Shown piece after piece: positions 1 through 64,000 of a stretch of 64,000 nucleotides of DNA. How positions within the stretch are numbered: position 1 is the stretch's first letter; each line of letters starts with the position of its first letter. The stretch is from a virus. Lineage: Duplodnaviria; Caudoviricetes. Where the stretch lies: IMG/VR virus record IMGVR_UViG_3300049141_000098, positions 160,001 through 224,000 of that record. One strand, written 5' to 3'. The position numbers and the translations under genes were made by a program. The notes under the pieces were generated by a model. It was not told the origin of the DNA. It made no database searches and was given only the letters and a program-made list of their open reading frames with translations.

Positions 1-113
1 TTCCAGGTGAAGTCGGCGCCGAAGCTGCGCGCGGCCAGCGTGATGACGCCGTACTCGCCGCCCGTATCGATCCCGAGGTGGCCACTGCCGTCCTTGGCTG
101 GAACCTCCGTCAC
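1..113 (-). CDS. Hypothetical protein, partial (runs off left edge)
   Basis: GTG at 113 after GGAAGGGGAGG; open to position 1. Confidence 0.5.
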   Translation of the reverse strand, partial: MTEVPAKDGSGHLGIDTGGEYGVITLAARSFGADFTW

Positions 114-245
114 CCTCCCCTTCCAGGTAGGGGGCTGTCGGTTCGTTCGCCGCTCTCGCAGGGACTCGCTCATTACCTCCTGAACCAGGATCGTGTCGCC
201 AAGCGACGGCCACGCCTTCTCGCTCACCCTCTTCTCCCTCCTTGC

Positions 246-551
246 TCAGTAGAACTCGGGGAACTTGCGGCGGACCAGATCGGCCGCCCACTGCCGCAGA
301 GCGTCCTGGAAGTCGTCGTCGTCCACGTCGTCCGTCCACCAGTGCCGATCGTCGGCTCGATACCGCAGGCAATCGTCCACGAGTTCGAGGATCTTCTGCT
401 TCGACAGCTCCGGGAGCGATCCGTCATCGGCGAGATCGTGGTCCCGGTACTTCAGACAGAGAATGCTTTCGAAGTCTTCCGCTCCCAGACGGAAGGTCAC
501 CCGACGGTCGATCCTCTTCTTTCCGTCCCCTGACAGGGTCGGCTTCAGCAT
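246..551 (-). CDS. Hypothetical protein
   Basis: ORF track, 101 aa, in leftward gene run. Confidence 0.7.
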   Translation of the reverse strand: MLKPTLSGDGKKRIDRRVTFRLGAEDFESILCLKYRDHDLADDGSLPELSKQKILELVDDCLRYRADDRHWWTDDVDDDDFQDALRQWAADLVRRKFPEFY

Positions 552-552
552 G

Positions 553-813
553 TCAGGCGTCCTTACTCTCTAGATCCATCACCATCCGAAGCAGGTCGCC
601 CCAGCGGGCCGGGCTGGTCAGTGCGTCCTGCATGACGAGGACGGTGACGAACCGGTACGCCGTGCGGTTGGAATGACCAGCCCGTGCGGCGAACGCGATG
701 GCGGCGACGATGCCCTCGCTGCCGACGACGAGATGCCGCATGCCGTCGATGGATGTCAGAGTCAGCGGCAGCATGCCGCACCCATCACACTTCTCCTGGG
801 TTGTCTCGTTCAC
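553..813 (-). CDS. Hypothetical protein with CxxC
   Basis: Start moved to GTG 813; CDGC motif. Confidence 0.6.
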   Translation of the reverse strand: MNETTQEKCDGCGMLPLTLTSIDGMRHLVVGSEGIVAAIAFAARAGHSNRTAYRFVTVLVMQDALTSPARWGDLLRMVMDLESKDA

Positions 814-827
814 CGGCGTCGCCCCTT

Positions 828-1202
828 CTAGTCCCGGCCGCAGGTGCAGGCGTTCGGCTCGCTGACCTGGAAACCGAACCGACGACCCGCCTCGTCGTAC
901 CCCTCCTTGTAGAGGTCGTCGCCCTCGCACTCCGGGGAGTGACCGGCCCTCACGTGGCGCTGCTTTGCCTGGAAGTTGCAGGCGCTGGCCTTGATGTAGG
1001 GCTCATCCGCTGTCGCCCGCTGACTCTCGGAGTAGGCACCGGCCGTGACGACCTCGATGCAGAGGTTGTAGAAGGCGCCATCGGACAGGTCCGGCAGCTT
1101 CTGTGCCCACGCTCGAATGCGGTACTGCTCAGCCTCCGTCGCCTTCTCGAAGTCGTGCATGGCGCCCGGCCCGATCAGGTCGGACAGTGTCTCGTCAGTC
1201 AT
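828..1202 (-). CDS. Hypothetical Cys/His protein, paralog of 1195-1590
   Basis: Shared AGH..C.GD.LY..GY and CTCG motifs. Confidence 0.8.
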   Translation of the reverse strand: MTDETLSDLIGPGAMHDFEKATEAEQYRIRAWAQKLPDLSDGAFYNLCIEVVTAGAYSESQRATADEPYIKASACNFQAKQRHVRAGHSPECEGDDLYKEGYDEAGRRFGFQVSEPNACTCGRD

Positions 1203-1590
1203 CCTTCTTCTCCAGTCCGCAAGTGCAAGGTGTCGCCGGTCCGGGTTGATGCCGCTGTTCACGGAGTGCCTGGTTGTAACCCTTGGTGTACAGGGTGTCT
1301 CCACGGCAAGAGGCGTCATGTCCGGCCTCTTGATGGCGGCGCCGCCCTTCGTCGGCGCAGATATCCGCCCTGGCGTGCGTGCCCCAGGCGTTGCCCCGGT
1401 AGCCGTTCATGATGGCGGAGTCGAGGATCCGTGAGGCGCATTCGATCACGAACTCCCGGTCCGGCATCTCGCGGAGCTGTGGCACCCACTCCCGGATCTT
1501 GGGCTTGTCATAGCCCGGGGCTCTCCGGTAGTTCTGCATGGACACGACGCTGATCGAGGACTCCAGCTCCTCCTCGGTGATACTGGTCAT
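1195..1590 (-). CDS. Hypothetical Cys/His protein, paralog of 828-1202
   Basis: As above; 131 aa. Confidence 0.8.
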   Translation of the reverse strand: MTSITEEELESSISVVSMQNYRRAPGYDKPKIREWVPQLREMPDREFVIECASRILDSAIMNGYRGNAWGTHARADICADEGRRRHQEAGHDASCRGDTLYTKGYNQALREQRHQPGPATPCTCGLEKKDD

Positions 1591-1922
1591 CAGGCCTGAT
1601 ACCTCGGAGCCGTCTTCTCCAGGTAGTCGACCCAGAGACCCGGACTCTCACCTTCACCGTCGTTGAGGTACGGAGAACGCAGTTCGTCGAAGGCCTGTCG
1701 CGCCTCCCGGGTCTCACCCATGTAGCGCCGCACGTCGGCGGGCGCCTTCCAGGAGGTGGTCGGGGGCAGGCAGTCACATCGAACGCCGTTGTTGCGCAGG
1801 CTGGGGCAGCTCGACCCGTGCTCCTCCGGGGCTACCTCAATGAAGTCCATCTCCCGAAGAACCTGAAGCTTCTGTTCGGGTGACAGTCCCCTGAAGTCGA
1901 TGTTGTGCTTGAACTCGGCCAT
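1590..1922 (-). CDS. Hypothetical protein
   Basis: ORF track; SD present. Confidence 0.75.
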   Translation of the reverse strand: MAEFKHNIDFRGLSPEQKLQVLREMDFIEVAPEEHGSSCPSLRNNGVRCDCLPPTTSWKAPADVRRYMGETREARQAFDELRSPYLNDGEGESPGLWVDYLEKTAPRYQA

Positions 1923-1962
1923 CGCTTCCGTCCCCTTCCTTTCCGTTACGCCGTTGTGATGT

Positions 1963-2175
1963 TCAGTCCACGAGCCACGCGACGGCGCGCCCCTGCCGGG
2001 CCCCAGGAGAGTAGAGCCATCCGGTCATGAATCTCCGGCCGTCCTCGGTGGTGACCATGCAGTCATGCTTGGTCTTATGAGGTCGCACCGAGACGATCTG
2101 TGCCCGACGGCGGATCAGGCCACTGCGGGAGTAACGCTCGATGAGGAACCCGTCCTCGGTGAACACGGCCATCAC
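1963..2175 (-). CDS. Hypothetical protein
   Basis: ORF track; coupled overlap. Confidence 0.65.
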   Translation of the reverse strand: MMAVFTEDGFLIERYSRSGLIRRRAQIVSVRPHKTKHDCMVTTEDGRRFMTGWLYSPGARQGRAVAWLVD

Positions 2176-2681
2176 GCACGCTCCAGGATGCCAATCTTGG
2201 CGGCATCCTCGATCGTCATTTCGGTGCCGTTGTAGTGCACGGTGATCCCGCTGTGCCTACGGATGTCGAAAATGCATCCCACTGGGACCGTCAGGTGAAC
2301 CCCAGGCCCCTTCCGCTGCACCGGAGCCCCATCGACCGTGACCCGTGCACCGTCCCCAGTGACGGCGAAGTTGATGTTCCCACCCGAGACGACGGAGCGC
2401 TCTCCCGCAGCCGTAACGGATCCACCAGAGATCGACGACCCCCGATGAGAACCGAAGAGCCTGGTGACCCAGGAGATTGTGCTGGGCCTACCTACGGCGA
2501 TGCGCATCTCCCGACCTCCAGCGCCACCTGGCCCAGCGTGTGCCCCTAAGCCCCGGTCGGCCAGTACGTGCACCCGCCGGTGCGTGGCGTCCGGCTGAAC
2601 TGTGATCTCCACCGGGAGATCGGGTGCCTCAACTCGAATGGGCCCTGCTCCGGGTCGGTGGTGCGACTGGATCAGCTCCAC
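2172..2681 (-). CDS. Hypothetical Gly/Val/Ser beta-rich protein
   Basis: 169 aa, SGGSVT/SGGNIN beta-repeat-like segment. Confidence 0.7.
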   Translation of the reverse strand: MELIQSHHRPGAGPIRVEAPDLPVEITVQPDATHRRVHVLADRGLGAHAGPGGAGGREMRIAVGRPSTISWVTRLFGSHRGSSISGGSVTAAGERSVVSGGNINFAVTGDGARVTVDGAPVQRKGPGVHLTVPVGCIFDIRRHSGITVHYNGTEMTIEDAAKIGILERA

Positions 2682-2699
2682 GATCCTTCCCCTTCTTGA

Positions 2700-3077
2700 T
2701 CAGTCATTGGTGCCAAGTGCCAGTCGGCAGCCCAGCGTGAAGTGTTCAAGCGCGGCGTTCACTTCCTCCTCGGACCCGCCCCCGCGCGAGCGCGCGATGG
2801 CGGCGTCCCGGAAAGTCAGCATGCGGGCCTGGAGTTCACGGTTGCAGTGCAGCAAGGCGGTCTGGACAGCCCTGTCCAAGTCCCGGACGGGATCGGCGCT
2901 GTCGACCGTCAGGAAGGGCTGGTAGGCGACAGACCCCTTGGTGAGGACGTCGATGAAAGCCTCTTCCGCGCTGACGCTGTACTGCGGTTCGGCCTCTCCG
3001 ATCAGACGCGGCTCTTGCGGCCTCGCTGTGCTGACTTCCTTCACCCTGCGCAGCCGGTCCAGAAACTTCACAGCCAC
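2700..3077 (-). CDS. Hypothetical protein
   Basis: ORF track. Confidence 0.7.
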   Translation of the reverse strand: MAVKFLDRLRRVKEVSTARPQEPRLIGEAEPQYSVSAEEAFIDVLTKGSVAYQPFLTVDSADPVRDLDRAVQTALLHCNRELQARMLTFRDAAIARSRGGGSEEEVNAALEHFTLGCRLALGTND

Positions 3078-3081
3078 CCTC

Positions 3082-3573
3082 TCACGTGTCCAGGAAGGTC
3101 AGCAGGCGCACGGAGTTGCCGAAGGCGACCTTCAGGCGGTCCATGAGCAGGATTCCGGTAGGCGTGAGGTCGTCCCAGGTCGCCTCCCAGAACGCGCCGC
3201 CGTCTCGGGCCGCGAGCGTGCGACCGGTTGACCCCATGTCGGCCGCGAAGAGTACGGGAATCGACAGAGCTTCCTGAGAGATCAGCGATCGCACCATCGA
3301 TGCCTTCGCCGGGTATCCGTTCTGCTCCAGCAGGCGTGCTGCGTGATCCCGCGCCGCCTCGTCCTCGATCTGCCCCTTCGAGCCGCCCCAGAAGTCGCGA
3401 AGGTCGCTGACAGCGGCATCCGGCCGAGTGATGACGATGAAGTTCTCGATGGTGCACTTGTCTGGGTGGTCGTGGGGTCGAGGCAGTGCCGCCATGACGT
3501 ACATGCCGCCCCCTTCACCCGCATCCACCCACTCGGCGCCGGGTTCGGGGAAGCGGATCAACTCGTTGGTCAT
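3082..3573 (-). CDS. Hypothetical protein
   Basis: ORF track; SD GGAAGGAG. Confidence 0.75.
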   Translation of the reverse strand: MTNELIRFPEPGAEWVDAGEGGGMYVMAALPRPHDHPDKCTIENFIVITRPDAAVSDLRDFWGGSKGQIEDEAARDHAARLLEQNGYPAKASMVRSLISQEALSIPVLFAADMGSTGRTLAARDGGAFWEATWDDLTPTGILLMDRLKVAFGNSVRLLTFLDT

Positions 3574-3610
3574 GTCTTCTCCTTCCGCTGTGCGAATCCT
3601 ACCAGCATTT

Positions 3611-3620
3611 GGCCTAGGTC
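3611..3620. promoter_or_regulatory. Palindrome C1 GGCCTAGGTC
   Basis: Intergenic; on minus strand followed by TAGGAT -10-like hexamer. Confidence 0.75.
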
Positions 3621-3634
3621 ATAGAGAAAAGAGA

Positions 3635-3664
3635 GAAGGGCGGCCTCGGTTGAGACCGCCCTTC
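3635..3664 (-). terminator. Intrinsic terminator
   Basis: GAAGGGCGG/CCGCCCTTC stem followed by TCTCTTTTCT on minus strand. Confidence 0.7.
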
Positions 3665-3674
3665 GAGGTGTCAC

Positions 3675-3881
3675 TTACTCCCCTTCGGCTTCTCCGCCGC
3701 CCAGGAGAACTGCGCTGGCGTGGACGCCCAGGGCTTCACTGACCGCGCCATCTCGCAAGCGCCGACCGTGCAGGCCGTACGCATCCTCCAGGGCTTCGCG
3801 TTCAGTCGCGGCTTCGACCTCGTAGGTGAACTCGCTACGAGCCACGCCGTATGCCGTGACTCTCCACTTGTTGAGGCTCAT
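3675..3881 (-). CDS. Hypothetical protein
   Basis: Start moved to ATG 3881 (coupled). Confidence 0.7.
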   Translation of the reverse strand: MSLNKWRVTAYGVARSEFTYEVEAATEREALEDAYGLHGRRLRDGAVSEALGVHASAVLLGGGEAEGE

Positions 3882-4258
3882 CGGTCCATTCCTTGACGTT
3901 CCGTTACGTTCATCAACCGCGCACCGGGCGGCGGGGCGGCGACGTTCATGATGCCGGAGCCGTGACAGAAGCCTGCGGAGTCCAGTCGCCAGCGGGCCCG
4001 ACTCACGGGTGGGTACGGCGAAAGCTCCAGGCGGTCCTCTGCGGTCCAGACATCGACAACGCGGGGCGGTGCACCATACTGCCGCCGGGCATGGTCGCAT
4101 ACGAGCTGAAGGGTCACGAAGCGGCGCAGATCGGCGTCCGTGAGGCGGTCATCCTCGGGCAGTGCGGGGCACTCGACCTCGAAGGCAATCTTTTCCACCC
4201 CTACCTGCTGCCCTCCGGCGAACCACCTGAGGCGAGCATCTCCCTGCCAGGTCTCCAT
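3878..4258 (-). CDS. Hypothetical protein
   Basis: ORF track. Confidence 0.7.
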   Translation of the reverse strand: METWQGDARLRWFAGGQQVGVEKIAFEVECPALPEDDRLTDADLRRFVTLQLVCDHARRQYGAPPRVVDVWTAEDRLELSPYPPVSRARWRLDSAGFCHGSGIMNVAAPPPGARLMNVTERQGMDR

Positions 4259-4260
4259 GA

Positions 4261-4686
4261 TCAGTCCTCAAACCGGAACAGCCAGATGCCGTACTGGTTG
4301 TTGACGACGGTGAAGCCCTGCTCCTTCTTGTCATGCTGATAGATGCCGGACAGGTGCTCCTGGATCTGCTTCCGCAAGCCCTGGGACTTGATGACGCCGT
4401 CCGTCATGTCCCAGTAGCCCTCGTAGTTGACCGAGACCAGGTGGTTGTCATCGTCATACCGTTCGACCTGCGCCAGCATCGCCTCGATGATGTCGTCCTC
4501 GGTCAGGGACTGACCGGCCTTCTCCATGTCGGCCCCCCGGCGCACCAGGCGCCCCCACAGAGCCTCGGCTGCCGCCCGGATGTCGTACTGATCGGCCCTT
4601 TGGAGCTTGGCGTAGCTGGAGTAACTGCTGTCGGCCGCCGCCTTGGCGAACTCGTCAGCGAACTCGCTCATCCCGTAGTTCCGCAT
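4261..4686 (-). CDS. Hypothetical protein
   Basis: ORF track; CGGAAAGGGAG SD. Confidence 0.8.
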   Translation of the reverse strand: MRNYGMSEFADEFAKAAADSSYSSYAKLQRADQYDIRAAAEALWGRLVRRGADMEKAGQSLTEDDIIEAMLAQVERYDDDNHLVSVNYEGYWDMTDGVIKSQGLRKQIQEHLSGIYQHDKKEQGFTVVNNQYGIWLFRFED

Positions 4687-5081
4687 CGTTCCTTCTCCCT
4701 TTCCGTGTTCCGTCTATCGACTGCGATCCACTCGGATCCGATCGAGTCGACCTCCAGGTCTTGCACATACTTCCAGACCGGCTCGCTCCTGTCCCGGGGA
4801 TCCAGGGCGGTCTTGCCCTGGGGGGTGAGTATCGAGTACTCCCTGAAGTTGGCTTGCGTCACCCGACGTTGGCCCAGCGGCTGCACTCCAGGGGCCAGGG
4901 CTCCCAGTTCGGCGTCAGCTCGCACCCACAGCCCGCCATCCTCATCGACGCCGACGTCACGGCCGTGGATCCACTGAGGTTGCGCAGCGGATCCCCCGAG
5001 GAGTTCTTCTGGAGTCACCTTTAGCCCCTTTCCGGAAACACTAAGAGGGCGCCAGTCTGGCACCCTCTGTGTATAGGTCAA
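4668..5081 (-). CDS. Hypothetical protein
   Basis: ORF track. Confidence 0.65.
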   Translation of the reverse strand: MTYTQRVPDWRPLSVSGKGLKVTPEELLGGSAAQPQWIHGRDVGVDEDGGLWVRADAELGALAPGVQPLGQRRVTQANFREYSILTPQGKTALDPRDRSEPVWKYVQDLEVDSIGSEWIAVDRRNTEREKERCGTTG

Positions 5082-5093
5082 GACCCCGTCGCA

Positions 5094-5177
5094 TTACTCC
5101 TGCGGCGGGCGGGGCCCCGGCTTCGGGGGGTTCGTAGCCCCCGGCGTCCTCTGCGGCAGTGCTGGCTTGTTGGTCAT
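5094..5177 (-). CDS. 27-aa Pro-rich peptide MTNKPALPQRTPGATNPPKPGPRPPQE
   Basis: Read by eye; strong SD CGGAAAGGGAAGG; directly downstream of palindrome C2. Confidence 0.5.
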   Translation of the reverse strand: MTNKPALPQRTPGATNPPKPGPRPPQE

Positions 5178-5213
5178 CCTTTCGTCCTTCCCTTTCCGAA
5201 CCCCTCCATTATC

Positions 5214-5223
5214 GGCCTAGGCC
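5214..5223. promoter_or_regulatory. Palindrome C2 GGCCTAGGCC
   Basis: Intergenic; preceded by TACACT on minus strand. Confidence 0.75.
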
Positions 5224-5256
5224 AGTGTATCGCGACTCCCGCCGAATATCACCCAA

Positions 5257-5559
5257 TCAGTCGGCGGGGCGGAAGAACTTCAGGTCATTCGTGACGAACA
5301 GCCATCCGTCCCAGAGGAAGCCCGCCTCGACGTCCGTCACGCGTGCCCCCGTTTCACTTGTGATGACAAGGGCTCGGTCCCCAGCGGCGACCTTCAGACG
5401 GACCTGGTCGTCCGCAGGGTCCATGCGGTGAGGCTTTTCCTCCACCGTGCCAACGGCGGCGAACCGTAGAGACTTCACTCCCCAGGTGACCTTGACTCGA
5501 TCGCCTCTTCGAACCTGTCCGCGAGGGATGCGAGTCCACCCGCTGTCACTCTCGCTCAC
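5257..5559 (-). CDS. Hypothetical SH3-like protein
   Basis: VRRGDRVKV beta pattern; start moved to GTG 5559. Confidence 0.6.
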   Translation of the reverse strand: MSESDSGWTRIPRGQVRRGDRVKVTWGVKSLRFAAVGTVEEKPHRMDPADDQVRLKVAAGDRALVITSETGARVTDVEAGFLWDGWLFVTNDLKFFRPAD

Positions 5560-5664
5560 GCGTATCAACCTTCCTTGATTCACAGCTAGACGCACGGGTC
5601 GTAGTGACGTCCCGCACCCTGAGAGTCGCGCCGCAGTCTCCCGAATCCCACCCGTCGACCCCAG

Positions 5665-6009
5665 TCAGTCCAGGCCGTCCCCCGGGAAGCGAGGTGCGGG
5701 AGTTTCGTCCTCCTTGTGCACCAGGTGCCCTGACTTCCTTAGGTACGGATCGATCTCCTTGGCGGCGAGCGTCAGCCCCTGCCCCACACCGGCACCATGC
5801 TTGAGCACCGCGTCGTAGTGGAGATCGAGTACGCGGGCCGCCGCCCGATGCAGGGCTTGCTCCTCGGTCCTGTCGAGATACCAGTCCAGGTCCCGGCAGT
5901 CCGTGTCCGGCTGGTCGGTCTCCAGGATGCACTTGCCCTGGCAGCGCTTGATGTGCAGCCTGTGCCGGGCGCTGACTACGTTCGTCACCTTGTCTTCTCC
6001 TTCATTCAT
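5665..6009 (-). CDS. Hypothetical protein
   Basis: Start moved to ATG 6009. Confidence 0.65.
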   Translation of the reverse strand: MNEGEDKVTNVVSARHRLHIKRCQGKCILETDQPDTDCRDLDWYLDRTEEQALHRAAARVLDLHYDAVLKHGAGVGQGLTLAAKEIDPYLRKSGHLVHKEDETPAPRFPGDGLD

Positions 6010-6256
6010 GACCGGCCCAGTCCCGGAACAGCTTGAGTGCCAGCTCGATCGTTCCGACCTGTGCGCGCAGGATGACCTTTCCGGCCGCCTCGCAGACCAG
6101 GGACTGCCAGTCGTCATCGACCCCGTCATCTTCCAGGATCCAGTAGCGCGCCCCGTCCGGCTTGCTGGCGACCGGTACGTCCGCCTTGGACTCGGCGCCG
6201 CCCCACAGGCAGTACTCCGGGCCCCAGTCGTCCTTGCAGGGGCACTTAACTGGCAT
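6002..6256 (-). CDS. Hypothetical protein
   Basis: ORF track. Confidence 0.7.
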   Translation of the reverse strand: MPVKCPCKDDWGPEYCLWGGAESKADVPVASKPDGARYWILEDDGVDDDWQSLVCEAAGKVILRAQVGTIELALKLFRDWAGHE

Positions 6257-6257
6257 A

Positions 6258-6494
6258 TCAGGTGCCTTCCTCGCGGCCCACCTGAGTCTCGGCCGCCTCC
6301 AGCACCGCCATCAGGTCCCGGCGGTCCATGGCGTACATCGGGTAAGGCCAGCCTGGCGACAGGAATGCTTTCGAACTTCCGATCTCACTAGCCACGTTCA
6401 GAACCTCCGGATGCAGCTCCAACCAGAGCTTGATCCGACCGATCGCTGCGGCCAGGTCCCGGCCGGGGTGAAGCTCCGGGTTGCTCTCGGACAC
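6258..6494 (-). CDS. Hypothetical protein
   Basis: ORF track; SD. Confidence 0.7.
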   Translation of the reverse strand: MSESNPELHPGRDLAAAIGRIKLWLELHPEVLNVASEIGSSKAFLSPGWPYPMYAMDRRDLMAVLEAAETQVGREEGT

Positions 6495-6512
6495 ACCCTT
6501 CTCCCTTCCTCG

Positions 6513-7037
6513 CTAACTGTTGCCTGCCTTGCGAAGCGCCTCGTAGGCGTCCTGACGGAACCGCGCCCACTGCTCCTCGTGGAGAGCGCGCAGTCGCTCG
6601 TCAGCCGCCGCTGCGGCCTGCTCCCACAGCCGCTGGTCGATGTGATGTTCCTTGCGGTCGAGGATGGCGCGTGCCGTACGGGTCGTGACGTAGTACGTCG
6701 TACCGTGTTGCGCTCCCCCGATCTGGTGCCCCAACTCAGTCCACTCGTGGGACTTCTTGCCGATCAGCAGCCCGTCGCGTTCCATCCCGTCCACCAGCCG
6801 CTCAGTGGCCGGGTAGTTGATGACGGTGCGGGCCCAGGCAGTCGCCTGGTCGGCGCGCTGCCCGTCAGGTTGATGGCTGTACAGCCTGGCTGCTGCCACC
6901 AGGAGGGCTGGGCGCGTCATCGTGCTGTCCCGGGCCGCCGTGAGGATCACGATGATCTGCTCCTTGGTGGGCACCGGCTTCTCGGCGGGGAGTGGTCCCG
7001 GTTCCCCGGCTACCGTGTACAGCCTGGCCCGGCTCAT
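6513..7037 (-). CDS. Hypothetical protein
   Basis: ATG 7037 coupled to macrodomain stop. Confidence 0.7.
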   Translation of the reverse strand: MSRARLYTVAGEPGPLPAEKPVPTKEQIIVILTAARDSTMTRPALLVAAARLYSHQPDGQRADQATAWARTVINYPATERLVDGMERDGLLIGKKSHEWTELGHQIGGAQHGTTYYVTTRTARAILDRKEHHIDQRLWEQAAAAADERLRALHEEQWARFRQDAYEALRKAGNS

Positions 7038-7486
7038 CGTGACTCCGTGAAGTTGAAGAGCCAGGTCTCCATTGGGAGGTCGGCCATCTTCCCCGTGATC
7101 GCGTTCAGTACCTGGTGCTGCGGCAGTCCGCCGAGTCCGCATCCGAGCGGTGGAATGGCGATCGAGACCGGCCTGACCTGGTCACACCAGTCGACCATCG
7201 CTTCGATCCCGGCAGCCACGTCTGAGAACAGGGAGCGGTCCCGCCAGTGCCGCTTTGTCGGCACGCTGAGCATCACCCGGCCATTGGGGAGGACTGCCTC
7301 GTGGAGGACCCCCGGCTTCATCTTCCCGGCCCGGCAGAACTCCCGGTACTCGGCCACCTGGTCCGGCCAACGGTCCTGGAACGCCTTCGCGATCCCGGCC
7401 CCCGCGACGCCGACGCAGTTCACGGCGTTCACCAGCACGCAGCAGTTCGAGTCCAGCAGGTTGCCCCGCGTGTGATGCAGTGGCAT
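7034..7486 (-). CDS. Macrodomain ADP-ribose glycohydrolase, DarG/TARG1-like
   Basis: GNLL..LVNAVNCVGVAGAGIAKAF, PTKRHW, SIAIPPLGCGLGGL motifs; 150 aa from ATG 7486. Confidence 0.92.
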   Translation of the reverse strand: MPLHHTRGNLLDSNCCVLVNAVNCVGVAGAGIAKAFQDRWPDQVAEYREFCRAGKMKPGVLHEAVLPNGRVMLSVPTKRHWRDRSLFSDVAAGIEAMVDWCDQVRPVSIAIPPLGCGLGGLPQHQVLNAITGKMADLPMETWLFNFTESR

Positions 7487-7488
7487 GG

Positions 7489-7695
7489 TCAGCCCTCCAG
7501 GATCTGGATCACGCGCTTCGCGGGGATGCGTACGCGAGCGCCCCGATCGAACCGGATGACCACATAGCCGCCCTCCTCGGTGAGCGTCTCCGGCTCCTGG
7601 AAGCCGAGTTCGGGCCCGAAGTTCTCGCGAGAACCCTTCCGGTATGTGCGCTCTCCCTTGGGGCCTTCGTAGGAAACTTCGAAATGCCTGCTCAT
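7489..7695 (-). CDS. Hypothetical protein
   Basis: ORF track. Confidence 0.7.
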   Translation of the reverse strand: MSRHFEVSYEGPKGERTYRKGSRENFGPELGFQEPETLTEEGGYVVIRFDRGARVRIPAKRVIQILEG

Positions 7696-8000
7696 CCGTT
7701 CTCCCCCTCATGGTTGAGGCTATCCAGCCAGGCCAGGACGGCCTCGGCGTCCGTCTTGGTCAGCGTGGAGAGTGCCTCTTGGTAGATCTTGCTGGATTCG
7801 TCCGAGGTTCTGGCGAACCATCGCAAGAACCCGACCTGCATGGCTGAGCAGCCACGCTTCCCGATCGGCCTGAATCCGATCGTCGTCTCGTCGGTGAAGC
7901 CGACCCTCTTCCGGGGGCGTGCCGTCACCCCGTAGTCCCGGCCGTCCTCGAAGTGAATCACGCCGTCTACCCTTGCTCCGAAGTAGTCGTCAGGCGTCAT
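7692..8000 (-). CDS. Hypothetical protein
   Basis: Start moved to ATG 8000. Confidence 0.65.
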   Translation of the reverse strand: MTPDDYFGARVDGVIHFEDGRDYGVTARPRKRVGFTDETTIGFRPIGKRGCSAMQVGFLRWFARTSDESSKIYQEALSTLTKTDAEAVLAWLDSLNHEGENG

Positions 8001-8433
8001 ACCCACCCCCCTCCTTCGCCTCCTCGGTCTCGTCTGCCAATGCGAGCGGCTGCCCGTCAATCCACATCGCCGGATCACTCTCGTAGCTCTGGTTGTGCAC
8101 TTGCACCGAAGGAGCCCCGTCTGGCGCGTCCGTCAGGGCCTCGGCCAGCCACTGAAGCCAGTCGCCAGCAGTGACCATCATCGGACGATCGATCGCAAGT
8201 CCCGGCACCTGATCGTGCAGAGTCAGCTCGCCACGATCATCGGCTGCCGCCAAGAATCCCTTCACGGTGTAGGCGGCCAGCGGGTGCAGGCTGCCTGCTC
8301 GCCGTTCAGCGACCTCCAGCAGGTTGTCCAGCTCCACGCGGCCAGCGTCGGTGCGATGTACGGTCAGACACAGGATGGTGCCATCCCTGGCGACCACGTC
8401 CATGCTCAGCGTGATCGGCTCAACTGCCTTCAT
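7990..8433 (-). CDS. Hypothetical protein
   Basis: First gene after C3; ATG 8433. Confidence 0.75.
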   Translation of the reverse strand: MKAVEPITLSMDVVARDGTILCLTVHRTDAGRVELDNLLEVAERRAGSLHPLAAYTVKGFLAAADDRGELTLHDQVPGLAIDRPMMVTAGDWLQWLAEALTDAPDGAPSVQVHNQSYESDPAMWIDGQPLALADETEEAKEGGGYDA

Positions 8434-8459
8434 CTTTGGGTTCCTTCCCCTTTCCAAAT

Positions 8460-8469
8460 GGCCTAGGTC
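8460..8469. promoter_or_regulatory. Palindrome C3 GGCCTAGGTC
   Basis: Intergenic, between terminator hairpin and SD. Confidence 0.75.
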
Positions 8470-8478
8470 AGAAGATAC

Positions 8479-8516
8479 GGAAGCGGGGACCTGGCCGCAA
8501 CCAGATCCCCGCTTCC
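8479..8516 (-). terminator. Terminator-like hairpin
   Basis: GGAAGCGGGGA/TCCCCGCTTCC stem after stop of 8526-8780. Confidence 0.65.
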
Positions 8517-8525
8517 TGTGGTCGC

Positions 8526-8780
8526 CTACTCTGCGACTTTCCGGACTGACGCCATCGCGAGCAGAATGGCGTTCTCGTCGCCCGCTCGCAGCGCCTTCTC
8601 GACCTCCTTGCAGAAGGTCGGCGTGATGTCATCCGAACTCTCTGTGGCGCGCTTCCCGACAACGTCGGACACCAGCCGGGAAGCCCAGTCAACGACTTCC
8701 GCAGGCAGGCCCGGGAGCTTGCTATGAAGCCCAGTGCGCACCTCTGCCCGCACCTGATCCAAGGGGGGAATCTCGTTCAT
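8526..8780 (-). CDS. Hypothetical protein
   Basis: ORF track. Confidence 0.7.
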   Translation of the reverse strand: MNEIPPLDQVRAEVRTGLHSKLPGLPAEVVDWASRLVSDVVGKRATESSDDITPTFCKEVEKALRAGDENAILLAMASVRKVAE

Positions 8781-8795
8781 TTGCGGCCCTCCTGG

Positions 8796-8918
8796 TCAGC
8801 CCTTCTTCGGGCAGTTCTTGTCGGAGCAGGTGTGCCAGACCGTCGTGGTCCGGCCGTTCACGGTATACGTCGCCTTGTAGCAGTCGATCGGTGCTGTCAG
8901 GTCACTCAGCTCAGTCAC
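8796..8918 (-). CDS. 40-aa hypothetical protein
   Basis: Read by eye; strong SD; first ORF after C4. Confidence 0.55.
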   Translation of the reverse strand: MTELSDLTAPIDCYKATYTVNGRTTTVWHTCSDKNCPKKG

Positions 8919-8952
8919 GGTCCCGCTCCCCTTTCCCCTTCCACCCCAATAC

Positions 8953-8962
8953 GGCCTAGGCC
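8953..8962. promoter_or_regulatory. Palindrome C4 GGCCTAGGCC at the start site of a leftward promoter
   Basis: Minus strand TTGCGA-N18-TACCCT, then AGT and the palindrome. Confidence 0.75.
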
Positions 8963-9031
8963 ACTAGGGTACTGAGCGGAGGGAGCTGATCGCAATGGGT
9001 AACCGACCGCTACCGCGAAAGGATCAGCAGG

Positions 9032-9307
9032 TCACGACGCCTGGTCCGCCTGGAGCTTCAGGGCTTCCTCCAGCGCCTCCTTCGGGTTCTGGCCCTGGGT
9101 GACCAAGTCGTAGAACGTCGAGGCCTCCGTCAGGCCGAAGTGCCCGAGGATCCGCTCCAGCGCCTTGGTTGTGTGGTGGTAGACCGAGCCGCCGTTCCGG
9201 GGGTCATCGACCACCAGCTCGTGCACGTCGACCACGTTCCACCCGTACATCAAGTCGCAGAGCTGCTTGGCCGCAGCGAGCAAGTCGTACTTCTTCAGCG
9301 TGTCCAT
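9032..9307 (-). CDS. Hypothetical protein
   Basis: ORF track; SD. Confidence 0.75.
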   Translation of the reverse strand: MDTLKKYDLLAAAKQLCDLMYGWNVVDVHELVVDDPRNGGSVYHHTTKALERILGHFGLTEASTFYDLVTQGQNPKEALEEALKLQADQAS

Positions 9308-9359
9308 CGTCTTCTCTCTTTCCGTTCCTGTTTCACGGTTTTGTGTGCTCAGGTGACGA

Positions 9360-9434
9360 CTACCGGCGACGCTGCTCCCGCTTGACGATGAGCATTGCGA
9401 GGATGGTGGCGAACGCGCGAATGACCTGCTCCAT
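9360..9434 (-). CDS. 24-aa peptide MEQVIRAFATILAMLIVKREQRRR
   Basis: Read by eye; SD GGAGAGGGAGAAGG; hydrophobic core plus basic tail. Confidence 0.45.
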   Translation of the reverse strand: MEQVIRAFATILAMLIVKREQRRR

Positions 9435-9479
9435 CAGTTCCTTCTCCCTCTCCGTGGCACCCTCAGTGCCGGATCTTGA

Positions 9480-9794
9480 CTACTTGCTCGCTCGTGCGGC
9501 CAGCCGCTCCGCCTTGAACTCCTCCAGGAAGGCGTCCACCGCCTCCTGCCAGCCGCCGAGGGGGATGCCCAGGGCAAGGGCCAGCATCCACTTCATGCCG
9601 TCGAGGCGGGCCTCCCGGCGGGTGATCTCCCTCTTGCCGGGCCGAGCGGACACCTGACCGTTCATGGCCGCCCACATCCCGTTGACCTCGCCCCGGATCT
9701 CCGAGGCCATGAGATGGCAGATTTCCTCGGGTGCCGCCGTCGCGGATGCGGAGAGCCACTTCCGGACCGTCTGCATCCCAGGCTTCTCAGTCAC
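9480..9794 (-). CDS. Hypothetical protein
   Basis: GTG 9794 coupled. Confidence 0.7.
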   Translation of the reverse strand: MTEKPGMQTVRKWLSASATAAPEEICHLMASEIRGEVNGMWAAMNGQVSARPGKREITRREARLDGMKWMLALALGIPLGGWQEAVDAFLEEFKAERLAARASK

Positions 9795-10198
9795 GCTGTT
9801 CGCCCCGCCCTCTTTGCCGCTTCGCGCTGCTGCTTGCGCCATTCCTTCAGTTCGGCCTTGATCCTGTCGTTCACGTCCGCCGGAATCCAGGTGTCCCTGA
9901 AGCCGGAGGGGACCCATTTCTCTACGCCCAGCCCCCTCTTCGAGGCCCACTCGATGGCGGCCTCCAGGTGCGCACGGCGGCTCTCCGCGAGCGTGCCGCC
10001 GTGCCGGACCCGGATCTCCTTGGACTTCCGGCGTTCTCCGTCACGGAAGAACACAACCTCGGAGCGGTGATCGCTGTAGCCGATCGCATGCGGATGGTGG
10101 ATGTTGAAGTAGATTACGGGGCACTGGAATTGTTCGCCCAGCTCCCAGGCATTGACCAGGTTGAACGCGGCCCGCATGTCGTCGGTGTACTTGCTCAC
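9791..10198 (-). CDS. Hypothetical protein
   Basis: GTG 10198 coupled. Confidence 0.75.
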   Translation of the reverse strand: MSKYTDDMRAAFNLVNAWELGEQFQCPVIYFNIHHPHAIGYSDHRSEVVFFRDGERRKSKEIRVRHGGTLAESRRAHLEAAIEWASKRGLGVEKWVPSGFRDTWIPADVNDRIKAELKEWRKQQREAAKRAGRTA

Positions 10199-10434
10199 CG
10201 CAGTCCCTCCGGAATCTTCTCCTCGATCTCTTCGGCGATGTCCTGGGTGGCCTGCCAGCTCGCGGCGTGCTCGTCGCAGCACCGGGGCTCGGGGTCCTGT
10301 GACTTCACCTCAGTGGCAATATCCCGCAGGACCTCGGCCACCAGCTTCACGGTTGGACACGGCCACGGCTCGTGGCACCAGATGCAGTGCACGCTGGGCC
10401 CCCAGTCGGTCGGCTGGTGATCTTTCCAGCTCAT
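10195..10434 (-). CDS. Hypothetical protein (CIWCHEPWPCPT Zn motif)
   Basis: CxxC..WPC motif common in actinophage small proteins. Confidence 0.75.
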   Translation of the reverse strand: MSWKDHQPTDWGPSVHCIWCHEPWPCPTVKLVAEVLRDIATEVKSQDPEPRCCDEHAASWQATQDIAEEIEEKIPEGLR

Positions 10435-10703
10435 CTCGTCTCCCTTCCGAATCGCAGGTCCAGGCGTTGTGCGATGTTGCGCACGATCGACGCCTCTTGC
10501 CCCATGTAGGTCTTGCGCAGGAGGTCGGCCTGCTCATACAACTCCCCGACCACCTTGATGACGGCCTGCTCTTCCGTGTAGTGCCGCAGTTGCAGCACTG
10601 GACCATCCCCGAAGACCGATCGCATGAAGGCGATCATCTGCCCGGGGGTCACACCGTCCGGACTCGGCATCCGGACGGTGACCTCACGCCAGTCGTCAGT
10701 CAT
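10431..10703 (-). CDS. Hypothetical protein
   Basis: ATG 10703. Confidence 0.7.
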   Translation of the reverse strand: MTDDWREVTVRMPSPDGVTPGQMIAFMRSVFGDGPVLQLRHYTEEQAVIKVVGELYEQADLLRKTYMGQEASIVRNIAQRLDLRFGRETR

Positions 10704-10956
10704 AGACGTACTCGTCGACCCGCTCCAGGCCGGACTCGATGAGTACGAGATTCCTGCGCAGCTCATCGATCTGCTCCTCGATCCGCTTCTTGCGGTTCAG
10801 GAGGTGATCACGCATCCACTGTCGAGCCAGCTCGATCAGGCGCTCCTTGTCACCCCAGTAGTCCTCGTACATGATCGCGAAGTCGTAGGGGTCGTGAAGT
10901 CCGTGCCTCCGGGCCCACTCGTAGGTCTGGTTTCGTTCGACGCTGTCGCCGTTCAT
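10696..10956 (-). CDS. Hypothetical coiled-coil protein
   Basis: ATG 10956 coupled. Confidence 0.7.
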   Translation of the reverse strand: MNGDSVERNQTYEWARRHGLHDPYDFAIMYEDYWGDKERLIELARQWMRDHLLNRKKRIEEQIDELRRNLVLIESGLERVDEYVYD

Positions 10957-11390
10957 CCCTCGACCCTCACACCCTCGTGGGCCCGGCAGCGGGGCACGCC
11001 GGGGCACTTGCTGAACACCGGGAGCATCGCCCCGTAGAAGTTGGCCTGAGTCCTGTCCGGCTGCTCGTGCAGCGGGCACACCAGCGTGCTGGGGAAGTAA
11101 CCGCTCCACTGCTCGTGATCCGGGTCCAGCTCATTCAACAAGCCCTCGGCGAGCTGAATGAGATCCCTAGGGACGTTGCCCCGCTTTGCTACCGCATGAC
11201 GGAAGTTGGTACGCAGGTAGTCGACCGCTTCCCGCATGCCCGCCTCGGCGCTGCGCCGCTGGTAGTTGAGCACGCTCTCGTGGCAGAACAGCTCGCTGAT
11301 CACGCGATGCATGTCCGTCACGTTCGCCCAAGACCCCGGCGTCCGAACCTTGGCTTCACCCCAGCCATCCATGTCCATGTCGGTGCTCAC
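10953..11390 (-). CDS. Hypothetical protein
   Basis: ORF track. Confidence 0.75.
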   Translation of the reverse strand: MSTDMDMDGWGEAKVRTPGSWANVTDMHRVISELFCHESVLNYQRRSAEAGMREAVDYLRTNFRHAVAKRGNVPRDLIQLAEGLLNELDPDHEQWSGYFPSTLVCPLHEQPDRTQANFYGAMLPVFSKCPGVPRCRAHEGVRVEG

Positions 11391-12109
11391 CCGTTCCTCT
11401 CCTTCGCCTCGTTGATGGCCTGGCGCAGGGTCTCGATGTCGACCCCGCGTTCGGTCTCTTCCGTGATCTCCTCCGGCTCGACCACCGGCATGCGCACCGG
11501 CCAGAGACGGAAGCCCGGCTGCGGCAGCAGCTCAACCCGGCCGTCTTCGACAACCCACGTGAGAAGCGGCCAGCGCTCCTCGAAACGCTCAGGGTCCTTG
11601 TAGCTGGAGAGCTGCACCGTCATGGCCAGCCTCGGCCACGTCCGTGCGATCAACGCCAGCTCCTGGTTGAGGTCGTCCAGCTTGGGCCACTTGGCATCCA
11701 GGTCGGTGCCGTAGGTTCCGATCGAGCCGTCCCAGTTGCACCAGCCGGAGGGCAGCTCGAACCTGGACGCCGTCACCCGGTCATTGCCCAGGTACTCCAG
11801 GTCCAGGATTCCCAACTCCTCTCGGAGCCGTTCCCGCTCCTCGTATGGCAGCCAGTCGTTGTGGTCCCCCAGGGCTACTCCGTAGGCGGTGCAGACGGCC
11901 TGCCCCCATTCCTCACTTCGGGAGGGGAGCAGGCGACTCGGATCCGTGGTTCGCAGGCAGATCTCCCGGCCCAGCTCGGGACTCACGCTCTGACCCGCCA
12001 CCTGGAGCGTCGGCCACTTCGGCAGCTCCCGTTCGACCGGCAGGCTCGCCAGGTTCTCCCTCACCCACTCCAGCAGCACGTGCTTCGTCACGTCGCCCTC
12101 CCCGGCCAT
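11387..12109 (-). CDS. Hypothetical protein, 240 aa
   Basis: ORF track; coupled overlaps. Confidence 0.8.
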   Translation of the reverse strand: MAGEGDVTKHVLLEWVRENLASLPVERELPKWPTLQVAGQSVSPELGREICLRTTDPSRLLPSRSEEWGQAVCTAYGVALGDHNDWLPYEERERLREELGILDLEYLGNDRVTASRFELPSGWCNWDGSIGTYGTDLDAKWPKLDDLNQELALIARTWPRLAMTVQLSSYKDPERFEERWPLLTWVVEDGRVELLPQPGFRLWPVRMPVVEPEEITEETERGVDIETLRQAINEAKERNG

Positions 12110-12570
12110 CAGGCTGCGCCGTCAGCGAGGTGGATGACCGTCTCGTTGTTCGTCCGGTACTCGATGGGGATGTGCTGGCCTTCCGTCATCGAGCCGCGCT
12201 TGGTCTCGACGATGTGCTCCACGGGCCGACCCTCGTCATCCCAGGTCCACACACTCGACGACACGGCGTAAGACCCCGAGATCTCGGCCATCTCGCAGGC
12301 CTTGGCGTACTCGGCCAGCGTGCCGATCTGGGGAGCCACCTCGTCAAGGTCCCGCATCGTCCAGACGTAGCGGACTGGCTCTCGCTCGATGCCGCCCGAG
12401 AATCGAGGTTCCTCTCCCTGCTCACGATGCTTGGCGAGGTGCGCCCGGTGGTGCTCATCGAACCAGTCCAGCTCGCGCCCGTTCGCGCTCGCCGCCGCGC
12501 CCCGGTGTGACCCGTCGGGGTAGTGCAGCCGGTCGAAGTCGTCATGCCGCTCACCCTTGATGTGCCCCAT
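12109..12570 (-). CDS. Hypothetical protein
   Basis: ATG 12570 after CGGAAAGAGAG. Confidence 0.7.
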   Translation of the reverse strand: MGHIKGERHDDFDRLHYPDGSHRGAAASANGRELDWFDEHHRAHLAKHREQGEEPRFSGGIEREPVRYVWTMRDLDEVAPQIGTLAEYAKACEMAEISGSYAVSSSVWTWDDEGRPVEHIVETKRGSMTEGQHIPIEYRTNNETVIHLADGAA

Positions 12571-12617
12571 CGACTCTTCTCTCTTTCCGTTTCGCTTCCG
12601 ATGCTCCGCTGGACGAC

Positions 12618-12857
12618 CTACTTCGCCACGATGAACTCGTAGCCGGTGTCGGTGGTCTCGCCGGTCCAGTTGACGGCCGCGCCATCGAGCCACTGCTTCA
12701 CTGCCTCGGTATGCGCCACCAGCTTGTCCGGCGAGACGATCGCCCGTCGCTCGACGAGGTGCCAGTCAGCCGTCTTGCCGTTGATGACCTGCTCCACGAG
12801 GATGCGGAACTCGCCCTCGCGCGTGCGGAACACCTCGGTCTTCTCCGTCACGTTCAT
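12618..12857 (-). CDS. Hypothetical protein
   Basis: ATG 12857. Confidence 0.7.
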   Translation of the reverse strand: MNVTEKTEVFRTREGEFRILVEQVINGKTADWHLVERRAIVSPDKLVAHTEAVKQWLDGAAVNWTGETTDTGYEFIVAK

Positions 12858-12936
12858 CCCCTTCCATCTGCCACGGTGGCAGTTCGGCACGTGCACGGAA
12901 ACTCCATGCACGACCGGACTGAGACTGGGGCTGGTC

Positions 12937-13251
12937 CTACTCGTCGGGGGCCACATAGTAGGGCGCGTAAGCACCCATCTCGATCAGCCGAATGTCGATG
13001 GCCCGGGTAGTCCTGACGACCAGGTCCGGGTTCTCGTTGGCGGCGAACACGGGTCGCTCCGCCCGGTTCACATCGTTGGCGATCTCGTGCCGGAGCTTGG
13101 ACTTGATCTGCTCGACGAGGTAGCGAACCTTGTTCTGATGGGACTGCTCACTACTCAGCGTGCCCACCATGTGGAGCAGCAGCTCCTCGGGGTCCTCCCG
13201 GGTGCCGTTCTGCATCATCTCTTTTCCCTTTCCGAAGTCCGTTTCAGTCAC
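12937..13251 (-). CDS. Hypothetical protein
   Basis: ORF track. Confidence 0.7.
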   Translation of the reverse strand: MTETDFGKGKEMMQNGTREDPEELLLHMVGTLSSEQSHQNKVRYLVEQIKSKLRHEIANDVNRAERPVFAANENPDLVVRTTRAIDIRLIEMGAYAPYYVAPDE

Positions 13252-13579
13252 CCTCTGCGAGATGGGCAGCCAGTGCGACCTCCATCTCTTGAGCGGTTCC
13301 GATCAGCCGTTCCGACGCGCTGTTTACAGTGAGCCTGTCGGCGCCCTGCCTCCGGCTCTCGGTGCCGTTGATGTCGGCCACGAGCGTCTCCATATACCGC
13401 GAGAGCAGCCGGTAACGGGCCCACCACTGGCTCGCCCCGTTGACCACCAGCTCGTCGATGACGCCCCTGGTTTCGGACAGCCATGCGTCGAACGTGGTCG
13501 GATCGTCCGGCCAGGGCTTGAGGCAGCCGATCTCGTAGTCGTCGAATCCGACGCCGATCGTGACGGGGATCTCCTTCAC
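13244..13579 (-). CDS. Hypothetical protein
   Basis: GTG 13579 coupled. Confidence 0.7.
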   Translation of the reverse strand: MKEIPVTIGVGFDDYEIGCLKPWPDDPTTFDAWLSETRGVIDELVVNGASQWWARYRLLSRYMETLVADINGTESRRQGADRLTVNSASERLIGTAQEMEVALAAHLAEGD

Positions 13580-14073
13580 GCCGTAGCTCTCCGCGCCTTC
13601 TCGAAGGCGGCGTTCTCGGCGTCGCGAAGCAGCTCCTCGAACGAGCGACCGACGGCCCACGCCTCGTTCACACGACCGTGGAAGAAGTGGTCGGCGACCT
13701 GTGAAGCCAGGGGCACAGTGCTCATCGTGAGGGACGACCAGTTGAAGCCCCACAGGATGCCCTCCTGGTACTCCTCCAGAGCCCAGTGGTGGGCGTATCC
13801 CTGCGAGCAGAACATGCCGCAGAAGCGCTCGGCGTCCTCCCTGGAGGCGACGCGATAGAAGGGCTTGAGGGTGACCGGCTTGTGATTGCCGTCGTCGACC
13901 TCGGGGGCGCCGACCTTGGTGGGGTAGTAGACCACCAGGCCGCCCATGCTGGGGCTGATCGAAATCGACAGCTCCCACTCTCCCTCGCTGGCCATCATCT
14001 CCGGCTGCTTGGCGTACGGCCATGCCGAGTTCCAGCGGACACCGGGGGGTCGCTCGAAGGCGCGTCCAGCCAT
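13576..14073 (-). CDS. Hypothetical protein
   Basis: ATG 14073 after AAGGAG. Confidence 0.75.
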   Translation of the reverse strand: MAGRAFERPPGVRWNSAWPYAKQPEMMASEGEWELSISISPSMGGLVVYYPTKVGAPEVDDGNHKPVTLKPFYRVASREDAERFCGMFCSQGYAHHWALEEYQEGILWGFNWSSLTMSTVPLASQVADHFFHGRVNEAWAVGRSFEELLRDAENAAFEKARRATA

Positions 14074-14244
14074 GTGAATCTTCTCCTTGATTCCGAAATT
14101 ACTGCTCTTTGTGATCTCTTGCGCTGCGCCGGGCGTCACCCCACCGTGCAGCGATCCTTCCAGACACCGTCCCGGCGGGCCGGGCGTTCATCCAGGATTT
14201 CAGCCAGCTTTCCTCGAACTCCCGAGACAGCTTCAGTGTTCGTT

Positions 14245-14448
14245 CTAGCGACTCCCGGCGCCACGCTCCGATATAGCACCCTGCTGAGCCATGCGGCGCA
14301 GTCTGGATGAGTGGTCCTTCAGCTCCTCCAAGCTGAGCCCACGACGGAATTTGGCGCGCAACCTGGACTGTGCCCACAAGGCTTCGAACTCCCTCGCCGT
14401 GTCCTGCGGGCTCCGCTGGGACGGCTCACTCGGATTGGCTGTCTCCAT
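14245..14448 (-). CDS. Hypothetical protein
   Basis: ORF track. Confidence 0.55.
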   Translation of the reverse strand: METANPSEPSQRSPQDTAREFEALWAQSRLRAKFRRGLSLEELKDHSSRLRRMAQQGAISERGAGSR

Positions 14449-14470
14449 CCGAGTATCGTCCCCTACATAC

Positions 14471-14773
14471 TCACGCCTTGTCTTGAATTCTCACCGCAAT
14501 GATCTGCTTGGCGGTCACCCCCGGCACCAGTTCGCCGCCGTCGGCCAGTACTTCGAAGGATTCGCCGCCAGGTCGAATGCCTTCGATGTGGCCTCGGTAG
14601 AAGTGGCCGGTGGAATCCCGCACGGCGACCTGGGCGACGCTCCCCTCCGGCTTGTTCTCGATCAGGATCTTCAGTGCCGTGTAGTCGAGCGCGCCCGTGA
14701 ACTCCCGGAAATACTTGAGCTTTTCCAGAGTTCGCCCCAGCTCCGTCTCCAGGATCTGCATCTGACTCGGCAT
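14471..14773 (-). CDS. Hypothetical protein
   Basis: ATG 14773 after CGGAAAAGGGGAGG. Confidence 0.75.
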   Translation of the reverse strand: MPSQMQILETELGRTLEKLKYFREFTGALDYTALKILIENKPEGSVAQVAVRDSTGHFYRGHIEGIRPGGESFEVLADGGELVPGVTAKQIIAVRIQDKA

Positions 14774-14865
14774 GCCGTTCCTCCCCTTTTCCGTTTCTCG
14801 CGCCCACGCTGAGAGCACTCCGCGTGCGGTCGGTTTCCCGGCCGCCACGGGGCGCCATCAGTGCG

Positions 14866-15072
14866 TCATCTGTTCCGCTGCCACGGCTGCGGAAGCTCCC
14901 CGCCCCACGACAGGCGCTCATCCAGCGCCTCGATGAGGTCGGCGAGCTGTGCTCCCAGCTCTGCCGCCACCTCAAGGTCCCGGTTTGACGTCATGATGCT
15001 TCGGATCTCCCGGATGGTTTCCAGGATCTCGTTCGCCGTGGCCTCCGGCTTAACGTCGTCCACTCTCTTCAC
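14866..15072 (-). CDS. Hypothetical protein
   Basis: GTG 15072 coupled. Confidence 0.65.
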   Translation of the reverse strand: MKRVDDVKPEATANEILETIREIRSIMTSNRDLEVAAELGAQLADLIEALDERLSWGGELPQPWQRNR

Positions 15073-15206
15073 CTCTCCGACTGGTCGATATCGATACGAA
15101 ACGAGTCCCGCTCGGTCCCGCACACGCAATTCTCTGGAGAGCAGTAGCAGCCCTCTTCCCACCAGCGTCGCTGCGGCGGCCTGTCATCACCCTGCTGGCC
15201 GCTCAC
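15069..15206 (-). CDS. 45-aa Cys-rich hypothetical protein
   Basis: CYCSPENCVCG; coupled both sides. Confidence 0.55.
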   Translation of the reverse strand: MSGQQGDDRPPQRRWWEEGCYCSPENCVCGTERDSFRIDIDQSER

Positions 15207-15583
15207 CGCACGTAGTCCTTCATCTCGGGGAAGGCGGCGACGACCAGCTCGGTCAGCCACTTCCTTGCCTGCTCCTGCTCGTTGAAGCTGAGGCTGGGGT
15301 AGTCACCCCACGTGGCCAGATTTGCTGTGCCCCAGTGCTTGAGTTCTTCCCGGTAGATGTCGGCGATCTGGCGCTGAGTCAGCTCGGTCGGAAGCTCCTC
15401 CGGACGGTCGCCCTGGCGCTCGTCGTCCGGAGTGAGCCGGTTGCGGTAGTACTGGCTTCCCAGACCGTCGACCAGGTCGTGCACTTCGGGCTGAACCAGG
15501 ATTGAGAGGTTCAGCCAGGCCACCGGGCGCGTGCTCCCGTCGGAAAGCTCATCCTTACCCTTGCGCACCTTGATGCCAGCCAC
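15203..15583 (-). CDS. Hypothetical protein
   Basis: GTG 15583 after AAAGGGGAG. Confidence 0.75.
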   Translation of the reverse strand: MAGIKVRKGKDELSDGSTRPVAWLNLSILVQPEVHDLVDGLGSQYYRNRLTPDDERQGDRPEELPTELTQRQIADIYREELKHWGTANLATWGDYPSLSFNEQEQARKWLTELVVAAFPEMKDYVR

Positions 15584-15597
15584 CCGTTTCTCCCCTT

Positions 15598-15981
15598 TCA
15601 GTCTGATTCGGCGATTGCTGCCTGAGCGATGAAGTTGCGGGCCGCGTTCTCGGCGATCTGCTGTGTGAGACCGTAGATGCCGCTGTTGGCGAGCTTGCTC
15701 GTGAGGATCCAATCGATCTGGGCTTTCCGAGTGTCCCGGATGCGGTCGAGTACCTTGTCGTCGTTGTAGGCACTGTTTCCGACGGCATCGAGGGCAAGGG
15801 ACCCCTCGTAGAGGCTGTACAACGCGCGAGCGGCGTAGAAGTCAACGAAGTGGTCGCCGTCCAGCTCCATCGGCCGGTCGGCCAGGATCGTTCGCAGGTT
15901 CTCCAGCTTCGCGGTGTACCCCTTGTGGGCATTGCTTGCGTAGCGGCGCACCATGGCCGCCCGGGTGGTCTTGTCGAGCAC
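15598..15981 (-). CDS. Hypothetical protein
   Basis: ORF track; SD. Confidence 0.75.
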   Translation of the reverse strand: MLDKTTRAAMVRRYASNAHKGYTAKLENLRTILADRPMELDGDHFVDFYAARALYSLYEGSLALDAVGNSAYNDDKVLDRIRDTRKAQIDWILTSKLANSGIYGLTQQIAENAARNFIAQAAIAESD

Positions 15982-16169
15982 TTACCTTCTCCCTTCCATC
16001 AAACTCTGTGTCGCGGGTTCGTTGCATGCTGCCGCCGTCCGGCTTCTCGCCCAGATCTAGCGGCCAGAGAGGCTGGATGGACGCTCAGCCTCCCGCGTCC
16101 AGCGTCAGGATCAGACCGTAACGCAGGCCACTGACAACGCTGTTCTGGCTGTAGCACTTCAGCTCTTAT

Positions 16170-16179
16170 GACCTAGGCC
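16170..16179. promoter_or_regulatory. Palindrome C5 GACCTAGGCC
   Basis: Intergenic, just downstream of terminator 16197-16222. Confidence 0.75.
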
Positions 16180-16196
16180 ATCGTACAGAACAAAGA

Positions 16197-16222
16197 AGGG
16201 GCTCGCCATGAGGCGAGCCCCT
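16197..16222 (-). terminator. Intrinsic terminator
   Basis: AGGGGCTCGCC/GGCGAGCCCCT stem then TCTTTGTT on minus strand. Confidence 0.7.
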
Positions 16223-16227
16223 CTGGG

Positions 16228-16659
16228 TCAGCCGATGTAGGTCACGCCATGAGTCCCGTCAGCCGGGTCGTGCAAGTCCTCCCAGGGAATGGTGAGGATC
16301 CCCAGCATGAGCTTGCCGTACTTGCCGAAATTCCGGTCGTCCTCGTTCGGCTCACCGTCGTCGTCGTAGTTGTTCGCCAGGGCGTACTCATGAGCCGACA
16401 TCACCGCCTCGTGCAGCAGGAGGGCTTCGCTGACGGTCAGGGTCAGCTCGTCCGGCAGTGCGGCATCGTGGTTGTACTCCTGACAGACGTCGGCGTAGAC
16501 CTCCGCCCTCTCGTCATCGAGGTGAACGCCCTGGTCGGAGCCGTGCGCCACGGCGGTACGCAGGATGTCCCACAGTGTGATCTCAGTGCCGCCAAGGCGG
16601 ATTTCCTTCAGGTTGTAGCGGAACCGGTCAGTGTCGGCCGGGGGTGTGCGCACCGCCAT
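16228..16659 (-). CDS. Acidic hypothetical protein, paralog of 16663-17103
   Basis: Shared DR.RY.L.EI.LGG, G.D.GVH.D, NNY..DD, FG..GK.ML..L..PWE. Confidence 0.8.
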   Translation of the reverse strand: MAVRTPPADTDRFRYNLKEIRLGGTEITLWDILRTAVAHGSDQGVHLDDERAEVYADVCQEYNHDAALPDELTLTVSEALLLHEAVMSAHEYALANNYDDDGEPNEDDRNFGKYGKLMLGILTIPWEDLHDPADGTHGVTYIG

Positions 16660-16662
16660 AAG

Positions 16663-17103
16663 TCAGCTCTCCAGCTTCTCGAATCCGTGACTGCCGTCGT
16701 CGGTGAAGGTCAGAGCCTCCCACGGCCACGCCAGCGCGTGCAGCATGAACTTCCCGTGCTGCCCGAACGTCCGGGCGTCATCGTCCTGCTCGTCGTCGGC
16801 GCCGTAGTTGTTCTGGTCGGCGTACTCCCAGGCCGACACGCAGGCGTCGTACAACTCGCGAGCCTGGGCGACCGTGAGGTCCAGCCACATGCCGTTCTGC
16901 ACATCGACGCGGTACCGCCAACACGTCTCGGCGAACTCGGCCGCCCGTCCGGCGTCGTCGTGCACGCCTTCGTCGTCACCAAGCATGCAGGCGTACTCCA
17001 GCATCTCCCGCAGCGTGGGACCTCCGAGTCCAGTACCGCCGAGCTGGATCTCGTCCAGGCGGTAACGGTAGCGGTCGGTCTCGGCAGGCATGGTGCGAAG
17101 CAT
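16663..17103 (-). CDS. Acidic hypothetical protein, paralog of 16228-16659
   Basis: As above. Confidence 0.8.
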   Translation of the reverse strand: MLRTMPAETDRYRYRLDEIQLGGTGLGGPTLREMLEYACMLGDDEGVHDDAGRAAEFAETCWRYRVDVQNGMWLDLTVAQARELYDACVSAWEYADQNNYGADDEQDDDARTFGQHGKFMLHALAWPWEALTFTDDGSHGFEKLES

Positions 17104-17117
17104 GATTTCCCCCTTGG

Positions 17118-17444
17118 CTAGAGCCACTGAATGGTGTCGGCCCGAACGAGGAACGGGCGCTGTCGCTCTTCTTCCGGAACGTTCGTGCAGTTCGGATCGT
17201 CGCAGCAGCCATCACCACACATTGGATCGGCGCAACGCTCCGGCTCCGGAATCTCGACCTGCACCCGAACCCGGGTCTTCAGCTCAATGGCCTCAGCGAG
17301 GAGAGGAAGCCAGTCATCGCTCCCCCAGAAGGCGCCGGGGCTCCCCTCGATGGTGAAGGCAGCGATAGTCCCACTGTCGTCCTCGCGGTCGTGCGCCCAT
17401 GCCTTTGCGACCAGGCCTTCGTGCGTCTCTGCCTTCACGGTCAT
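17118..17444 (-). CDS. Hypothetical protein
   Basis: ATG 17444. Confidence 0.7.
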   Translation of the reverse strand: MTVKAETHEGLVAKAWAHDREDDSGTIAAFTIEGSPGAFWGSDDWLPLLAEAIELKTRVRVQVEIPEPERCADPMCGDGCCDDPNCTNVPEEERQRPFLVRADTIQWL

Positions 17445-17496
17445 GATCCCTCTCCCTGTCCGAACTTCGAAGGGCCTGCCCATCGGCAGGCCCCCA

Positions 17497-17685
17497 TCAC
17501 GTCACCTTCGCGGGCCGGTGCCCATCGCGAACGTACAGACCGGTGCCTGCGATGTACTGGCAACTCGGGTCGTACTCGTCGGCGTAGAGGTCAACGACTT
17601 CACCCCGGTGAGTGCTCTGCCCGACGAAGGCCCGCCTGTCCTTGCAGGCCTCGCACCACTTCTTCGGGTCGGCCTGAAGCATCAC
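17497..17685 (-). CDS. Hypothetical protein with CxxC
   Basis: ORF track. Confidence 0.65.
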   Translation of the reverse strand: MMLQADPKKWCEACKDRRAFVGQSTHRGEVVDLYADEYDPSCQYIAGTGLYVRDGHRPAKVT

Positions 17686-17900
17686 CCTTCACTCACCCCG
17701 CCTTCGTCCGTGAGCGATGTCCCCCAGTTGGCCTCGAAAGCGGCGTCCCGAGTCATCCGGACTCGGCCGGTCAGCTTCCCAGGCACCTCTTCATCCCCGG
17801 TGGCGGCGATCCGGTAGTCGGTGGCGTCCCACTCCACCTGGAAGGCCACCCCAGGGGCGACCCGCACCCAGCCGGTGCCCTTGCTGTCGTCGCCGTACAT
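17682..17900 (-). CDS. Hypothetical protein
   Basis: ATG 17900. Confidence 0.65.
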   Translation of the reverse strand: MYGDDSKGTGWVRVAPGVAFQVEWDATDYRIAATGDEEVPGKLTGRVRMTRDAAFEANWGTSLTDEGGVSEG

Positions 17901-17917
17901 CAACCCCAGCCCTCCCC

Positions 17918-18166
17918 TTACGACTTGTTGTACTGCGGATCCGGACTGCTCCCCCACAGACTCAGCACTCGACCGTCCTTCAGCACCAACGAGCAGGTTT
18001 CTCGCTGACCGGCGTTCACCGAGTTCCACATCTGAAGGGCCTGCTGCTTGGCATCGTCGGCGGCTTCGCCGAGCGTGATCAGGATCGCCGTGACGGCGGC
18101 CATGACCTCGCCGCCGTCGTACAGGGTGACCTGTACGGCATGGCCGATGCGATAGTCCCAGCTCAT
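17918..18166 (-). CDS. Paralog array member 5
   Basis: V.A..TAIL..LG...A and L.DGR.L.LW pattern. Confidence 0.75.
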   Translation of the reverse strand: MSWDYRIGHAVQVTLYDGGEVMAAVTAILITLGEAADDAKQQALQMWNSVNAGQRETCSLVLKDGRVLSLWGSSPDPQYNKS

Positions 18167-18390
18167 GCGCGTTCCCACTCTCGATCGATCCGGACCCAGG
18201 TCTCCTCGGCCACCCACTGGTGGTGAATCAGAGCGGCCGTGGCTCCCCGCTGCGCCTGCTGTCCACGCTTCCGAGCCTCCTCGGCCGACGCTCCGAGACC
18301 CAGAGCAATGCCGGTTACGAGGGCCGTCAGGGCTGCCTCGCCGGTTACCAGCGTCCGCTCCCCGTTCATCGTCATGCTGTAGTCCGTCAC
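18163..18390 (-). CDS. Paralog array member 4
   Basis: LTALVTGIALGLG..A pattern; coupled. Confidence 0.7.
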   Translation of the reverse strand: MTDYSMTMNGERTLVTGEAALTALVTGIALGLGASAEEARKRGQQAQRGATAALIHHQWVAEETWVRIDREWERA

Positions 18391-18632
18391 GCCCGCACCT
18401 CCTCTGTCCACATGCGAACCTGCCGAGAGTCCGACAGTGTCATCGTCAAGCCGTCCGGCGCCCCCACTGTCATCAGGCAATCCACTGCCCCCTCGACGGC
18501 GTCGGCCGCTTCCTTGGGGTTCCAGCCACCGCCCAGCAGAATGCCGTAGAGGAGGGTATTCAGCTCGTCCGCAACCATGACGCTGATAGGGGTCCGCATT
18601 TCGTCCCCAACCGTGACCTTGCACAACCTCAT
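18387..18632 (-). CDS. Paralog array member 3
   Basis: LNTLLYGILLGGGW...A, LSDSRQVRMW. Confidence 0.75.
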   Translation of the reverse strand: MRLCKVTVGDEMRTPISVMVADELNTLLYGILLGGGWNPKEAADAVEGAVDCLMTVGAPDGLTMTLSDSRQVRMWTEEVRA

Positions 18633-18874
18633 GCCCCCTCCTCCCACCAGGCCCGGACCCAGTCCCCATCGGGACGAACGTCAGTGACCTTGTTGTCCGG
18701 GGCGAACCGGCCACCCTTGCCCAGACGCAAGGCCGTGGTGCGGGCGGTCGAGTCGGCGCTCCCCTCGCTCCATCCGTGCTCCGTGAGCAGGGCGGTCAGG
18801 TGTGTCTGAACTTCTTCCGGCGTGCTCATTTCGCGCGGCTCATCGGCGCCGACCTGGATCACGTAGGTCTTCAC
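18629..18874 (-). CDS. Paralog array member 2
   Basis: VQTHLTALLTEHGW...A, PDGDWVRAW. Confidence 0.75.
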   Translation of the reverse strand: MKTYVIQVGADEPREMSTPEEVQTHLTALLTEHGWSEGSADSTARTTALRLGKGGRFAPDNKVTDVRPDGDWVRAWWEEGA

Positions 18875-19119
18875 TCGTCACCCTCCCCCGGCTGCACGAC
18901 GCTCAGCCGCAGAACCCGGCCGTCCTCCAGCCTCTCCACGGGCTCGTCCTTGGACTTCACGACAGAGTCGACCAGCTTGTTGACCCGGTCCCGAGCCTGC
19001 CAGCCCGGGACGCCCTGACCGATCATGAGGCCGAACAGCATGGCCCACAGTCGGCCGCTGTCGTTGGTGGTGTACTCCAGGCCGCCGTCGATCTGCACCC
19101 AGTAGTGCTCTTCGTTCAC
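18871..19119 (-). CDS. Paralog array member 1
   Basis: LWAMLFGLMIGQG...A, LEDGRVLRL. Confidence 0.75.
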   Translation of the reverse strand: MNEEHYWVQIDGGLEYTTNDSGRLWAMLFGLMIGQGVPGWQARDRVNKLVDSVVKSKDEPVERLEDGRVLRLSVVQPGEGDE

Positions 19120-19193
19120 TTTTCTCTCCTTTCCGTTCCGGTGGTCCACCAAGGGACACGGGCTGCGCCCGTATCCCCTAGAAGCTGACCGGC

Positions 19194-19427
19194 TCAGTGA
19201 TGCGCAAGGCGGGCAACGTACTGTCTGCCCGAACTGCGCATGTTGTCCGCCACAGGGGCGACCGCGACTTCCATGGCGCATCCCGGACAGGAGACCTTCT
19301 CGCCTTGCTCGTAGGGCCCCGGGTCGGGCGTCCACGGGCCCATCCCGTTGAACGGATCGACCGGCTGCGTCCAGCGGCTCACTGTTCCACCGCTGCGCAC
19401 ACAGGGTTCCTGCGTCCCCTCAGCCAC
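19194..19427 (-). CDS. Hypothetical Zn-ribbon protein
   Basis: C..SG...CPGC...H pattern. Confidence 0.65.
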   Translation of the reverse strand: MAEGTQEPCVRSGGTVSRWTQPVDPFNGMGPWTPDPGPYEQGEKVSCPGCAMEVAVAPVADNMRSSGRQYVARLAHH

Positions 19428-19707
19428 GACCTACCTCGCCCCAGTTGTCACGGAGCCAGATCAGCTCGGCGATCATCTTGTCCAGCTCGTCGCGATTGAG
19501 GTCCACGGTGTGCCCGTTGCAGCCGTCGGCGTACTCCGGCACGCCCTCTGCCTTCGTGACGAACGTGAGGGTGTCGACTCCGTGATAGCCCTGATACAGG
19601 TCGAGCGAGTACCTGTCCTCCGAGCCGTACGGCCGCAGGTATGTCCACTTCAGGCCCATCGGGCCGGTCGGCTCGTCCTTCTTGTCGCCCACGTTCTCTC
19701 CTTCCAT
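19420..19707 (-). CDS. Hypothetical protein
   Basis: ORF track. Confidence 0.7.
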   Translation of the reverse strand: MEGENVGDKKDEPTGPMGLKWTYLRPYGSEDRYSLDLYQGYHGVDTLTFVTKAEGVPEYADGCNGHTVDLNRDELDKMIAELIWLRDNWGEVGRG

Positions 19708-20040
19708 TCAGATCTCCATGCGGTACCGGACGACTCCCGCCCGGCTCCCGGTGCGAACGGTGGCCCACACGCTGTCTTCGTCAGCATTTGTCTCGACGAA
19801 GCAAGGGACCGGAAATTCCATGTCTGGAGTCTTGATCAGCAGGTGATCCCAGGCGTCGTCCTCGTCCATGTCGCCGTGCCAGATCTGACCCAGCAGATCA
19901 CTCACCCGCTCCGGGTGCATAAGTCCGGTCGAGCCGTCGCGTGCGACGGCAATGAAGATGGTTGGCACCCTTTTAGCATCGGCCCAGACTGCCGCATGCA
20001 GCTCCGTCTTGCCGTTGATGAGGAGTGGAATTCCTGCCAT
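19708..20040 (-). CDS. Hypothetical protein, paralog of 20064-20381
   Basis: Shared IW.GD...D.W..LLI.T..M..PVPC.VE. Confidence 0.8.
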   Translation of the reverse strand: MAGIPLLINGKTELHAAVWADAKRVPTIFIAVARDGSTGLMHPERVSDLLGQIWHGDMDEDDAWDHLLIKTPDMEFPVPCFVETNADEDSVWATVRTGSRAGVVRYRMEI

Positions 20041-20063
20041 GGCTCTTCTCCTTCTTCGTGTTC

Positions 20064-20381
20064 TCAGATCTTCATCGCGTACAGGGCGACACCGTCTGCG
20101 CCACGGAATACCGCCGTGTGATCCGTGGCGTTCGGATCACGCTCGACGGTGCACGGCACCGGGAGCGGCATGCGATCGGTCATGATCAGAAGGGCAGTCC
20201 ATGTGTCCGCAGGCAGATCGCCCCGCCAGATGGCGGCGATCATCTTGGCCACATGGTCCCGGTCGAACATCCCGAGATCGCCTTCCTGGACCATCAGGAA
20301 CACTGCGTCGGCGCGCTCTGGATCCCACCACGCCTCGACTGGGGAGCCGTCACTGGCGGTCTTGATGTGAATGCTGCTCAC
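20064..20381 (-). CDS. Hypothetical protein, paralog of 19708-20040
   Basis: As above. Confidence 0.8.
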   Translation of the reverse strand: MSSIHIKTASDGSPVEAWWDPERADAVFLMVQEGDLGMFDRDHVAKMIAAIWRGDLPADTWTALLIMTDRMPLPVPCTVERDPNATDHTAVFRGADGVALYAMKI

Positions 20382-20402
20382 GCCTTTGTCTCTCCTCGCG
20401 TC

Positions 20403-20741
20403 TCAGTGTTCGCCGAGGTATCGCACGGCGTGCATCAGCTCTTCCGTGTGCTGGGTTACCGCGAAGGCGCGACGCTCATCCTCGGGAGTGAACCCGTCGG
20501 GCTCCTCGGTGGTCACCGCCGTCTGATACTCCGTCGCCAGGCTGGTCAGGTCGATGTACGTCTCCACCTGACCTGGCGACAGAGACGGCGTTCCCGGCTC
20601 CTTGAACTTGGCCTGCATCTCTTCTGCGGCCAGCCGCAGAGCGGGGATCTCCTCTCCGCTGGCGATGCGAGCCACCTCGATCAGCAGCTCCCGGATCGTG
20701 AAGCCGGAGAGCGCCCCCGGGTGGTCGATGCCGATGCTCAC
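20403..20741 (-). CDS. Hypothetical protein
   Basis: ORF track. Confidence 0.7.
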   Translation of the reverse strand: MSIGIDHPGALSGFTIRELLIEVARIASGEEIPALRLAAEEMQAKFKEPGTPSLSPGQVETYIDLTSLATEYQTAVTTEEPDGFTPEDERRAFAVTQHTEELMHAVRYLGEH

Positions 20742-21028
20742 TTCTTGTCCCCTTCCGACCAGACGGCCAGGTTCTCGTGACGATCGAACAACTCACTGGT
20801 TTCACCCCGGGTCAGGTTTTCCCACGCCTCGATGGCCCTCCAGGGCTTATCGAGGCCAGCCGCGAGCATGAGGTGCGCGCAGAACGTGAGGTCACCTACC
20901 ACATGGTTGTGCGTGATGACGAAGCAGGCATATCCCGCCCCCTGAGGCAGGTCCCTCAGCCATCCCAGGAACACACCCTTAACGACGGGGTCTCCCTCGA
21001 TCCGGCGAGGCATCTCCTTGACGTGCAT
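20738..21028 (-). CDS. Hypothetical protein
   Basis: ATG 21028. Confidence 0.7.
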   Translation of the reverse strand: MHVKEMPRRIEGDPVVKGVFLGWLRDLPQGAGYACFVITHNHVVGDLTFCAHLMLAAGLDKPWRAIEAWENLTRGETSELFDRHENLAVWSEGDKK

Positions 21029-21101
21029 ATCTCTCTTCTCTTTCCTCCCGAGCTGACAGGACTCCACGGCGTCCCCAAAATGGAGGCGCCGCAGGCTCCC
21101 G

Positions 21102-21512
21102 TCAGAACGGTGCTTGCTGCTTCTCGGGAGTGAAGGGGCTCCCCTCCATCGTCTTCACCTCGAAGTTGCTCCGCCGCAAATCCATGACGGCGTAACCCAC
21201 CAGCTCCTCGACCACGTCGGCGAGGTCATCCCGGTCGATTCGGCCGTCCGGCATCTCGCCCCACTCGACACCGTCTCGCTTCTGCCGGGCGCCGACGTGA
21301 TCGACGAGATCCTCCCCCAGGGGTGTGACGGTGACCGTCACGAACTGCCAGCTCCCGCGCGCGAGGCTGAGCTGTTCCGTTGCGGTGTAGGCGTCGTAGT
21401 CCTTGGTCAGCAGGTCATCGTCGGGGGTGAGTTCCACCTTGAAGTCCATGTTCTCGACTCCCCAGGTCCCGCCCCGAACCGTCCACCAGTCGATCATGTT
21501 CATGCTCTTCAT
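21102..21512 (-). CDS. Hypothetical acidic protein
   Basis: ATG 21512; W.FVTVTV..GVEWG pattern. Confidence 0.75.
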   Translation of the reverse strand: MKSMNMIDWWTVRGGTWGVENMDFKVELTPDDDLLTKDYDAYTATEQLSLARGSWQFVTVTVTPLGEDLVDHVGARQKRDGVEWGEMPDGRIDRDDLADVVEELVGYAVMDLRRSNFEVKTMEGSPFTPEKQQAPF

Positions 21513-21561
21513 CCTCTCCGTTTCCACTGACAACGGGCCTCACCCGTCCGTCATCAGTTGG

Positions 21562-21774
21562 TCAGACCACGATCTGGCCCGTCCCTCCGCCCAGTCCCCA
21601 TTTCACGATCTGGGCCTGGGTGTAGAACGTCTGAAGGCCATCGCGGGTCTTCCGCGCCTCCTGCAACTCGGCCTGTTCGGTCTCCAGTTGCTCGATGACC
21701 GTGTGCGCCCGCCACTCCGCCCCCTTGGAGGCGTCGTACGGCTCACTTGGAACGTAGACCTGCACCTCGTACAC
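21562..21774 (-). CDS. Hypothetical protein
   Basis: ORF track. Confidence 0.65.
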   Translation of the reverse strand: MYEVQVYVPSEPYDASKGAEWRAHTVIEQLETEQAELQEARKTRDGLQTFYTQAQIVKWGLGGGTGQIVV

Positions 21775-21816
21775 GCCCGTCTCCCCTCTTTGTTCTGACT
21801 CCTGACGGCCAACTCC

Positions 21817-21847
21817 CCGGCGGCCGGACCCGAAGGACCGGCCGCCA
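21817..21847 (-). terminator. GC-rich intergenic hairpin
   Basis: GGCGGCCGG/CCGGCCGCC inverted repeat. Confidence 0.5.
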
Positions 21848-21863
21848 GAGGGATGAGTCAGAC

Positions 21864-22064
21864 TTAGATCTCGTCCACTGTGACCCGGAAGCGGCGCACG
21901 GCCTCTCGGTCGGTGGGGCTGTACGGATCGTCGGTCACGACCTCGATCACCACGCCCGGCTCGGCGGGGTCCGGGCCAACCAGCTCTGCCGATTCGATTC
22001 CTTCCGGGCCGTACTTCCCGAGCAGTGCTTTCTGGATTGCGTACCGAAGCTCGATCTTGTTCAC
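21864..22064 (-). CDS. Hypothetical protein
   Basis: ORF track. Confidence 0.7.
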   Translation of the reverse strand: MNKIELRYAIQKALLGKYGPEGIESAELVGPDPAEPGVVIEVVTDDPYSPTDREAVRRFRVTVDEI

Positions 22065-22107
22065 CCTGCCACCCTTCTTCTGTGCGGACCGAACGTTGCC
22101 GGTTGCG

Positions 22108-22578
22108 TCAGTCCTCTTCGAAGAGGTAAACGGTGTCGGCCGAACCCGTGGTCGCCGCCTCGATGAAGACCAGATGGTTCACCCACGGAGAACCGGACTC
22201 GGCGAAGTCGTCCCAGTTGAAAGAGTCCATGCCGCCGGACTCGTCCAGCACCTCCCAGAGCTTGCCCAGGTCGAACTCGTCGTGCTCGGCGTGGGCCTTG
22301 AGGACTGCACCCTTCTCGTGGCCTGACCCCTTGAAGGTGCGCTCAGCGAAGCCCTCGACCTCATGGACGTTCACGTGCTCGCTCAGGTGGTCCTCGACGA
22401 AGTCGGCCAGGGCGATGACCATGTCGGGGCCGTGCTTCTCGTTCAGCTCACCGAGGGCGTTGACCCAGTCCTGGAGGTCTTCGTCCCCTTCGGCGGGCTC
22501 CTCGGCGTCGATCTCGTAGCCGCTGTACAGCAGTCCGTTGATGACCTCGACGGCCAGCTTCTTCGTGAGCTTGTCCAC
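22108..22578 (-). CDS. Acidic protein, ArdA-like antirestriction/DNA-mimic candidate
   Basis: 38 D/E vs 9 K/R in 156 aa (hand count); F.G.....FNWDDFAE...VYLF tail resembles ArdA C-terminus. Confidence 0.55.
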   Translation of the reverse strand: MDKLTKKLAVEVINGLLYSGYEIDAEEPAEGDEDLQDWVNALGELNEKHGPDMVIALADFVEDHLSEHVNVHEVEGFAERTFKGSGHEKGAVLKAHAEHDEFDLGKLWEVLDESGGMDSFNWDDFAESGSPWVNHLVFIEAATTGSADTVYLFEED

Positions 22579-22597
22579 GTGCCCTTCTCCTTTTTCC

Positions 22598-23044
22598 TCA
22601 GAACTTCGGGGCGTCGCTCCAGTTGGCGACGTGCCCGTTCTCGTCGTTGCACCACGGCCCCGGGTAGGCGAACTTCGGGTTCGTCGTGATCCAGTAAGGA
22701 TCGATCCTGTACAGATCCCAGCGAACCTGCCCCCACTGCTGACCCTGGTCGTTCTTGCGCTGAAGAGACGTCATCAATTCCCGGGCGACCGGCTCGAACC
22801 TGTTCCAGAAGGGGTGTCGGGAGTCGTCGACGGTCTCGTTCTCTCGGTCAAGATCTTTCAGCGTCCCAACCGACGCACCCAGCCGGATCAGGATCTCACC
22901 GACCAGGCAGCAGGGGCTCCCGTGCCGGGCGTACCGGCCGCGCAATCCACTGTTGGCCGCTTCGTCCCGACGGCCAGGGTCGGAGTCGACAACCTCGTTC
23001 ATGACCCGGACTACGTCATCCAGGGTGTAGCGGTAGCGAGGCAC
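22598..23044 (-). CDS. Conserved actinophage-type hypothetical protein
   Basis: Y...G.PCCLVG.IL..LG and Q..ND.G..WG pattern. Confidence 0.75.
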   Translation of the reverse strand: MPRYRYTLDDVVRVMNEVVDSDPGRRDEAANSGLRGRYARHGSPCCLVGEILIRLGASVGTLKDLDRENETVDDSRHPFWNRFEPVARELMTSLQRKNDQGQQWGQVRWDLYRIDPYWITTNPKFAYPGPWCNDENGHVANWSDAPKF

Positions 23045-23046
23045 GG

Positions 23047-23337
23047 TCAGTACTCCCGATCCTGGTCAATGCGTACAAGGTCAGTGTCGTCCGGGTCGAT
23101 CCCCAGAGCCCGCATCCACCGCTTCACGGCCTTCAGTGCACTTCTGTCGGTGCCATAGAAGTCCGCCCGAGTCGTCTGGCCGTCCCGGTCCTTGTCGCCG
23201 TACGAGTCCTCGACGTACCAGCGGCTCTCCGTGTGCTTGCCGATCAGCGCCTGCGGAGACTCGGGGAATCCGTGATCACCCGTGATCAGGGCGAGTCCTC
23301 TGCCAGGCCCTGTCATGTCCAGCTTGACGACGATCAC
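23047..23337 (-). CDS. Hypothetical protein
   Basis: GTG 23337 coupled. Confidence 0.7.
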   Translation of the reverse strand: MIVVKLDMTGPGRGLALITGDHGFPESPQALIGKHTESRWYVEDSYGDKDRDGQTTRADFYGTDRSALKAVKRWMRALGIDPDDTDLVRIDQDREY

Positions 23338-23564
23338 GCCCGCTCCTTCCGCAGCCGGACCTCCCGGCCGTCGGGCAGGTTGAAGCTGCACGGAGCGTGT
23401 TCGTTGTGCATGCGGGGCAGATCCTCCCAGAGCTGACCTGTGGCTTCGTCGCTGAACTGGGCGCCTTGCAGCAGACCTGCCAGGAAGTACCGAAACTCCT
23501 CTTCCTTCGGCGTACGCAGTGACAGCGCTCCGTCGATCTCGATGATGTTGAAGACCTTCTGCAC
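23334..23564 (-). CDS. Hypothetical protein
   Basis: ORF track; LPDGREVRL tail like array 17918-19119. Confidence 0.7.
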   Translation of the reverse strand: MQKVFNIIEIDGALSLRTPKEEEFRYFLAGLLQGAQFSDEATGQLWEDLPRMHNEHAPCSFNLPDGREVRLRKERA

Positions 23565-23617
23565 CTCGTCCCCTCCTTCCCGAGTCCCGGACCCTCCCCG
23601 GGCCCCTGCATCCTACT

Positions 23618-23627
23618 GACCTAGGCC
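23618..23627. promoter_or_regulatory. Palindrome C6 in the spacer of a leftward promoter
   Basis: Minus strand TGGACG-N17-TAGGAT with GGCCTAGGTC in the spacer. Confidence 0.8.
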
Positions 23628-23664
23628 ACTTTCGTCCATCGAACTGCCGTCGAGTGCAGGACAC

Positions 23665-23916
23665 TTACTCCATGTCGGCGATCTTCACGATGACGCGAGG
23701 AGAACCCCACTCCAGCTTCCGGTCATGCGGCGGCGGATAGTCGGCCTTCTCGTCATGTTCCAGCAGGACCATCCCGCCAGGACCGCCTAGCTCCCGGACC
23801 GTGCAGAGCATGCCGCCCTTCCAGCCGAGCGCCTTGCCGCCCGTTCTGCCCCCTTCCACCCTGAAGTACTCGACGCGGTCCTCGACATTCAGCGGTGCTC
23901 CGTTCCGGTCCTTCAC
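23665..23916 (-). CDS. Hypothetical SH3/KOW-like protein
   Basis: DRNG..L.V.DRVEY pattern. Confidence 0.7.
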   Translation of the reverse strand: MKDRNGAPLNVEDRVEYFRVEGGRTGGKALGWKGGMLCTVRELGGPGGMVLLEHDEKADYPPPHDRKLEWGSPRVIVKIADME

Positions 23917-24287
23917 TGCGTCTCCTCGCCCTTAGTACGGTTGAACCGGGGGTTACTCCCCAGGCTTTTGAACACGGCCTCCCATGGATTCGGAAGCTCC
24001 CGGTCCAGGGCCAAAACCTCGAACTCCCAGAGGTCGAAGAAGTCCGTCACCCACAGTTCGCTGCGACGCGAAGCGCGGGCGATCCGGCGGCTGACCTCCC
24101 CTTCAGGGTGACCGTCGGGGAACTCTTCGAGTACGGCGTCCAGTACGCGCACGTGAAGGTCCAGTAGCGCATGGACCGCCCCGATCTCCATCTCGAAGTG
24201 AGCAGCCAGACGCTGCTCGATGATCTCCTGCCGGGTCCCGGCGACCGTCTCGCCGGGACCGCAGGTACACGCCAGCTCAGCGGCCAC
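23913..24287 (-). CDS. Hypothetical protein
   Basis: ORF track. Confidence 0.7.
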   Translation of the reverse strand: MAAELACTCGPGETVAGTRQEIIEQRLAAHFEMEIGAVHALLDLHVRVLDAVLEEFPDGHPEGEVSRRIARASRRSELWVTDFFDLWEFEVLALDRELPNPWEAVFKSLGSNPRFNRTKGEETQ

Positions 24288-24795
24288 GCTGGACCACCTT
24301 GCAGGTGCACGGCGAGCCGATCGGCTCCGGGCAGACCTGCCGGTCCGACTCGGCCAGACCCCAGGCTCCAGAGGCGGACGTCCAGCCGCTCTCGTAGACC
24401 GTGTCGGGGTCGTGAACCCGGTACCGGTTGTTCGGGTGGAAGCCCTTCACGGTGGCGTGTACGTAGATGTACGGCTCAGTCACGTCGCCCACCAGGGCGC
24501 AACGGATCAGCTCCGTGTTCATCTCGTCCAGCCATGCCAGCCGATCCCGGTCTTCCGCGAGATCGGCGTGCAGCATGTTGACGCGGTCGATGTCCACACC
24601 GTTGCTGGCCAGGGTCTCCCAAGCCATGCCGTTCCGGTTCTCAGGGGAAACCAGGTCGGAGATCCAGGCGCCGAGTTCCGTGTCGCCGTACCCGAACTCG
24701 TCTCCGTGGGCGATCTCCCGCAGGAACTCCGCCAGCGCGGGTTCGCTCCAGACCCAGTGGATCAGTTTGATCGTCGTCTGGTTCACGTATCTCAT
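24277..24795 (-). CDS. Hypothetical acidic protein
   Basis: ATG 24795 after CGGAAAGG. Confidence 0.75.
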   Translation of the reverse strand: MRYVNQTTIKLIHWVWSEPALAEFLREIAHGDEFGYGDTELGAWISDLVSPENRNGMAWETLASNGVDIDRVNMLHADLAEDRDRLAWLDEMNTELIRCALVGDVTEPYIYVHATVKGFHPNNRYRVHDPDTVYESGWTSASGAWGLAESDRQVCPEPIGSPCTCKVVQRGR

Positions 24796-24812
24796 CCTTT
24801 CCGGTCCCGTAT

Positions 24813-24850
24813 GCACTGGAGAACAGGGTTCACCCTGTTCTCCCGAACGC
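24813..24850 (-). repeat. Hairpin element A1
   Basis: GCACT-GGAGAACAGGG-TTCA-CCCTGTTCTCC-CGAACGC (plus strand). Confidence 0.85.
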
Positions 24851-24861
24851 ACCGGCAGGGG

Positions 24862-25833
24862 TCAGCGACCCTCGCGCCGGGCCTTGTCGACCTCCTTGAC
24901 GGCCTTCTTCCGCAGCGGCTCGATCACCGCATCGATCTCCCCCTGCGTCGGCTCCGCGCCGATCGCCAGACCGCTCTCCTTCCAGGCCACCGCGCGGGCA
25001 AGGTGTTGGATGTTGCGCTCATGAGCGCCGTCCTCATCACCCCAGGCGTACTGATACCAGCACTCCTGCTTCAGCTCCGTACGAGCCGTGCGCAGCGTCT
25101 TGATGACGGACCCGGTCTGCTGGCCGTCACGGTTCACCTCCTCCCGCAGGGGAGTGCCGTCGGGCAGGGTGATGACTCCGGCCGCCGCCTTGGCCTTCTT
25201 CTCTTCCCGCTTGACGCGCTCCGCCTCTCGCTGCTCGGCCCGCTTCTCCTCTTCGGGTGTGAGCAGTGTCGACTCTCCCGCCTTCAGCCCCTTGGCTACG
25301 GGGGCCGAGGGATAGCACACCGTGCATGCCCGATCCTTGATCAGGTCGACGATCTCCGTCTCGCCCATCCCGGACAGTCGCCAGAATCGGTGCATCGAGG
25401 TTCGCTTACCGCCCCGGTGGCAGGTGGTGCACCGGTTGGTCTTGTGCGCGTGCCCGTCGGTGACCAGGAACGACCGGGTCCACCTGCCCCGACGCTGCCA
25501 CTCTGTCTCGAACTTGTCCTCGACCTTGGTCACTTCGTCGATCATCGCGAGGGCGTCTTCGTAATTCCGCAGGAGCACGGCCGCCGGTCCCTGGGGGCTT
25601 TCCTTGGCCTGAGCGGTCACCTTGTCGAGCGCCTCACGGAAGGGCAGGTACGCGCGGTTGCGGTAACGATCCCCGGTGGCCTGCGTCTCGATACGTTCCT
25701 CGGCGACGTACCTGCGGTGGTACGCCAGGTCCATCATCGAATCCACAGCACCCAGCAGCTCATCCACCTGGGGCGGGGTCATCCCCTGCAACTGCTCAGG
25801 CGTGGTCGCTTCGGCTTCCTTGTACGTCTTCAC
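24862..25833 (-). CDS. Conserved actinophage-type Zn-binding hypothetical protein
   Basis: WTRSFLV..GH.H....CTTC and ACTVCYPSAPV motifs; bracketed by A1/A2. Confidence 0.85.
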   Translation of the reverse strand: MKTYKEAEATTPEQLQGMTPPQVDELLGAVDSMMDLAYHRRYVAEERIETQATGDRYRNRAYLPFREALDKVTAQAKESPQGPAAVLLRNYEDALAMIDEVTKVEDKFETEWQRRGRWTRSFLVTDGHAHKTNRCTTCHRGGKRTSMHRFWRLSGMGETEIVDLIKDRACTVCYPSAPVAKGLKAGESTLLTPEEEKRAEQREAERVKREEKKAKAAAGVITLPDGTPLREEVNRDGQQTGSVIKTLRTARTELKQECWYQYAWGDEDGAHERNIQHLARAVAWKESGLAIGAEPTQGEIDAVIEPLRKKAVKEVDKARREGR

Positions 25834-25856
25834 GTTTCCCCTCTCCGATCCGATGT

Positions 25857-25895
25857 GCACTGGAGGGCGGGCCCAAGGCCCGCCCTCCCGAACGC
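25857..25895 (-). repeat. Hairpin element A2
   Basis: GCACT-GGAGGGCGGGCC-CAA-GGCCCGCCCTCC-CGAACGC. Confidence 0.85.
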
Positions 25896-25901
25896 ACCGG
25901 C

Positions 25902-26333
25902 TCAGAACCGCTCGCCGTCCCAATCGATGTCCCGCTCGCCGTTGAAGCGGCGAATGCATTTCAGGGCGTCAGCTTCGGCTTCCCGGGTCTTCTCGTCGTC
26001 GCTCCCGACGTAGGGGGCGGCATCGAGCGTCTTGTACCGGTAGTCGCACCAATTCTCCGTGTCACCGGGGTAGTTGACGTCGTCGCAGATCATGAACTCG
26101 ATCTGCATTTCGATCGTGAGCTTGCTCATGTCAAACTCGCAACCGTGAAACGTCTCGACCGAGCCATTCCGAGTCAAGATCTCGACCTCCGGCGCCATCG
26201 GATAGGCGGTCACCGTCAGTAGCCGCCCCGGCTTGTCCGTGTGCCTGAACCGAATGTGCGCAGCCTTCCCGACCTGAAGCGGGGAGTAGTCACCGTTGTC
26301 TGTCCAGGGCGCCGCGTGCAGTACCCAGCCCAT
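25902..26333 (-). CDS. Hypothetical protein, distant paralog of 26354-26890
   Basis: WVL, RFR..D.P, I.WDG shared. Confidence 0.75.
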   Translation of the reverse strand: MGWVLHAAPWTDNGDYSPLQVGKAAHIRFRHTDKPGRLLTVTAYPMAPEVEILTRNGSVETFHGCEFDMSKLTIEMQIEFMICDDVNYPGDTENWCDYRYKTLDAAPYVGSDDEKTREAEADALKCIRRFNGERDIDWDGERF

Positions 26334-26353
26334 CCCGTCCCTCTTTCCGTTCC

Positions 26354-26890
26354 TCAGTCGTTCGGCCGCGTGCGGCCGTCCCAGACCAGGTACTTGTTGA
26401 TGTTGGTCACCTGATCCTGAAGCCATCGTCTGGCGTGTTCGGTGGCCAGCCGGACCTCCTCCGGGAGCCCCTCCACCCTGTATCCGAGGTCGCTCCCGAC
26501 CCAGGCGTACGTGACCACCTCGTCGCTGGAGTCGTAGACGTCGCCGTCCATCCGGCCGTCCATCCGGTACGAGTACTGCGCCTCTACGTCCACCGTTCCC
26601 GGCTTCCAGGAGCAGGTCAGGTGCTCCTCCGGCATCGGGGCGAACCAAGCCGCAAGGCTATCGCCGTAGCGCTCGACAACCTCCGTCATGTGCGGGCACT
26701 CCGGATCCGGCTCCTGTACGTCCATGTACGTCTTCGCCGTGGCGTAGACGTTGATCTCGAACCGGGCCTCCGGGCAGTCGTCGCTGCGGAAGCGAGCCGA
26801 GATTGCAGGACCAATCTGGATGTCACCCCCGACGTCTCCAGCGTCCTCCATGACCGGTCCGTCGAGAACCCAGTCGGCAGCCTTCTGCAT
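26354..26890 (-). CDS. Hypothetical protein
   Basis: ORF track; SD. Confidence 0.8.
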   Translation of the reverse strand: MQKAADWVLDGPVMEDAGDVGGDIQIGPAISARFRSDDCPEARFEINVYATAKTYMDVQEPDPECPHMTEVVERYGDSLAAWFAPMPEEHLTCSWKPGTVDVEAQYSYRMDGRMDGDVYDSSDEVVTYAWVGSDLGYRVEGLPEEVRLATEHARRWLQDQVTNINKYLVWDGRTRPND

Positions 26891-26910
26891 GATCTTCTCC
26901 CTTCCGTCCT

Positions 26911-27264
26911 TCAGTCTGCGTGCAGGGTGAGAACGTACGTGAAGTACGGACTTGCGCCCACGCCCTTCGGCCAGCCCTCTGCTGCCGGTGTGCGGGCGAC
27001 GTAGTTCTCCTTGAACTCCCGACCCAGCAGGGTCAGCTCCTCATCCACACCGCCATCCTTCGCCCGGTCGACCCACTCGAAGGGACCCTCTTCCCACACG
27101 ATGGCGAACGGGTAGGTGGGGGTCTCGACCACCTCGCCGTTCCGGTAGACGAACGGCTTCCAGTTCTCCACCAGCTTCGGCTCCGGCTCACCGGCGTCGA
27201 TGTAGACCTTGAACTGTTGCTTGATGCAGGCCAGGGCCTGCTCCGCCTGCTCCCTCGTGATCAC
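26911..27264 (-). CDS. Hypothetical protein
   Basis: ORF track. Confidence 0.75.
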   Translation of the reverse strand: MITREQAEQALACIKQQFKVYIDAGEPEPKLVENWKPFVYRNGEVVETPTYPFAIVWEEGPFEWVDRAKDGGVDEELTLLGREFKENYVARTPAAEGWPKGVGASPYFTYVLTLHAD

Positions 27265-27740
27265 AAGCTTCGCATCCTCTCCCCATTGAACCGCTTGCCG
27301 CGCCCCGCCTTACCATCCGGAATGACCTCGTACCAGCCGTCGAAGTACTCGCCGCCGGGGCGCATCATTCCGTCATCCATGAACTGACCCGGCTCGACGA
27401 TGCCCGTCCGGCGGTCGTAGTCCAGGACTTCCAGGTTCGGCACGATCGGCTTGCGATCCGAGGTGAAATCAGCCTTCAAGATCCGGTAACGCATGTCAGC
27501 CTCGGGGACGTGATGGATGGCGCCGACCCGGCAGCCAGCCATGAAGTAGGCGAGTCGGGTCGCCTCCATCGCCTGCATCCCGCGCTTCCACAGGTCGTGC
27601 TCGATGGCCTCAGTGGCGCCGATGACCTCACCGAATACGTTGCCGAAAGTCCGGAGGTCTCCGTCAAACTTCTTACCGAGACTCTTGATCGTCGTCGCAT
27701 CATCACCCTGCTGCGAGATCACGACGTACCGCTCGGGCAT
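27261..27740 (-). CDS. Hypothetical protein
   Basis: ATG 27740. Confidence 0.75.
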   Translation of the reverse strand: MPERYVVISQQGDDATTIKSLGKKFDGDLRTFGNVFGEVIGATEAIEHDLWKRGMQAMEATRLAYFMAGCRVGAIHHVPEADMRYRILKADFTSDRKPIVPNLEVLDYDRRTGIVEPGQFMDDGMMRPGGEYFDGWYEVIPDGKAGRGKRFNGERMRSL

Positions 27741-27914
27741 GTCACCCCTCCTCCCGAAGGGGCGGCCGGTCACTCCAGCCGCCCCAAGCGCCGTGTCAGA
27801 TGTTGTGCTTCCGGCGGATCTCGTCAGCCTGCTTGCCCAGATCCTCGCTCTTCGGGTCGGCCGCCAGCAGCAAGTCCCTCACCGTTCCATCTCCTTTCCG
27901 TATCGCCCCTCGCA

Positions 27915-27970
27915 GGCGACACTCCCGGGCGCCCGGCGCGAACCGGGCACCCTAGGGCGCCTCCCGTCAG
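27915..27970 (-). repeat. Hairpin element B1
   Basis: GGCGACACTCCC-GGGCGCCCGG..CCGGGCACCC-TAGGGCGCCTCCCGTCAG. Confidence 0.85.
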
Positions 27971-28209
27971 AGGACAGTCACCCAGCGGTGGCACGTGATG
28001 AGCACGTGGTCGTAGTCGCCGGAGGTTGCCTCGGTCTGGAAGGCGTCACCCTCCTTCTCAGCCTTCGTGCGGTCCCAGCCCTCTACGTCGATGAGGTGCC
28101 GGATCAGGCCCTTCCGGACCTTCCGGAAGATCGCAACAGCGTTGCCGTCGACCCCCGTCAGTTCCACCTCACACTCGGGGTACTTCACACCCGTCTGGTT
28201 GTCGCTCAC
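27967..28209 (-). CDS. Conserved small phage hypothetical protein
   Basis: VELTG.DGNA.AI..KV...L and SGDYDHVL pattern; bracketed by B1/B2. Confidence 0.8.
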   Translation of the reverse strand: MSDNQTGVKYPECEVELTGVDGNAVAIFRKVRKGLIRHLIDVEGWDRTKAEKEGDAFQTEATSGDYDHVLITCHRWVTVL

Positions 28210-28238
28210 GTTTCTCCCCTCTCCGTATCGCCCCTGAT

Positions 28239-28294
28239 GGCGACACTCCCGGACCGTCGACCGGAGTCGACGACCCTAGGGCGCCTCCCGTCAG
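28239..28294 (-). repeat. Hairpin element B2
   Basis: GGCGACACTCCCGG-ACCGTCGAC CGGA GTCGACGA-CCCTAGGGCGCCTCCCGTCAG. Confidence 0.85.
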
Positions 28295-28629
28295 GTCTGC
28301 GAGCCCTCCCGGATCACGTCGGCGATGAAGTCGCCCAGCTCCGCCTTGTCCTGCGGCAGCTCGCCGTCCGGCGACAGCTTCTTCAGCAGCTCCACGACCA
28401 GGTGCGCAGCCTGATCCCGTCGCAGCGCCACGGCCTGACCAGATCTCCCGTAGGGGCCGGGGTAAGGGAATGAGAACTTCCCGTGTCCGCACAGACCATC
28501 CAGGACGATGTCGAACTCCTCCACCAGCCGAGCAGCCCGCTCGTTGTGCTTGCTGCGCAGGGTCTCGGCGTACTCGGCTGCCGTGGCAACCTGCACACGC
28601 CCCTCTCTCATTCCTTCACTGGTCAGCAC
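28291..28629 (-). CDS. Hypothetical protein
   Basis: GTG 28629 after SD. Confidence 0.7.
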   Translation of the reverse strand: MLTSEGMREGRVQVATAAEYAETLRSKHNERAARLVEEFDIVLDGLCGHGKFSFPYPGPYGRSGQAVALRRDQAAHLVVELLKKLSPDGELPQDKAELGDFIADVIREGSQT

Positions 28630-28654
28630 TCTCTTCCCCTCTCCGTAAGGATTC

Positions 28655-29206
28655 TCAGTCGGTCCCGAACACCTCAGGGCGCTCAACTTTCCACTGGATC
28701 CAGACCTTGTCCGGATGCTCGGTGCCGACGTGATGCACCAGATCCATCACCTGGTCCAGACGCAGCGGACCGGGCGCCTTGGCGTACTCGTACGGAGTGC
28801 CTCGACTGGAGGGCGGACCAGGGACGAAGGTGTGGCCAGACGTCCAGGATGACTTGCCGTAACCCCAGTCGCCAGGCCCGAACTTGATGAACACCGTGGC
28901 GCTGTTGCAATCGACGTCCAGCGGCCTGGCATCCAGTTTGGTCATGTCGTATCCGTGCACGGTCTGCCAGTAGTGCCTGTGATAGGCGATGAACGAGACC
29001 AGTTGCTGCACCTCGTGATCGGTGGGTCGTTCCGCAGAGGCGAACGGCCATGGCGGATCCCATTGCTCGCCGGTGTCGGCGAGGGTTCCGAGAAAGGCGC
29101 CCGTGTAGTGCCACGTGGGCCTGAAAGATGTCACCACCGGGATGCGCAGGGCGGTGAGGGGGTCGTGTTCGAGAGCGTCCGTCCCGAATGGCCAGTTGCT
29201 CGTCAT
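28655..29206 (-). CDS. Hypothetical protein
   Basis: ORF track; CGGAAAGGGAG SD. Confidence 0.8.
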   Translation of the reverse strand: MTSNWPFGTDALEHDPLTALRIPVVTSFRPTWHYTGAFLGTLADTGEQWDPPWPFASAERPTDHEVQQLVSFIAYHRHYWQTVHGYDMTKLDARPLDVDCNSATVFIKFGPGDWGYGKSSWTSGHTFVPGPPSSRGTPYEYAKAPGPLRLDQVMDLVHHVGTEHPDKVWIQWKVERPEVFGTD

Positions 29207-29221
29207 CCTTCTCCCTTTCCG

Positions 29222-29566
29222 TCAGACCTTCGGACCGGCGAAGATCGAGAGCCCCTGTGGCGTTCCGCCTGCACCGCAGATGCCGCAGAACCCGCCGCGA
29301 TGCGCATGCGGAATCAGCTCCGGAGCCTTCTCCAGAAACTCCTCCCGAACCCATCGGAGCGGGTGGTCACCCATCTTGAACAGCTCGTAGGCGGCCGAGT
29401 ACACCCCGTCGATGCCGACCAGGTCGTAACCCCGGACGTACCCTTCCAGGAACGGGAGCCTGGAACCCGCTTCCGGATTCGACGACGTGTCAATCCGCAC
29501 GTAGTCGCCGTCCTGGTACTTCAGCGGATTGCCGTTCGGGTCCCGCCAGACCTCACGCTCACTCAC
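29222..29566 (-). CDS. Hypothetical SH3-like protein
   Basis: YQDGDYVRI...WVREEFLE pattern. Confidence 0.7.
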   Translation of the reverse strand: MSEREVWRDPNGNPLKYQDGDYVRIDTSSNPEAGSRLPFLEGYVRGYDLVGIDGVYSAAYELFKMGDHPLRWVREEFLEKAPELIPHAHRGGFCGICGAGGTPQGLSIFAGPKV

Positions 29567-29672
29567 TCGTCCCCGCCTCCGCTTGGTGATCCCTGCGATT
29601 CCGTTGTGGACACTCCTGACCCTTGATCAGGAGCTTCTTGCAGTACCGGCATCGCTCGAAGTACTTGCTCAC
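29559..29672 (-). CDS. 37-aa Cys hypothetical protein
   Basis: CRYC..C; coupled. Confidence 0.5.
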   Translation of the reverse strand: MSKYFERCRYCKKLLIKGQECPQRNRRDHQAEAGTSE

Positions 29673-29685
29673 CGACTCACCCCGT

Positions 29686-30105
29686 TCAGATCTGCCGTGT
29701 GTGCGCCGAGTTGGCGGGCAGACAAGCCGGAGTGTTCCGGTCCCACGTGAAGCATCCGTCGCAGTACGCGTCTTCGGCATCGGCGTAAGCGTGGTCATCC
29801 GGCAGTACGAGACGACCACATCCGCCCTCGCAGGGGCAGATATGAGGGGCGTTTTCCACTGCGTCGACGCGGAAATGCAGCCCCGTCCCCGTTTCCACCG
29901 ACTCTTTGCCGAGGCCCTTGCTCATGACCTGCTCGGCGTATCGGTTGGCGACCTCCGGGTGCATCCACCCATCACGGTTCCGCAGTGCCCAGTACGCGAG
30001 CGTGAACAGCCTCCCCCTGGGGAGCGGTTCGGACACCGTGGCCTTGCCGTACTTCGCCTCCCCCTCGGGGGGCTGAATGATAGACAGGACGAAACCCGCT
30101 CCCAT
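29686..30105 (-). CDS. Hypothetical protein with C-terminal Cys cluster
   Basis: ORF track. Confidence 0.7.
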   Translation of the reverse strand: MGAGFVLSIIQPPEGEAKYGKATVSEPLPRGRLFTLAYWALRNRDGWMHPEVANRYAEQVMSKGLGKESVETGTGLHFRVDAVENAPHICPCEGGCGRLVLPDDHAYADAEDAYCDGCFTWDRNTPACLPANSAHTRQI

Positions 30106-30120
30106 CGCCTTCTCCCTTCC

Positions 30121-30462
30121 CTACTGGTCCTTGATGCCGTTCAGTGCGGCGCGAGCGACGGCGGGGGGAATGTGCGCCCCCACCAGAGCGCCGTACGCCC
30201 ACAGCCACGGGTCCTGATTGACGTCGAGCACGCCGTCCATCACTCGCTGCTCCAGGTAGAAGTAGTTGAGATCGCCATACGTCCCGAGGCCCCCAGCCTC
30301 GAAGAATCCGTCCAGCAGCGTCTCCGCGTACTCCCGGAACGACTCCGCCCCCGTCTTCCAGTCGGCGGCGACCAGCTCCCGGGCCTTGTCCATGAATCCG
30401 GGGGTCTTCGTCAGCTCATCGAAGAGCACGTCCCCGAGATACCGCTGCACCCTTCCGTTCAC
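30121..30462 (-). CDS. Hypothetical protein
   Basis: GTG 30462 after CGGAAAGGAG. Confidence 0.75.
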   Translation of the reverse strand: MNGRVQRYLGDVLFDELTKTPGFMDKARELVAADWKTGAESFREYAETLLDGFFEAGGLGTYGDLNYFYLEQRVMDGVLDVNQDPWLWAYGALVGAHIPPAVARAALNGIKDQ

Positions 30463-30482
30463 CCTCTTCTCCTTTCCGTGAC

Positions 30483-30785
30483 CTACTTGAAAGCCTGGTA
30501 GGCGTGCCCTCGCGCGAACCGGCCGTCGGCGGGCCATCCGTCGTACTTGGCGGCCACGAACCGAGGCTCTTCGAGGTTTCGCGCCACCGCCCATTCTTCT
30601 GCGGCCTGCCTTGCCAGCCGGGCGGTGAGGCTGAGCCTCTCGGCAGGCGACAAGGCATCCGAGGGGCCTTCCACCTCAATCCAAACCGCTTCCCAGGCTC
30701 TTGTATCGTCCCGTGTCACCGTGGGCTGATCGTCCTCCAGCCTCACGGCCCAGCCTTCCGGGATCTCTACTCGATCAGATGTCAC
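30483..30785 (-). CDS. Hypothetical protein
   Basis: ORF track. Confidence 0.7.
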   Translation of the reverse strand: MTSDRVEIPEGWAVRLEDDQPTVTRDDTRAWEAVWIEVEGPSDALSPAERLSLTARLARQAAEEWAVARNLEEPRFVAAKYDGWPADGRFARGHAYQAFK

Positions 30786-30812
30786 GCTTGCTCCAGCCTC
30801 TTCTGATTGACC

Positions 30813-30870
30813 GGCGACACTCCCGGACCCCCGGCGCGTGGCCGGTGGCCCTAGGGCGCCTCCCGCTCAG
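30813..30870 (-). repeat. Hairpin element B3
   Basis: GGCGACACTCCCGG-ACCCCCGGC..GCCGGTGG-CCCTAGGGCGCCTCCCGCTCAG. Confidence 0.8.
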
Positions 30871-31250
30871 GAGTTGAAGATGGTCCCCCAGTATTCCTTC
30901 ATGGGGGCCGCATCCTTCAGGTCGATATGCGGCCCCTGCCGAGGCTCCGGGTCCGGACCTTCCTGGTCGTGCGTGCAGCCGACGTACTCGTCCCCATACT
31001 TCAGGCCGTGCCGAATGAACGTTCCGCACGTGGCGCAGAACTCACACGAGTCGGACTCGCCGAGGATGACGACCTCTACCGTGGTGTCGTCCCCGAGGTC
31101 CAGTTCTCCCGGGTCGTTGCTGTCGAGTCCGGCCAGCACTTTCGACGGGACGCCGATGCTCTCCAGGACGACCGTCGCACAGTGCTCGTCACCGCACAGT
31201 GCGTACGCCGTGTTGGTGTATCCAGCGTGCGTGATCAGCACCTCGTACAC
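30867..31250 (-). CDS. Hypothetical Cys-rich acidic protein
   Basis: ORF track. Confidence 0.75.
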   Translation of the reverse strand: MYEVLITHAGYTNTAYALCGDEHCATVVLESIGVPSKVLAGLDSNDPGELDLGDDTTVEVVILGESDSCEFCATCGTFIRHGLKYGDEYVGCTHDQEGPDPEPRQGPHIDLKDAAPMKEYWGTIFNS

Positions 31251-31272
31251 AGCTTCTCCTCTCCGGTCCCGG

Positions 31273-31719
31273 TCACCCGAACTGCGGGTGCACCAGGTAG
31301 GGCCTCATGTGCGTGGCGGCACAGTCGTCGCAGACCCGGCCGACGTACTGGGCGATCTCATTCCCGGCCCCCGGTCCCATGTGAGGATGGCCGCCCTTGC
31401 CATCGAAGTGGGACTCGTGCTCGCAGTTGCACCGCTCGTACACGAGACGCGCAACCCGGTCCCAGTCGAGGCGGTGGAAGGTGTCCCGGTCGAGGCACTC
31501 CTTCAGATCGAGCACCTTGCGGGCGTCGTGCGACGGCTCGGAGTTCAGGTTGAAGCCGCCGTAAGGCGCCCCAAACAGCAGGAACTCGACCCAGCAGGGG
31601 AAGAGATGCGTCTTGTCCCGTTCGTCGACCTCGATGATCCGACGAGCCCTGGCCAGCAAGGCCTTCTCGTCGTATAGCCAATTGACAAGATCGTCAATAA
31701 GCATTCCGTCCACCGTCAC
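31273..31719 (-). CDS. Hypothetical protein with C-terminal Zn motif
   Basis: CNCEH...CDDC; GTG 31719. Confidence 0.7.
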   Translation of the reverse strand: MTVDGMLIDDLVNWLYDEKALLARARRIIEVDERDKTHLFPCWVEFLLFGAPYGGFNLNSEPSHDARKVLDLKECLDRDTFHRLDWDRVARLVYERCNCEHESHFDGKGGHPHMGPGAGNEIAQYVGRVCDDCAATHMRPYLVHPQFG

Positions 31720-31765
31720 CCGTTCTCCCCTTTCCATGTCACCACTCGCGACATCCGCGTGCGGC

Positions 31766-32137
31766 CTACTTGATTTCGTGGTTGACCGGGAGGATGACGG
31801 CTCCCTCGGGGTCTCCGATCTCCCGGTACTCACCATCCCCGAGCCAGGGCGTGTACCTCATGTGGACACCCTGTTTGCCGTCATACTTGGCGACTGCGCT
31901 GCACTCGCGCCTGAGCTGGGAGCCGATGTCGGCCCGCCCCCAGACGGCCGCCTCGATCTCGTGCACGACGGGGTTCTGGTGCACCATCACCCGCAGAGCG
32001 AAGTCGGCAGCGTCCAGCGCTGTCATCGGCCGGGGCAGGTCCACGACGCCCTCGATCCGGAAGTCGTACACCCGACTCCCATCCTTGTTGACGCCGTTGA
32101 TGATCACTCGCCACGTGTCCTGCTTGCGGTCACTCAC
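31766..32137 (-). CDS. Hypothetical protein
   Basis: ORF track. Confidence 0.7.
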   Translation of the reverse strand: MSDRKQDTWRVIINGVNKDGSRVYDFRIEGVVDLPRPMTALDAADFALRVMVHQNPVVHEIEAAVWGRADIGSQLRRECSAVAKYDGKQGVHMRYTPWLGDGEYREIGDPEGAVILPVNHEIK

Positions 32138-32140
32138 AAA

Positions 32141-32308
32141 TCAATCCTCCGGCTCGGCGACGATCGCAGCGATACGCTTCAACTTGTCGGCTGACAAGTC
32201 CTTCCACTTGGTCTCGCCGGTTGCCGTCGTCAGCTTGATTTTCCCGCCGTTGTCCAGGTCCCCGAGGTCCCGGATCAGAGCGGCTCCGTAGTTGAACTCG
32301 TCACCCAT
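32141..32308 (-). CDS. 55-aa hypothetical protein
   Basis: Read by eye; IKL...TGETKW motif like 43718-43909. Confidence 0.6.
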   Translation of the reverse strand: MGDEFNYGAALIRDLGDLDNGGKIKLTTATGETKWKDLSADKLKRIAAIVAEPED

Positions 32309-32341
32309 CGTTCCCGTTCTCCATTCCGTGTCCGGCGTGCA

Positions 32342-32376
32342 CGTCAGTGGCCGATCCCGGAGGACCGGCCACTGAC
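32342..32376 (-). terminator. Intergenic hairpin
   Basis: GTCAGTGGCCG/CGGCCACTGAC inverted repeat. Confidence 0.55.
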
Positions 32377-32385
32377 GAACTCGTC

Positions 32386-32395
32386 GGCCTAGGCC
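32386..32395. promoter_or_regulatory. Palindrome C7 GGCCTAGGCC
   Basis: Intergenic; preceded by TACCTT on minus strand. Confidence 0.75.
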
Positions 32396-32449
32396 AAGGT
32401 ATCAGACCTTGGTTGCTTGTTCGTGACCCTTGACCGAACTGTGTTCTGG

Positions 32450-32719
32450 TCAGAAGTCGTTGCGCGTCCTAATGTGCAGCGCCCCCGTGTTTCGGCTGCG
32501 CATCACGACCTTGCCGGGCTTGGCGTAGGTGCGCGGCTCATCTACCGTCCACACCCGCCCGTCCCGGTCCGGGTTGTTCTTGTGGTGCGACGCGACCTCC
32601 ACGACCGTGCACGGCTCCCGAGATCCGGTCTCAACCAAGTTGGTCGTGATGGTCACCGTCCCTCCCGGCACTCGCACCGTGAGGGATCCCTCCGGCAGAT
32701 CAATCTCCCGGTTATCCAT
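32450..32719 (-). CDS. Hypothetical protein
   Basis: ORF track. Confidence 0.7.
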   Translation of the reverse strand: MDNREIDLPEGSLTVRVPGGTVTITTNLVETGSREPCTVVEVASHHKNNPDRDGRVWTVDEPRTYAKPGKVVMRSRNTGALHIRTRNDF

Positions 32720-32733
32720 GCCCGTCCCTTTCG

Positions 32734-33438
32734 CTAGTACCTGCTCGGCGGCCGGAACGTGACGGTCACCCGCGCCGCCCGTCCGCCGCAGTAGGCGTTG
32801 TCCGGGTCGTACTTGGTCAGCTCGACCCCCTTGCTGGTCCGTCGGACCGTGAAGTCGTCCCCCTCCTTCGGCCAGTCAGAGCCTGTGAACAGGGACCACC
32901 CCTGCCACTTCGCCGGGGCGAACTCGATGCGCTTCCCGTCGTTCCCAGTGATCTGGCGGACGCCCCGGAACTCGTTGCAGCCGTGGCTGAACCAGTCCGC
33001 CGACCAGCCGGGCTCGACCTCGTTGACCAGATCCCGCAGCAGGGCGTAGTCACCAGGGAAGATGACGTTCGCGCCGGACACCTTCGCCCCAGACTGCTTC
33101 ACTCCCGGCTCAGCGAACACCGGACGGTACGGCTCCCGGGAATCAGGGAACTCGACCCCCGGGGGAGCCTGATCGACTTCTGGCGCCTGGGGTCCCCGAA
33201 GGAGGTGGGGGCTGCTCGACGGCCCCGGCTCGACGCTCTCGAACGGCACGAGGATGGCCGCCGCCTCCGCGCGCTGCACTTCGTAGTGACCGGCGTATCG
33301 ATGCCCCTCACCGAAGCGGACCCGGGCCAGGCCGTACGTGACGCCCTCTCGCAGGATCACCTTCACCCGGAACCCGATCACCGGGTGCCCCTCGCCAAAG
33401 CGGACCTTGGCCGTGCCGTAGACCGTGCTGTTACTCAC
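32734..33438 (-). CDS. Hypothetical protein
   Basis: GTG 33438; internal repeat ARVRFGEGH x2. Confidence 0.7.
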   Translation of the reverse strand: MSNSTVYGTAKVRFGEGHPVIGFRVKVILREGVTYGLARVRFGEGHRYAGHYEVQRAEAAAILVPFESVEPGPSSSPHLLRGPQAPEVDQAPPGVEFPDSREPYRPVFAEPGVKQSGAKVSGANVIFPGDYALLRDLVNEVEPGWSADWFSHGCNEFRGVRQITGNDGKRIEFAPAKWQGWSLFTGSDWPKEGDDFTVRRTSKGVELTKYDPDNAYCGGRAARVTVTFRPPSRY

Positions 33439-33731
33439 GTCGCTCTCCCTTCCGTTAACCAGTCTCGGGGGATGACCCGGAAGGGCTGACACCCCGGCCG
33501 CTTGGCCGCCGCCTCCCGGGCGTCGAAGAGGGTGCCGCGAATGGTGCCCATCCGGGTCAGCCGGATCGCGTACTCCTCGTCGGCCGCACAGAAGGCCCGG
33601 AATAGCATCCGAGCCTGCTCCTTGTCCTCCGCCGCCACCCAAGCGACAGAAGCAAGCATGTCGTCCTCGCCGATCCCCAGGGGTTCCCACTCCTCCGGAG
33701 ACTGGATCACAAAGCTGTCGCCCTCGCTCAC
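33435..33731 (-). CDS. Hypothetical protein
   Basis: GTG 33731 coupled; in-frame TTA at 33456-33458. Confidence 0.65.
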   Translation of the reverse strand: MSEGDSFVIQSPEEWEPLGIGEDDMLASVAWVAAEDKEQARMLFRAFCAADEEYAIRLTRMGTIRGTLFDAREAAAKRPGCQPFRVIPRDWLTEGRAT

Positions 33732-34288
33732 GTGCCCGACTTCAGCTTGTCCCGCTCGGCAACGTGGCCGAAGGTGATCGACGGGGGCGAGGCGTTGAAG
33801 TGCGGGTACAGGTGCTCGACGATGCGCACGGCGTACGCGTTCAGGGCCCGCTGCGAGTCCGGCTCGTAGGTGCCGTAGTTCACCTCGCCGTACGGGTTCG
33901 CCGTGAACACGCCCCACGTCCGCTTGCTGTCGCAGTAGGCCAGGATCGTCCCGCGCAGCCGTCCGCCGTCCGCCGTGGCGTTGAGGTACTGAACGGCCGC
34001 CACCTTGTACTCCTCGCCCGCCACGTTCACGGTGTCGCCGAGTTCGAGCACCTTGTACTCACGGTGCGACTCCAGGACCTTGATCAGCTCTTCCCGCTCG
34101 TCCGGGGTGAGGGCGATGTGACCTCCGTCCTGAACCTTGGTCCAGGATTCATCCGCATTGAGCGTACCGATCTCCAAGACCGAGTTACGCGACGTCGGCA
34201 ACCACTCCACCCGGCCGATCACCCCCAGGGTCGCCTTCGCCTTGCTGGCAACCGCCTTGCCCAGTGCGCGCGTCAGCATCTTGATCAC
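33728..34288 (-). CDS. Hypothetical protein
   Basis: ORF track; CGGAAAGGGAG SD. Confidence 0.8.
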   Translation of the reverse strand: MIKMLTRALGKAVASKAKATLGVIGRVEWLPTSRNSVLEIGTLNADESWTKVQDGGHIALTPDEREELIKVLESHREYKVLELGDTVNVAGEEYKVAAVQYLNATADGGRLRGTILAYCDSKRTWGVFTANPYGEVNYGTYEPDSQRALNAYAVRIVEHLYPHFNASPPSITFGHVAERDKLKSGT

Positions 34289-34372
34289 GTTTCTCCCTTT
34301 CCGTCATGCCCCACCACGGGGCGCGTCAGCGCCCGGCACTTGTCCGGGCGCTCCCGTGCCGCGTAGTGAAGG

Positions 34373-34624
34373 TCAGTCCCGATTCGCGTCGTCGGGGTCG
34401 ATGCCGTTCTCCTCCAGCAGCGCCCGCAGTTGGGCGTTCTCCGTCCGCAGGTTGTTCTCCCGGCGCTTGCCGTTGTCCCGGGCGTAGATGTCGGCAACCA
34501 TCAGCTCGATCTCCGGGTCCCGGTCCGGATCCTCGGGGTCGGGCGTGTAGGCGATCGGCCGCTCGTACCCGGGGTTCTCCTCACGGTATTTCCAGTCCAT
34601 CATGTCGTCGTAGTCCGGTCGCAT
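34373..34624 (-). CDS. Hypothetical protein
   Basis: ORF track. Confidence 0.7.
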   Translation of the reverse strand: MRPDYDDMMDWKYREENPGYERPIAYTPDPEDPDRDPEIELMVADIYARDNGKRRENNLRTENAQLRALLEENGIDPDDANRD

Positions 34625-34642
34625 GTCAGCGTCTCCCTTCCG

Positions 34643-35143
34643 TCACCACTTGTTGCCACGGTTGAACCAGACCAGCGTGCCGCCGGGCTGCGTGGGGGCG
34701 CAGACCTCACCTTCGGCGATGCCGTTCTCGGCGTACCACTTGTGGTAGTCGTCCTCCGACGGCTCACCGCCAAGGAACACCAGCTCGATGGTGTTCTCGT
34801 TGGCATACTCCTCGGCGAGGGCGCGCCAGTCGTCGGTCGTCTCGCCCCGATAGGTCGACAGGACCGTCAGAAGCGTGGCCGGACTGAAGTCCTTGAAGCC
34901 GATGTCATCCAAGGCGCCGATCGCACCCCAGATGATGCCCTCCGTCGGCTCCTCCGCGTTGTCGCCTTCACTGACGACCTCGTTGCCGTACACCTCGTTG
35001 CACAACCACGCTCCGAGCCGTCCCGGCGTGCCCGGCGTGTTCTCCTCGGTGTCGATGGGGCACTGCTGCCACTCCTCCGCCGCCTCCGCCGCATCCCGCC
35101 AGTCCTGAACCGAGTACGCCCGTTGCGTGTCCACCGCGTTCAT
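34643..35143 (-). CDS. Acidic protein, ArdA-like antirestriction/DNA-mimic candidate
   Basis: 33 D/E vs 9 K/R in 166 aa (hand count); TYRG...DWRALAEEY...VWFNR. Confidence 0.5.
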   Translation of the reverse strand: MNAVDTQRAYSVQDWRDAAEAAEEWQQCPIDTEENTPGTPGRLGAWLCNEVYGNEVVSEGDNAEEPTEGIIWGAIGALDDIGFKDFSPATLLTVLSTYRGETTDDWRALAEEYANENTIELVFLGGEPSEDDYHKWYAENGIAEGEVCAPTQPGGTLVWFNRGNKW

Positions 35144-35173
35144 GTGTTCCGTTCTCCCTTCCGTCGGTCTTCG

Positions 35174-35389
35174 TTAATCCCGAGGGATCTTGCCCCGGTC
35201 GTCCCAGATCTCCAGCACCCGGTGCCAGGGGATCAACACCTCCGAGGCGGCGCCAGTCGGAATGATGATGCCCCGGGCGGACTCCTCCCACTTTGAAGCC
35301 GTCTCCCGTTGATCCGCCTTGCTCAAGAACGTGATCGACTTCACGCTCACCTCCGTCGGTACGACACGGACGCGCACGACTCTCGTCAT
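35174..35389 (-). CDS. Hypothetical protein
   Basis: ORF track. Confidence 0.7.
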   Translation of the reverse strand: MTRVVRVRVVPTEVSVKSITFLSKADQRETASKWEESARGIIIPTGAASEVLIPWHRVLEIWDDRGKIPRD

Positions 35390-35413
35390 GCACGCCCGAA
35401 CCGCACGGCCCGG

Positions 35414-36082
35414 TCAGCCCCTGCTGTTCTCGTACTCTTCGACCAGTCCCTCGGCCGCCTCCCGTACGTCCTTCGAATCGACCGCGCTCGGATGCGGGTG
35501 GGCACCTTCGACCCGCAGGTTGTCCAGTCCGGGTGCTTCGAAGGTGATGCTCCGCCAGCCGTGACGCACGGCGTCCGGGTCCACGATGTCGTGCAGGCCC
35601 ACCCCGTACGAGAACGTGACGTCATCCGTGCGCAGCAGCTCGACGCGGATCTCATAGTGCCGGTGGTCGTGGCAGGGGATGACCACCTCCCGGTGCTCCC
35701 GGTGGTCGTAGTCGACCTTGCAGCCGCCGACACCCTCAGCGCACGCCACGTAGTCCCGGACCAGGGACAGCTCCCCAGCATCCCAGAGCAGCGTCCACCC
35801 GGCGGGCAGCAGCTCCTCCATGTGATCCGAAGCCCGGTCCGAGAGGCCTCCCTGTCCGACGATCACCTCCGCCATGTTTTCCTCGGCGTCAGTTCCGTCG
35901 CCGCAGCCGCCGGACGTCCCCTTGTACCACTCCAGGGCGGCGCGCTCGTCGGCATCCATTGTGAAGCCGTGCGACTCGGCGATCTCGATGATCCGGTAGG
36001 TGTTCGTCCAGCCGTGGCACCCGTCCAGCCACGTTCCCGTACCGACTTCGGAGCCGTTCGTGAGCGTGATTGTGTCCTGCAT
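35414..36082 (-). CDS. Hypothetical acidic protein
   Basis: WLDG..GW..Y.II.IAE..G pattern. Confidence 0.8.
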   Translation of the reverse strand: MQDTITLTNGSEVGTGTWLDGCHGWTNTYRIIEIAESHGFTMDADERAALEWYKGTSGGCGDGTDAEENMAEVIVGQGGLSDRASDHMEELLPAGWTLLWDAGELSLVRDYVACAEGVGGCKVDYDHREHREVVIPCHDHRHYEIRVELLRTDDVTFSYGVGLHDIVDPDAVRHGWRSITFEAPGLDNLRVEGAHPHPSAVDSKDVREAAEGLVEEYENSRG

Positions 36083-36106
36083 CCCGTTCCCCTTTCCGCT
36101 ACGTTT

Positions 36107-36265
36107 TCAGTGATCGAACCCGCTGAACAGCCACGCCCGGTACTCCGGGTCGTTGTTCATCACCATGGAATCCCCGAACGGATTGCACTCCAGGCACATG
36201 CCGCGCCGGTCCTCCGGGTTCGCCTCATTGTGGCATTCGGCACTGACACACGGCCTACCCTTCAT
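36107..36265 (-). CDS. 52-aa Zn-finger-like hypothetical protein
   Basis: CVSAEC...CLEC; coupled. Confidence 0.55.
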   Translation of the reverse strand: MKGRPCVSAECHNEANPEDRRGMCLECNPFGDSMVMNNDPEYRAWLFSGFDH

Positions 36266-36633
36266 CCTCCCGTCTCGGCGTGCAGTCGGGCGCGCTCCCG
36301 GCCTACGTTCTCCCAGTTCTCCATGTCGGCCTTGCGGCGCTGCGACCCCTCCATGTAGGCCGCCTGCACCTGCTTCAGGTATGCCATGTCGTCGTCCGGG
36401 ATCAGCTTGCCGGTCGCCTTCGTTGTCCCGAGTGCCCCGCCGATGTAGTACGCGCAGGCCTGACGCGCTCCCTCCGGCCCATGCCACACCCGCATCTGGT
36501 GCGCGTCGAAGTAGCGGGTCCCGCCACCCAGGTCGCTGCCGGTCGTTTCCAGTGCGAAGTAGCCGTCCGTGAAGGCCTTCACCCGGGCGGACACCTCCCG
36601 CACCGTGGCCGCCGTGAACTTGATCGCCTTCAC
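36262..36633 (-). CDS. Hypothetical protein
   Basis: ORF track. Confidence 0.75.
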   Translation of the reverse strand: MKAIKFTAATVREVSARVKAFTDGYFALETTGSDLGGGTRYFDAHQMRVWHGPEGARQACAYYIGGALGTTKATGKLIPDDDMAYLKQVQAAYMEGSQRRKADMENWENVGRERARLHAETGG

Positions 36634-36776
36634 CCGTTGACCCCTTCCTGATTGTCACTCTTGACCACCCGCAGGGTGACCGGCGTCCCGTCCATCGCCA
36701 CCCAGTCGACTTCGCGCCCTTCGTCGATGTCTGCCAATGCTGCGTGCAGGTCGTCACTCGTCACGTAGACGAACAT
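36630..36776 (-). CDS. 48-aa hypothetical protein
   Basis: Read by eye; SD CGGAAGGGAG; coupled. Confidence 0.55.
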   Translation of the reverse strand: MFVYVTSDDLHAALADIDEGREVDWVAMDGTPVTLRVVKSDNQEGVNG

Positions 36777-36827
36777 TCAGCCTTCTCCCTTCCGTCCCCA
36801 TTCGTCCCGTTCATGCTGATCAGGAAC

Positions 36828-36870
36828 ACACTGGAAGATTCCGAATTCGCTCCGGAATCTTCCCGAACGT
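36828..36870 (-). repeat. Hairpin element A3
   Basis: ACACT-GGAAGATTCCG..CGGAATCTTCC-CGAACGT. Confidence 0.85.
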
Positions 36871-36887
36871 TCCCGTCCGGCTGGCCG

Positions 36888-37400
36888 TCAGTGCGGGGTC
36901 CGGTCGATATACCGGCCCGGATCCCAGTTCGCGGCGTCCTCCCGCCCCCGCTCCCGCTCCCGGCCGTACTCCGTGATGTAGCCACGCTCGTCGCACTCGC
37001 CGCGCTCCCGGCGGTGCTTCTGGCTGGTGAAACACATCCCCTTGATCATCTCAATGGGGAAGCCGCCGTGCGACTTGTGCTCGTGGCACGGCTGAAGCTC
37101 TTCGGCAGTGAACCGGCGCTCCCAACCACACCGGTCGAACTCCGAGCACCGGAAGCCGATGTGTACGCCGTCCTCCCACAGGGGGCGGAGAGAGACCGAC
37201 GTGCGCCACGATTGGCCCGCCTTGTACGTCCCGGCCTTCACTTGGGCCGGACTCGGGTAGTAGGTGTGGCTGTGCTCCCGGTAGCCGGAGAGCAGCGTGC
37301 ACGTGGAGCAGTGACTGAAGTAGCCGCCCGGCCCGGGGGGCTCATCGTCGTAACTACGTTCCCGGATCTTGCAGAGGGGGCACATGGGTGCCTTCTCCAT
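36888..37400 (-). CDS. Cys-rich hypothetical protein
   Basis: CPLC, CSTC; bracketed by A3/A4. Confidence 0.75.
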   Translation of the reverse strand: MEKAPMCPLCKIRERSYDDEPPGPGGYFSHCSTCTLLSGYREHSHTYYPSPAQVKAGTYKAGQSWRTSVSLRPLWEDGVHIGFRCSEFDRCGWERRFTAEELQPCHEHKSHGGFPIEMIKGMCFTSQKHRRERGECDERGYITEYGRERERGREDAANWDPGRYIDRTPH

Positions 37401-37451
37401 CCCCTTCTCCCTTCCGTCCGCATTCGCGGTAATTCGCACCCGATCGGAGAT

Positions 37452-37502
37452 GCACTGGAAGATTCGGAACCGGATTGGAAGGCTCCGAATCTTCCCGAAC
37501 GT
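37452..37502 (-). repeat. Hairpin element A4
   Basis: GCACT-GGAAGATTCGGA..TCCGAATCTTCC-CGAACGT. Confidence 0.85.
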
Positions 37503-37519
37503 CACCGATCAGACCTGTG

Positions 37520-37849
37520 TCACTGTCCCGCCTGGCGGAGCGTGATGATCAGCTTCCGGGCCGTCTCGATGGTCCGCTCCCCGTTCTCGATCTGATCGAA
37601 CAGGGCTTTCACCGCCTTTGAGTCACCATGCCGCCGCTCCGGCACCGCCCGGTCATGCTCGTCCAGGTGGTCCCAGTAGGCCGCCAGATCAGGGTCCCCG
37701 ACACAGACGGTCTGCTTGCTCCCCCCCGAGGACATCTGATTCGTTCCGGCGATCGGCTCCGGTGCCGCGAACGACCGGGGGTCCGGCATCCGGTGCCGTC
37801 CGTTTTCGTCATGCCAGTGCTTAGGCTCCCGGCCGGTCAGCTCACTCAC
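37520..37849 (-). CDS. Hypothetical protein
   Basis: ORF track. Confidence 0.7.
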   Translation of the reverse strand: MSELTGREPKHWHDENGRHRMPDPRSFAAPEPIAGTNQMSSGGSKQTVCVGDPDLAAYWDHLDEHDRAVPERRHGDSKAVKALFDQIENGERTIETARKLIITLRQAGQ

Positions 37850-38085
37850 GTCTCATTCCTCTCCTTGAACCACTCTTCGGCATCCTGTCGGGCATCCTCC
37901 CGGAAGACCCGGTCAGGCCACCTGTTACTGCTCTTGCCTCGCATGGACGCGGGTACCTGGAAGGCGTATCCGCGTCGCCCCTCGACGACTAGGCACTTTG
38001 TGCCCTGCCCGTCCCGCAGCACGGGCCAGGTGTCGTACAGACTTCCCTCCCGCTTCTTCAGCGAGTCACCAAGGGTGATCTTCAT
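37846..38085 (-). CDS. Hypothetical protein
   Basis: ATG 38085 coupled. Confidence 0.7.
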   Translation of the reverse strand: MKITLGDSLKKREGSLYDTWPVLRDGQGTKCLVVEGRRGYAFQVPASMRGKSSNRWPDRVFREDARQDAEEWFKERNET

Positions 38086-38579
38086 TTCCCACCCTCCGCG
38101 ATTTCCTTGTGGATCAGCGCCCAGCCGTACGCCTTTGACTCGGGGTCGTAGTCGGCGTGATCGCAGCGCTCCCGCTCGGTCCACTCCTGACAGGGCATCC
38201 CATCCTCCCCGGCTCCGCAGACCGGCGGATGCATCTCGACGGAGACGATCGCCCACAGGCCCGGCTCTTCGAGGATGCGCTCCTCCAGGCCCCGGCCGAA
38301 GTGGCGGCGTCCGGCATCGAACACGAACAGCGATCCCCCCTCGGCCCACCCCGTGAGCGCCCGCCATCCGTTTCCGATCCCGTCCAGCGCGGACCGCTCG
38401 TGCGCTTCGAGCACGTCCGGCATGTCCCAGTCGCCCGACCAGTCAATGTTGATCGACTCTGGCGCGTAGTCCTCCAGCTTGGCCGGAGGGTACGGAGCCG
38501 TCTCGTACGTCCCGTCGGGCTTAACCAGGATCGGCAGCGCACTCGGTCCGTGCAGCACCTCGTCCAGCGTCTCGCTCAT
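38082..38579 (-). CDS. Hypothetical protein
   Basis: ATG 38579; W.AL.GW, WAIV.V pattern. Confidence 0.75.
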   Translation of the reverse strand: MSETLDEVLHGPSALPILVKPDGTYETAPYPPAKLEDYAPESINIDWSGDWDMPDVLEAHERSALDGIGNGWRALTGWAEGGSLFVFDAGRRHFGRGLEERILEEPGLWAIVSVEMHPPVCGAGEDGMPCQEWTERERCDHADYDPESKAYGWALIHKEIAEGGK

Positions 38580-38618
38580 GATCGTTTCATTCCCTTTCCA
38601 TTTGTCCGCGCCATACAG

Positions 38619-38656
38619 GCACTGGAAAGCGCGACCGTGTCGCGCCCTCCCGAACC
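38619..38656 (-). repeat. Hairpin element A5
   Basis: GCACT-GGAAAGCGCGAC CGT GTCGCGCCCTCC-CGAACC. Confidence 0.8.
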
Positions 38657-38668
38657 GGCATGCCCCGG

Positions 38669-38959
38669 TCAGTCCTCGTTTTCGTTGTCGTAGACGACCG
38701 GTAGCCGATCCCATGCCAGTCTGAGCATGTTCTCCAGGTCAACCACGATCGACCGCTTCCCGTACGTCCCCGCCCAGTCGGCGTCACTGTGCGCTTTGCC
38801 GAGCGTCATAGCGAACGACACCCCGTGTCCGTACTCCGGACCGTCGCCGTGCACTCCCGTCGAGAGGATCATGTATCGCTGATCCTCCGACTCGTAGTTG
38901 AGCGCGTCGTTCACCGACTCACTCAGCGTGACGTAGTCGCCCAGCACCTTGCTGCTCAT
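38669..38959 (-). CDS. Hypothetical protein
   Basis: ORF track. Confidence 0.75.
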   Translation of the reverse strand: MSSKVLGDYVTLSESVNDALNYESEDQRYMILSTGVHGDGPEYGHGVSFAMTLGKAHSDADWAGTYGKRSIVVDLENMLRLAWDRLPVVYDNENED

Positions 38960-38974
38960 CCGTCCCCCTTTCCG

Positions 38975-39274
38975 TCAGTCTTCGTCATCGGCGACCATGT
39001 CGTGCAGCTTCATCGCCTCGACCATGTCACCGAGCCGCACGAACATCCCGTCATCCCGCACCTCAGCGCTCTTGGGGATCACGCGCGTAGCCTGCACCGG
39101 CTCCGGAACCGTCACCATCTCGTCGTACGGCTCCGCGTTGCCGAACCGCGCTTCGTACTCCGCGTCCTGCATCTTGGGTAGTAGCTCTGCCGCCCAGTCC
39201 ACGTACTCCAGCGGCAGGGGCGGGAAGAAATTGCCCCGAAAATGCACGGTCAGTGCGGTACGTACGTCGATCAT
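38975..39274 (-). CDS. Conserved phage-type hypothetical protein
   Basis: L..H.R.NF.PP.P and MVEAMKL pattern. Confidence 0.75.
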   Translation of the reverse strand: MIDVRTALTVHFRGNFFPPLPLEYVDWAAELLPKMQDAEYEARFGNAEPYDEMVTVPEPVQATRVIPKSAEVRDDGMFVRLGDMVEAMKLHDMVADDED

Positions 39275-39359
39275 GCCTAACTCCCTTCCGTCAGGACCAC
39301 CCGGCCCCACGGAGCCGCACGGAGTTGCCCCCATGCCGCCCCGAAGTGCGATGTTCCGA

Positions 39360-39830
39360 CTACATCCACACCGGCACGAGTCGAACCGTCCGCTCCGGCG
39401 ATCCCTTGTACTCGATCAGGAACCGGCGAATTTCCCGCCAGTCCCGGTCGTGCTCGCATCCGGCGTTCCGCTCCAGTTCACCGCGCACCGTATCGAACAC
39501 GGCTCCTTCGAACCGGGGCGCGTCCCACAGCGCCCGGGTGATCCGGTGCACCGTCAGGTCAGCCGCCCGTGCCCGTTCCTGCGCCACGCCACAGAGCGAA
39601 CCAGGGATCACGTAGTGGCGGCCGATGCACACCCGGGGCTGGTCCTCGATCTCCTTGTGGAGAAGGTCCCGCAGGTGGCCGAGATGATCGGAGAGCCGGA
39701 TGTAGTGCGTCCAGTCCTCTTGCGGTGCATCCTCGTCCGGGCTGCCGGTCAGATCGGTCGCACCCCTCCGTGCCGCATTCCACAGCCACGTTTTCCCGGG
39801 CGGTAGGACGTACAGATACGTGTGCTTCAC
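39360..39830 (-). CDS. Hypothetical protein
   Basis: GTG 39830 coupled. Confidence 0.7.
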   Translation of the reverse strand: MKHTYLYVLPPGKTWLWNAARRGATDLTGSPDEDAPQEDWTHYIRLSDHLGHLRDLLHKEIEDQPRVCIGRHYVIPGSLCGVAQERARAADLTVHRITRALWDAPRFEGAVFDTVRGELERNAGCEHDRDWREIRRFLIEYKGSPERTVRLVPVWM

Positions 39831-40027
39831 TTCCCACCCTCCCGCTCGTCCAGCATCTCCTGGCCCAACTCCATGAGCTGACGCCCCAGCTTGACGGCCT
39901 CCTCTGGTGGAAGCTGAAGACTGCCGTCGGTCTTGCCGCTCGCCTTCTCCGTCGTGAGCAGGGAGACGTCTCCGCCACAACGGGCAAGCCACAACTCCCG
40001 TCCGTCCCTGGACTCTGGCACGCTCAC
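39827..40027 (-). CDS. Hypothetical protein
   Basis: ORF track. Confidence 0.7.
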   Translation of the reverse strand: MSVPESRDGRELWLARCGGDVSLLTTEKASGKTDGSLQLPPEEAVKLGRQLMELGQEMLDEREGGK

Positions 40028-40063
40028 GCTTCTCCCCTTTCCGTCCGTCTTCAGGGTTGTCCG

Positions 40064-40564
40064 TTACGCCGGGTCCCCAGCGTGCAGTACCGTCCCCTCC
40101 GGGACGCCTGTCGCTGACCAGCGCACCTGCGTGTCCTGGTCCCCGACCACGTGATAGAGCTGATAGCAGTACTCCTTGCCGTCCCGGTACTCGGCGAACC
40201 GCTCCGCGTATTCCCGAGCCATTTCGACCGTCGGGAAGGGAATGTTCCACGCTTCCGCGTGCCGGTAGTAGCCGCTTCCGCCGCCGATGATCGGCATGAT
40301 CCGGAATCGCTCGCCCTCCGGCGGCATGTCACCTTCGAAGAGCCATCCGTCCGTGGATCCCCAGCCGCGCGTCTTGGCGAACTCCCGGTCGGCCGATTCC
40401 CGCGTCTCGTGCTGCGTGACCTTGACTTCCCGTTCGTACCGGTGGCCGCAGCGCGGAGGCCATCCGCCCGGCGTCCGGTTCCATACCGGGCGCGGACCCG
40501 GGTCGTATCCCGGCTCCGTTTTCTCGCAGCACGGCTCCAGCACCATCACCGTGATCATCTTCAC
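40064..40564 (-). CDS. Hypothetical protein
   Basis: ORF track. Confidence 0.75.
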   Translation of the reverse strand: MKMITVMVLEPCCEKTEPGYDPGPRPVWNRTPGGWPPRCGHRYEREVKVTQHETRESADREFAKTRGWGSTDGWLFEGDMPPEGERFRIMPIIGGGSGYYRHAEAWNIPFPTVEMAREYAERFAEYRDGKEYCYQLYHVVGDQDTQVRWSATGVPEGTVLHAGDPA

Positions 40565-40806
40565 GCCTCTCGAACCTTGTGCTGCGTGTCAGCGTCCAGC
40601 ACCACGTTCGTCCCCTTGACCAGGACGTACGGCGTCCCGCCGTTCCCGTAGACCATGACGTAGACTCGCCGCCACACACCCAGATATTCGATCATGTGGG
40701 CCGTCGGGATCTTCCCGCCGTACCCGGTCACGGTGTGCCCGCTCACCGGCACCTCCGTGACCTTGACTCCCGTCACGCCCTCCGGGTCCGTGTACTCGAT
40801 ACTCAT
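40561..40806 (-). CDS. Hypothetical protein
   Basis: GYGGKIPT..M...G.WRRVY pattern. Confidence 0.75.
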   Translation of the reverse strand: MSIEYTDPEGVTGVKVTEVPVSGHTVTGYGGKIPTAHMIEYLGVWRRVYVMVYGNGGTPYVLVKGTNVVLDADTQHKVREA

Positions 40807-40822
40807 CCGCTTCTCCCTTCCG

Positions 40823-41314
40823 TCAGTCCCGAGTGTTGCGCAGCGCCATCAGTGCCGCTTGATCGTCCCGGCAGGCATGTACGGTCAGCTCACTGACTCC
40901 GACGTACTTCGCGAGGATGATGCACGCCCGCAGGTACTCCGCCGAGACGTCCGCCATCGGCCGCCCGCCCGCCGTGGTGTCGTCTGGCCCGTACCCCTGG
41001 TTTCGGGCGAACTCGGCCGCCCCATAGGCGCTCATCACCTGAGAGATCAGTTCGACCTCAAAGCGATCCCGTTCCCGGCCATCCCCCTGGCCCTTCTGCA
41101 CGGCCTTCCAGGCCCCCAAAACCCTTCCGTAGTGGCTGGACGCCTCGATGGCCACGTAACGCATGGGGTTGCCCAACGGAAGGCGCCCCCGCAGATCCCC
41201 CTCCGTCTCCGACATGGTCTGCGTCGTGACCCGCAACCACTGGTCGAACCCGTCCGCCTCCCGACCTCCCAGGGGGTTGCGCTTCCGGTCCGGCGTCTCC
41301 GTGAACAGCGCCAT
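40823..41314 (-). CDS. Hypothetical protein
   Basis: ORF track; SD. Confidence 0.75.
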   Translation of the reverse strand: MALFTETPDRKRNPLGGREADGFDQWLRVTTQTMSETEGDLRGRLPLGNPMRYVAIEASSHYGRVLGAWKAVQKGQGDGRERDRFEVELISQVMSAYGAAEFARNQGYGPDDTTAGGRPMADVSAEYLRACIILAKYVGVSELTVHACRDDQAALMALRNTRD

Positions 41315-41352
41315 GTTCGGTTCCTCTCCCTTTCCGTCTTCCGTGATCCCGC

Positions 41353-41736
41353 TCAGTGCTGCGGCTGACCGATCTCAGGCAACGGCCGCTCCCGGGGGAC
41401 TTCCCGGCCTTCCCGGCTGTAGCACTCGGCCACCCATTCCCGGACCGCGCGCATCTCCTCTGAGCCGACCCGCCAGGTCGGTTCGTCGCCCCACAGGGGG
41501 GTGGTTCCCGTCGGATCCGGCCCGTCCATGAACGTCGCGGCCGTCCAGTCCGTGACGAACTGGCCGACGACCGTAAACGGCGTTCCCGTTTCGGGGTGCC
41601 GGGCGGTGAATCGGTGGCGCAGGTCGAACCACAGAACACGTCCCGCCTTGTCCCTCTGGTGGTCCTCCGCCTCCGTGTCCAGCACCACCAGGAACGGAAC
41701 TCCCGTGACCCCGGCCGTCGTCCTCATGTGCAGCAT
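41353..41736 (-). CDS. Hypothetical protein
   Basis: ORF track. Confidence 0.75.
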   Translation of the reverse strand: MLHMRTTAGVTGVPFLVVLDTEAEDHQRDKAGRVLWFDLRHRFTARHPETGTPFTVVGQFVTDWTAATFMDGPDPTGTTPLWGDEPTWRVGSEEMRAVREWVAECYSREGREVPRERPLPEIGQPQH

Positions 41737-41830
41737 CCCGTTTCCCCTTCCCGTCGTTCCCGGCGAACCGCCGTGATCACAGAGGAGCGCGGAGTGGTCC
41801 CCGCGCTCCCCTGAAACCGGACGCTCCCCG

Positions 41831-42439
41831 TCAGACTGTCGGCCGATTGTTCGTGATCAGATCGATCATGGGATGATCGGCGTACTTGCCGGGTTCGGTG
41901 GCGAACGCCATCATCACGTCCTCCCCCTTCCGGTCGTTTACGATCCGGCGGAACTCCGCCAGGCTCACGCCCGTGTATGCCCGCGCGAACTGCACCGTGA
42001 CTTCGTGATCCAGTTCGATGCGCGCGACCGTCTCCGGCTTCCCGGTACTCCGGGCCATCGGGAACATCTCGGCCGTCCACATGATCTCGCGGGCGAGGCT
42101 GCACTCCCAGTGCCGTACCGAATCGTCGTAGAACTTGGCCTCCCCGTTCGCGTCACACCGGTTGAACCGGGACCGCCTGGAGAGCAGGGAGAGGAACCTG
42201 TCGCGATCGACCCCGTCCGCCCAGAACGCCTCCCACGTGGGCCGGATCCCGCGCACCGCCGCGCCGTTCGCGTAGCCGCTGGCCAGATGGGCGAACCGTC
42301 GCCACACCGTCACCGCGTTCTGTGATTCCTGGTTCAGGTAGCCCGGCTGTCCCGGCCCGGGGCGCCCGTCGTGCTTGCGCTTCGCGCTGGTCAGGTGGTC
42401 GGCCAGCAGCCCGTGAAATTCCGCCAGAGTACGTCCCAT
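41831..42439 (-). CDS. Hypothetical protein
   Basis: ATG 42439. Confidence 0.75.
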   Translation of the reverse strand: MGRTLAEFHGLLADHLTSAKRKHDGRPGPGQPGYLNQESQNAVTVWRRFAHLASGYANGAAVRGIRPTWEAFWADGVDRDRFLSLLSRRSRFNRCDANGEAKFYDDSVRHWECSLAREIMWTAEMFPMARSTGKPETVARIELDHEVTVQFARAYTGVSLAEFRRIVNDRKGEDVMMAFATEPGKYADHPMIDLITNNRPTV

Positions 42440-42461
42440 GGTCCCGTTTCTCCCTTTCCGA

Positions 42462-42761
42462 TTACGCCACCAGACCCGCGCGAATCGGGTCCGGCTCCCA
42501 GGTTTTTGTCTGTCCGTCATGGTGCGTGTACGTGACCGTGACGGACTCCACCCGCAACACCGTGTACCGGCCGGTCGAATCGGTCCGGTACGTGGTCGCG
42601 ACTTCCAGCTCAGTCCCGTTGCTCAGGTTGTTGCGCAGCCTCCCGGCCAGCAGGTCAGCGATGTTGTCGTCCGTCGCGAACCGCAGTGCGACGTACTCAC
42701 CCCACCCGCACTCATTACAGCGGCAGTCCCAAGGGTCGACTGCGATCAGTCGCACACTCAC
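42462..42761 (-). CDS. Hypothetical protein
   Basis: DPWDCRCNECGWGEY motif. Confidence 0.7.
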   Translation of the reverse strand: MSVRLIAVDPWDCRCNECGWGEYVALRFATDDNIADLLAGRLRNNLSNGTELEVATTYRTDSTGRYTVLRVESVTVTYTHHDGQTKTWEPDPIRAGLVA

Positions 42762-42778
42762 GATCCCGCCCTTCCGCG

Positions 42779-42997
42779 CTACTCGCGAAGCCCGCAGGCC
42801 CGCTTGAATTCCACGGCGTTGAAGGCCCTGTTGCGCTCCGTGAACAACCGGACGAACCGGTCGGCGACACCGTCAAGGGCGTCCATCGCTTCTCGGATGT
42901 ACATGCCTTCCACGGGGCCGTCGCTCAGCTCCCAAGGGTGTTGTTCGAGTTCTGCCCGAATCTCCCGGGCGACGTCCTCCGGCGTCAGTCCGTCCAT
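42779..42997 (-). CDS. Hypothetical protein
   Basis: A..F...F...N..FN...F..ACG pattern. Confidence 0.7.
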   Translation of the reverse strand: MDGLTPEDVAREIRAELEQHPWELSDGPVEGMYIREAMDALDGVADRFVRLFTERNRAFNAVEFKRACGLRE

Positions 42998-42999
42998 GG

Positions 43000-43413
43000 T
43001 CAGATCCCGTTGCTCTCGCGCTTGCCGTACGTGCCGACCAGGCCGATGGACAAGCGACACCCGCCGCATGTCACCCCGGCCAGAGCCGTACCCGACTCCC
43101 ACACAGCCAGATCCCGCCCCTGCGAGTCGGCGCAGACTCCGCGCGGAGCCTCCCCGTCCTCCTTGGGCAGCACCAGCGCGTGACGCCTGCCGTCCGTGTC
43201 CTGGCCGACGTGATGGATGCGGACCGTCGGTGCGTAGATGAACAGCGTGCCGCCGGTCTCGTAGTGCCTCCCACCGTTCGTATCGAACCAGAACGGCCGC
43301 CCTTCCGGGCTTGCCGACAGCGTGTCCAGCACGACCGCGCCACCGTCACTCGGCTTCAGGCTCCCGCGCGTGATCTCACCGATCTCGACGCGAACGGCTC
43401 CCATGCGTTCCAT
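43000..43413 (-). CDS. Hypothetical protein
   Basis: ATG 43413. Confidence 0.7.
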   Translation of the reverse strand: MERMGAVRVEIGEITRGSLKPSDGGAVVLDTLSASPEGRPFWFDTNGGRHYETGGTLFIYAPTVRIHHVGQDTDGRRHALVLPKEDGEAPRGVCADSQGRDLAVWESGTALAGVTCGGCRLSIGLVGTYGKRESNGI

Positions 43414-43421
43414 AGCGCTCC

Positions 43422-43721
43422 TCACTGACCCTTGACGGGGTTCGTCAGGGCCAGGTCCATCCCGTCGCCTGCTGCGGCGGACAGAACGACGTGCCGGGTG
43501 TCGTCGTGCATCCTGCCGTCTGTGTCGAGCAGACCGTAGCCGGACAGCACGCTCCCCAGGTTGCCGAACGGCAGGTGGCTGGGGTTGCGCGCGATCTGCA
43601 CCGCCTCGAACAGTGCCAGGGGGTGTGCGTCCCGCACGACCTGAAGGGTCATCAGGGTTGTGCGCACGGTCGGCTCCGCAACGCTGCTGCCATCCTTCAG
43701 TTCCAGCATTTCCATAGTCAT
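43422..43721 (-). CDS. Hypothetical protein
   Basis: ORF track. Confidence 0.75.
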   Translation of the reverse strand: MTMEMLELKDGSSVAEPTVRTTLMTLQVVRDAHPLALFEAVQIARNPSHLPFGNLGSVLSGYGLLDTDGRMHDDTRHVVLSAAAGDGMDLALTNPVKGQ

Positions 43722-43909
43722 TCCTCCCGCTCTGCAACCGCTTCGACCGTGGCCGTGATCATCACCTCGTACACGTCCACCGGCAGAGCCAGCCAGCGGG
43801 AATCCCCAGTCGGCCCCTCCGCCTTGACCCGGACCGTTTCGACCGGCCCTCCAGCCCCCTCCTTGAGCGCCCTACGCAACTCCCGCTCGACGTACTCTGC
43901 GTTCGTCAT
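43718..43909 (-). CDS. Hypothetical protein
   Basis: ATG 43909; VKAEGPTGDSRWL. Confidence 0.7.
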   Translation of the reverse strand: MTNAEYVERELRRALKEGAGGPVETVRVKAEGPTGDSRWLALPVDVYEVMITATVEAVAEREE

Positions 43910-43925
43910 GATCTGCCTCTCTCCC

Positions 43926-44105
43926 TTACTTCTTTCCGAGCAGGCCCGCGCGGTAGCCCTCGCGCCAGGCATCAGCGACCGCACCGCCTTGGTAGGCAAG
44001 CGGGATCTCCGGCGCCCCCGACCCTGGGTTTTCTCGCTTCCAGCGGCCCCACTTGCGACCGTTCGCCCGCGCGTCCTCAATGAGGCTGCGCCTCTGTTCG
44101 GGCAT
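43926..44105 (-). CDS. Small hypothetical protein
   Basis: ATG 44105; AWREGY tail. Confidence 0.65.
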   Translation of the reverse strand: MPEQRRSLIEDARANGRKWGRWKRENPGSGAPEIPLAYQGGAVADAWREGYRAGLLGKK

Positions 44106-44126
44106 TTTCCTCTCCCATCCGGTAAT

Positions 44127-44170
44127 GCACTGGAACGCTCCGGTCACCCTTCCGGAGCGTTCCCGAACGT
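44127..44170 (-). repeat. Hairpin element A6
   Basis: GCACT-GGAACGCTCCGG..CCGGAGCGTTCC-CGAACGT. Confidence 0.85.
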
Positions 44171-44180
44171 CACGGGATGA

Positions 44181-44513
44181 TCAGACGTACGGAGTCTCCC
44201 GGTACTCCGCGAGCGCTTCCCGGATACGGTTCTGGCAGCCGGACGTGGACGGGGTGTACTTGACGTCCGGCACCACCCAGCCACCGTCCCGGCTGTCGAT
44301 CCAGGCGACCGGCGTCCCGTAGTGGTAGACGACGTGCGAGGCGTGCTCGATGTCCTTCCGCCACTCTTCGGGCAGACGGTTCGGGTCACCGGTCGGGCTG
44401 GCTCCGAGCTGTGCGGCCCCGCGCGGGAGCCTCCCGTCCGATCCGCCGCGCCCCATGTTGATCACGTGCTGGAGTTCCTGCCACGTTCCGGTACCGATCG
44501 TCATTCCGAACAT
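44181..44513 (-). CDS. Conserved phage-type hypothetical protein
   Basis: VVYHYGTPVAW..W.VP..KY..STS..Q pattern. Confidence 0.8.
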   Translation of the reverse strand: MFGMTIGTGTWQELQHVINMGRGGSDGRLPRGAAQLGASPTGDPNRLPEEWRKDIEHASHVVYHYGTPVAWIDSRDGGWVVPDVKYTPSTSGCQNRIREALAEYRETPYV

Positions 44514-44575
44514 GTCCCGTTTCTCCCTCTCCGTCTTTCGCTATCTCTTCGCAGATTCTAGTGATCAGATGACGC

Positions 44576-44585
44576 GACCTAGGCC
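44576..44585. promoter_or_regulatory. Palindrome C8 GACCTAGGCC
   Basis: Intergenic; TAGAAT -10-like hexamer downstream on minus strand. Confidence 0.75.
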
Positions 44586-44610
44586 AATCGACATCATCGT
44601 GACCCGTTCG

Positions 44611-45150
44611 TTACCGGGGCGGCAACTTCGCCAGCCCGACGAGCACCTGACCGATCTCGTCGTCGTACTCCTCCGCGATCATGAGGCGGCTCTCGTACTC
44701 CAGGACCCCGGAGGGGAAGTCGCAGGTCCAGTCGTCCCCATCGCCCGGGTAGCCGGTCGCCATCGACGTGTCGACGCTGTAGCGGTCGCTCAGCTTGGAC
44801 GAGAGGGATACGCCCCACCCGTTCGACAGGACCAGGCGCATGACCGAACGCGGTTCGTCCCCCTCGTAAGCGGGCTCCCACTCCCACGGACCAATCACGG
44901 TGGCTCCGTAACGCAGGGACAGGCGTTCCCCCGCGTTCGTCAGCTCCCGCGTCATCCACTCCCGGTACGTCATCCCGTCCGTCTCGACGTCGAACCGGGC
45001 AGACTCGACGTCGTACCCCTGCACGATGCACCAGCCGCGCATGTATCCCTGCGCTTCCGCCGCGCTCCCGGCGGGGATCTCCGCCCGCTTGTTCACCGTC
45101 CCGTACATCGGGTGACTCGCCGTGGCTTTGATGCCGTAGATCTTGGTCAC
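44611..45150 (-). CDS. Hypothetical protein
   Basis: ORF track; LSNGWGVS pattern. Confidence 0.8.
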   Translation of the reverse strand: MTKIYGIKATASHPMYGTVNKRAEIPAGSAAEAQGYMRGWCIVQGYDVESARFDVETDGMTYREWMTRELTNAGERLSLRYGATVIGPWEWEPAYEGDEPRSVMRLVLSNGWGVSLSSKLSDRYSVDTSMATGYPGDGDDWTCDFPSGVLEYESRLMIAEEYDDEIGQVLVGLAKLPPR

Positions 45151-45229
45151 GCCCCTTTTTTCCTTTCCGTCACGCTCCCGAACCGGGAACCCACGGAGTA
45201 CGTCCCGCAGCGCGGAACGCCCCCGAAGA

Positions 45230-45406
45230 TCACCGCCCCCTGGGCTTCAAGGCCTCACGCATGGCGAGCACCAGGAAGACAAACCCAATACTGATGAACA
45301 CCTCCCCCAGGGCTACGTGCACGGTTGCGTCCACCAGGTAGACGCCGCCGAGCAGATAGAAGATCGTCCCGGCGCACATGGCGTGGAATCTTCTGTCTTT
45401 GCCCAT
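45230..45406 (-). CDS. 58-aa two-TM membrane protein
   Basis: Read by eye: MGKDRRFHAMCAGTIFYLLGGVYLVDATVHVALGEVFISIGFVFLVLAMREALKPRGR. Confidence 0.65.
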   Translation of the reverse strand: MGKDRRFHAMCAGTIFYLLGGVYLVDATVHVALGEVFISIGFVFLVLAMREALKPRGR

Positions 45407-45434
45407 CGCTCCCCGTTCCTACCCGTACGCCGGA

Positions 45435-45809
45435 TCAGACCGTGCGGCGTGTTGAATGCTGGTCTCGGGGGTCGATCGCCGGAAGATCCCGCAGCACGGC
45501 TACCGCCTTCCGCGCCGCCTTCAGCACCACATCCGACGTCCCAGCAGACTCCCCACCGTTCACGACCGGCGTCGACTGATCCGTGCGCCACGGCGTCCCG
45601 TCGTACGTGACGTCACGCAGCGGGACCGTCTCCCGAATCGTGATCATGTCGATCCGGCCGGTGTCGGCCTTCCACATGAGGGAGATCCCGCGCTTGTTGG
45701 CCAGCCACACCCGCGCAACCTGGTCCCCCTTGTGCGGGCCCGTGAACGGCCCTTCCACCGCCGCATTGAACTCCAGCGACAGATGACCGGCCACCTGCAA
45801 AGCGTCCAT
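45435..45809 (-). CDS. Hypothetical protein
   Basis: ORF track. Confidence 0.75.
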   Translation of the reverse strand: MDALQVAGHLSLEFNAAVEGPFTGPHKGDQVARVWLANKRGISLMWKADTGRIDMITIRETVPLRDVTYDGTPWRTDQSTPVVNGGESAGTSDVVLKAARKAVAVLRDLPAIDPRDQHSTRRTV

Positions 45810-45867
45810 TCCCGTCCCTCCCTCTCCGTTACTTCGCTGGCAAATCCGCGCTTTGACTTCCGAACGG

Positions 45868-46176
45868 TCAGCCCTGCCGGTCGCCCATGGGCGGATACGT
45901 CGCGCCCGGGGCGGGCTCCCGCTTGTGCCACGGGGTGTCGTCCCCAGTCGTCGCGCTTCCGTCTGCGAGATCCTGCGCCCGGACCGCGTAGCCGTCCCGG
46001 TACGCCCGGCACAGGATCCCGTCCGGCCCGTCGGCGTACATGAATGGCACGTCCGTCACCTCCGTGGCGAACGGCTCCCGGTAGGTTTCGCTGTAGTCGT
46101 GCGCCCGGTCGGCGTCGTCCCGTCCGTGCTCCCACGCCTCCGCCGCGTCCGCGTTCTGCGCGAACTCCGACGGCAT
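45868..46176 (-). CDS. Hypothetical protein
   Basis: ATG 46176 (GTG 46191 alternative). Confidence 0.7.
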   Translation of the reverse strand: MPSEFAQNADAAEAWEHGRDDADRAHDYSETYREPFATEVTDVPFMYADGPDGILCRAYRDGYAVRAQDLADGSATTGDDTPWHKREPAPGATYPPMGDRQG

Positions 46177-46219
46177 CCCTTTGCTGGTCACCCTGGTCCC
46201 CTTTCCGTTGTCCGTGCCG

Positions 46220-46277
46220 GGCGGCACTCCCGGGCAACCGGTCTCACGACCGGTTGCCCTAGGGCGTCTCCCGTCAG
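46220..46277 (-). repeat. Hairpin element B4
   Basis: GGCGGCACTCCC-GGGCAACCGGTC TCAC GACCGGTTGCCC-TAGGGCGTCTCCCGTCAG. Confidence 0.85.
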
Positions 46278-46456
46278 GTACAGGCCCCGTGCGTTGTACG
46301 TCCGCGCGGGACCGTCCCGGAGGGGTCGGCCAGCATCGCGCGGGGCGTGATGTTGCTTCCGAAGTACACGCCCTTCCCCCGGTAGTCGTTCGTCGCGTCA
46401 CCCCGGTCAGGGTCCTGCGCCGCCCGATGCCGCGCCATCTTCACCGTGTGCGTCAT
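46274..46456 (-). CDS. Small hypothetical protein
   Basis: ORF track; bracketed by B4/B5. Confidence 0.65.
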   Translation of the reverse strand: MTHTVKMARHRAAQDPDRGDATNDYRGKGVYFGSNITPRAMLADPSGTVPRGRTTHGACT

Positions 46457-46485
46457 GTCCCGTTTTCCCTTTCCGAATGGTGTCA

Positions 46486-46547
46486 GGCGACACCCCCGGG
46501 CGGTCGGAATGTCTCCCGGCCGCCCTAGCGCGACTCCCTGACGTCAG
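46486..46547 (-). repeat. Hairpin element B5 (divergent)
   Basis: GGCGACACCCCC-GGGCGGTCGG..CCGGCCGCCC-TAGCGCGACTCCCTGACGTCAG. Confidence 0.75.
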
Positions 46548-46894
46548 AGTGCGTTGACTTGATCCCGGTAACCGCCCGCGCAGTCGATCATTTCCGGATC
46601 GATCCGGTCCTGTTCGACGTTGAACATTCCGCGTGCCGTCTCCTCGAACGACGTACGGACCAGGGTTGCCAGGCGCCTCCGCCCGTTACCGTGATCCCGC
46701 CCCTCCCGCAGTACCGTCCACGTGTAGACGCGTCCGTCGGTCATGAGCATCACGCCACGCGCGAGACACTGATCACCGGGGCGCATCCGGAACTGGATGC
46801 TCTGCGACACCTTCCCTTCCACGTACTCACCGCGCCCGAAGCTGTAACCGTTCGGTCCGTACGGTGCTCCCTGGTCCCAGAACGCTTCCGTCAT
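46544..46894 (-). CDS. Hypothetical protein
   Basis: ORF track. Confidence 0.75.
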   Translation of the reverse strand: MTEAFWDQGAPYGPNGYSFGRGEYVEGKVSQSIQFRMRPGDQCLARGVMLMTDGRVYTWTVLREGRDHGNGRRRLATLVRTSFEETARGMFNVEQDRIDPEMIDCAGGYRDQVNAL

Positions 46895-46917
46895 ATCTCC
46901 CGCTCTCCCTTCCGTTC

Positions 46918-46927
46918 GGCCTAGGCC
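46918..46927. promoter_or_regulatory. Palindrome C9 GGCCTAGGCC
   Basis: Intergenic; 6 nt downstream of TAGCAT on minus strand. Confidence 0.75.
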
Positions 46928-46936
46928 ACGAGGATG

Positions 46937-47278
46937 CTACCGCATCCGCCCGACGCCCGCGAAGGTTCCGTCAGCGACCGTCCGACGCAGCCACGCATCC
47001 CGCAGGGTCTCCAGGGTGCCGAGATCCCCGTAGCTGTGCTCGATCCCGTCCGCCGAGATCAGCGTGACCTGAGCGGCGAAAACGGACACCCACTCAATGG
47101 CCACGCACGTGATACGCCGACCGGCATACCGGTAGCCCGACACGCGGATCGCCGCGCCGTTGATCTTCCGGGTCGGCAGCCCTCCCATGATCCGGAGCTG
47201 TCCGACCCCGTCGTTCGCAACGGCCCCCGTCCCGGATTCCGTCGCGTGATCGCTGGGCTTGTCCATCGTGACACCCAT
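46937..47278 (-). CDS. Hypothetical protein
   Basis: ORF track. Confidence 0.65.
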   Translation of the reverse strand: MGVTMDKPSDHATESGTGAVANDGVGQLRIMGGLPTRKINGAAIRVSGYRYAGRRITCVAIEWVSVFAAQVTLISADGIEHSYGDLGTLETLRDAWLRRTVADGTFAGVGRMR

Positions 47279-47392
47279 GTCCGTTCTTCCCTTCCCGAAC
47301 TCCCCTGCGAACGCCTTTGCGTCCGTCGCGGCAAGCAGGCTGGAGCGCCCTTCGGCTCACCCCCGAAGGGCGCTCCCGTCCACCGGCCCCGA

Positions 47393-47803
47393 CTACTTCT
47401 TGATCTTGTAGCCCATGGACAGACAGTCGGCCGACGCCGTGACCGTGGCGTACGAGATCACCGTGTTGTGGTTCCGGTAACGGTCGTACGCCATGTCGAA
47501 CACGAACTCCCGCACGCTCGCACGGATCCCGGACTTCACAGCGGCCTTGCACACCGCGCGACGCTGCGCCGCACCCTCCCGGCTGCCGTCACCCAGCCAC
47601 AGCAGGGCACCGTCCCGGAACGTCCCGGTCTTCAGGCACTTCCGGTCATACTCCGGCATGCCCCGGTAGCCGGTCTCACAGATGGACTTCGCCGCCTTGA
47701 CCGTCCCGCGCGCCGGAGCTGCGTCCGCCGGGGGGTTGAACGCCATCAGCGCGAGGAGCCCCGCGAGGACGGTCAGGATGCTGCGGCCCTTGATGTTGTT
47801 CAT
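47393..47803 (-). CDS. Secreted protein with Sec signal peptide
   Basis: MNNIKGR-hydrophobic-PPADA/A; four Cys. Confidence 0.75.
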   Translation of the reverse strand: MNNIKGRSILTVLAGLLALMAFNPPADAAPARGTVKAAKSICETGYRGMPEYDRKCLKTGTFRDGALLWLGDGSREGAAQRRAVCKAAVKSGIRASVREFVFDMAYDRYRNHNTVISYATVTASADCLSMGYKIKK

Positions 47804-47902
47804 GATTGTTTCCTCTCACTTTCCGTGTCTCGTCCCTCACTCCCGGACGATTCGGCCCGGACCCGGGGCATCCCCGAGCCGGACCGGACCGCACGGCCGT
47901 GA

Positions 47903-48523
47903 TCAGTAACCCTCGCGCCCCTGCGCTACCGCGCTTCCGTCCTCGTAGAACCGGACGTCATAGGGGTTGCGGTTGACGTCCCGCAGCGCTTGTTCACACT
48001 CCGCCGGTCCCTGTCCGCACTCCGTGTAGGCCTGCCAGGACAGGTAGGCGCCCTCGATGATCAGTTCCCGCGCGGCGTCCCGGTCCGGGTCACCCGCACC
48101 CGCCGGAGTCCCCACCACCGTGACTGGCAGCACCGGCCGGTCCGGCGCATCCGGGTTGTTGCCGAACGTCCCGAGCAGCCACGCGACCATGAGCAGCACG
48201 GCCACGCATCCGGCACCGATCACGCCGACCACCACCCGTTCCGACGTCCGGAGCTGTCCGCTCCCGTCCACCGGCATGGTTGCCCACGGTTCCCGCGCGT
48301 CCGTCTCCCGGTCCTGCCCGGCCGCCGTACCGGCCGCATCCCGGATCAGTTCGTTGACGATCTCGGCGAACTCCGGCCCGTCGATCTTGCCGAGCACGTA
48401 CCGGCCCGCCGCGCGGTCGAAGATCTCGCGGAACGATTCCCGCACGTCCCTGCCGTTCACCCGCTCGATGTGCGGAGCCAGCCGACGACGCTCCGCCGTG
48501 ATCACGTTCTGCTGCTGCGTCAT
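47903..48523 (-). CDS. Single-pass membrane protein
   Basis: VVVGVIGAGCVAVLLMVAWLLG helix. Confidence 0.8.
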   Translation of the reverse strand: MTQQQNVITAERRRLAPHIERVNGRDVRESFREIFDRAAGRYVLGKIDGPEFAEIVNELIRDAAGTAAGQDRETDAREPWATMPVDGSGQLRTSERVVVGVIGAGCVAVLLMVAWLLGTFGNNPDAPDRPVLPVTVVGTPAGAGDPDRDAARELIIEGAYLSWQAYTECGQGPAECEQALRDVNRNPYDVRFYEDGSAVAQGREGY

Positions 48524-48585
48524 GTCCCGTTTCCCCTTCCCGGCGGGGCCCCGGTGCGTCCCGGGGCCCCTTGTGTGCGTGCGAG

Positions 48586-50457
48586 TTACTTACCGGCCCT
48601 TGCCAGACCCTTGCGCGCAGCCTCCTGCGTGCGCTTGTCCGCCTTGCGCGGGGCGGGCTTGCGCTCACCCTTCGGCGTGAACTCCGGGCGAGGCTCGTGC
48701 GAAACCGTCCCGCCCACGTTGCCATCAGCGAACGATCCGACCGACGCGACCTTGCGAGACTCCCGACGCTCCGTTCCCGTGAGCCGGGACCCCTCGGCAA
48801 TCTCCCTGGCCTTGGACGCTTCCCGCGCTTCCTCGCGGCCCTTGAGGTATGCGCCTACCTTTGTGGAGTGACGCCGCCGCTGGGCCCGGCTCATGCCCTT
48901 GTGGGCAATGTCCTTGGGTGCCTGGCACAGTGGGCAGATTTCACCGGACACCCCGGGGTCAACTCCCGGGCGAACCGTCGCGGGAAGGCTCATGGTTCCC
49001 GCCTTACCGACCCATCCGCCGGGCCGGACCGGAGCCATGTTCTGACTCCCGGTCGTCGCGGCACCGTCCACCGAACCGTGATCCCGCTGACCCTTACCGG
49101 CGTCCGCACCCGTCCCGCGCGGGGTCACCTTGCGCTCGCCCTTGCCGTCCGCTCCCGCCCGGCGGAACGACTCACCCGGCACGGTGTGAATCGACATGAT
49201 CCACACGTCGCCCTTCTTGCGCTGGACCCGCTTCAGCTCAACGCCACGCCGACCGCACCCCTTGGGACCGTCGCACGTGATCGTCCCGCCCGTCGCGTCC
49301 TTGACCACCTTGCGCGACCGGCCGCACCGGGTCTCGGCAACGCGCCGCTTGTCCGCCGCCGCAGGGTCGCCCGGAATGGTCCCGTGTTCCACCGTGTCCA
49401 TGGACTTTGAGGACATGTGCGGGTTCGCGGGAGGGTTCACCCCGTACTCAAAGTGCGAACCGATCCGGAAGTCGTCGTCTGCCACCGTGTCCGCGAGGGG
49501 GATGTACGCGCGGCACTCCGGGCACTTCCCGTGCGTCCGCTCCGGGTTGACGATCTCCACCGGGCCCTTACCCGCGCACCCTCGATAGTCCGTGTCACCC
49601 GCACCATTCGTCCCGGACCACTGCCCCCGTCGCACCGCCGGATCCGGAAGGGACGCCACCTCCGCCGGTACGGGGTGACCGGCCGCGTAGTAAGCGGCAA
49701 CCTGGGCCCGCATCTCAGCGTGCGTCAGACCCGTGACCCCGGTCGTCTCGTCCATTCCGGGCAGGGTCGGGGCAGACTCGTCCCGCACCGCCGGAACGGT
49801 CGGACGCTTGTGACGACGCATGCCACCCTCGCGACTTACCGCGATGATCCGGTCGCAACCTTCCCCCGGGCACTTCCCAGAGTGCTTGCCGTTGTAGTCG
49901 TCCGGCACGCTCACGGTGTGGTCATCGCGCTGTACACGCGTCCCAGCCATCGGAGGCTCACCGGTCCCGTCACACCGGTCGTTCTGCGCGTCCCGCGCCG
50001 CCCGCTGTTCGGTCAGCCGCGCCCGCTCCCGGTCAACCGCCACCGTGCGCCGCGCCTTACCCTGCGCGCCCTTGGACGCCTTGACGATTTCCCGCACTTC
50101 CTCACGGGCAATCTCCCGCACTGCCGGAGCAATGTCCGCGCCCAGCTCCGGGCCACCCTCGGCACCCTCCGCGTACTGGGCATACTTAGCCTCACGCGCG
50201 GCCTCAATGTCGTTCTTCCCGCCGGTCGTGGCCAGCCACTTGACGCACCGGGCACACATTCTGTCGCCGGTGAACTTTTCCGTCAGACGCTCCGAGTCGA
50301 CACCCTTTCCGCCGCACGCCGTCCCAATCGTCCCGCCCGTCGCAAGCGGGTCATTCATCGCTCCCGCCGGAATCAGCAGCGCGTGACCCGCTCCGCTTTC
50401 GTACCCGTACATACGGGGGGTGTCATCGGCCGTGAGTGCCACAAACAGACTGGTCAT
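48586..50457 (-). CDS. 623-aa protein with repeated Zn-ribbon-like modules
   Basis: Three C.G.G...C(P)..C...H modules plus CARC and CPLC; basic tail. Confidence 0.8.
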   Translation of the reverse strand: MTSLFVALTADDTPRMYGYESGAGHALLIPAGAMNDPLATGGTIGTACGGKGVDSERLTEKFTGDRMCARCVKWLATTGGKNDIEAAREAKYAQYAEGAEGGPELGADIAPAVREIAREEVREIVKASKGAQGKARRTVAVDRERARLTEQRAARDAQNDRCDGTGEPPMAGTRVQRDDHTVSVPDDYNGKHSGKCPGEGCDRIIAVSREGGMRRHKRPTVPAVRDESAPTLPGMDETTGVTGLTHAEMRAQVAAYYAAGHPVPAEVASLPDPAVRRGQWSGTNGAGDTDYRGCAGKGPVEIVNPERTHGKCPECRAYIPLADTVADDDFRIGSHFEYGVNPPANPHMSSKSMDTVEHGTIPGDPAAADKRRVAETRCGRSRKVVKDATGGTITCDGPKGCGRRGVELKRVQRKKGDVWIMSIHTVPGESFRRAGADGKGERKVTPRGTGADAGKGQRDHGSVDGAATTGSQNMAPVRPGGWVGKAGTMSLPATVRPGVDPGVSGEICPLCQAPKDIAHKGMSRAQRRRHSTKVGAYLKGREEAREASKAREIAEGSRLTGTERRESRKVASVGSFADGNVGGTVSHEPRPEFTPKGERKPAPRKADKRTQEAARKGLARAGK

Positions 50458-50511
50458 GATCTTCCCGCTTTCCGTATCCGCGCCGCGCTTTTCGCGGCGT
50501 CTGCGATTTTC

Positions 50512-50697
50512 TTACTGCTCGACGATGTGCCGGGCGTCACTGCCCCATGCGCTACCGCGCACCCATGCCGCACTCGCCGCGTAGTCACCCAAACCGGGCC
50601 GCCGGTAAATCCGGCCGGTTTCGCTCCGGTACTCAATCGTCCCGGACTCCTTGACGATCACCGTTGCGCCATCCCGCAATGCGAGCGTAAGAGTCAT
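50512..50697 (-). CDS. First ORF of leftward block, hypothetical
   Basis: ATG 50697 after CGGAAAGGAAAAG. Confidence 0.65.
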   Translation of the reverse strand: MTLTLALRDGATVIVKESGTIEYRSETGRIYRRPGLGDYAASAAWVRGSAWGSDARHIVEQ

Positions 50698-50819
50698 CCC
50701 GCTTTTCCTTTCCGAAGCCTCCCCATGCGGAGGGCGAAACGGACACAGCTCACCCGTAATAGCGTCACGCAGGTTCTTTGCCTGCTGCCTACCGGACGTG
50801 AGTTGTCCGTTCGTGCTCA

Positions 50820-51460
50820 CCGCACGTGAGCGATAAGGGGGCGAACCGTGCGTCGTCCAGTGGAAAGCGTCCCGTTTATCGGGTCGTCTGTCCGTGCGTC
50901 GCTATCAGCGTTCGCCCCCTCCTCATGCAATCCGGTCCCGTAGGACCGGGCACGGGGCGCTAAGCGTTACCCGTGCGTCGCCGGGGGGAGTTTCTGAGGC
51001 TCCCCGTATCCGGCCGGTACCGTCGCACGTCACCCCGGTCAACCCCACGGGGGATTAGACCCGTGCCCGGAGAGTGCGTGATCATCTATGCCGTCCTCGC
51101 ATAGTGCGTTTGGTAACTCGCACCCGGGGTGAAACGGGTTCCGCTACGGACTGACTATTTCGACACGTGTTCCCGAATGCATTCCCAGGTTTCACCGCGT
51201 GGCTTGCGGATGGACTCCCTGACAAGTGGCCCGTACTTACGTGCGCCGTAACTCGCGGAGGCTGGACTAACTGACTTGACACGCTTTCCCATGACATCCC
51301 CGGATTCCCCCGCCGCGCAGGTTGCGGCTGTAAGGCATTCCGGCGAGTGGCCACGTACTCCCGTGCGCCATACCCCCGACTGACGGAAGGTTTACCCCTC
51401 CCCCAGGTGCGAGCGCCCACCGTTTCCGGCCGTGGTGGACAGTGCCGTTTGCGCCTCCCG
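50820..51460 (-). ncRNA. Candidate large structured RNA/leader with tandem duplicated domain
   Basis: Nested inverted repeats, C(UACG)G tetraloop on minus strand, repeat units 51113-51247 and 51248-51369; no credible ORF. Confidence 0.6.
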
Positions 51461-51744
51461 CGCTACCCGGTCAACCCGGGCGTTTCGCGTTCGGCTCCGA
51501 GAATCTCAAGGAACCCCATTCGGAGTTGCGAGCAACGAGACTGCCCGCGCTTCCGTCCGGCCCGCTCCCGCCCCATCGTCGTCCGGCGAACCGGTGCGTC
51601 AGAGCGAATGCGAGTGCTTGTGCTGTGCGCCCCGCGCTGCGTCCCGTAGGCGCTGCGTCGTGGCGACAACGAGAACATTGGCAGAGATGGCTGCCATTGC
51701 GTAAGCGAACAGCGCGAGCAACGGGTCTCCCGATTTGCAAACTC

Positions 51745-52497
51745 GCAGGTCAGAGCGTTGTAGCGAAGTTGATGTTGGATCCCATATCTCACGACCACAT
51801 GCACCCTGACCTGCGAAGAAGACAAGTTTGGTAACGAACAGATAACGGCCTAGGCCACACGGTATGACCTGCGACGATGCGACAAAGGTTTTTGTTTGTG
51901 CAGGTCAGAGAGGTCCCAAACTTCGAGGTCTCGCGAGTGAAACAGACAGAACGGACAAAAATTGACCAACATTTACGAGTGCTGGGGGGTATGCAAACGT
52001 CAGTGGAAAAGAGTTTCCAGAGCTGAGTGTGACCCAAGTCACACGACAATCGTCTCAGCAGTGACCAAACCGGACAGGTGCGGGGAGGGTTCCGGGCGAG
52101 TGAAAGGGGGGCGTCCCGATTCTCAAAACCAGCACTTGACCAGCAACAACACGCGTGACGTACGCGTATGTCCAGTTTGGTATGTCTGTCTATGTATGTA
52201 GTGGAAAGAAATGGAAAGTGGGATAAGGGCCTTACGCTCTGTATGGGATTGGAAGTGCTGGAATTTCTCTCGCCGGAAACCTGTACCGGACGTCAGAAAC
52301 ATGCAGGTCAGAGGCGTGTCCCGAATGTCGGAATCAGCGCTGATCATGCTGCTGAGCTGCGGGAATGCGACGTGATGACCAGGGCGCAGCACTCGGCTTG
52401 TGAGACACGCTGTCAGCAAAAGCGGAATAGCAAACACCGCAGGTCAGGCAGGGTGCGACTTGTGCTGTCTGGCGTACTGATCATGTGTCTGACCTGG
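51745..52497. repeat. GCAGGTCA iteron cluster
   Basis: Exact copies at 51745, 51807(rc), 51865(rc), 51900, 52303, 52439; variant at 52490. Confidence 0.75.
51847..51856. promoter_or_regulatory. Palindrome C10 at putative main leftward promoter
   Basis: Minus strand TTGTCG..TACCGT-GT-GGCCTAGGCC; -35/-10 spacing short (15 nt). Confidence 0.7.
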
Positions 52498-53460
52498 GGA
52501 TATGCCAGCCCTACGCGCGCGCGTGCGCTCTCCTGTCTCCCGCTCGGCCTGTCCCGAATGTCTGATACGCGACACATTGTGTGGAGTCCCGGACGCCATA
52601 GCCATACGGGGTAGGGGTATGTAAGAGATCTTGAGAGGGAGAGGTTCGAGCAGTGAGGTGGGTGGGGATGCTCGAAGGTTTGGCCAGTTCAGGGCGCAGG
52701 GTGCTGGCCAGACAGGGGACGTGACGAGACGAGACGTCTCGGAAGTGGTGACCAGGTGCACGCACGTGCGCGCGACGCACGATGCGGGCAGGCATGCGCG
52801 CGTGCCAGGCGCAGGCAGGCACGCGCGCGCGTTGCGGGCACGTTCGCGCTCGACGTTTCTCGATATCGCAGCGTGCCAGCAATGGCGACATGCGGCGCGC
52901 CTTTGTCGAGCGCCCAATGGGAGGCATGACGAGAATGGTGCGCAGCAATGCAAGAGGCCAGGCAGGGCAGGCAATGTGAGGCAGAGGGAAGTGAGCGGAA
53001 ATGCTGGAATGTCAAAGCCTCTTTCGCTGCTTTATCTCGCATTCTGTTTTGTGTAAGTCGCTGCTACACATCACACCTAGTCTGACCAGCAATGACAGGA
53101 GAGGCAGGCAGGGAAGCAGGAGGGAAAAGAACTGGAAAGGAAAGGAGTCTCGCCAATGCTCACGACTATCGCCCTATGTCAACAAAGCAGGAAAGGCAGG
53201 GCAGAAGAATGCAAGAGACAAGGCAGAGGACAAGGCAAAAGATATGCAGGGAAAAGGAAGGGGAAAGGTCTGGCTATCTCGGCAGCAATCAAAGGGATAT
53301 GAACAACTCTCTATGTCACGCCAATGCACAAGCCCTATGCGTACGAATGCATGCATGAACAGGAGAGGAATGGAAGGCAAGCGAGTGCGAGGGAAGCAGC
53401 GGAGAAAATCAGCAGACAACTCGAAAGGAATTCGAATTGAAAGATGCACTATGCAGAAAA
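52150..53460. other. Non-coding block with alternating purine-pyrimidine tracts and purine-skewed segment; possible terminus/packaging/origin region
   Basis: ACGCGCGCGCGTGCGC at about 52513, GC/GT tracts 52757-52850, A/G-rich plus strand 53090-53460. Confidence 0.5.
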
Positions 53461-53719
53461 CCAATTCTCTATAGCTATTTGGAAATGGGGCCCGGGTTAG
53501 GACTGCATGTCCGTCTACGCGTGGGCCCCGTGGGCAGTGTCCACAGCACCTCTCGATGCAGGAAATCATCCAGGAAGCGACAGACGGTGAATCCGAGTGC
53601 CAGAAAAATCCGCCGTCTGCTGCACACGTGGGCGCCCGGTGGGCTTACTTTAGTTTCATGCGAGACCGGCCCGTCAAACTACAAGATCCTTTTAGTTTGT
53701 TCTGCGTTATCGTAGGGAG

Positions 53720-54223
53720 ATGGAAACGAAGCAGGCCTACTGGCGTTCCCGGCAACCTACCCTTCCGCATCTTGGAACCGCGTGGGACGTAGGTGAAGAG
53801 TTTGGGATAAGCGGAAGGCTGATCGAAGAGTGGTGTGTCAGGTATGACAATCCAGCGTCACGACCCTCCGTCCCTGCTCAAGGAATTTTCCCTCCTCCGG
53901 TCATGCAGCTAGGAGGTCGGGACGTCTGGCTGATCGACCAGGTTCGAGAGTGGCACACATGGATGCTCGACAATGATCCGGACTTCGCCGCCTATCGAAA
54001 GCGTCGGGCTCCGCACCTTCTGTCGGCCTGGGGTGAGACAAAGTCGTATGCCGAGTGGCTGCTGGATGACCGATGCCCTCTCGTATACGTCTCGACCCTG
54101 ACGGGGAGGCTGGGTCGCGGATGGCCGCCAGAGCGCGCCGTCTCAACCCCGGTTCAACCCCAAGGCAGGTCTTCCGCTCAGAAGCCCTACACGGAGGGAG
54201 AATCCTTCGCCCGAGGCCGATAG
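53720..54223 (+). CDS. AlpA/excisionase-like HTH protein fused to a phage DNA-binding repeat
   Basis: FPPP...GGRDVW....VREW; LSAWGETKS.AEW...RL.RGW..E.A..TP. Confidence 0.7.
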   Translation: METKQAYWRSRQPTLPHLGTAWDVGEEFGISGRLIEEWCVRYDNPASRPSVPAQGIFPPPVMQLGGRDVWLIDQVREWHTWMLDNDPDFAAYRKRRAPHLLSAWGETKSYAEWLLDDRCPLVYVSTLTGRLGRGWPPERAVSTPVQPQGRSSAQKPYTEGESFARGR

Positions 54224-54318
54224 CCTATGGGGGCACGGTCGAGGTTCTTGAAACGGGTCCCTCCTGTGCGTGCCCCGCCTTTCGTGGATGGCGACCCGAA
54301 AGGCGGGGCCGACAACCT

Positions 54319-54690
54319 TTAACTGGGACGCCATCCGGCACGTCGGCACTCCGGGCATACCGTCGCGCTCTTATAGGCCCGCACTTCTGCACAGTCCCCC
54401 ACCCCGTCCTGCATGCAGGCGAACATGCGCTGCATCGGGCCATAGGGTCCGTGCTCGTGTGCGTCATGGTCCGGCAGGGGAACGTTCGCCCACCCGGCAG
54501 CCATGGCGGCCTCCCACGCCTTGTCCCCATCGGGGAAGGTGGAGGCCCGTTCCGCCACGGTCGTGTAGACCCACGAGTCCCCCGAGCCCGCGAGGTAGTG
54601 GCCGCAGTCCGCCGAGCAGTAGACCCTCCAGTAGGAGATGCGCTCGTACCCCTTGCTCCGGTACGTCGACTCGCGCTGCTCTACGTCCAT
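54319..54690 (-). CDS. Hypothetical Cys/His-rich protein
   Basis: CSADC, CPEC; ATG 54690. Confidence 0.65.
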   Translation of the reverse strand: MDVEQRESTYRSKGYERISYWRVYCSADCGHYLAGSGDSWVYTTVAERASTFPDGDKAWEAAMAAGWANVPLPDHDAHEHGPYGPMQRMFACMQDGVGDCAEVRAYKSATVCPECRRAGWRPS

Positions 54691-54851
54691 GGCTTCACCC
54701 TTCACCCTTGGCTCGTAACCCTCGTCGCGTATTCTCGTCCTGCTGGCATCCGGGTGAAAGACCCGGCGCTCACGCCTTGCGCTGTTTGAAAGGTGGCCCG
54801 TCCTGGGGAGGTCGGAGGACCCCTGTGCCAGCACTCTCTACCCGCAATCCC

Positions 54852-55052
54852 GTGCGTCTCGTATGGTCGGACCCATGCCGAAGAAGGGATGGCGCACTGA
54901 AGCGAGCGGTCCGGCACCGCATGACATCCACGGACGAGACCTACACGGTGGCCCGTCAGGCGATCCTCGACGAACGGAATCGGCAGGGCGAGGGGTCGGA
55001 CGCCGAATCCCCGCCTGTGTCCGCACCTTTCCCCCGAGGAGTCACCTCATGA
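54852..55052 (+). CDS. Small hypothetical protein
   Basis: LKRAVRHRM..TDETYTVAR resembles the common actinomycete K.A.R.RM..TGE.Y..AR motif. Confidence 0.55.
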   Translation: MRLVWSDPCRRRDGALKRAVRHRMTSTDETYTVARQAILDERNRQGEGSDAESPPVSAPFPRGVTS

Positions 55053-55252
55053 AGACCGGAGTCGGCATCCAGTTCGTCGGTGGCCCAGCCAACGGAAGGC
55101 TCACGTTCATACCCGAGGATCCGATGGATCCTCCGCTCACCTACGAACTGCTCCTGGCGAGTGGGTCGAAGGCCGTCTACGAGCGGCAGGCGAACCCGGG
55201 CGACGACGGGCCCCTCTGGCTGTACGGCTACTCGGGGAGGCTGGTCGAATGA
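55049..55252 (+). CDS. Small hypothetical protein
   Basis: FVGGPANG motif; coupled. Confidence 0.7.
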   Translation: MKTGVGIQFVGGPANGRLTFIPEDPMDPPLTYELLLASGSKAVYERQANPGDDGPLWLYGYSGRLVE

Positions 55253-55525
55253 TCTACTCCCGGCGAGAGTGGCTGAAGGCCGAGTGGGAGTATCTGTTGT
55301 GGAAGGTCGGCTGGAAGGACTACTGCCTCCAGTGCGACGAGATCTTCTCTTGGCCCAGGAGGAAGAGGCACAGGGACTGCCGGTGTGCGGGCCTTTGGAT
55401 GCTGTGAAAACCACCCGGTTCAATCCAGCTCCGAAATCCAGTCGGCAGAAAAATTCGCGGAACATTCTCTACGTGGGCCACTTTGGGACGATTTGCGCTG
55501 CGCGGCATTTTATAGTCTTGTCGAC

Positions 55526-55780
55526 ATGACCACCTTCAAGTACGGCGCTCCGTTTTCCGGCAGCTCCATGCTGGACCTGCCGGAAGGCGACATCCCCAAC
55601 GTGGCCCTGACGTTCACTGTCGTCACGGAATTGGCCAACTCCCTGCCGACCGGAACCAATGAGATCACTCCGCTCATGCTGGCCGAAGCGCTGAACGATC
55701 TCCTCGTGGAGAACGGCTGGCCGCCCGCTCAGTTCTGGGGCACGCCCGCCGATGTGCATCTGAACGACCTCACCCCCTGA
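55526..55780 (+). CDS. Hypothetical protein
   Basis: ATG 55526. Confidence 0.65.
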   Translation: MTTFKYGAPFSGSSMLDLPEGDIPNVALTFTVVTELANSLPTGTNEITPLMLAEALNDLLVENGWPPAQFWGTPADVHLNDLTP

Positions 55781-55817
55781 CAGGGCTCCACCCTCACGAA
55801 GCCCTGTCAGCCAAGCA

Positions 55818-55846
55818 CCCCTCTTCGGTCGGCTCCGAAGAGGGGT
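55818..55846. terminator. Hairpin between convergent genes
   Basis: ACCCCTCTTCGG/CCGAAGAGGGGT. Confidence 0.65.
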
Positions 55847-55856
55847 GTCGCAGTAC

Positions 55857-56273
55857 TCAGAGCCAGCCCTCGTCCTCGCTCTCGGCGACGGGACGCCGCA
55901 TTCGCCGCTCGACAACATTCGGCCGGTCCGCCATCAAGTCGAAGATGTCGTGCGACTTCATCTCCGGTGGGAAGGCCGTGTTGACGTCCAGACTGCCGTC
56001 GTCCACGAGGCGCAGGGCCCGGACGTCGGAGCGCTCGTGAGCGTTCAATCCATCCCGCACGACGAGCAAAACCATCTCGCGAGCATCGCAGAAGGCGTTG
56101 TCGCAGTACAGCTCTAGGCGCCCCGGATCCTGCGACCGGTCGGAGGCCGACCTTTTGAGCGTCTTGTCACCACAGAACATGCACTGCACAGAGTTGGACT
56201 CGTGCTCATGGGTGGCGTTGGGCTGATGACGTCGAAGCCACGGTTCGCCACCCGATCCCCATTCGTTTGACAT
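55857..56273 (-). CDS. Hypothetical Zn-binding protein
   Basis: CMFC..YCDNAFCDAREM. Confidence 0.7.
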   Translation of the reverse strand: MSNEWGSGGEPWLRRHQPNATHEHESNSVQCMFCGDKTLKRSASDRSQDPGRLELYCDNAFCDAREMVLLVVRDGLNAHERSDVRALRLVDDGSLDVNTAFPPEMKSHDIFDLMADRPNVVERRMRRPVAESEDEGWL

Positions 56274-56345
56274 GGGCGGCAGCGTAGCGGGGTCGAGGCC
56301 ACGGATGCCGGGCCGCTGCGGCAACAGCCCGGATATCCTCGAACG

Positions 56346-56564
56346 GTGGCCGACATCAGGAACTCCTCCGAACCGGATCAGGTAGAGCTGACCCTCACCC
56401 TCGAAGAGCTGCGGGTCATGGTTCACCGCCTGGCGCCGAGGGGTTCGTTCCTCCGCAAGAGGGCGGAGGCGTTCCTCCCCGAGGGGCACCGCAAGATGGC
56501 GGACGATCTGTCGGAGAAGCTGCGCCGGTTCCACGACCGAGGAATGAATCGGTCCGACGGCTGA
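56346..56564 (+). CDS. Hypothetical protein
   Basis: ORF track. Confidence 0.65.
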   Translation: MADIRNSSEPDQVELTLTLEELRVMVHRLAPRGSFLRKRAEAFLPEGHRKMADDLSEKLRRFHDRGMNRSDG

Positions 56565-56607
56565 TCTACCGGACGGCTCTACCACTGGCACGAATCCTCC
56601 TCAAGGT

Positions 56608-56617
56608 GGCCTAGGTC
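56608..56617. promoter_or_regulatory. Palindrome C11 GGCCTAGGTC
   Basis: Intergenic; TAGGCT 4 nt downstream on plus strand. Confidence 0.75.
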
Positions 56618-56650
56618 GCTGTAGGCTGGAGGTAGCGGAAAGGGGAAGCT

Positions 56651-57103
56651 ATGACCGACTCGAACCAGGAAACAGCCCGCCACCTACTGCATCGATACGG
56701 GGTGCCCGAAGACATCATCGACGGAGCACTCTGCCTGCATGCGCAGGAACTTGTGGCTATCCAACGGAAGGCGCACGACACCATGCGGCCGTACTCGCAT
56801 GGCGGCCCGTCCTGCAAGCCTGGGTACCCCTGCGGGGCGCGCAAGGTGATCGACCTGATCGACCCGACCCGGCAGATGCCCGCCGGGTCGCAGCACGACA
56901 ACCAGGATCACGAGCCCGTGTGGGTGACCGCGCTCGATGGGGACGACGAGCCAGCCAGGGACGCCGAGGGCCGCACCTGGGCGCACTGCGGCATCTGCGG
57001 TACGCGGCGAGACGCCGAGCCGAAGCGTTGTGTTGGTTGCGGTGAACCACAGAACAACGGAGTGCTGCACGGTCACGGTGGGGGATACGGTGGGTGCGCC
57101 TGA
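56651..57103 (+). CDS. Hypothetical protein
   Basis: LCLHA.EL...R pattern; Cys motifs. Confidence 0.75.
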   Translation: MTDSNQETARHLLHRYGVPEDIIDGALCLHAQELVAIQRKAHDTMRPYSHGGPSCKPGYPCGARKVIDLIDPTRQMPAGSQHDNQDHEPVWVTALDGDDEPARDAEGRTWAHCGICGTRRDAEPKRCVGCGEPQNNGVLHGHGGGYGGCA

Positions 57104-57108
57104 CCCCC

Positions 57109-57136
57109 TGGGCCCCCGCAGGTGACTGCGGGGGCC
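57109..57136. terminator. Hairpin between convergent genes
   Basis: GGCCCCCGCAG/CTGCGGGGGCC followed by TTCTTCT. Confidence 0.65.
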
Positions 57137-57151
57137 TTCTTCTCGTCGAGG

Positions 57152-57358
57152 TCAGTCGGTAGCAACCTCGATCTTCTGAATCTCCAGCTCCAGAACGGTT
57201 TCCTCCTCCTCGCCCGGGTCTGCCGCGTACACCTCCAGTCCGCTCCACTCGCTGTCGACCCACTCCTCCAGGGAGTCGAGAGTCTCGGGGGTGGCGCCGT
57301 CGGTCTGCTTCACCTTGAAGACGACGGTCAGGGTGCCGGTGAGCTTCTTCTTCGTCAT
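57152..57358 (-). CDS. Small acidic hypothetical protein
   Basis: ATG 57358 after GAGGAA. Confidence 0.65.
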   Translation of the reverse strand: MTKKKLTGTLTVVFKVKQTDGATPETLDSLEEWVDSEWSGLEVYAADPGEEEETVLELEIQKIEVATD

Positions 57359-57592
57359 GTCGGGTTCCTCAACTCGCAGCGTGCAAGGAGGGGTTGGCCA
57401 ACCCGGTGGCATCCACACTAGGGCAGCAAAGCCCCTGGTCAAAGGGCATGCCGGATGACTTGATTCCCGCTGGGGACGCGATTTCATGAAGACGCAGGGC
57501 CATTCGGGCGCAGAATGATGTGAGGGCAGCACAGAAGATGGCAATGGATGTGTCTGGAAGGCTCGCGAGAGCCAGAACTTCCGCCCGCAGTT

Positions 57593-57607
57593 GATATGTA
57601 ACATATC
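57593..57607. promoter_or_regulatory. AT-rich inverted repeat GATATGT-A-ACATATC
   Basis: Perfect 7-bp arms between divergent genes. Confidence 0.5.
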
Positions 57608-57634
57608 GATAACACCTCTCGAAGGGGTCCGCCT

Positions 57635-57853
57635 GTGTCCGCGCCCGTCTCGCAGATGACCGTCGATCAGGTCATGCATGCACTCGACAACTCGACGCCC
57701 TACCCGGTGGAACTCGACAAGGCCGTGCTCCGCTTCATGGCCGAGCGCCTGCTGGAGATGACCGACATGCACAAGCGCCTCGATCACGAGGTGTGGCAGC
57801 CGGAGGATAAACCGGCCGACGGTCCCGAGCCGGAGCCGATGCCTCTCTGGTGA
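57635..57853 (+). CDS. Hypothetical protein
   Basis: ORF track. Confidence 0.7.
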   Translation: MSAPVSQMTVDQVMHALDNSTPYPVELDKAVLRFMAERLLEMTDMHKRLDHEVWQPEDKPADGPEPEPMPLW

Positions 57854-57861
57854 AGACGACC

Positions 57862-57871
57862 GGCCTAGGCC
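57862..57871. promoter_or_regulatory. Palindrome C12 GGCCTAGGCC
   Basis: Intergenic; TAGACT 5 nt downstream on plus strand. Confidence 0.75.
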
Positions 57872-57907
57872 GTTGCTAGACTGGGCGGCCTAAGCAATGG
57901 GGGTTTC

Positions 57908-59071
57908 ATGACCGACGCATCACACAACAGTCCGGCGTTCGAAGACGCCTTGCAGAACCTTGGACACGCTCTTCTCGCGACAGATCCACGTCGGTCCCTG
58001 GTGTGCGTGCTGGAGACTTTTCGTGCTGAGCACCGTGAAGAGGTGCTCGCTGAGTCCGCCTCGCTTGCCGACCGAACGGCGTCGCCTGGCGCCTTCGTGC
58101 TGTGGCTCGACGCCTCGGACGGCTCGGTACCCACGCATGATGGCATTCAGTGGCCCGACGGATCCGCAACCATCCATCATCGCCACTTCGGGATCACCAC
58201 TACCCATCACAGCCCTGACGCTGCCTGCCAGGCCGCGCACGGCAAGCAAGGTCGGATTGTCTGGCCCGACCCCGCGCCCACCGACCGGGCTCTCACTCGC
58301 GCTGAAGCTTTGCGCGACGCCGCCTCCTATCTGGGGGCCAGGGCCTCAACGCTGGAGTTAATTTCCGGTTCCGACGACGACAACGAAGGGTACGCCGCCC
58401 GCAGACTGCGCACTGAAGCCGCCCAGTTGCGCCGCATGGCCGACGAGGCATCAGCCGCCGAGGATGATGGCGAGGGGGATGAACTCGTCTGCGTCGACAT
58501 GTGCGGCAGTTGCAACGCCTGCGGCATGGAACCCTTCGGCACCCCCGCCGAGGGCTGGCGGGAGGCTGTCCGTTTCTTGCGTCGCAACGCCCGCGAGTCC
58601 GGCGACCGGACGGGCGCCCTGCACGGGGCCCGTCTCATCGAGGCCGAGCTGCGCCGCGTAGCCGATGAGACGCGGCGCACCCAGCCCGATGGACTCCGCT
58701 GCGTCTGCGGCGACCCCACCGCCTCTGACACCGTTCACCGAGCTGACGCACCTTGCTACCAGATCGAGCCGACACAACGGATGCTGAACGAGGCGGAGCG
58801 CAGGATGCTGGCCTTCGCTCTCGATGAGGCTCAGGAGAAGATCTGGTCGCAGGACGGGTTCACCAACGAACATCAGAACGCCGTTGACTCGTTGCGCACC
58901 CTGCTCACTGAGGCTGCGCCGGTTCGGTCCATGAGTGTCGACGACGACCCTCGACTGGCTCGCGCCCGGGAAGTGCACCGGGAAACCTGCCTGCTGGCAC
59001 GAGGCGAGGTCAAGCCAACGGCCTTCACGTGTGGCATGTGTGAGGCACTCGACGAGCCTGCTGGCCTTTGA
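57908..59071 (+). CDS. Mosaic hypothetical protein, 387 aa, with TTA codon
   Basis: Several short phage modules; in-frame TTA 58358-58360. Confidence 0.75.
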   Translation: MTDASHNSPAFEDALQNLGHALLATDPRRSLVCVLETFRAEHREEVLAESASLADRTASPGAFVLWLDASDGSVPTHDGIQWPDGSATIHHRHFGITTTHHSPDAACQAAHGKQGRIVWPDPAPTDRALTRAEALRDAASYLGARASTLELISGSDDDNEGYAARRLRTEAAQLRRMADEASAAEDDGEGDELVCVDMCGSCNACGMEPFGTPAEGWREAVRFLRRNARESGDRTGALHGARLIEAELRRVADETRRTQPDGLRCVCGDPTASDTVHRADAPCYQIEPTQRMLNEAERRMLAFALDEAQEKIWSQDGFTNEHQNAVDSLRTLLTEAAPVRSMSVDDDPRLARAREVHRETCLLARGEVKPTAFTCGMCEALDEPAGL

Positions 59072-59232
59072 TTCGAAGACGCCAGGGCGCGGCGCCGTCT
59101 TCGATTGCCAGGCAAGATGTGCTTGATGGAGCCTATTCGCTTACTTACCTGAGAGTCAGAACTCCTCACCTCAAGGTCATAGTCGTGGCCACGGCTCCCT
59201 CAAGTGGACTGCGCGCGTGCATACTTCGCGCC

Positions 59233-59751
59233 ATGGGACGTGTTAAACAGAACCGAGGCCGCCGTGACAAGCAGCCGAGCCCCCTCCACTGGACTCCGCT
59301 TCAGCAGTCGTGTGGATGTGTCGTCGAATGGGGATGGGACACGGAAGCATTCCCTCCCCCGGTGTTCATCGAGTGGTGCCTGGCCGTACTCGACGCACCC
59401 TGCATGTGGCACGGGGCAGAGACGGGAGTTCAGGTGCCTAGGGATGCTGAGATGATCCAGCTTCGTACACCACGAGGTCTCCTGCGTACCCGGCAGGCCA
59501 AGGGCGATCGGCTTCCCTTGGGGGCCGAGCTGACCCGGCAGGCGAAGGAGCTGACCGAGAAGCTGAAGCAGGACGACATCTCCGGCATCCTCGTCGACAT
59601 CCCCGCCAAGTATCAGCGCGTCATGCGGGCCAAGGGCTACGACCCGGCAGAGACGTGGCTGGAGATGAGGATGGCGGACATCTTTCTCAATCACGGTCGG
59701 GTTACCCTCACCGCCGAGATGATCGAGAGGCTGCCCGAACCCAAGGGGTAG
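59233..59751 (+). CDS. Hypothetical protein
   Basis: ATG 59233; SCGC..W..PC.WH. Confidence 0.7.
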   Translation: MGRVKQNRGRRDKQPSPLHWTPLQQSCGCVVEWGWDTEAFPPPVFIEWCLAVLDAPCMWHGAETGVQVPRDAEMIQLRTPRGLLRTRQAKGDRLPLGAELTRQAKELTEKLKQDDISGILVDIPAKYQRVMRAKGYDPAETWLEMRMADIFLNHGRVTLTAEMIERLPEPKG

Positions 59752-59800
59752 ACCATGCTGTCCGCGCCCAGGCTGTCGGGTCGAGAGGGATACTCAGCTC

Positions 59801-60610
59801 ATGACCTTGATGACCCTCCTTCACAGACTGCTCTACCCGCAGGCCTGCAATGACAGCGTTCGAAACCTGGATGGCTCGTTGCTTCGGTGCTCGCTGCGCA
59901 AGAGGCATGTCCAGGAGCGGCATCTGGCACGGAACGGTTGCACGTGGCGGCGACGCCCCGATGGCGGCATCGTGACAGTGATTCACCCGGGGGACGTCGA
60001 GGACTGGCATGACAGTAAGCAGGCGGCCGAGATCAAGAGGTTGCGTGGCGACCTCCGGTGGATGAAGGATCACGCGAGCGACGAGCAGCTTCTGGCCTGG
60101 GCGGATGATGCGGGCAAGCACATCGCTGAGATGGAGGACACAGACCCGGACTGGATCCGAAGGTACGCGGACCAGTTGACGAGCCTCACCTTCCGGTTGG
60201 ACCAGGCTCTGAACGATCAGGACTGGGACATCAAGATCAGCGGCATGGGCCGGGAGGTCCGCGTTATCGGAACCATCCCGAGGGAACGGGTTCCAGGTCT
60301 CCTGCACAGGTTGGCCGTCTCGTATGGCGAAGACTCCGGGACGACCCTGGAGAAGTCCCTCCGCTGGGAGGTCGACCGGTTTCGACTGGAGCGCAACGAG
60401 GCCCGCGACCGTCTGGAACGGATCGCCCAAGCGCACACCAAGAGCCTCGGCGCAGGAGGCATGACCGACGGCACATGCATCGAGTGCGGTGAGGCGGATC
60501 CGTGCCCGACGCGCATCTGGGCCACGACGGAAGGGCGGAATCCCGCCCTAAACGCCTGGGCTCCAGCCGATGATCCGGAGCCCGATGGGGCGCCTGGGAC
60601 CTCGTCGTAG
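59801..60610 (+). CDS. Mosaic hypothetical protein
   Basis: C-terminal C.EC...PCPT motif. Confidence 0.75.
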   Translation: MTLMTLLHRLLYPQACNDSVRNLDGSLLRCSLRKRHVQERHLARNGCTWRRRPDGGIVTVIHPGDVEDWHDSKQAAEIKRLRGDLRWMKDHASDEQLLAWADDAGKHIAEMEDTDPDWIRRYADQLTSLTFRLDQALNDQDWDIKISGMGREVRVIGTIPRERVPGLLHRLAVSYGEDSGTTLEKSLRWEVDRFRLERNEARDRLERIAQAHTKSLGAGGMTDGTCIECGEADPCPTRIWATTEGRNPALNAWAPADDPEPDGAPGTSS

Positions 60611-60652
60611 GATCAGAAACCGCAGTACACCGGAAAGGCAGAAGGAACAAAA

Positions 60653-61249
60653 ATGCAGATCGGGCAACAGTGGGCTGACGAGAATCGCCCCAGCAAAGAC
60701 CTTGACTACCTGCGGCTGGTAGCAGTCACGTCCGTCATCGAGTCAGAAAACCTGGCCAATGGACCGAAGGCGGCACTCGGCCAGCGCTTCGACTACGACA
60801 CAACCCTGCGGTACGCCATGCGCCGAATTGAGGAGACCTCGCAGGAGACCAAGCTGGAGAACCCTCCGGCCGCCAAGCTGCTTGGCCTCCTCATTCAGTC
60901 CTGGGCCGAGGGTTTCATCTTCGGATCACTCATCTACCGGCAGGAGCATCGCGGCCTTCGGCCGGAACCCTTCCTGGATCGGATCGCCCTGGCGAACGCC
61001 AGGAACACCCTCGCCTCCCTCGACGGCGAGGGTCTCTCTCGCCTGTACAACGAAGCCATTTCCAAAGATGCTCTTGGTTACGTCAGTAGCGTCAGGTCCA
61101 TGAAGGCCCTCCAGATCCTCGACACCATGGCCCCAGTAGCCGACCATCGGGCGATCAAGTCCCTCCTGGGCAGTCACTGGATGGACGGCTTGCTGCTCGG
61201 GCTGATCTTCGAGGAGATGGGCGGTCACGTAGAAGGACCGAAGGCCTGA
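60653..61249 (+). CDS. Hypothetical protein with internal duplication
   Basis: Two W.EG/DG..G.I/L.. helical halves. Confidence 0.75.
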   Translation: MQIGQQWADENRPSKDLDYLRLVAVTSVIESENLANGPKAALGQRFDYDTTLRYAMRRIEETSQETKLENPPAAKLLGLLIQSWAEGFIFGSLIYRQEHRGLRPEPFLDRIALANARNTLASLDGEGLSRLYNEAISKDALGYVSSVRSMKALQILDTMAPVADHRAIKSLLGSHWMDGLLLGLIFEEMGGHVEGPKA

Positions 61250-61250
61250 C

Positions 61251-61523
61251 ATGGCATTTCTGGGACGCTGGCCCGACGAGTTCGTGCCGGAAGAGCACGG
61301 CTGGGTGCGCAGCGAATCAATGCCCGAGGCCAAGATCTGGCTGCGCTGGGAGATCCCCTATCGGTTCCCCGCCACCATCTCGGAGTGCCTGCACGATGAG
61401 GCGACGGGAGCCGTCGGTGGATGGTACGAGGGGCCGGTCAAGGGCGCGTTCCCGGAGGAGGTCCGGACGGGCGATGTGTGGGCCGAGATGCTGCGAACGG
61501 ATCTCGGCCCAGTGAGGGTGTAA
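61251..61523 (+). CDS. Hypothetical protein
   Basis: ORF track. Confidence 0.75.
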   Translation: MAFLGRWPDEFVPEEHGWVRSESMPEAKIWLRWEIPYRFPATISECLHDEATGAVGGWYEGPVKGAFPEEVRTGDVWAEMLRTDLGPVRV

Positions 61524-61524
61524 G

Positions 61525-61809
61525 TCACGTCCACCATCGGCGTATGTCGGCCCCACGGAAGCGGGCGTACGCCATCATCTCCTCCATCCGCCTCACGTCC
61601 TCGTGCGTGCGACAGGGCCACGCCCTCTGAAGGAACCAGACCTCCCAGGTGTCGAGTTGGCATCCGTGCAGATGCTCCCTCCTGGTCGCGATGCGACACT
61701 CGCGCGGGTTGTAGCCGGAGTCCCGCATGAAGAGCTGCGCCACGCGGACGGTTGGAGCGATGATCACCCGGCGTGCGGGCAATGCCGTCGGATTTTTCGC
61801 AAGCGTCAT
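61525..61809 (-). CDS. Hypothetical protein
   Basis: ATG 61809 coupled to multi-HTH gene. Confidence 0.7.
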   Translation of the reverse strand: MTLAKNPTALPARRVIIAPTVRVAQLFMRDSGYNPRECRIATRREHLHGCQLDTWEVWFLQRAWPCRTHEDVRRMEEMMAYARFRGADIRRWWT

Positions 61810-63056
61810 TCCTCTGCCTTTTCCTTCTCCTGCATCTTCTTCCACTTGCGGTAGCGATGAAGGGACATGTCGGGGAGATGGCCGCATTGCCGCAACGCTC
61901 GGGCCAGCCAGTTGTGATCCACCTCAAGATCCCTTGCGACCCCCTGAATCGGCTCCTCTTTATCGATAATTCGTTCAGTTAGTTCATCCAGACGATCCTC
62001 GATCTTTCTCCAACGGGGATCCGACATGTCCGGCTGTACTCGACCATGCGAGTCCACACGTCCGGCAGTGAGATGTTCTATGGCTCCACTCCTCTCGGCG
62101 AACCGCCCATGCCGCGTGTACGACCTGGAATGAGGAGCCTTCTCCCGAGCTGGACGGGAGGTCTCTCTGAATGACACGCCTTCTCTTTTGAGCAGTGCGC
62201 GCAATTTGTCCAAACTGATATAAACGTCGCGTGCACTCAAGAAATAGAGAATAAACCCAAAATCCCTTTCCTCGTCCCGGTACATGCGAACAATTACTCC
62301 AGTCAGTCTGTCCAGCTCTCGACTGACCCACTCGCTTCGAGTAGAAACGACATAGCCGCTCTGCTCCAACGCCTCCTTCAGTGCGTGAGTTCCGATTCCT
62401 GCGCGCCTGGCCAGGCGCGCAATGGATTCTCCCTTGCCTTCGGCGTGCCGCTTCGCGAGTGACCTCAATCGGTACTCGTTCAGCAGTGGCTCAGCCGAGG
62501 ATGATGAACGCTCATCGGCGCGACGCACGAATCGATAAGGGCGAGTCGGAGGCTCGACCAGCCGAAGACCGTTGAAGAGCTGTGCGTGATAGAGATCCCT
62601 CGCCGACCTGAAGGAGAAGCCTTGTGGTGCGGCCCTCGGGATGTCGCCTGAATTCGCATGTCGAATAACCTGATGCCGGTCCAAAACCTGCTCTACAGCG
62701 CCTACCGTCACCGAGATGCCAGCCCTTTTCAAATCGGCGACGATGCGATGAACCGACTCTCCACCTTCATAGCGCTCGATCACTTCGCCTTGAGGAAGTT
62801 GCACAGCGATCCTATTAAGGGGCGTATTCCGCTCTTCCGGATCTACGAGGAGACCTGCCCTCTTTAGGTGCTTCCTCAGAGTGACTCCTGTCGTGTCGAC
62901 TTCTTTGGCGAGACTCGCCAAACTCTCGCCGCTGGCGTGCCGAATGGCCATCCTTGCAAGATCGACAAGGACCGAGTTCGGTCCTAGGCGGACGTAGTGC
63001 GCGACGAGGTCGCCCTCCATGTCGATGCCGTCCATCTCCTTCGACCGCTCCCCCAT
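61806..63056 (-). CDS. Multi-helix-turn-helix DNA-binding protein
   Basis: At least four GES/EPI-x-x-LA...L..AG HTH repeats; ATG 63056 (63092 alternative). Confidence 0.75.
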   Translation of the reverse strand: MGERSKEMDGIDMEGDLVAHYVRLGPNSVLVDLARMAIRHASGESLASLAKEVDTTGVTLRKHLKRAGLLVDPEERNTPLNRIAVQLPQGEVIERYEGGESVHRIVADLKRAGISVTVGAVEQVLDRHQVIRHANSGDIPRAAPQGFSFRSARDLYHAQLFNGLRLVEPPTRPYRFVRRADERSSSSAEPLLNEYRLRSLAKRHAEGKGESIARLARRAGIGTHALKEALEQSGYVVSTRSEWVSRELDRLTGVIVRMYRDEERDFGFILYFLSARDVYISLDKLRALLKREGVSFRETSRPAREKAPHSRSYTRHGRFAERSGAIEHLTAGRVDSHGRVQPDMSDPRWRKIEDRLDELTERIIDKEEPIQGVARDLEVDHNWLARALRQCGHLPDMSLHRYRKWKKMQEKEKAEE

Positions 63057-63162
63057 GTTCACCCTCTTCCATGCGTCCCTTCCTGCTTCCATGGTATCAC
63101 TTCTCCTGTGCCACTGAGGTGCTAAGCTGTGGAGCAGAACATACCCGTAGCCGGAGGTCCGC

Positions 63163-63648
63163 ATGACCGTACTGAACATCCACCTCGAACCAGAGGTGCT
63201 TGCCCACCTCTCCAGCGCGGGTTCCACCGACGTCATCAACATCTCGATCTCCCTCGGTGCGAAGCCTGTCGAGCCCGAGCCGGTGAAGGCTAAGCTCAGC
63301 GGTCCCCTAGCGGACCTCATGGAAGCTGGCCTGCTCAAGGCTGACGAGAAGCTGGCGTTCTACCAGCGTCGCGCCAAGCGGACCGGTCGGGCCACAGTGA
63401 CGGCTGACGGGCAACTCATCGTTGAAGGGCAGGCCAAGGTCTTCTCGTCACCCTCCAAGGCGGCGGCGGCCGTCACAGGGAACGTCATCAACGGATGGAC
63501 GCTGTGGCGGACCCAGAACGGCGAGGGGTCGACCCTCGACGAGCTGCGTCAGAGGCTGAACGCTCAGCCGCCCGGCTGCTGCGGACATGATCCGGAGCGT
63601 CATGACGACGACGGCTCGTGTCAGAGCTGCAACTGCAACTGGAAGTAA
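63163..63648 (+). CDS. RAMA-domain protein (restriction enzyme adenine methylase associated)
   Basis: LADLMEAGLL...L..A.VT.DG.L..G..FSSPSKAAAAVTG..INGW.LW...TL.ELR. Confidence 0.8.
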   Translation: MTVLNIHLEPEVLAHLSSAGSTDVINISISLGAKPVEPEPVKAKLSGPLADLMEAGLLKADEKLAFYQRRAKRTGRATVTADGQLIVEGQAKVFSSPSKAAAAVTGNVINGWTLWRTQNGEGSTLDELRQRLNAQPPGCCGHDPERHDDDGSCQSCNCNWK

Positions 63649-63664
63649 CGGAAAGGGGAGAGAA

Positions 63665-63877
63665 GTGGCCGACAAGAAGGTTCCATCGTTGGGTGGCAAG
63701 AAGTTCTCCATCCGGCGCAACGGATACGAAGTTGAGATGGCCTGGGTGGACGAGGCGATCCGAAAGCAGAACGGTGACGCCCTGTTCGCGCCGGAGGATG
63801 CCGTCAGCCTCGGAGAGGCGCTGATCCTCATCGGCCGCGAGGTACAGCAGGAGCAGGAAGGGAAGGGTGATGACTGA
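63665..63877 (+). CDS. Hypothetical protein
   Basis: GTG 63665 after CGGAAAGGGGAG. Confidence 0.7.
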   Translation: MADKKVPSLGGKKFSIRRNGYEVEMAWVDEAIRKQNGDALFAPEDAVSLGEALILIGREVQQEQEGKGDD

Positions 63878-64000
63878 GCACCCGAACGAGACGGCCCGCA
63901 TGGCGAGGCGTGGACTCACCTCGCAGATGGATTACAACCGGGCGGCCGTGGCCCGCGAAGCTGAGCACATCGCGGAGTCCGCCAAGCAGATCGCCAGCAA
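63870..64000 (+). CDS. Hypothetical protein, partial (runs off right edge)
   Basis: ATG 63870 coupled; open to end. Confidence 0.55.
   Translation, partial: MTEHPNETARMARRGLTSQMDYNRAAVAREAEHIAESAKQIAS

Follow-up and report, generated by a model that had tools for sequence, protein, structure and literature searches.

Copies of the hairpin between phage genes

A short nucleotide block recurs between genes of a giant Streptomyces soil phage, each time on a hairpin with a variable stem, which raises the question of what this repeated element does. The window analysed here is a stretch of 64,000 nt (positions 160,001 to 224,000 of the IMG/VR record IMGVR_UViG_3300049141_000098). On its transcribed strand we found six exact copies of the motif GUUCGGGA-hairpin-UCCAGUG, against 0.01 expected by chance from shuffled sequences, and there was no further exact match elsewhere in the 259,646-bp genome. 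Written on the plus strand, the copies have the form CACTGGA-N(20–33)-TCCCGAAC and lie at 24814, 25858, 36829, 37453, 38620 and 44128. Each lies within a gap of 66–119 nt in a minus-strand gene array, with the upstream stop codon 8–19 nt before it and the next start codon 18–52 nt after it. Taken together, all copies are located between cistrons of co-oriented genes, in gaps of 66–141 nt. An earlier, sequence-only reading had placed six copies at these positions, in each case after a stop codon and ahead of the following ribosome-binding site, and this was confirmed.

Copy 1 (24800..24862, minus strand, as are all members described here) is located downstream of a 323-aa gene and consists of a lower stem, the UUCG/AGUG core, an 11-bp upper stem and a 4-nt loop. 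It scored 47.4 bits with covariance model R1 and 59.0 bits with model R2, and its minimum free energy (MFE) is −32.2 kcal/mol. Copy 2 (25844..25907) lies upstream of the 323-aa gene. In copy 3 (36815..36882; R2, 40.7 bits) the closing pair is G·U, and the lower stem GGGAAC/GUUCC lacks the C·A mismatch. Copy 4 (37439..37514; R2, 62.9 bits) has a 15-bp upper stem and a 9-nt loop. The remaining exact copies are copy 5 (38606..38669; R1, 76.3 bits) and copy 6 (44114..44182; R2, 57.1 bits), which follows the first gene of a unit starting near an operator palindrome at 44576.

The covariance models revealed two copies missed by the earlier reading, one clear (32326..32394; R2, 52.7 bits) and one weak (35352..35414; 24.3 and 31.2 bits with the covariance models). 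Both have a GUUCG/CGUG core. The clear variant, with G-C instead of G·A, begins immediately after a GGCCTAGGCC operator palindrome; the weak one has a G·U closing pair. Among the degenerate copies previously suspected near 34328, 41784 and 47335, only the last belongs here, as a related hairpin (47337..47383) that is below model detection. Its subfamily core GACG/AGCC (G-C, A·C, C-G, G·A), beside GGA/UCC, is also found in the BM-phage copies L127:8956, L126:12629 and L128:12288. The other two, GC hairpins whose flanks partly resemble those of the family, escape detection by the models. The same arm contains many other intergenic hairpins without the UUCG/AGUG core. Searches of Pfam and PHROGs with ten proteins flanking the hairpins gave no function and no known families, and a single-protein search found no relatives of the 323-aa gene in viral contigs.

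A conserved core within an imperfect helix

All 12 exact copies from this phage and its relatives adopt a common fold (−32 to −47 kcal/mol), and the MFE folds of all copies contain 19–31 pairs, with a mismatch block between an upper and a lower helix. Including GGA/UCC, the upper stem has 11–15 bp and the loops have 3–9 nt, compared with the 11–12 bp and 3–15 nt proposed before. The lower stem is real and covaries, as had been claimed. The UUCG/AG(UG) part, previously taken as an internal loop, is indeed conserved but is better described as a near-continuous helix of G-C, U·G, U·U, C-G and G·A. The complete invariant block reads G-C / U·G / U·U / C-G / G·A / GGA-UCC, and the whole element is an imperfect helix of about 25–30 bp, at the base of which the 5′ edge of the following ribosome-binding site pairs with the stop-codon region. 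Some weaker members (32326, 35352 and L147/L148) carry a Watson–Crick pair in place of G·A, showing that the full 4×4 block is not obligatory.

No match to a named RNA family was found in Rfam 15 at gathering thresholds, and a permissive Rfam search returned only a 28-bit match to a miRNA precursor, on both strands. The consensus nucleotides of the core do not fit kink-turns, sarcin-ricin/loop E motifs or T-loops. We also considered a split promoter, for which the spacer is too variable (20 to 33 nt), and a MITE-like element, which is at odds with a conserved part that is central rather than terminal and with the lack of target duplications.

Selection on the RNA structure and distribution of the family

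In an alignment fitted to the covariance model, 96.0% of cells were paired, compared with 72.7% after shuffling and 33–45% after sliding, and 18 of 19 pairs varied on both sides. The covariation score of this fitted alignment was 0.634 (shuffled: 0.199), a value reached by none of 500 shuffles. The central C-G of the core was invariant in 42 of 42 sequences. A count at six orthologous sites, made independently of the model alignment, gave 31 changed pairs, of which 23 still pair, seven of them through double compensation. In the four complete genomes, all 28 matches map to the same small-gene arm, always on its transcribed strand. For 27 of 27 members the sense fold is more stable than the antisense fold, and G·U pairs make up 15% of the pairs across members (101/678). 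We conclude that the hairpin structure is under selection. The sequence-only reading had named a lack of covariation across homologues as part of what would speak against a recognition element; covariation is present and, together with the strand bias, the sense-strand folding and the conservation within a phage group, supports the proposal of a repeated recognition element acting as single-stranded RNA.

The search of actinophage genomes suggested by that reading showed that the family is conserved across cluster BM phages. With the covariance model we found about seven copies each in the cluster BM Streptomyces phages Frankenweenie, Satis and Kela, and 13 further copies in large uncultivated viral contigs; among the sequences searched, the family is restricted to BM-like phages. 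Hairpins upstream of the counterpart of the 323-aa gene in Frankenweenie and Kela are orthologous to copy 2. A 251-kb contig carries a hairpin at the site syntenic to copy 2 although it lacks the 323-aa gene; here the flanks are 100% identical, and the stem differs by three compensated changes from G-C to A-U. The orthologue of copy 3 has an A-U closing pair and one change from A-U to G-C. One upper stem in Kela resembles a non-orthologous Frankenweenie copy.

Exact flank matches in unrelated viral contigs and bacterial genomes served as a control. Their stems had 0–5 bp, compared with 7–12 bp for the variable stem in all copies of the phage family. None of the 120 bacterial flank matches listed (from at least 120) had a stem of at least 6 bp, and none had the hairpin. 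A loose flank scan of viral contigs, used as a control only, yielded nearly exclusively chance matches without stems. In 101 Streptomyces genomes, the family was not found in the phage orientation with model R2 (best 50 candidates per genome scored, a cut-off that weak copies could escape). Five weak R2 matches in these genomes were perfect GC palindromes that scored on both strands and lacked the core.

Likeness to the host rpsO-pnp hairpin

In Streptomyces, the intergenic rpsO-pnp hairpin, located just upstream of pnp (PMC5872136), is a substrate of RNase III (AbsB) in the autoregulation of PNPase (Chang et al. 2005 and Gatewood et al. 2011, as summarised in PMC10126417 and PMC5872136). The S. 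coelicolor enzyme is reported to cut this hairpin at both sides of a [4/4] internal loop, the 5′ side being the primary site (PMC10126417). In the conserved host hairpin at this locus, AGUG on the 5′ arm lies opposite UUCG on the 3′ arm, and the other irregularities are only 1×1 mismatches. As AGUG/UUCG is the only multi-nucleotide internal loop there, we infer that it is the cleaved [4/4] loop, whose published description is given without sequence; SCO5737/5736 is absent from the supplement of PMC4681348. An exact match to the host motif, in a single copy, occurs in 93 of 101 Streptomyces genomes, and a reversed control gave no matches.

The phage core UUCG/AGUG consists of the same two tetranucleotides in flipped orientation. 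The a priori chance of finding them in a 4×4 loop in either orientation is 2 in 65,536, with one host substrate compared at loop level. In both hairpins AGUG and UUCG face each other (A·G, G-C, U·U, G·U), about 10 or more base pairs lie on either side of the block, a 1×1 pyrimidine mismatch is found 1–2 bp from its G·U side, the apical stem is variable and covaries, and the location is intergenic. They differ in the arm that carries AGUG (5′ in the host, 3′ in the phage), in the pairs flanking the block and in number and place: host genomes contain a single copy, located in the pnp leader, whereas the phage has about seven between unrelated small genes. Model R2 misses the host hairpin in the 101 genomes, and as far as can be told there is no homology by descent. 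The resemblance of the cores is one of mimicry or convergence, not of membership in the pnp-leader element. A crude look at the 16S leader-trailer pairing of one Streptomyces genome, for which the long-duplex prediction was unreliable, showed no evident AGUG/UUCG loop; this loop may not be a universal RNase III mark in the genus.

Proposed processing by host RNase III

With slightly better than even confidence, we propose that the phage hairpins are putative processing and stability signals for host RNase III, following a T7-like logic. Their most likely predicted role is that of cut-and-protect signals for long phage transcripts. A processing site comparable to those of T7 was among the options raised before, and the core shared with the host 4/4 loop lends it independent support. 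The hairpins would act in cis in long leftward transcripts of the small-gene, early-type arm. Such transcripts are plausible because a 20-kb scan of the minus strand (24000–43999) detected neither a sigma-70 consensus promoter nor a U-tailed terminator. The invariant block would be recognized by RNase III (AbsB), the double-strand-specific endonuclease of the host, since it reproduces the 4/4 loop found in the rpsO-pnp hairpin. No RNase III gene was found in the four phages, whereas control genomes gave matches, so the enzyme would be that of the host. We assume that it accepts a loop flipped relative to the apical loop, given the two-fold symmetry of the enzyme and of double-stranded RNA. The primary cut in the host substrate is reported on the AGUG arm. 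With AGUG on the 3′ arm of the phage hairpins, the main cut would leave the upstream message ending in the complete hairpin, a cap that would shield it from 3′ exonucleases; the new 5′ end of the downstream message would lie 18–52 nt ahead of the start codon, and the ribosome-binding site would be released.

RNase III signals of the T7 early and late transcripts include R0.3, R0.5, R1, R1.1 and R1.3. Like these, the phage hairpins are intercistronic within long polycistronic transcripts, are present in several copies per genome and are two-helix hairpins of two to three turns with a conserved internal loop between the helices. The predicted main cut on the 3′ arm, the hairpin-capped upstream message and the predicted dependence on a host enzyme also agree. 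Unlike the T7 signals, they occur in phages of a high-GC actinobacterium, and their symmetric 4×4 block of mostly non-canonical pairs, for which cleavage is predicted, takes the place of an open, asymmetric loop. There is no sequence relation between the two, and Rfam 15 gave no sequence or profile similarity to described sites.

Alternative explanations

An invariant mismatch block on freely varying helices is also the usual appearance of a protein recognition site, and the block could bind a sequence-specific RNA-binding protein other than RNase III, phage-encoded or a host factor such as PNPase, which would control downstream translation, mRNA stability or antitermination. The restriction of the family to BM-like phages, with no copy detected by model R2 in 101 Streptomyces genomes, fits this explanation, and pairing of the stop-codon region with the edge of the ribosome-binding site would suit translational control. 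However, no candidate protein emerged, and the flanking genes lack known families. That the core matches a substrate of host RNase III would be a coincidence unless the binder were a host factor of the rpsO-pnp hairpin, and seven dispersed intra-operon sites per genome are unlike antitermination sites of the nut or put type. We regard such a protein site as possible but on the unlikely side. Hairpin terminators without a U-tail have been described for actinobacteria and phage phiC31, and strong GC hairpins directly after stop codons, in an arm rich in other hairpins lacking the core, could be factor-independent terminators of this type or plain 3′-end stabilizers whose core is a by-product of common descent. 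Yet common descent leaves unexplained why core and flanks are 100% identical beside a stem with compensated changes, and the mismatches weaken the hairpin, which does not suit a terminator. Every copy is followed by CAU/CAC... rather than a U-tract, whereas classical U-tailed terminators are present at 3574 and 8434 in the window; the minus strand between 24000 and 43999 has no terminator-like site. We consider a terminator or plain stabilizer distinctly improbable. Stems and loops that vary by up to 13 nt argue against the fixed geometry of N4-type hairpin promoters; PF00940 (single-subunit RNA polymerase) had no match in the four phages, with the control genomes silent as well.

The hairpins could also act as DNA, as boundaries at which gene-plus-hairpin units are exchanged by recombination, either as attC-like folded single strands or as short homology patches. 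In the phage studied here (G000), the 323-aa gene has a hairpin on either side; at this place the syntenic 251-kb relative carries a single hairpin followed by different genes. Several homology blocks shared by Frankenweenie, Kela and Satis have a boundary at a hairpin, a 125-bp island that surrounds a subfamily hairpin reaches 96% identity between genes that do not align, and the Kela stem that resembles a non-orthologous copy would also fit. Against this, block ends near hairpins (5/22) are no more frequent than hairpin-holding intergenic gaps (6/35). A tyrosine recombinase (PF00589) was found only in G000, some 35 kb distant at 239710–240198; the three BM phages that carry the family gave no match. 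Frankenweenie has been reported to lack an integrase (PMC10652959). Integron attC sites and attC-like phage cassette sites resemble the phage hairpins in that both are imperfectly paired, lie at the 3′ ends of individual genes, have a variable middle between conserved parts and go with gene-plus-hairpin indels. In contrast to them, GTTCGGGA and TCCAGTG, the conserved halves, do not form an inverse-core pair of the RYYYAAC/GTTRRRY type (GTTCGGG does not fit GTTRRRY), three of the four phages lack an associated recombinase, and G·U-rich stems that fold better on one strand only point to RNA. The recombination site considered in the sequence-only reading is weakly supported at best, there being no recombinase common to the carriers and no enrichment of breakpoints beyond intergenic gaps. 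We consider it highly unlikely; exchange at conserved patches may be a simple side effect.

Possible implications for RNase III recognition and phage takeover

The hairpins form a newly defined RNA family, without a match in Rfam 15 or a counterpart in the literature consulted. What is new beyond this is that the phage core shares the loop of a host RNase III substrate, that is, host mimicry. About 800 transcripts bind the enzyme, and no rule for this binding is known (PMC10126417). An invariant block on varying helices, in common with the best-studied host substrate, provides a concrete and cheap hypothesis for such a determinant, and the phage family offers natural variants for testing it. 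A wider reading, which we think unlikely, is that the hairpins mimic the PNPase-autoregulation hairpin at the molecular level: the seven or so copies, carried by abundant early RNA, would be processed and would compete for RNase III, perhaps also for PNPase, loosening host control of RNA decay during takeover, and the AGUG/UUCG block, usable in either orientation, would be the first sequence determinant to be defined for actinobacterial RNase III. If processing by host RNase III is true, the T7 model of mRNA processing dependent on this enzyme would extend to large actinophages (cluster BM and relatives), and the hairpins would be a further instance in which a phage copies an autoregulatory RNA signal of its host.

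Copies of the hairpin and their genomic setting

The window covers positions 160,001–224,000 of G000, a virus record of 259,646 bp whose ends are direct terminal repeats; the G+C content is 63.6 %. The named phages closest to it belong to Streptomyces cluster BM, namely Satis, Kradal, Quantum, EhyElimayoE, Kela and Frankenweenie. These are prolate-headed lytic siphoviruses whose genomes measure 185–200 kb, and intergenic repeats are not mentioned in their genome announcements. Frankenweenie is reported to lack both an integrase (PMC10652959) and a repressor. An uncultivated 251-kb contig (L179, L194) shows synteny to the window, with a nucleotide identity of 70–80 %. In a GC3-based gene map of the window, small genes on the minus strand follow one another in a long array.

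The plus-strand pattern CACTGGA-N15-45-TCCCGAAC matched six times in the window (0.01 expected) and nowhere else in the 259,646-bp genome. These matches are the six copies located by the sequence-only reading (24813, 25857, 36828, 37452, 38619 and 44127). Their transcribed-strand sequence is GUUCGGGA-[stem-loop]-UCCAGUG. All six lie, as had been described, between a stop codon and the next ribosome-binding site, in gaps of 66–119 nt, 8–19 nt past the upstream stop codon and 18–52 nt ahead of the next start. The variable stem has 7–12 bp in every copy of the BM-like phage group; where unrelated viral contigs or bacterial genomes match the flanks exactly, it has just 0–5 bp among the matches listed.

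We built two covariance models, R1 from three copies of identical geometry and the broader R2 from 30 sense-strand copies. In the window, the models added a clear variant copy at 32326–32394 and a weak one at 35352–35414, both on the minus strand. The degenerate copies proposed near 34328, 41784 and 47335 were not detected by the models; the hairpin at 47335 belongs to a related subfamily with the core GACG/AGCC, which is present in BM phages too. R1 and R2 gave seven matches per genome in all four complete genomes (G000, Frankenweenie, Satis and Kela), and 28/28 were on the transcribed strand of the same right-arm gene array. With a more specific pattern we found 13 more stem-bearing copies, distributed over seven large uncultivated viral contigs. 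An Rfam search gave no match, so the impression that no named family was involved held. We conclude that BM-like Streptomyces phages carry a real, conserved family of RNA elements, which is without counterpart in Rfam or in the literature searched.

Other features were seen in the same gene array. An extended ribosome-binding motif similar to GACGGAAGGGAGA recurs before many arm genes in G000 and BM phages; directly 3′ of most hairpin copies there is a GACGGAAGGGAGA-like motif (e.g. window 36780–36800 and 37405–37425, and the BM-phage loci L126, L127 and L128). Just downstream of the hairpin at 44128, a 59-aa ORF (43926–44105, minus strand) matched ribosome modulation factor (PF04957) weakly and below threshold, at E 0.003 and 18 bits (cut-off 27.9). 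A second hairpin family occurs at 28210–28290 and 46060–46273 on the minus strand, with conserved flanks, CGGGAGRCGCCCUA 5′ and GGGAGUGYCGCC 3′ of a variable 11–12 bp stem. Its 3′ flank contains AGUG, apparently bulged between two short helices.

Anatomy of the fold and selection on the structure

The twelve exact copies first gathered (six from the window and six from Frankenweenie, Satis and Kela) all adopt one common fold, with energies of −32 to −47 kcal/mol. An outer lower stem begins at or just past the stop codon, and its 3′ strand stops where the next ribosome-binding site begins. It is followed in most copies by a C.A mismatch and then by a central block which, from outside to inside, consists of G-C, U.G, U.U, C-G and G.A before GGA/UCC. 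The upper stem, including GGA/UCC, totals 11–15 bp and carries an apical loop of 3–9 nt. The UUCG/AGUG block is thus conserved as claimed, but rather than an internal loop it is better described as a run of non-canonical pairs inside a near-continuous helix of 25–30 bp. In weaker members the closing G-C pair becomes A-U, C-G or G.U, and some have a Watson–Crick pair in place of G.A, with U.G, U.U and C-G kept.

Covariation of the variable stems, another part of the original description, was upheld across homologues. In an alignment of 47 matches, which was fitted to the model and is hence biased towards it, 96.0 % of cells pair, compared with 72.7 % after shuffling and 33–45 % with slid partners. 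Both sides varied in 18/19 pairs, and the covariation score was 0.634 versus 0.199; none of 500 shuffles attained 0.634. The central C-G pair was invariant in all 42 distinct sequences. Because this alignment leans towards the model, we also made simple pairwise alignments of six orthologous sites from the window and its 251-kb relative. Changes affected 31 of 154 pairs; 23 of these still pair, seven by double compensation, and eight are broken. Site 25858 has ~30 nt of flank with 100 % identity on each side, and its 9-bp variable stem differs by three compensated G-C to A-U changes.

The sense strand folds better than its complement in 27/27 members (mean −40.3 versus −32.1 kcal/mol), and 101 of their 678 pairs are G.U. 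Both results point to RNA rather than duplex DNA as the working form of the hairpins, in line with the first of the options initially offered, a repeated RNA. On the minus strand, the 20 kb around the elements held neither a sigma-70 consensus promoter nor a U-tailed terminator. Operator-like palindromes lie at 23618, 32386, 44576, 46918 and 51847; from their positions, most elements are internal to multi-gene units. The GGCCTAGGCC palindrome (32386–32395) directly adjoins the variant hairpin (32326–32394) on its 5′ side; this hairpin may therefore be located at the extreme 5′ terminus of a transcript.

Comparison with the host rpsO-pnp hairpin

The rpsO-pnp intergenic hairpin, at which S. coelicolor RNase III reportedly cuts both flanks of a [4/4] internal loop, primarily on the 5′ side (PMC10126417), lies directly upstream of pnp according to a second review (PMC5872136). 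We took rpsO-pnp spacers from Streptomyces genomes, folded them and found a conserved hairpin downstream of the rpsO terminator. From base to apex it consists of 7 bp, a C.A mismatch, 5 bp, an AGUG/UUCG block, 2 bp, a C.U mismatch, 5–7 bp and the apical loop. AGUG lies on the 5′ arm and UUCG on the 3′ arm, and together they make up its sole multi-nucleotide internal loop. An exact match to this motif plus its immediate flanks occurs once per genome in 93/101 Streptomyces genomes (reversed control, 0). The apical stem covaries among these genomes, so that the host hairpin (spacers L324–L332), too, is a conserved loop on a covarying stem.

Both tetranucleotides are identical to those of the phage core, whereas the apical loop closes the opposite end of the block, giving a flipped orientation. 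This loop-level comparison was made with a single host substrate, and the a priori chance of a match was 2 in 65,536. The phage genome has 57 hairpins with a 4×4 interruption; their most frequent core is UUCG/AGUG, which occurs on the transcribed strand only, and none of them shows the host orientation.

Possible roles of the hairpins

It is quite improbable that the hairpins are terminators only, since a U-tract is absent and an invariant core that weakens the helix would be left unexplained. Recognition of the block by some protein besides RNase III, of phage or host origin, is somewhat less doubtful, though still unlikely: R2 did not find the family in phage orientation among the best 50 candidates in each of 101 Streptomyces genomes, which favours such a protein, but the flanking genes are uninformative.

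The sequence-only reading had also offered recombination sites, and some gene arrangements fit cassette exchange at the DNA level. In G000, a 323-aa gene (24862–25833, minus strand; PHROG 15500/2433, function unknown) has hairpins downstream (24800–24862) and upstream (25844–25907). The 251-kb contig lacks the gene and its downstream hairpin and has a single hairpin followed by unrelated genes; the difference is a gene-plus-hairpin indel. The upstream hairpin is kept at the orthologs in Frankenweenie and Kela. A 125-bp island around a GACG/AGCC hairpin is 96 % identical between Frankenweenie (L126:11957–12081) and Kela (L128:10936–11060), with L127:7899–8045 as a further BM-phage locus. The genes on both sides are non-alignable, and one gene in Frankenweenie versus three in Kela separates this hairpin from the next. 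Among BM phages, the ends of homology blocks frequently coincide with hairpins; however, 5/22 block ends at hairpins compared with 6/35 gaps holding hairpins is no enrichment. Moreover, a tyrosine recombinase (PF00589; 57.6 bits, 390-aa frame) was found in G000 outside the window (G000:C1:239710–240198) and not in Frankenweenie, Satis or Kela, and the stems are RNA-like. We therefore regard recombination sites as highly improbable; exchange at conserved hairpin patches is probably a side effect.

With moderate confidence, we predict that the hairpins are most likely processing and stability signals for host RNase III that copy the loop of the rpsO-pnp hairpin. The enzyme would be the host's, because all four phages lack an RNase III gene (control positive). 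RNase III, itself a symmetric dimer, acts on pseudo-symmetric double-stranded RNA, so binding would be expected for the flipped block as well, which has ~10 or more bp to each side. If the primary cut is made on the AGUG arm, as we infer for the host, it would lie on the 3′ arm of the phage hairpin. The 3′ end of the upstream message would then still carry the complete hairpin, and the message downstream would start shortly ahead of the ribosome-binding site, freed from the lower stem. Such an RNase III-type arrangement, with a hairpin-capped upstream message and a freed downstream start, is known from T7 early mRNA. On the host side, the rpsO-pnp hairpin could be used to seed a model of actinobacterial pnp leaders as an RNA family.

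Follow-up and report, generated by a model that had tools for sequence, protein, structure and literature searches.

Element B, a repeat of about 70 bases lying between early genes, is, as judged from the aligned sequences, a sense-strand RNA structure whose conserved 3' flank (GUGYCGC) appears to have two mutually exclusive pairing partners, both of them covarying, an arrangement that is new here. B is specific to one clade of 185-260-kb Streptomyces phages. From the modelled structures, the element is quite possibly, though not confidently, a cis-acting intercistronic processing and stability module of the early polycistronic mRNA.

The window, i.e., the whole 64-kb stretch of DNA that was analysed, belongs to a phage genome of 259,646 bp which holds exactly five copies of B, all inside the window and all on the - strand, which is the transcribed strand. 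The five positions given in the earlier note (27915, 28239, 30813, 46220 and 46486) were all confirmed. Covariance model R1 scored the copies at 62-76 bits; the runner-up match, at 28 bits, was the antisense of one B copy. A search for the 17-nt core with at most 3 mismatches returned 6 matches against 0.53 expected (0 of 100 shuffles), five being the B copies and the sixth, at 35448, not an element. Run over the whole genome, the paired-flank pattern picked out the five B copies and nothing else on the + strand, and its sole other match, on the - strand, was not an element. In the pattern and covariance model searches, B was never found outside the leftward early arm and never in the opposite orientation. 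The coordinates of the copies and of the neighbouring genes are listed in Table 1.

Table 1. Copies of element B and adjoining genes in the window
Feature	Position	Strand	Score (bits)	Description
B1	27900-27969	-	66.6	TGA of the 80-aa gene at 27967-27969; 5' flank; hairpin 1; 3' flank at 27915-27926
B1 hairpin 2	down to 27900	-		GUGUCGCCU/GGGCGAUAC
B2	28225-28293	-	64.4	TGA of the gp333-like gene at 28291-28293; 5' flank; hairpin 1; 3' flank
B2 hairpins	down to 28225 (hairpin 2)	-		Hairpin 1 stem with UCGUCGAC; hairpin 2 of 8 bp
B3	30813-30869	-	69.3	Orthologue of class I in relatives; long hairpin present
B3 stop	30867-30869	-		TGA; one extra G ahead of GGGAGG
B4	46214-46276	-	76.3	TGA of the 60-aa orphan gene at 46274-46276; hairpin 1 upper stem of 12 bp
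B4 3' side		-		3' flank and 5-bp hairpin 2 (GUGCC/GGCAC), like the class IV 3' side in relatives
B5	46479-46546	-	62.4	Most diverged copy; TGA at 46544-46546, then CGUCA as in class IV of relatives
B5 core and hairpin 2		-		GCUAGG replaces CCUAGG; 6-bp hairpin 2 (GGUGUC/GACACC)
28-aa small ORF	27796-27882	-		Conserved, 3' of B1; motif GKQADEIRRK
80-aa gene	27967-28209	-		phrog_1933; between B2 and B1
Gene with stop fused to B2	28291-28629	-		Homologue of Frankenweenie gp333 and Satis gp308
127-aa gene	30867-31250	-		Stop fused to B3
60-aa orphan gene	46274-46456	-		Between B5 and B4
116-aa gene	46544-46894	-		Stop fused to B5; operator-type GGCCTAGGCC palindrome just upstream at 46920

Four parts make up an element: a conserved 5' flank just after the UGA, hairpin 1, a conserved 3' flank (A-GUGYCGC), and a nearby downstream complement whose last bases are the AC of the ACGGAAAGG Shine-Dalgarno (SD) region. 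B reaches further 3' than first described, into a second hairpin, for which B3 is the sole window copy without a convincing candidate. The earlier note had placed the beginning of each copy at or near a TGA, with an SD after the element; on the transcribed strand each copy begins 1-5 nt past a TGA, and an SD and start codon follow after 25-35 nt. The stem had been called variable; the upper stems do differ and are fully paired, but a CCGG/CCGG core is retained in nearly all copies. The rare CCTAGG core reported for the element is present in four of the five window copies, but B5 has GCTAGG. In hairpin 1, the lower part (CCCUA-GGG/CCC-GGG) with its bulged A keeps its sequence, while the loops and upper stems drift, the upper stem covarying.

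In the alignment, 95.0% of 756 cells were paired, compared with 36-49% when partners were slid, a count that is favoured by the fitting of alignment A3 to the structure of the model. Two-sided (compensatory) changes were found at 9 pairs in 62 cells (0 of 500 shuffles), these cells outnumbering the independent events because the sequences sample no more than four or five orthologous sites across about 15 related genomes. Recent duplication without compensatory changes, named in the earlier note as the explanation of the flanks that would count against a function, is contradicted by the compensatory changes in homologues. Folding was better for the sense than for the antisense strand in 34 of 36 sequences (-41.0 versus -33.2 kcal/mol, a gap of 7.8 kcal/mol), many of the pairs being G.U, which become C.A on the other strand, and the fold z-scores of the B copies were -2.2 to -5.2. 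The G.U pairs, the covariation and the strictly intercistronic position are consistent with the earlier proposal of a processing or regulatory element acting on the transcribed strand.

Two competing folds were predicted. In state A, the 3' flank pairs with the 5' flank to form a bulged helix of about 24 bp (23-24 bp among the predictions, with bulged A24 and A60, -31 to -43 kcal/mol), which is also the RNAalifold consensus fold. In state B, the 3' flank pairs with the downstream complement, giving hairpin 1 and then hairpin 2, the latter abutting the SD region. The two states are near-isoenergetic (difference -1.0 ± 2.6 kcal/mol, n = 38 sequences). Pairing in hairpin 2 was 95.5%, compared with 28-56% when slid, with two-sided changes at 4 of 8 pairs (15 cells; 0 of 500 shuffles), and the 3' flank reached -10.9 kcal/mol with its own downstream partner versus -8.3 kcal/mol with a foreign one. 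The lower stem by itself was 94.4% paired, compared with 30-60% when slid, and at position 17/64 G-C is exchanged for A-U; covariation supports the lower stem only modestly because most of it is invariant, and every class IV copy, B4 and B5 among them, has a mismatch there. The 5' flank, the 3' flank and the downstream partner show three-way covariation.

B was found in seven GenBank Streptomyces jumbo phages, including Satis, Kela, Frankenweenie and JustBecause, and in seven IMG/VR contigs, the relatives having 3-5 copies per genome at syntenic positions; a search of 185,579 bacterial species genomes yielded no true copy. A comparison of the window with Rfam gave 0 matches at gathering scores, the best weak matches reaching 12-17 bits against thresholds of at least 45. 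B is the best-conserved DNA of its region. Its flanks are 85-90% identical between phages at the same four gene junctions where the flanking proteins are about 40-65% identical, and in Kela it is the sole blastn match in 4.5 kb (90%). In class III copies, CTAG has become CCAG, and the CTAG and the palindrome are gone with the pairing kept.

Every copy lies between cistrons and points the same way as the genes. A sigma-70 promoter scan around the five copies gave 0 promoter-like sites, and no T-run follows any of the five, a hairpin being present; an intrinsic (rho-independent) terminator was rejected, with its GC-rich hairpin but no U-tract. Downstream genes must presumably be read through, because B has neither promoter nor U-tract and the next start lies 25-35 nt away. 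In the proposed processing and stability module, state A would serve a host RNase III-type enzyme as its double-stranded RNA substrate, with cleavage on the 3' side close to the bulged A, in the manner of the early processing sites of phages T7 and SP82. After the cut, hairpin 1 would end the upstream mRNA and protect its 3' end, and the freed 3' flank would refold into hairpin 2, which would begin at the new 5' end and shield the downstream mRNA beside its polypurine ribosome-binding site. No RNase III gene was found in the phage, so the host enzyme has to be assumed. Termination at the fused UGA would place a ribosome over the 5' flank and drive the RNA into state B, so that cutting could depend on translation.

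RNase III sites separate the early genes of T7 (R0.3, R0.5, R1, R1.1 and R1.3). Bs-RNase III sites are reported for the early mRNA of Bacillus phage SP82 (Panganiban and Whiteley 1983, as cited in PMC4838370). Like B, these sites are related hairpin families in the intercistronic spaces of the early polycistronic mRNA of a large lytic phage, with about two helix turns broken by conserved bulges or an internal loop and with sequence kept around the irregular region; in each case a 3' hairpin would be left on the upstream message, a host enzyme being assumed. The helix of at least about 20 bp with a conserved bulge or internal loop that is typical of an RNase III site is present in predicted state A, and the position between genes, where neither sigma-70 promoter nor U-tract signals were seen, would fit such a site on the presumed transcript. 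B differs in its unrelated sequence, in its fusion to a stop codon and in that cleavage is proposed. Only in B does the 3' strand have a second covarying partner, with which it would form a 5'-terminal hairpin once cut; we know of no such alternative pairing for the T7 or SP82 sites.

Two other phage repeats resemble B in part. The promoter-early stem-loop (PeSL) mobile regulatory cassettes of T4-type phages (Arbiol et al. 2010, PMC2839356; PMC4122927) are likewise repeated composite motifs extending from an upstream stop codon to a downstream SD and start, sited amid functionally uncharacterised small genes in an early region that varies, and in both families copy-copy recombination explains insertions, deletions and replacements between related phages. 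However, PeSL consists of a strong sigma-70 early promoter and a terminator stem-loop, whereas B, which is GC-rich and has no promoter, can fold in two alternative ways, has a conserved lower stem with a bulge, and numbers only 3-5 per genome. The extended start-associated sequences (ESAS) of Cluster K mycobacteriophages, found beside start-associated sequences (SAS) (Pope et al. 2011, PMC3203893), are, like B, actinophage-specific, oriented intergenic repeats just 5' of start codons, with conserved imperfect inverted-repeat arms around a variable centre; both accompany particular gene families in related phages, and for both a post-transcriptional role is suspected. ESAS have 17-bp arms and a 4-13-bp spacer beside the 13-bp SAS and are unrelated to B in sequence, while B has a self-complementary variable centre, an upstream stop-codon anchor and a toggling 3' flank.

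An unlikely alternative to the processing and stability module is a termination-sensing switch, in which a ribosome stopping at the fused UGA would sit on the 5' flank and convert state A into state B. The refolding, with or without a phage or host protein that binds the conserved bulged-A region, would then determine how the next cistron is initiated or decays. In all 36 distinct copies the stop codon is 0-5 nt ahead of the 5' flank, and the 7-9 nt covered by a terminating ribosome are the partners of the toggling 3' flank. The near-isoenergetic states and the covariation of both helices also favour a switch, and the conserved lower part of hairpin 1 amid drifting loops and upper stems suggests sequence-specific recognition. 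However, the SD and start codon are predicted to be equally accessible in both states (0.67 vs. 0.67), so the output is not SD unmasking of the classic kind. No binding protein was found, the proteins flanking B having no Pfam family and being mutually unrelated, and the TGA and its preceding C are statistically ordinary for this genome, where G+C at the third codon position is about 0.8-0.9.

It is quite doubtful that B is a transcription-level signal placed behind the leading gene or genes of units under operator control, either a tail-less terminator or attenuator of the phiC31 early-gene kind or a nut/put-like RNA polymerase-modifying site. The GC-rich hairpins, with the energies given above, would suit it, and the order of operator palindrome, one gene and class IV element, seen in the window and at nine relative loci, recalls lambda pR-cro-nutR-tR1; the two stem-loops of state B, with one unpaired base between them, recall HK022 put RNA. 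However, the U-tract, which mycobacterial RNA polymerase reportedly needs in vitro (Czyz et al. 2014), is absent at all five copies, efficient termination would silence downstream genes that have no promoter between themselves and B, the variable loops exclude loop recognition of the N-boxB type, and tandem copies stand around single small genes.

The 80-aa and 60-aa genes, apparently acquired, each lie between duplicated copies. The 80-aa gene is missing in the closest Streptomyces relatives and present in phages of Mycobacterium, Microbacterium, Arthrobacter and Listeria, and because of this distribution it looks like an acquired cassette. A homologue search with the 60-aa orphan gene found none, and at its position relatives have one class IV element. 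Kela and one IMG/VR phage have a chimeric class II/III single copy and lack the intervening gene, and in Satis the orthologous junction is empty of B; the orthologue of the 28-aa ORF (23-33 aa) follows a class III copy in Frankenweenie and comes directly after gp308, with no element, in Satis. In the chimeric copies the crossover falls within shared sequence, as expected for homologous recombination, and the B2/B1 duplication extends about 95 nt into the next start codon, with no fixed end site. The copies have recombined, and as repeats they provide crossover points at which small genes are lost or gained. Of the recombination role proposed earlier, homologous exchange between copies is supported; a dedicated enzyme acting at B is not.

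The varying presence of B at orthologous junctions and its copy number of 3 to 5 could also be expected of a small mobile or gene-converted repeat, merely tolerated and functionless for the phage. This is very unlikely, as the copies keep the same four junctions between these diverged proteins with their own flanks far better conserved, two helices are maintained by compensatory changes, no target-site duplication was visible in the copy sequences inspected, and the copies are confined to the leftward early arm in one orientation.

A DNA-level site, i.e., a folded single-strand cassette recombination site (attC-like or REP/RAYT-like) or a variant operator of the CCTAGG-binding regulator, is scarcely credible: a pair of copies encloses each of two small genes at positions where relatives carry a single copy without the gene, the Satis junction is empty, a conserved lower stem with two extrahelical A and a variable centre resembles attC anatomy, and the CCCTAGGG palindrome is present, but the structure relies on G.U pairs, class III copies pair without CTAG and palindrome, the crossover in the chimeric copies is of the homologous kind described above, and the B2/B1 duplication has no fixed end. 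For integron attC, the R''/L''-L'/R' boxes with a GTTRRRY core are missing in the aligned copies, and the only tyrosine recombinase of the phage, which is Xer-like, is missing in five B carriers (Kela, Satis, Frankenweenie, JustBecause and one complete IMG/VR relative). The core shared with the operator palindrome proved superficial. The operator of the GntR/HutC-type regulator is YGG-CCTAGG-CCR (about 33 sites), whereas B has C-CCTAGG-G, the base beside the core differing in both half-sites, and B5 and the class III copies have no CCTAGG at all. The parallel with REP substrates of RAYT/HUH enzymes was not borne out either, as no Y1 HUH (RAYT) transposase (PF01797) was matched in the complete genome, where controls were matched. 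REP/BIME and B are both imperfect palindromes beside a conserved tetranucleotide, outside genes, and B, like REP, may stabilise upstream mRNA. However, REP/RAYT elements are numerous and dispersed, are often arranged as inverted pairs, and have beside the palindrome a GTAG-type tetranucleotide that does not vary, whereas B copies are few (3-5), syntenic and co-oriented, are found in no bacterial genome searched, and have CTAG inside the stem as bulged-A context, with CCAG in one class.

Should B nevertheless prove to be a previously undescribed ribosome-actuated switch, which we consider improbable, each termination event would unzip the lower helix, whose 5' arm starts at the stop codon, and release the 3' arm to its covarying downstream partner. 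The mRNA would then report the translation of the upstream gene, with the signal gating cleavage, decay or initiation at the next gene, and the stop-to-start module would double as a portable linker for plugging in new small genes.

The earlier note had listed five copies of a hairpin element fused to stop codons (element B, about 70 bases) at 27915, 28239, 30813, 46220 and 46486 of the window, and all five (B1-B5) were found there. A 17-nt core of B gave six matches with up to three mismatches, against 0.53 expected by chance, of which five are the B copies and the sixth, at 35448, is no B element. A paired-flank search of the whole genome returned exactly five B copies on the + strand, and the single further match on the - strand is not a B element. 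The layout proposed for the transcribed (-) strand, from TGA to SD, also held in every copy: UGA is followed by 1-5 nt and GGGAG-N-CGCCCUAGGG, then by a central stem of 10-12 bp that differs between copies and is closed by a loop of 4-5 nt, and then by CCCGGGAGUGYCGCC, with 25-35 nt left before the SD and start codon. The stem had been described as variable, which is correct in that the stems differ yet pair, but the upper stem has a nearly invariant CCGG/CCGG core.

The source record is a complete IMG/VR virus of 259,646 bp with direct terminal repeats and 63.6% G+C, and the window is its bases 160001-224000. Among 50,697 GenBank phage records, only seven Streptomyces phages of 184-200 kb (Satis, Quantum, Kradal, EhyElimayoE, Frankenweenie, JustBecause and Kela) were related to it by DNA similarity. 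A codon-position G+C map, together with SD-aware ORF mapping, put every gene between about 20 kb and 51 kb of the window on the - strand. The public sequencing runs containing window DNA were soil and rhizosphere DNA only, with no RNA run listed. In the literature on these Streptomyces phages no description of B was found, B is not annotated in the GenBank records of the relatives, and nothing similar was found in Rfam.

Element B is also present in Kela, Satis, Frankenweenie, JustBecause and seven IMG/VR contigs. With a covariance model built from 19 copies (R1), true copies scored 61-77 bits and the next best matches 28 bits or less, the latter being the antisense of the same copies or generic hairpins. 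Copy number is 3-5 per genome, in a fixed arrangement of orthologous positions (classes I-IV): classes I, II and III are three copies within 1.5-3 kb, each behind its own particular gene, and class IV is one copy 12-15 kb upstream in the direction of transcription, marked by UGACGUCG. B3 is the class I orthologue, and B5 and B4 correspond to class IV. A host origin was rejected, since a pattern search of one genome from each of 185,579 bacterial and archaeal species gave four bacterial matches with R1 scores of only 13-21 bits, which is chance level, indicating that B was not borrowed from the host. A looser IMG/VR pattern matched at least 115 stretches; none of the 79 new loci scanned with R1 reached E<=0.001, and these stretches are therefore noise.

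Element B is a sense-strand RNA structure. In 36 distinct copies, 95.0% of the cells were paired, compared with 36-49% when partners were slid by 1-3 columns, in an alignment fitted to the covariance model, which favours pairing. Two-sided changes were found at nine pairs (62 cells), and 0 of 500 shuffles reached the pairing or change values. The same helix was obtained in an independent MAFFT/RNAalifold run, and each window copy folded well below shuffled controls (z = -2.2 to -5.2). Several of the conserved pairs are G.U, which would turn into C.A on the opposite strand, and in line with this the sense strand folded better than the antisense by 7.8 kcal/mol, in 34 of the 36 copies. Also conserved is the junction CCCU-A-GGG/CCC-GGG-A with its two bulged A, in which class III shows a concerted change, U to C along with G to A.

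The newly found feature is that the GUGYCGC 3' flank has two alternative partners. It can pair either with the 5' flank in a bulged long helix (state A) or, as folding of longer stretches revealed, with a complement directly downstream, forming hairpin 2 beside the central hairpin (state B). Hairpin 2 starts at the first base after the bulged A and ends with the AC of the ACGGAAAGG ribosome-binding region. Over 20 distinct sequences its pairing was 95.5% versus 28-56% when slid, and two-sided changes occur in four of its eight pairs, from U-A to C-G at two positions and from C-G to U-A at two others. The 3' flank paired with its own downstream segment at -10.9 kcal/mol versus -8.3 kcal/mol with the segments of other classes, and in 21 of 28 sequences the own partner was better than the average foreign one. 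Counted by itself, the competing lower stem was 94.4% paired versus 30-60% when slid, with exchanges of G-C to A-U at one position and of G.U to G-C or A-U at others; tabulated in three columns, 5' flank, 3' flank and downstream partner change together. No convincing hairpin 2 was found in B3, and one mismatch interrupts the lower stem of every class IV copy. The fold had -39.2 kcal/mol when the downstream segment was blocked and -38.2 kcal/mol when the 5' flank was blocked, the latter being what a ribosome at UGA would cause; the difference is -1.0 +/- 2.6 kcal/mol over 38 sequences.

A long polypurine start-associated motif, approximately ACGGAAAGGGAGAA(ACGGGAC)AUG, with complementarity extended to the very 3' end of 16S rRNA, is located upstream of most - strand starts at 20-51 kb of the window, and hairpin 2 stops at its first two bases. 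In Kela, the annotated gene 303 (46 codons) runs across B including hairpin 2 and was probably called in error; the start of the conserved small ORF (GTGATGAG...) is located downstream of it. The coordinates of these and other features are collected in the table.

Features in the window, the phage genome (G000:C1) and its relatives
Feature	Location	Strand	Remark
Second hairpin family	window 24796-24861	-	
Second hairpin family	window 34289-34372	-	
Second hairpin family	window 35345-35413	-	
Second hairpin family	window 36777-36887	-	
Second hairpin family	window 37401-37519	-	
Second hairpin family	window 38580-38668	-	
Second hairpin family	window 39275-39359	-	
Second hairpin family	window 41737-41830	-	
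Second hairpin family	window 44514-44610	-	
Second hairpin family	window 45151-45229	-	
Second hairpin family	window 47279-47392	-	
80-aa gene	window 27967-28209	-	phrog_1933
183-aa gene	window 28655-29206	-	
gp333/gp308 homologue	window 28291-28629		
Strong hairpin	window 27741-27795	-	behind 28-aa ORF
Similar hairpin	Frankenweenie, locus excerpt L007 about 2660-2700		
Polypurine motif	window 27886-27903	-	example
Polypurine motif	window 28213-28229	-	example
Polypurine motif	window 46460-46475	-	example
Gene 303	Kela MT310898.1 165887-166027 (locus excerpt L005 2895-3035)		
Xer-like recombinase	G000:C1:239185-240291 (locus excerpt L183 1186-2292)	+	
Canonical terminator	G000:C1:82758-82785	-	hairpin + T-run
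Canonical terminator	G000:C1:82116-82179	+	hairpin + T-run

CTAG is strongly depleted in the genome (140 observed versus 868 expected). CCTAGG holds 45 of the 140, about a third, and about 33 of these 45 fit YGG-CCTAGG-CCR. Most CCTAGG sites are the palindrome YGGCCTAGGCCR, and much of the CTAG that remains is thus due to this operator-like word. Element B had been claimed to share the operator core; it reads C-CCTAGG-G, and neither B5 nor the class III copies have CCTAGG. B is therefore no copy of the operator. The order operator, one gene, class IV element is conserved in the window and nine relative loci. A second, more numerous intergenic hairpin family has conserved arms GUUCGGGA...UCCAGUG with conserved G.A and U.U mismatches, variable upper stems and CAU-AC-GGA behind many copies, and has a CGGGAG 5' motif and an AGUG 3' motif in common with B.

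The copies also record gene gain and loss. The gene next to B2 is homologous to Frankenweenie gp333 and Satis gp308, and the 28-aa ORF behind B1 is the orthologue of the small ORF behind gp333. The junction between these two genes is 20 nt without an element in Satis, has one element in Frankenweenie, and contains B2, an 80-aa gene and B1 in the window, where the duplicated stretch of about 95 nt begins at the stop codon and reaches into the initial codons of the following ORF. The 80-aa protein had homologues in 115 phage records (Mycobacterium, Microbacterium, Arthrobacter, Listeria and Campylobacter) but in none of the nearest Streptomyces relatives; its gene, small and of unknown function, appears to travel widely. 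B5 has the 5' side and B4 the 3' side of the relatives' single class IV element, and the two bracket a 60-aa orphan gene, for which tblastn against GenBank phages found no homologue; an IMG/VR peptide-pattern search confirmed no close relative of either the 60-aa or the 80-aa protein. In Kela and one IMG/VR phage there is a single copy whose left part is class II and whose right part is class III, with a crossover inside GCCGCUC, which both classes share; these two phages are without the gene found between the class II and III copies in JustBecause and Frankenweenie. In the window, a 183-aa gene between the gp334 and gp333 homologues occupies exactly the relatives' class II site, and the phage is therefore without class II at this junction. 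A strong hairpin (GGGGCGGC...GCCGCCCC) is located behind the 28-aa ORF, followed by UUCGGGAGGAGGGG and the next start, and a similar hairpin is found behind the equivalent Frankenweenie region.

The suggestion of a recombination element thus stands as far as the chimeric and duplicated copies go, but a dedicated enzyme is not implied. No consistent target-site duplication was found around B, and the parallel drawn with RAYT/HUH substrates fell away, as no Y1/HUH transposase was found in the phage genome. The one Xer-like tyrosine recombinase of the phage (368 aa, Phage_integrase and SAM-like N-terminal domains) is encoded outside the window and is missing from five B-carrying relatives, namely Kela, Satis, Frankenweenie, JustBecause and one complete IMG/VR relative. 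The recombination history is like that described for the PeSL cassettes of T4-type phages (PMC2839356); unlike PeSL, B has no promoter.

The flanking proteins had no Pfam matches, one PHROG (function unknown) and no mutual similarity, and were rejected as a paralogous or known RNA-binding family. Stop-codon read-through and a SECIS-like role were rejected on sequence grounds; the frame past TGA meets TAG after four codons in B1, B2 and B4 and is a different one in B3 and B5. The SD and start codon had the same predicted accessibility, 0.67, in states A and B; classic translational coupling, in which the ribosome-binding site is unmasked, was therefore rejected as the output.

The predicted structure and the comparisons point to B being a cis-acting mRNA element, not a DNA site or junk repeat, because the structure is on the sense strand, the position is strictly intercistronic and the conservation exceeds that of neighbouring genes, and because a bulged helix of about two turns is combined with a second fold in which the downstream message would begin with a hairpin. 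The mechanism we tentatively favour is processing with end protection, as in the early mRNAs of T7 and SP82. State A would be the nuclease substrate before the cut, hairpin 2 would protect the 5' end after it, and the alternative pairing would serve as a before-and-after device, steps that rest on structure prediction, comparative sequence analysis and analogy. A termination-sensing switch, which would be consistent with the fusion to a stop codon and with the near-equal energies of the two states, is rather unlikely. Roles at the level of transcription are doubtful and less likely; no sigma-70 promoter or U-tract terminator was found at any window copy, and there is no room for a promoter between B and the next start, so expression of the downstream genes must depend on read-through. 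The lack of a U-tract is not a phage-wide property, because canonical terminators occur elsewhere in the genome. That B is a selfish repeat is improbable, and DNA-level roles are more improbable still.

The early regions of jumbo actinophages are made up of little else than small genes of unknown function, and the organisation of their expression is little known. Element B provides a defined, conserved RNA signal within such a region, and its chimeric and duplicated copies document gene gain and loss driven by conserved intergenic linkers. The compact stop-to-start module could serve as an insulating part in Streptomyces operon engineering, and the predictions are testable in the culturable phages Satis, Kela and JustBecause (S. 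lividans or S. scabiei). If termination sensing is true, B would be a new way to couple neighbouring cistrons. If processing is true, the T7/SP82 model would be extended to high-GC actinophages, with an added design in which one strand is first a nuclease substrate and then a 5' protective hairpin.

Follow-up and report, generated by a model that had tools for sequence, protein, structure and literature searches.

A previously undescribed RNA of about 1,000 bases predicted ahead of the first early genes of giant soil Streptomyces phages

A gene-free block of DNA separates a long leftward gene array from the equivalent of a terminal repeat in the phage genome analysed here. All coordinates refer to the window, the whole 64,000-nt stretch of DNA under analysis, which covers bases 160,001–224,000 of a 259,646-bp IMG/VR virus record with overlapping ends, circularly assembled, and a GC content of about 64%. 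From position 1 to 50,697 the minus strand carries nearly all credible genes, an array of at least 50 kb. Its first gene is a 61-aa entry of the open reading frame list at 50512–50697 (minus), with its start codon at 50697. The ribosome-binding context of this gene recurs at the next gene, and tblastn detects the gene in phages Satis and JustBecause and in homologue L026. The neighbouring proteins of 623, 61, 206 and 167 aa had no match in Pfam or PHROGs. Beyond the first gene lies a unique non-coding block of 1.56 kb (50,698–52,261), and the region studied here, 50820–51110, falls inside it.

The far side of the block is marked by the equivalent of the virion direct terminal repeat, at about 52262–53497. 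We placed it by aligning the Satis repeat, whose positions 34–100 and 913–1067 match window 52295–52361 and 53362–53515; it is present as a single copy in the circularly assembled record. The order is terminal-repeat equivalent, non-coding block, leftward genes, and 50820–51110 sits 1.15–1.45 kb from the inner edge of the repeat equivalent. Between them, at 51745–52313, is a cluster of invariant GCAGGTCAGAG repeats in both orientations, where three of the genome's four exact copies lie (genome size 259.6 kb). This strand-symmetric zone lies outside the strand-specific RNA described below and looks like protein-binding DNA, not part of that RNA. Relatives carry an AT-rich palindrome near the cluster. 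Cumulative GC skew reaches its minimum at about 51–52 kb, the same place as the switch in gene orientation.

The block is shared with a small group of Streptomyces phages. The source phage is related to Satis, JustBecause and Frankenweenie of cluster BM; these siphoviruses have very long prolate heads, genomes of 184–200 kb and direct terminal repeats of 1,049, 1,043 and 1,038 bp (PMC6687918, PMC10652959). A DNA search of isolated phages matched only seven, all Streptomyces phages (Satis, Kradal, Quantum, EhyElimayoE, JustBecause, Kela and Frankenweenie), at 70–74% identity, each in an unannotated stretch past the last gene at the right genome end. The block is collinear with this right-end stretch of the cluster BM genomes, with the direct terminal repeat of about 1 kb adjoining, and its DNA conservation is close to the 67–73% of the neighbouring genes. 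A search for related loci with the 623-aa protein returned one locus only; DNA-pattern scans were more productive, adding five IMG/VR contigs and several soil or rhizosphere metagenome contigs. The resulting homologue set comprises 14 distinct sequences at 53–99% identity, namely the window and 13 relatives (three isolated phages plus IMG/VR and metagenome contigs). Sixteen sequencing runs carry sequence of window 50500–52500, all of them soil or rhizosphere DNA, and a pattern scan of 185,579 bacterial and archaeal species genomes found the conserved anchor pattern in none.

The block does not behave as protein-coding DNA or as a member of a known RNA family. The earlier note, a first reading of the letters, had seen no credible open reading frame in 50820–51110. 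Comparison with five relatives bears this out: substitutions are spread evenly over the three phases without codon periodicity, each relative differs by several single-nucleotide indels, and tblastn returns only short echoes in multiple frames. A 112-aa minus-strand frame at 51082–51420 was rejected, its tblastn matches being nucleotide conservation in several frames. The same note had pointed to ROOL, GOLLD and OLE as large RNAs for comparison. A cmscan of 49000–54000 against Rfam 15, which includes these three as well as HEARO, riboswitches, ribozymes, 6S and tmRNA, gave no family match, and at E values up to 10 it returned only a chance lncRNA match at 53242–53307; four relatives gave zero Rfam matches at E up to 1. 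A search of the window for tRNA and tmRNA was negative, and full-text literature searches found no description of this RNA. The block is predicted to encode part of a previously undescribed RNA of some 1,000 bases, ahead of the first early genes in giant soil Streptomyces phages.

The elements that the note had listed are all present. The 11-bp inverted repeat 50836–50846/50910–50920 is 100% complementary, and the hairpin at 50932–50949 reads CCGGTCC-CGTA-GGACCGG, which on the minus strand presents C(UACG)G. The stems at 50951–50975, 50985–51005, 51046–51065 and 51086–51104 all appear in minimum-energy folds of both strands. Folded as a single sequence, the region is more stable than its shuffles on either strand, at −143.2 kcal/mol for plus (z −4.4) and −136.2 kcal/mol for minus (z −3.6).

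Comparison among homologues points to a fold on the minus strand. The core structure, 50940–51125, comprises 38 pairs in six helices, and across the 14 sequences 97.6% of its cells are paired, with 15 pairs and 48 cells changed on both sides. None of 500 shuffles reached the observed values, and sliding the partners by 1–3 columns left 37–48% paired. Within these helices, G-U cells number 47 when read as the minus strand versus 5 as the plus strand, canonical pairing is 97.6% versus 89.7%, and the consensus-fold energy of 50940–51125 is −58.4 versus −38.1 kcal/mol. From the 47:5 bias we infer that the strand which folds is the minus strand, on which the leftward early genes also lie. The locus combines both general marks of a structured RNA, compensatory changes above shuffled and slid controls and strand specificity, and 50820–51110 very probably encodes a folded minus-sense RNA. 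Searches with a covariance model of the core recover a single full-length copy from each related phage, at 130–177 bits; the window copy is the most divergent, at 129.8 bits, and the 259.6-kb genome holds no second copy. A long-range helix of the plus-strand consensus fold (AAGCGC with GUGCGUUU) was dropped, the plus strand not being the folded strand. Separately, an 11-nt match between 50946–56 and 51060–70, a possible long-range pairing, lies within two insertions specific to this phage.

On the minus strand, 50820–51110 is predicted to form six consecutive hairpin domains, P1 to P6, the 3'-proximal third of a folded RNA of 0.9–1.0 kb. P1 (51086–51104) has 6 bp and a 7-nt loop and is preceded, in RNA sense, by an invariant AACGCAC; three of its six pairs show compensatory changes (UA/CG 7:7, AU/GC 12:2 and UA/CG 12:2), and the helix is 98.8% paired. 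P2 (51024–51078) consists of the helix 51074–51078/51024–51028 and its continuation, topped by a cap hairpin of variable length, of which the stem at 51046–51065 is this phage's form. The first of these helices changes as a unit, reading CGCAC/GUGCG in most homologues, GCAAC/GUUGC in three, UGCAC/GUGCA in one and CGCGC/GCGCG in one; L028, which is outside the counted set, also reads GCAAC/GUUGC. The two P2 helices, numbers 2 and 3 of the core, are 100% and 95.5% paired and carry double changes at 8 of 13 pairs. P3 (50980–51014) is a two-tier hairpin with an outer helix (50980–84/51010–14), a one-sided internal loop, an inner helix (50985–91/50999–51005) and an apical loop that is kept in relatives. 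Its helices, 4 and 5, are 100% and 98% paired, and variation of the form GC/GU 7:7 and AU/GU/GC 8:4:2 is canonical on the minus strand only.

The remaining hairpins of the region follow further toward the 3' end. P4 (50950–50976) uses the third copy of the repeated 10-mer discussed below (50971–50980) as its RNA-sense 5' arm. A dedicated alignment gives it 12 pairs that are 91.5% paired, versus 34–53% in slid controls, with one pair occurring in four forms (CG, GC, GU and UA) and with 5' arm variants GCACGG, GGACGG and GUGCGG each matched by its partner. The adjacent 7-bp hairpin with the C(UACG)G tetraloop (50932–50949) is a lineage-specific insertion that is missing from all 13 relatives; the JustBecause clade has a different hairpin, of 31 nt, at the same site. 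P5 (50836–50920), a long hairpin of irregular build, has the 11-bp inverted repeat as its closing stem. The stretch 50806–50950 aligns poorly between clades, and because a whole-region MAFFT alignment fails to align the P5 arms, we judged P5 by folding each homologue separately. The order of elements is the same in all, and every homologue folded singly has a hairpin of 75–93 nt at the P5 position, even though the closing stem takes five different sequences among clades (AGGGGGCGAAC, CCCGGGGGA, CCCCGGGGGA, GGGGAGCGGAC and GAGCGGGG). In the window, 10-mer copies 1 and 2 (50846–55 and 50892–901) lie on opposite arms of P5, where they form short helices interrupted by unpaired A residues; relatives too show recurring single-A bulges or A.A mismatches beside C-G pairs. 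An inverted-repeat scan for kinship between these unpaired-A helices and the intergenic hairpins of the operon gave nothing usable. P6 (50815–50831), reading GCUCAC-GUGCG-GUGAGC, is a nearly invariant anchor: 12 of the 13 relatives have it, and one clade replaces CAC/GUG by CCC/GGG.

All three copies of the repeated 10-mer lie on arms of these hairpins. As claimed from the letters, CCGTGCGTCG occurs exactly three times in the 64-kb window, at 50846, 50892 and 50971. Shuffles contain 0.76 copies on average and 6 of 100 reach at least three; the real copies all lie within 135 nt. The exact 10-mer is not conserved in homologues, but its core GACGC (RNA sense) is, strand-specifically and in every one of them. 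The region of 50820–51110 holds 2–4 copies per homologue, 43 against a single reverse complement over the 14 homologues, where base shuffles give about 0.7 per sequence; along the whole RNA each sequence has 5–8 copies versus 0–2 reverse complements. The earlier note had further linked the 10-mer to the CGTGCGCC ends of the tandem units. That link is reasonable: GTGCG[CT] has nine copies in one orientation between 50700 and 51750, about 8 to 9 per kb versus about 0.6 per kb elsewhere in the window, but the copies are mostly arms of separate helices and share no single conserved motif. Since these arms belong mostly to different helices, the repeats resemble a building block for stems that has been re-used or duplicated, and not a single linear motif for binding.

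The predicted RNA extends well beyond the region on its 5' side. A sliding consensus-fold scan shows conserved structure favouring the minus strand from about 50,590 to about 51,680; between 51,684 and 51,919 neither strand is favoured, and further on the signal vanishes. When the six sequences nearest to the window are folded together, compensatory helices appear throughout 50,720–51,620. We predict an RNA running from about 51,700 down to the ribosome-binding site at about 50,710, with 50820–51110 in its 3' part. The earlier reading had proposed just such a placement in a leader or independent ncRNA of roughly 1.1 kb, and covariation, G-U bias, consensus energies and the sliding scan all argue for it on the minus strand. 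Directly 5' of the region in RNA sense lies a twin-arm domain (51117–51413, minus), whose 13-bp closing helix (51117–29/51401–13) is 97% canonical with five compensatory pairs among six sequences. The 5' domains (51416–51700, minus) consist of several hairpins, with helices that carry 4–7 compensatory pairs and a consensus energy better on the minus strand than on the plus.

On its 3' side, the structure runs into the translation start of the first gene. P7 (50737–50812, minus), a long hairpin between 50820–51110 and that gene, is a candidate processing site. It shows double changes at five pairs in the 12-sequence consensus fold; in the six-sequence clade fold it has 20 + 9 bp with internal loops and nine compensatory pairs. 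P8 (50718–50735, minus) is a hairpin of CCUCC...GGAGG type that in all homologues ends 3 nt before the Shine-Dalgarno sequence, is kept in sequence in 12 of 12 aligned homologues and is followed by UUCGGGAAGGA and the start codon; this P6–P8 alignment has 12 sequences and omits L020. The tips of P6 and P8 are complementary 8-mers, CCGUGCGG and CCGCACGG, about 95 nt apart, and the consensus fold prefers to pair them. Since both are invariant, this pairing lies beyond the reach of covariation. Signals that would mark a separate RNA gene, an own promoter and an intrinsic terminator before the next gene, did not appear in consensus scans, which located no terminator-like site on the minus strand of 50,700–51,700 and no sigma-70-like promoter in 50,400–53,800; actinobacterial and phage signals may differ from the consensus. 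Reading the RNA-sense alignment of about 51,700–51,930 by eye gave no convincing −35/−10 pair.

We consider the RNA to be, at about even confidence, a cis-acting untranslated 5' leader of the long early leftward transcript, and this is our best overall explanation. It builds on what is evident in the sequences compared, namely conserved pairing, strand, non-coding nature, one copy per phage, position and the absent terminator. The RNA is on the strand of the first gene, and its structure reaches to within 3 nt of the Shine-Dalgarno sequence; because that structure continues up to the ribosome-binding site with no intervening terminator, the RNA is most likely the 5' leader of the early operon. 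Co-transcription with the operon as its leader is accordingly the firmer part of the explanation and reads as fairly probable from the layout, while a mainly cis-acting role is put forward more tentatively. Transcription would start just inside the repeat cluster beside the terminal repeat (about 51,700) and proceed through P7 and P8 to the ribosome-binding site of the first gene. Stable GC-rich hairpins would fold during transcription and shield about 1 kb of untranslated RNA from Rho and ribonucleases. Helices with the GACGC core and an unpaired A might serve as docking sites for an RNA-binding factor. The P6, P7 and P8 module could then set the leader cut site and the accessibility of the first ribosome-binding site, with the complementary tips of P6 and P8 and with P8 locking the Shine-Dalgarno-like GGAGG against CCUCC; the leader is possibly clipped off the message. 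Against the leader reading, the scan recognised no promoter. The size of about 1 kb, with loops and junctions kept at 53% identity, is also more than a simple protective or translational leader needs, and conservation to this extent suits a specific three-dimensional fold or a function in trans no less well. The DNA of the block, at 70–74%, is conserved about as much as the neighbouring genes, and the operon downstream, with no excess of canonical terminators, gives no sign of needing read-through control.

A trans-acting role is the main rival to the leader explanation. An RNA of about 1 kb would be freed from the early transcript, for instance through a cut at P7, and act as a large ornate ncRNA. 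It would serve a host or phage protein as scaffold, decoy or sponge, or else assemble by itself into a particle. As a product of the first DNA transcribed, it would be at work before any phage protein exists. We regard this as unlikely on balance, though a serious possibility. The multi-domain architecture, with P1–P8, the twin arms and their 13-bp closing helix and the 5' domains, has survived deep divergence, loops and linkers included, and every homologue carries a short strand-specific motif, as protein-sponge RNAs do. The long irregular P7 follows the RNA ahead of the first gene, at the place of an RNase III site in T7. GOLLD and ROOL, other large phage-borne RNAs, form RNA-only assemblies (PMC12286853). 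Against this reading, the consensus scan located no terminator on the minus strand of 50,700–51,700. Apart from the closing helix of the twin arms, most helices are local, beads on a string rather than an intricately closed fold, and cmscan matched the RNA to none of the Rfam families, GOLLD, ROOL and OLE among them. Were the trans-acting reading right, which we think doubtful, the locus would define a new class of ornate phage RNA of about 1 kb that is first transcribed from the incoming end, cut at P7 and active in trans, and a protein-sequestering or self-assembling RNA of this kind could help to take over or disarm the Streptomyces host before phage proteins are made.

We rank three further readings lower. 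Processive antitermination of the HK022 put type, in which nascent hairpins bind and modify RNA polymerase for read-through of more than 50 kb of early genes punctuated by hairpins, would suit an RNA that heads a leftward array of at least 50 kb and shares the strand of its genes. Put RNAs, however, measure about 70 nt with two stem-loops, less than a tenth of the length predicted here. Nor does the operon downstream have an excess of canonical terminators: the sense strand has one in 20 kb, and there are nine in all versus 8.8 expected from shuffles. Because these sites are not enriched, there is no sign that read-through control is needed, and we downgraded antitermination as a main role to improbable. 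A role in replication is less credible still and seems very unlikely. Here transcription from the adjacent repeat cluster would leave a persistent hybrid that starts leftward DNA synthesis, after the models of ColE1 RNA II and the transcripts at phage T7 and T4 origins. The neighbourhood has an origin-like layout, in that the RNA adjoins a unique invariant repeat cluster in both orientations, with an AT-rich palindrome in relatives, and the cumulative GC skew minimum falls there. That minimum coincides with the switch in gene orientation and so is not independent evidence; Pfam and PHROGs identified no initiator gene nearby, and a primer has no need of structure that runs into a ribosome-binding site. 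Hardly plausible at all is an element acting as DNA, a packaging, injection-stop or protein-binding region beside the genome end whose inverted repeats would be protein sites or cruciforms. The short distance to the inner edge of the terminal repeat and the invariant, strand-symmetric repeats at 51745–52313, as expected of protein-binding DNA, speak for it. In 50820–51110 itself, however, pairing is conserved and sequence is not, the arms lie 15–110 nt apart, the spacers between them vary in length and form hairpins of their own, and a 47:5 asymmetry of G-U over A-C would be meaningless for duplex DNA.

Whether it acts as a leader or in trans, the RNA adds to a short list. RNAs of about 1 kb maintained by covariation are rare in bacteria and phages, and OLE, GOLLD and ROOL each raised new biochemical or structural questions. 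The range of the present RNA is limited to giant prolate-headed Streptomyces phages, and as these can be cultured in the laboratory (Satis, JustBecause and Frankenweenie), it is directly testable. It also holds a lesson for annotation: the 1.5 kb at the right end of cluster BM genomes should not be taken as 'empty'.

Known systems resemble the RNA in part. The early transcript of coliphage T7 begins with a leader of a few hundred nucleotides with the R0.3 RNase III site. Like that leader, the present RNA would be untranslated, lie at the promoter-bearing early end of the genome and run inward from the direct terminal repeat, and it has a long irregular hairpin, P7, just ahead of the first early gene. 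RNase III sites of the R0.3 type are duplexes of at least about 20 bp with an internal loop, and P7 is a candidate for such cleavage. The T7 leader is not known as a maintained multi-domain fold, whereas here about 1 kb of hairpins covaries across clades. HK022 putL and putR share with our leader model cis-acting nascent hairpins that head a phage early operon, and differ from it in their far smaller size and in that the operon downstream of this RNA has no excess of canonical terminators. CsrB and RsmZ, RNAs of the protein-sponge type, are likewise chains of hairpins with a short motif repeated many times in one orientation; unlike their GGA, which is in loops, GACGC lies largely inside helices with an unpaired A, and we know of no CsrA-like partner in Streptomyces or these phages. 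GOLLD and ROOL are large ornate RNAs (PMC12286853, PMC5737381). Like them, the RNA described here is longer than 500 nt, multi-domain, phage-associated, conserved by covariation and of unassigned function. Cmscan matched it to neither, and unlike them it is built mostly of local helices, abuts a ribosome-binding site rather than tRNA genes, and belongs to phages whose hosts are high-GC actinobacteria.

The predicted folded leader, a minus-sense RNA running ahead of the first leftward gene, carries short conserved elements at both of its ends. At its 5' border, where strand-specific structure begins, two small palindromes, GTCGTGGCGAC and ATGGCTGCCAT (51655-51700), are absolutely invariant in all homologues examined while the flanking sequence varies; they could mark a transcription start or a protein site. 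At the other end lie two invariant, mutually complementary 8-mers, reading CCGUGCGG and CCGCACGG in the RNA sense (50820-50827 and 50723-50730), with seven of eight positions matching in the window phage. Each lies in the tip of a hairpin, some 95 nt from the other, with the long P7 hairpin between them. Their pairing could create either an alternative helix or a kissing-loop interaction beside the first ribosome-binding site.

The second gene after the leader (48586-50457, minus strand) encodes a conserved 623-aa protein with 39-53% identity to its counterparts in the cluster BM Streptomyces phages. It contains several CxxC-type motifs, and no family was found for it in Pfam or PHROGs. Within the leader, a 112-aa ORF (51082-51420, minus strand) overlies the conserved twin-arm RNA domain and yields tblastn E-values near 1e-18 against relatives. 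We rejected it as a gene because codon periodicity is absent and 1-nt indels are many. The ORF is a spurious frame on the conserved RNA domain, and it could misguide gene callers.

Beside the terminal repeat is a cluster of invariant GCAGGTCAGAG repeats in both orientations (51745-52313). The 259.6-kb genome contains four exact copies, and three of them fall in this cluster. The repeats at 51745-55 and 51804-14 pair as the two arms of a 10-12-bp hairpin; in relatives, a U-rich run comes after this hairpin in the minus sense. An AT-rich palindrome, TTTTTCGAGAAAAA, lies near the cluster in the relatives as well. The cluster is a candidate replication origin, packaging site or regulatory site.

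The region that corresponds to the direct terminal repeat of the virion spans 52262-53497 (~1.24 kb); the assembly, which looks circular, contains it in a single copy. BM phages share a conserved terminal sequence ending ...GGGTCCCAGGT, which has its counterpart in the window's ...GGGGCCCGGGT at ~53,487-53,497, a match that probably places the physical end of the phage genome there. At the left end of the Satis genome (positions 1-3500), the first six annotated genes, a ThyX-like thymidylate synthase among them, also lie on the minus strand, and transcription therefore heads to the left terminal repeat. Within the terminal-repeat equivalent, 52950-53400 contains short purine-rich repeats of the types GGCAGG, GGAAAGG and GAATGCAAG, and GC content falls to ~53% across it. 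Satis, JustBecause and Frankenweenie have terminal repeats of the same character.
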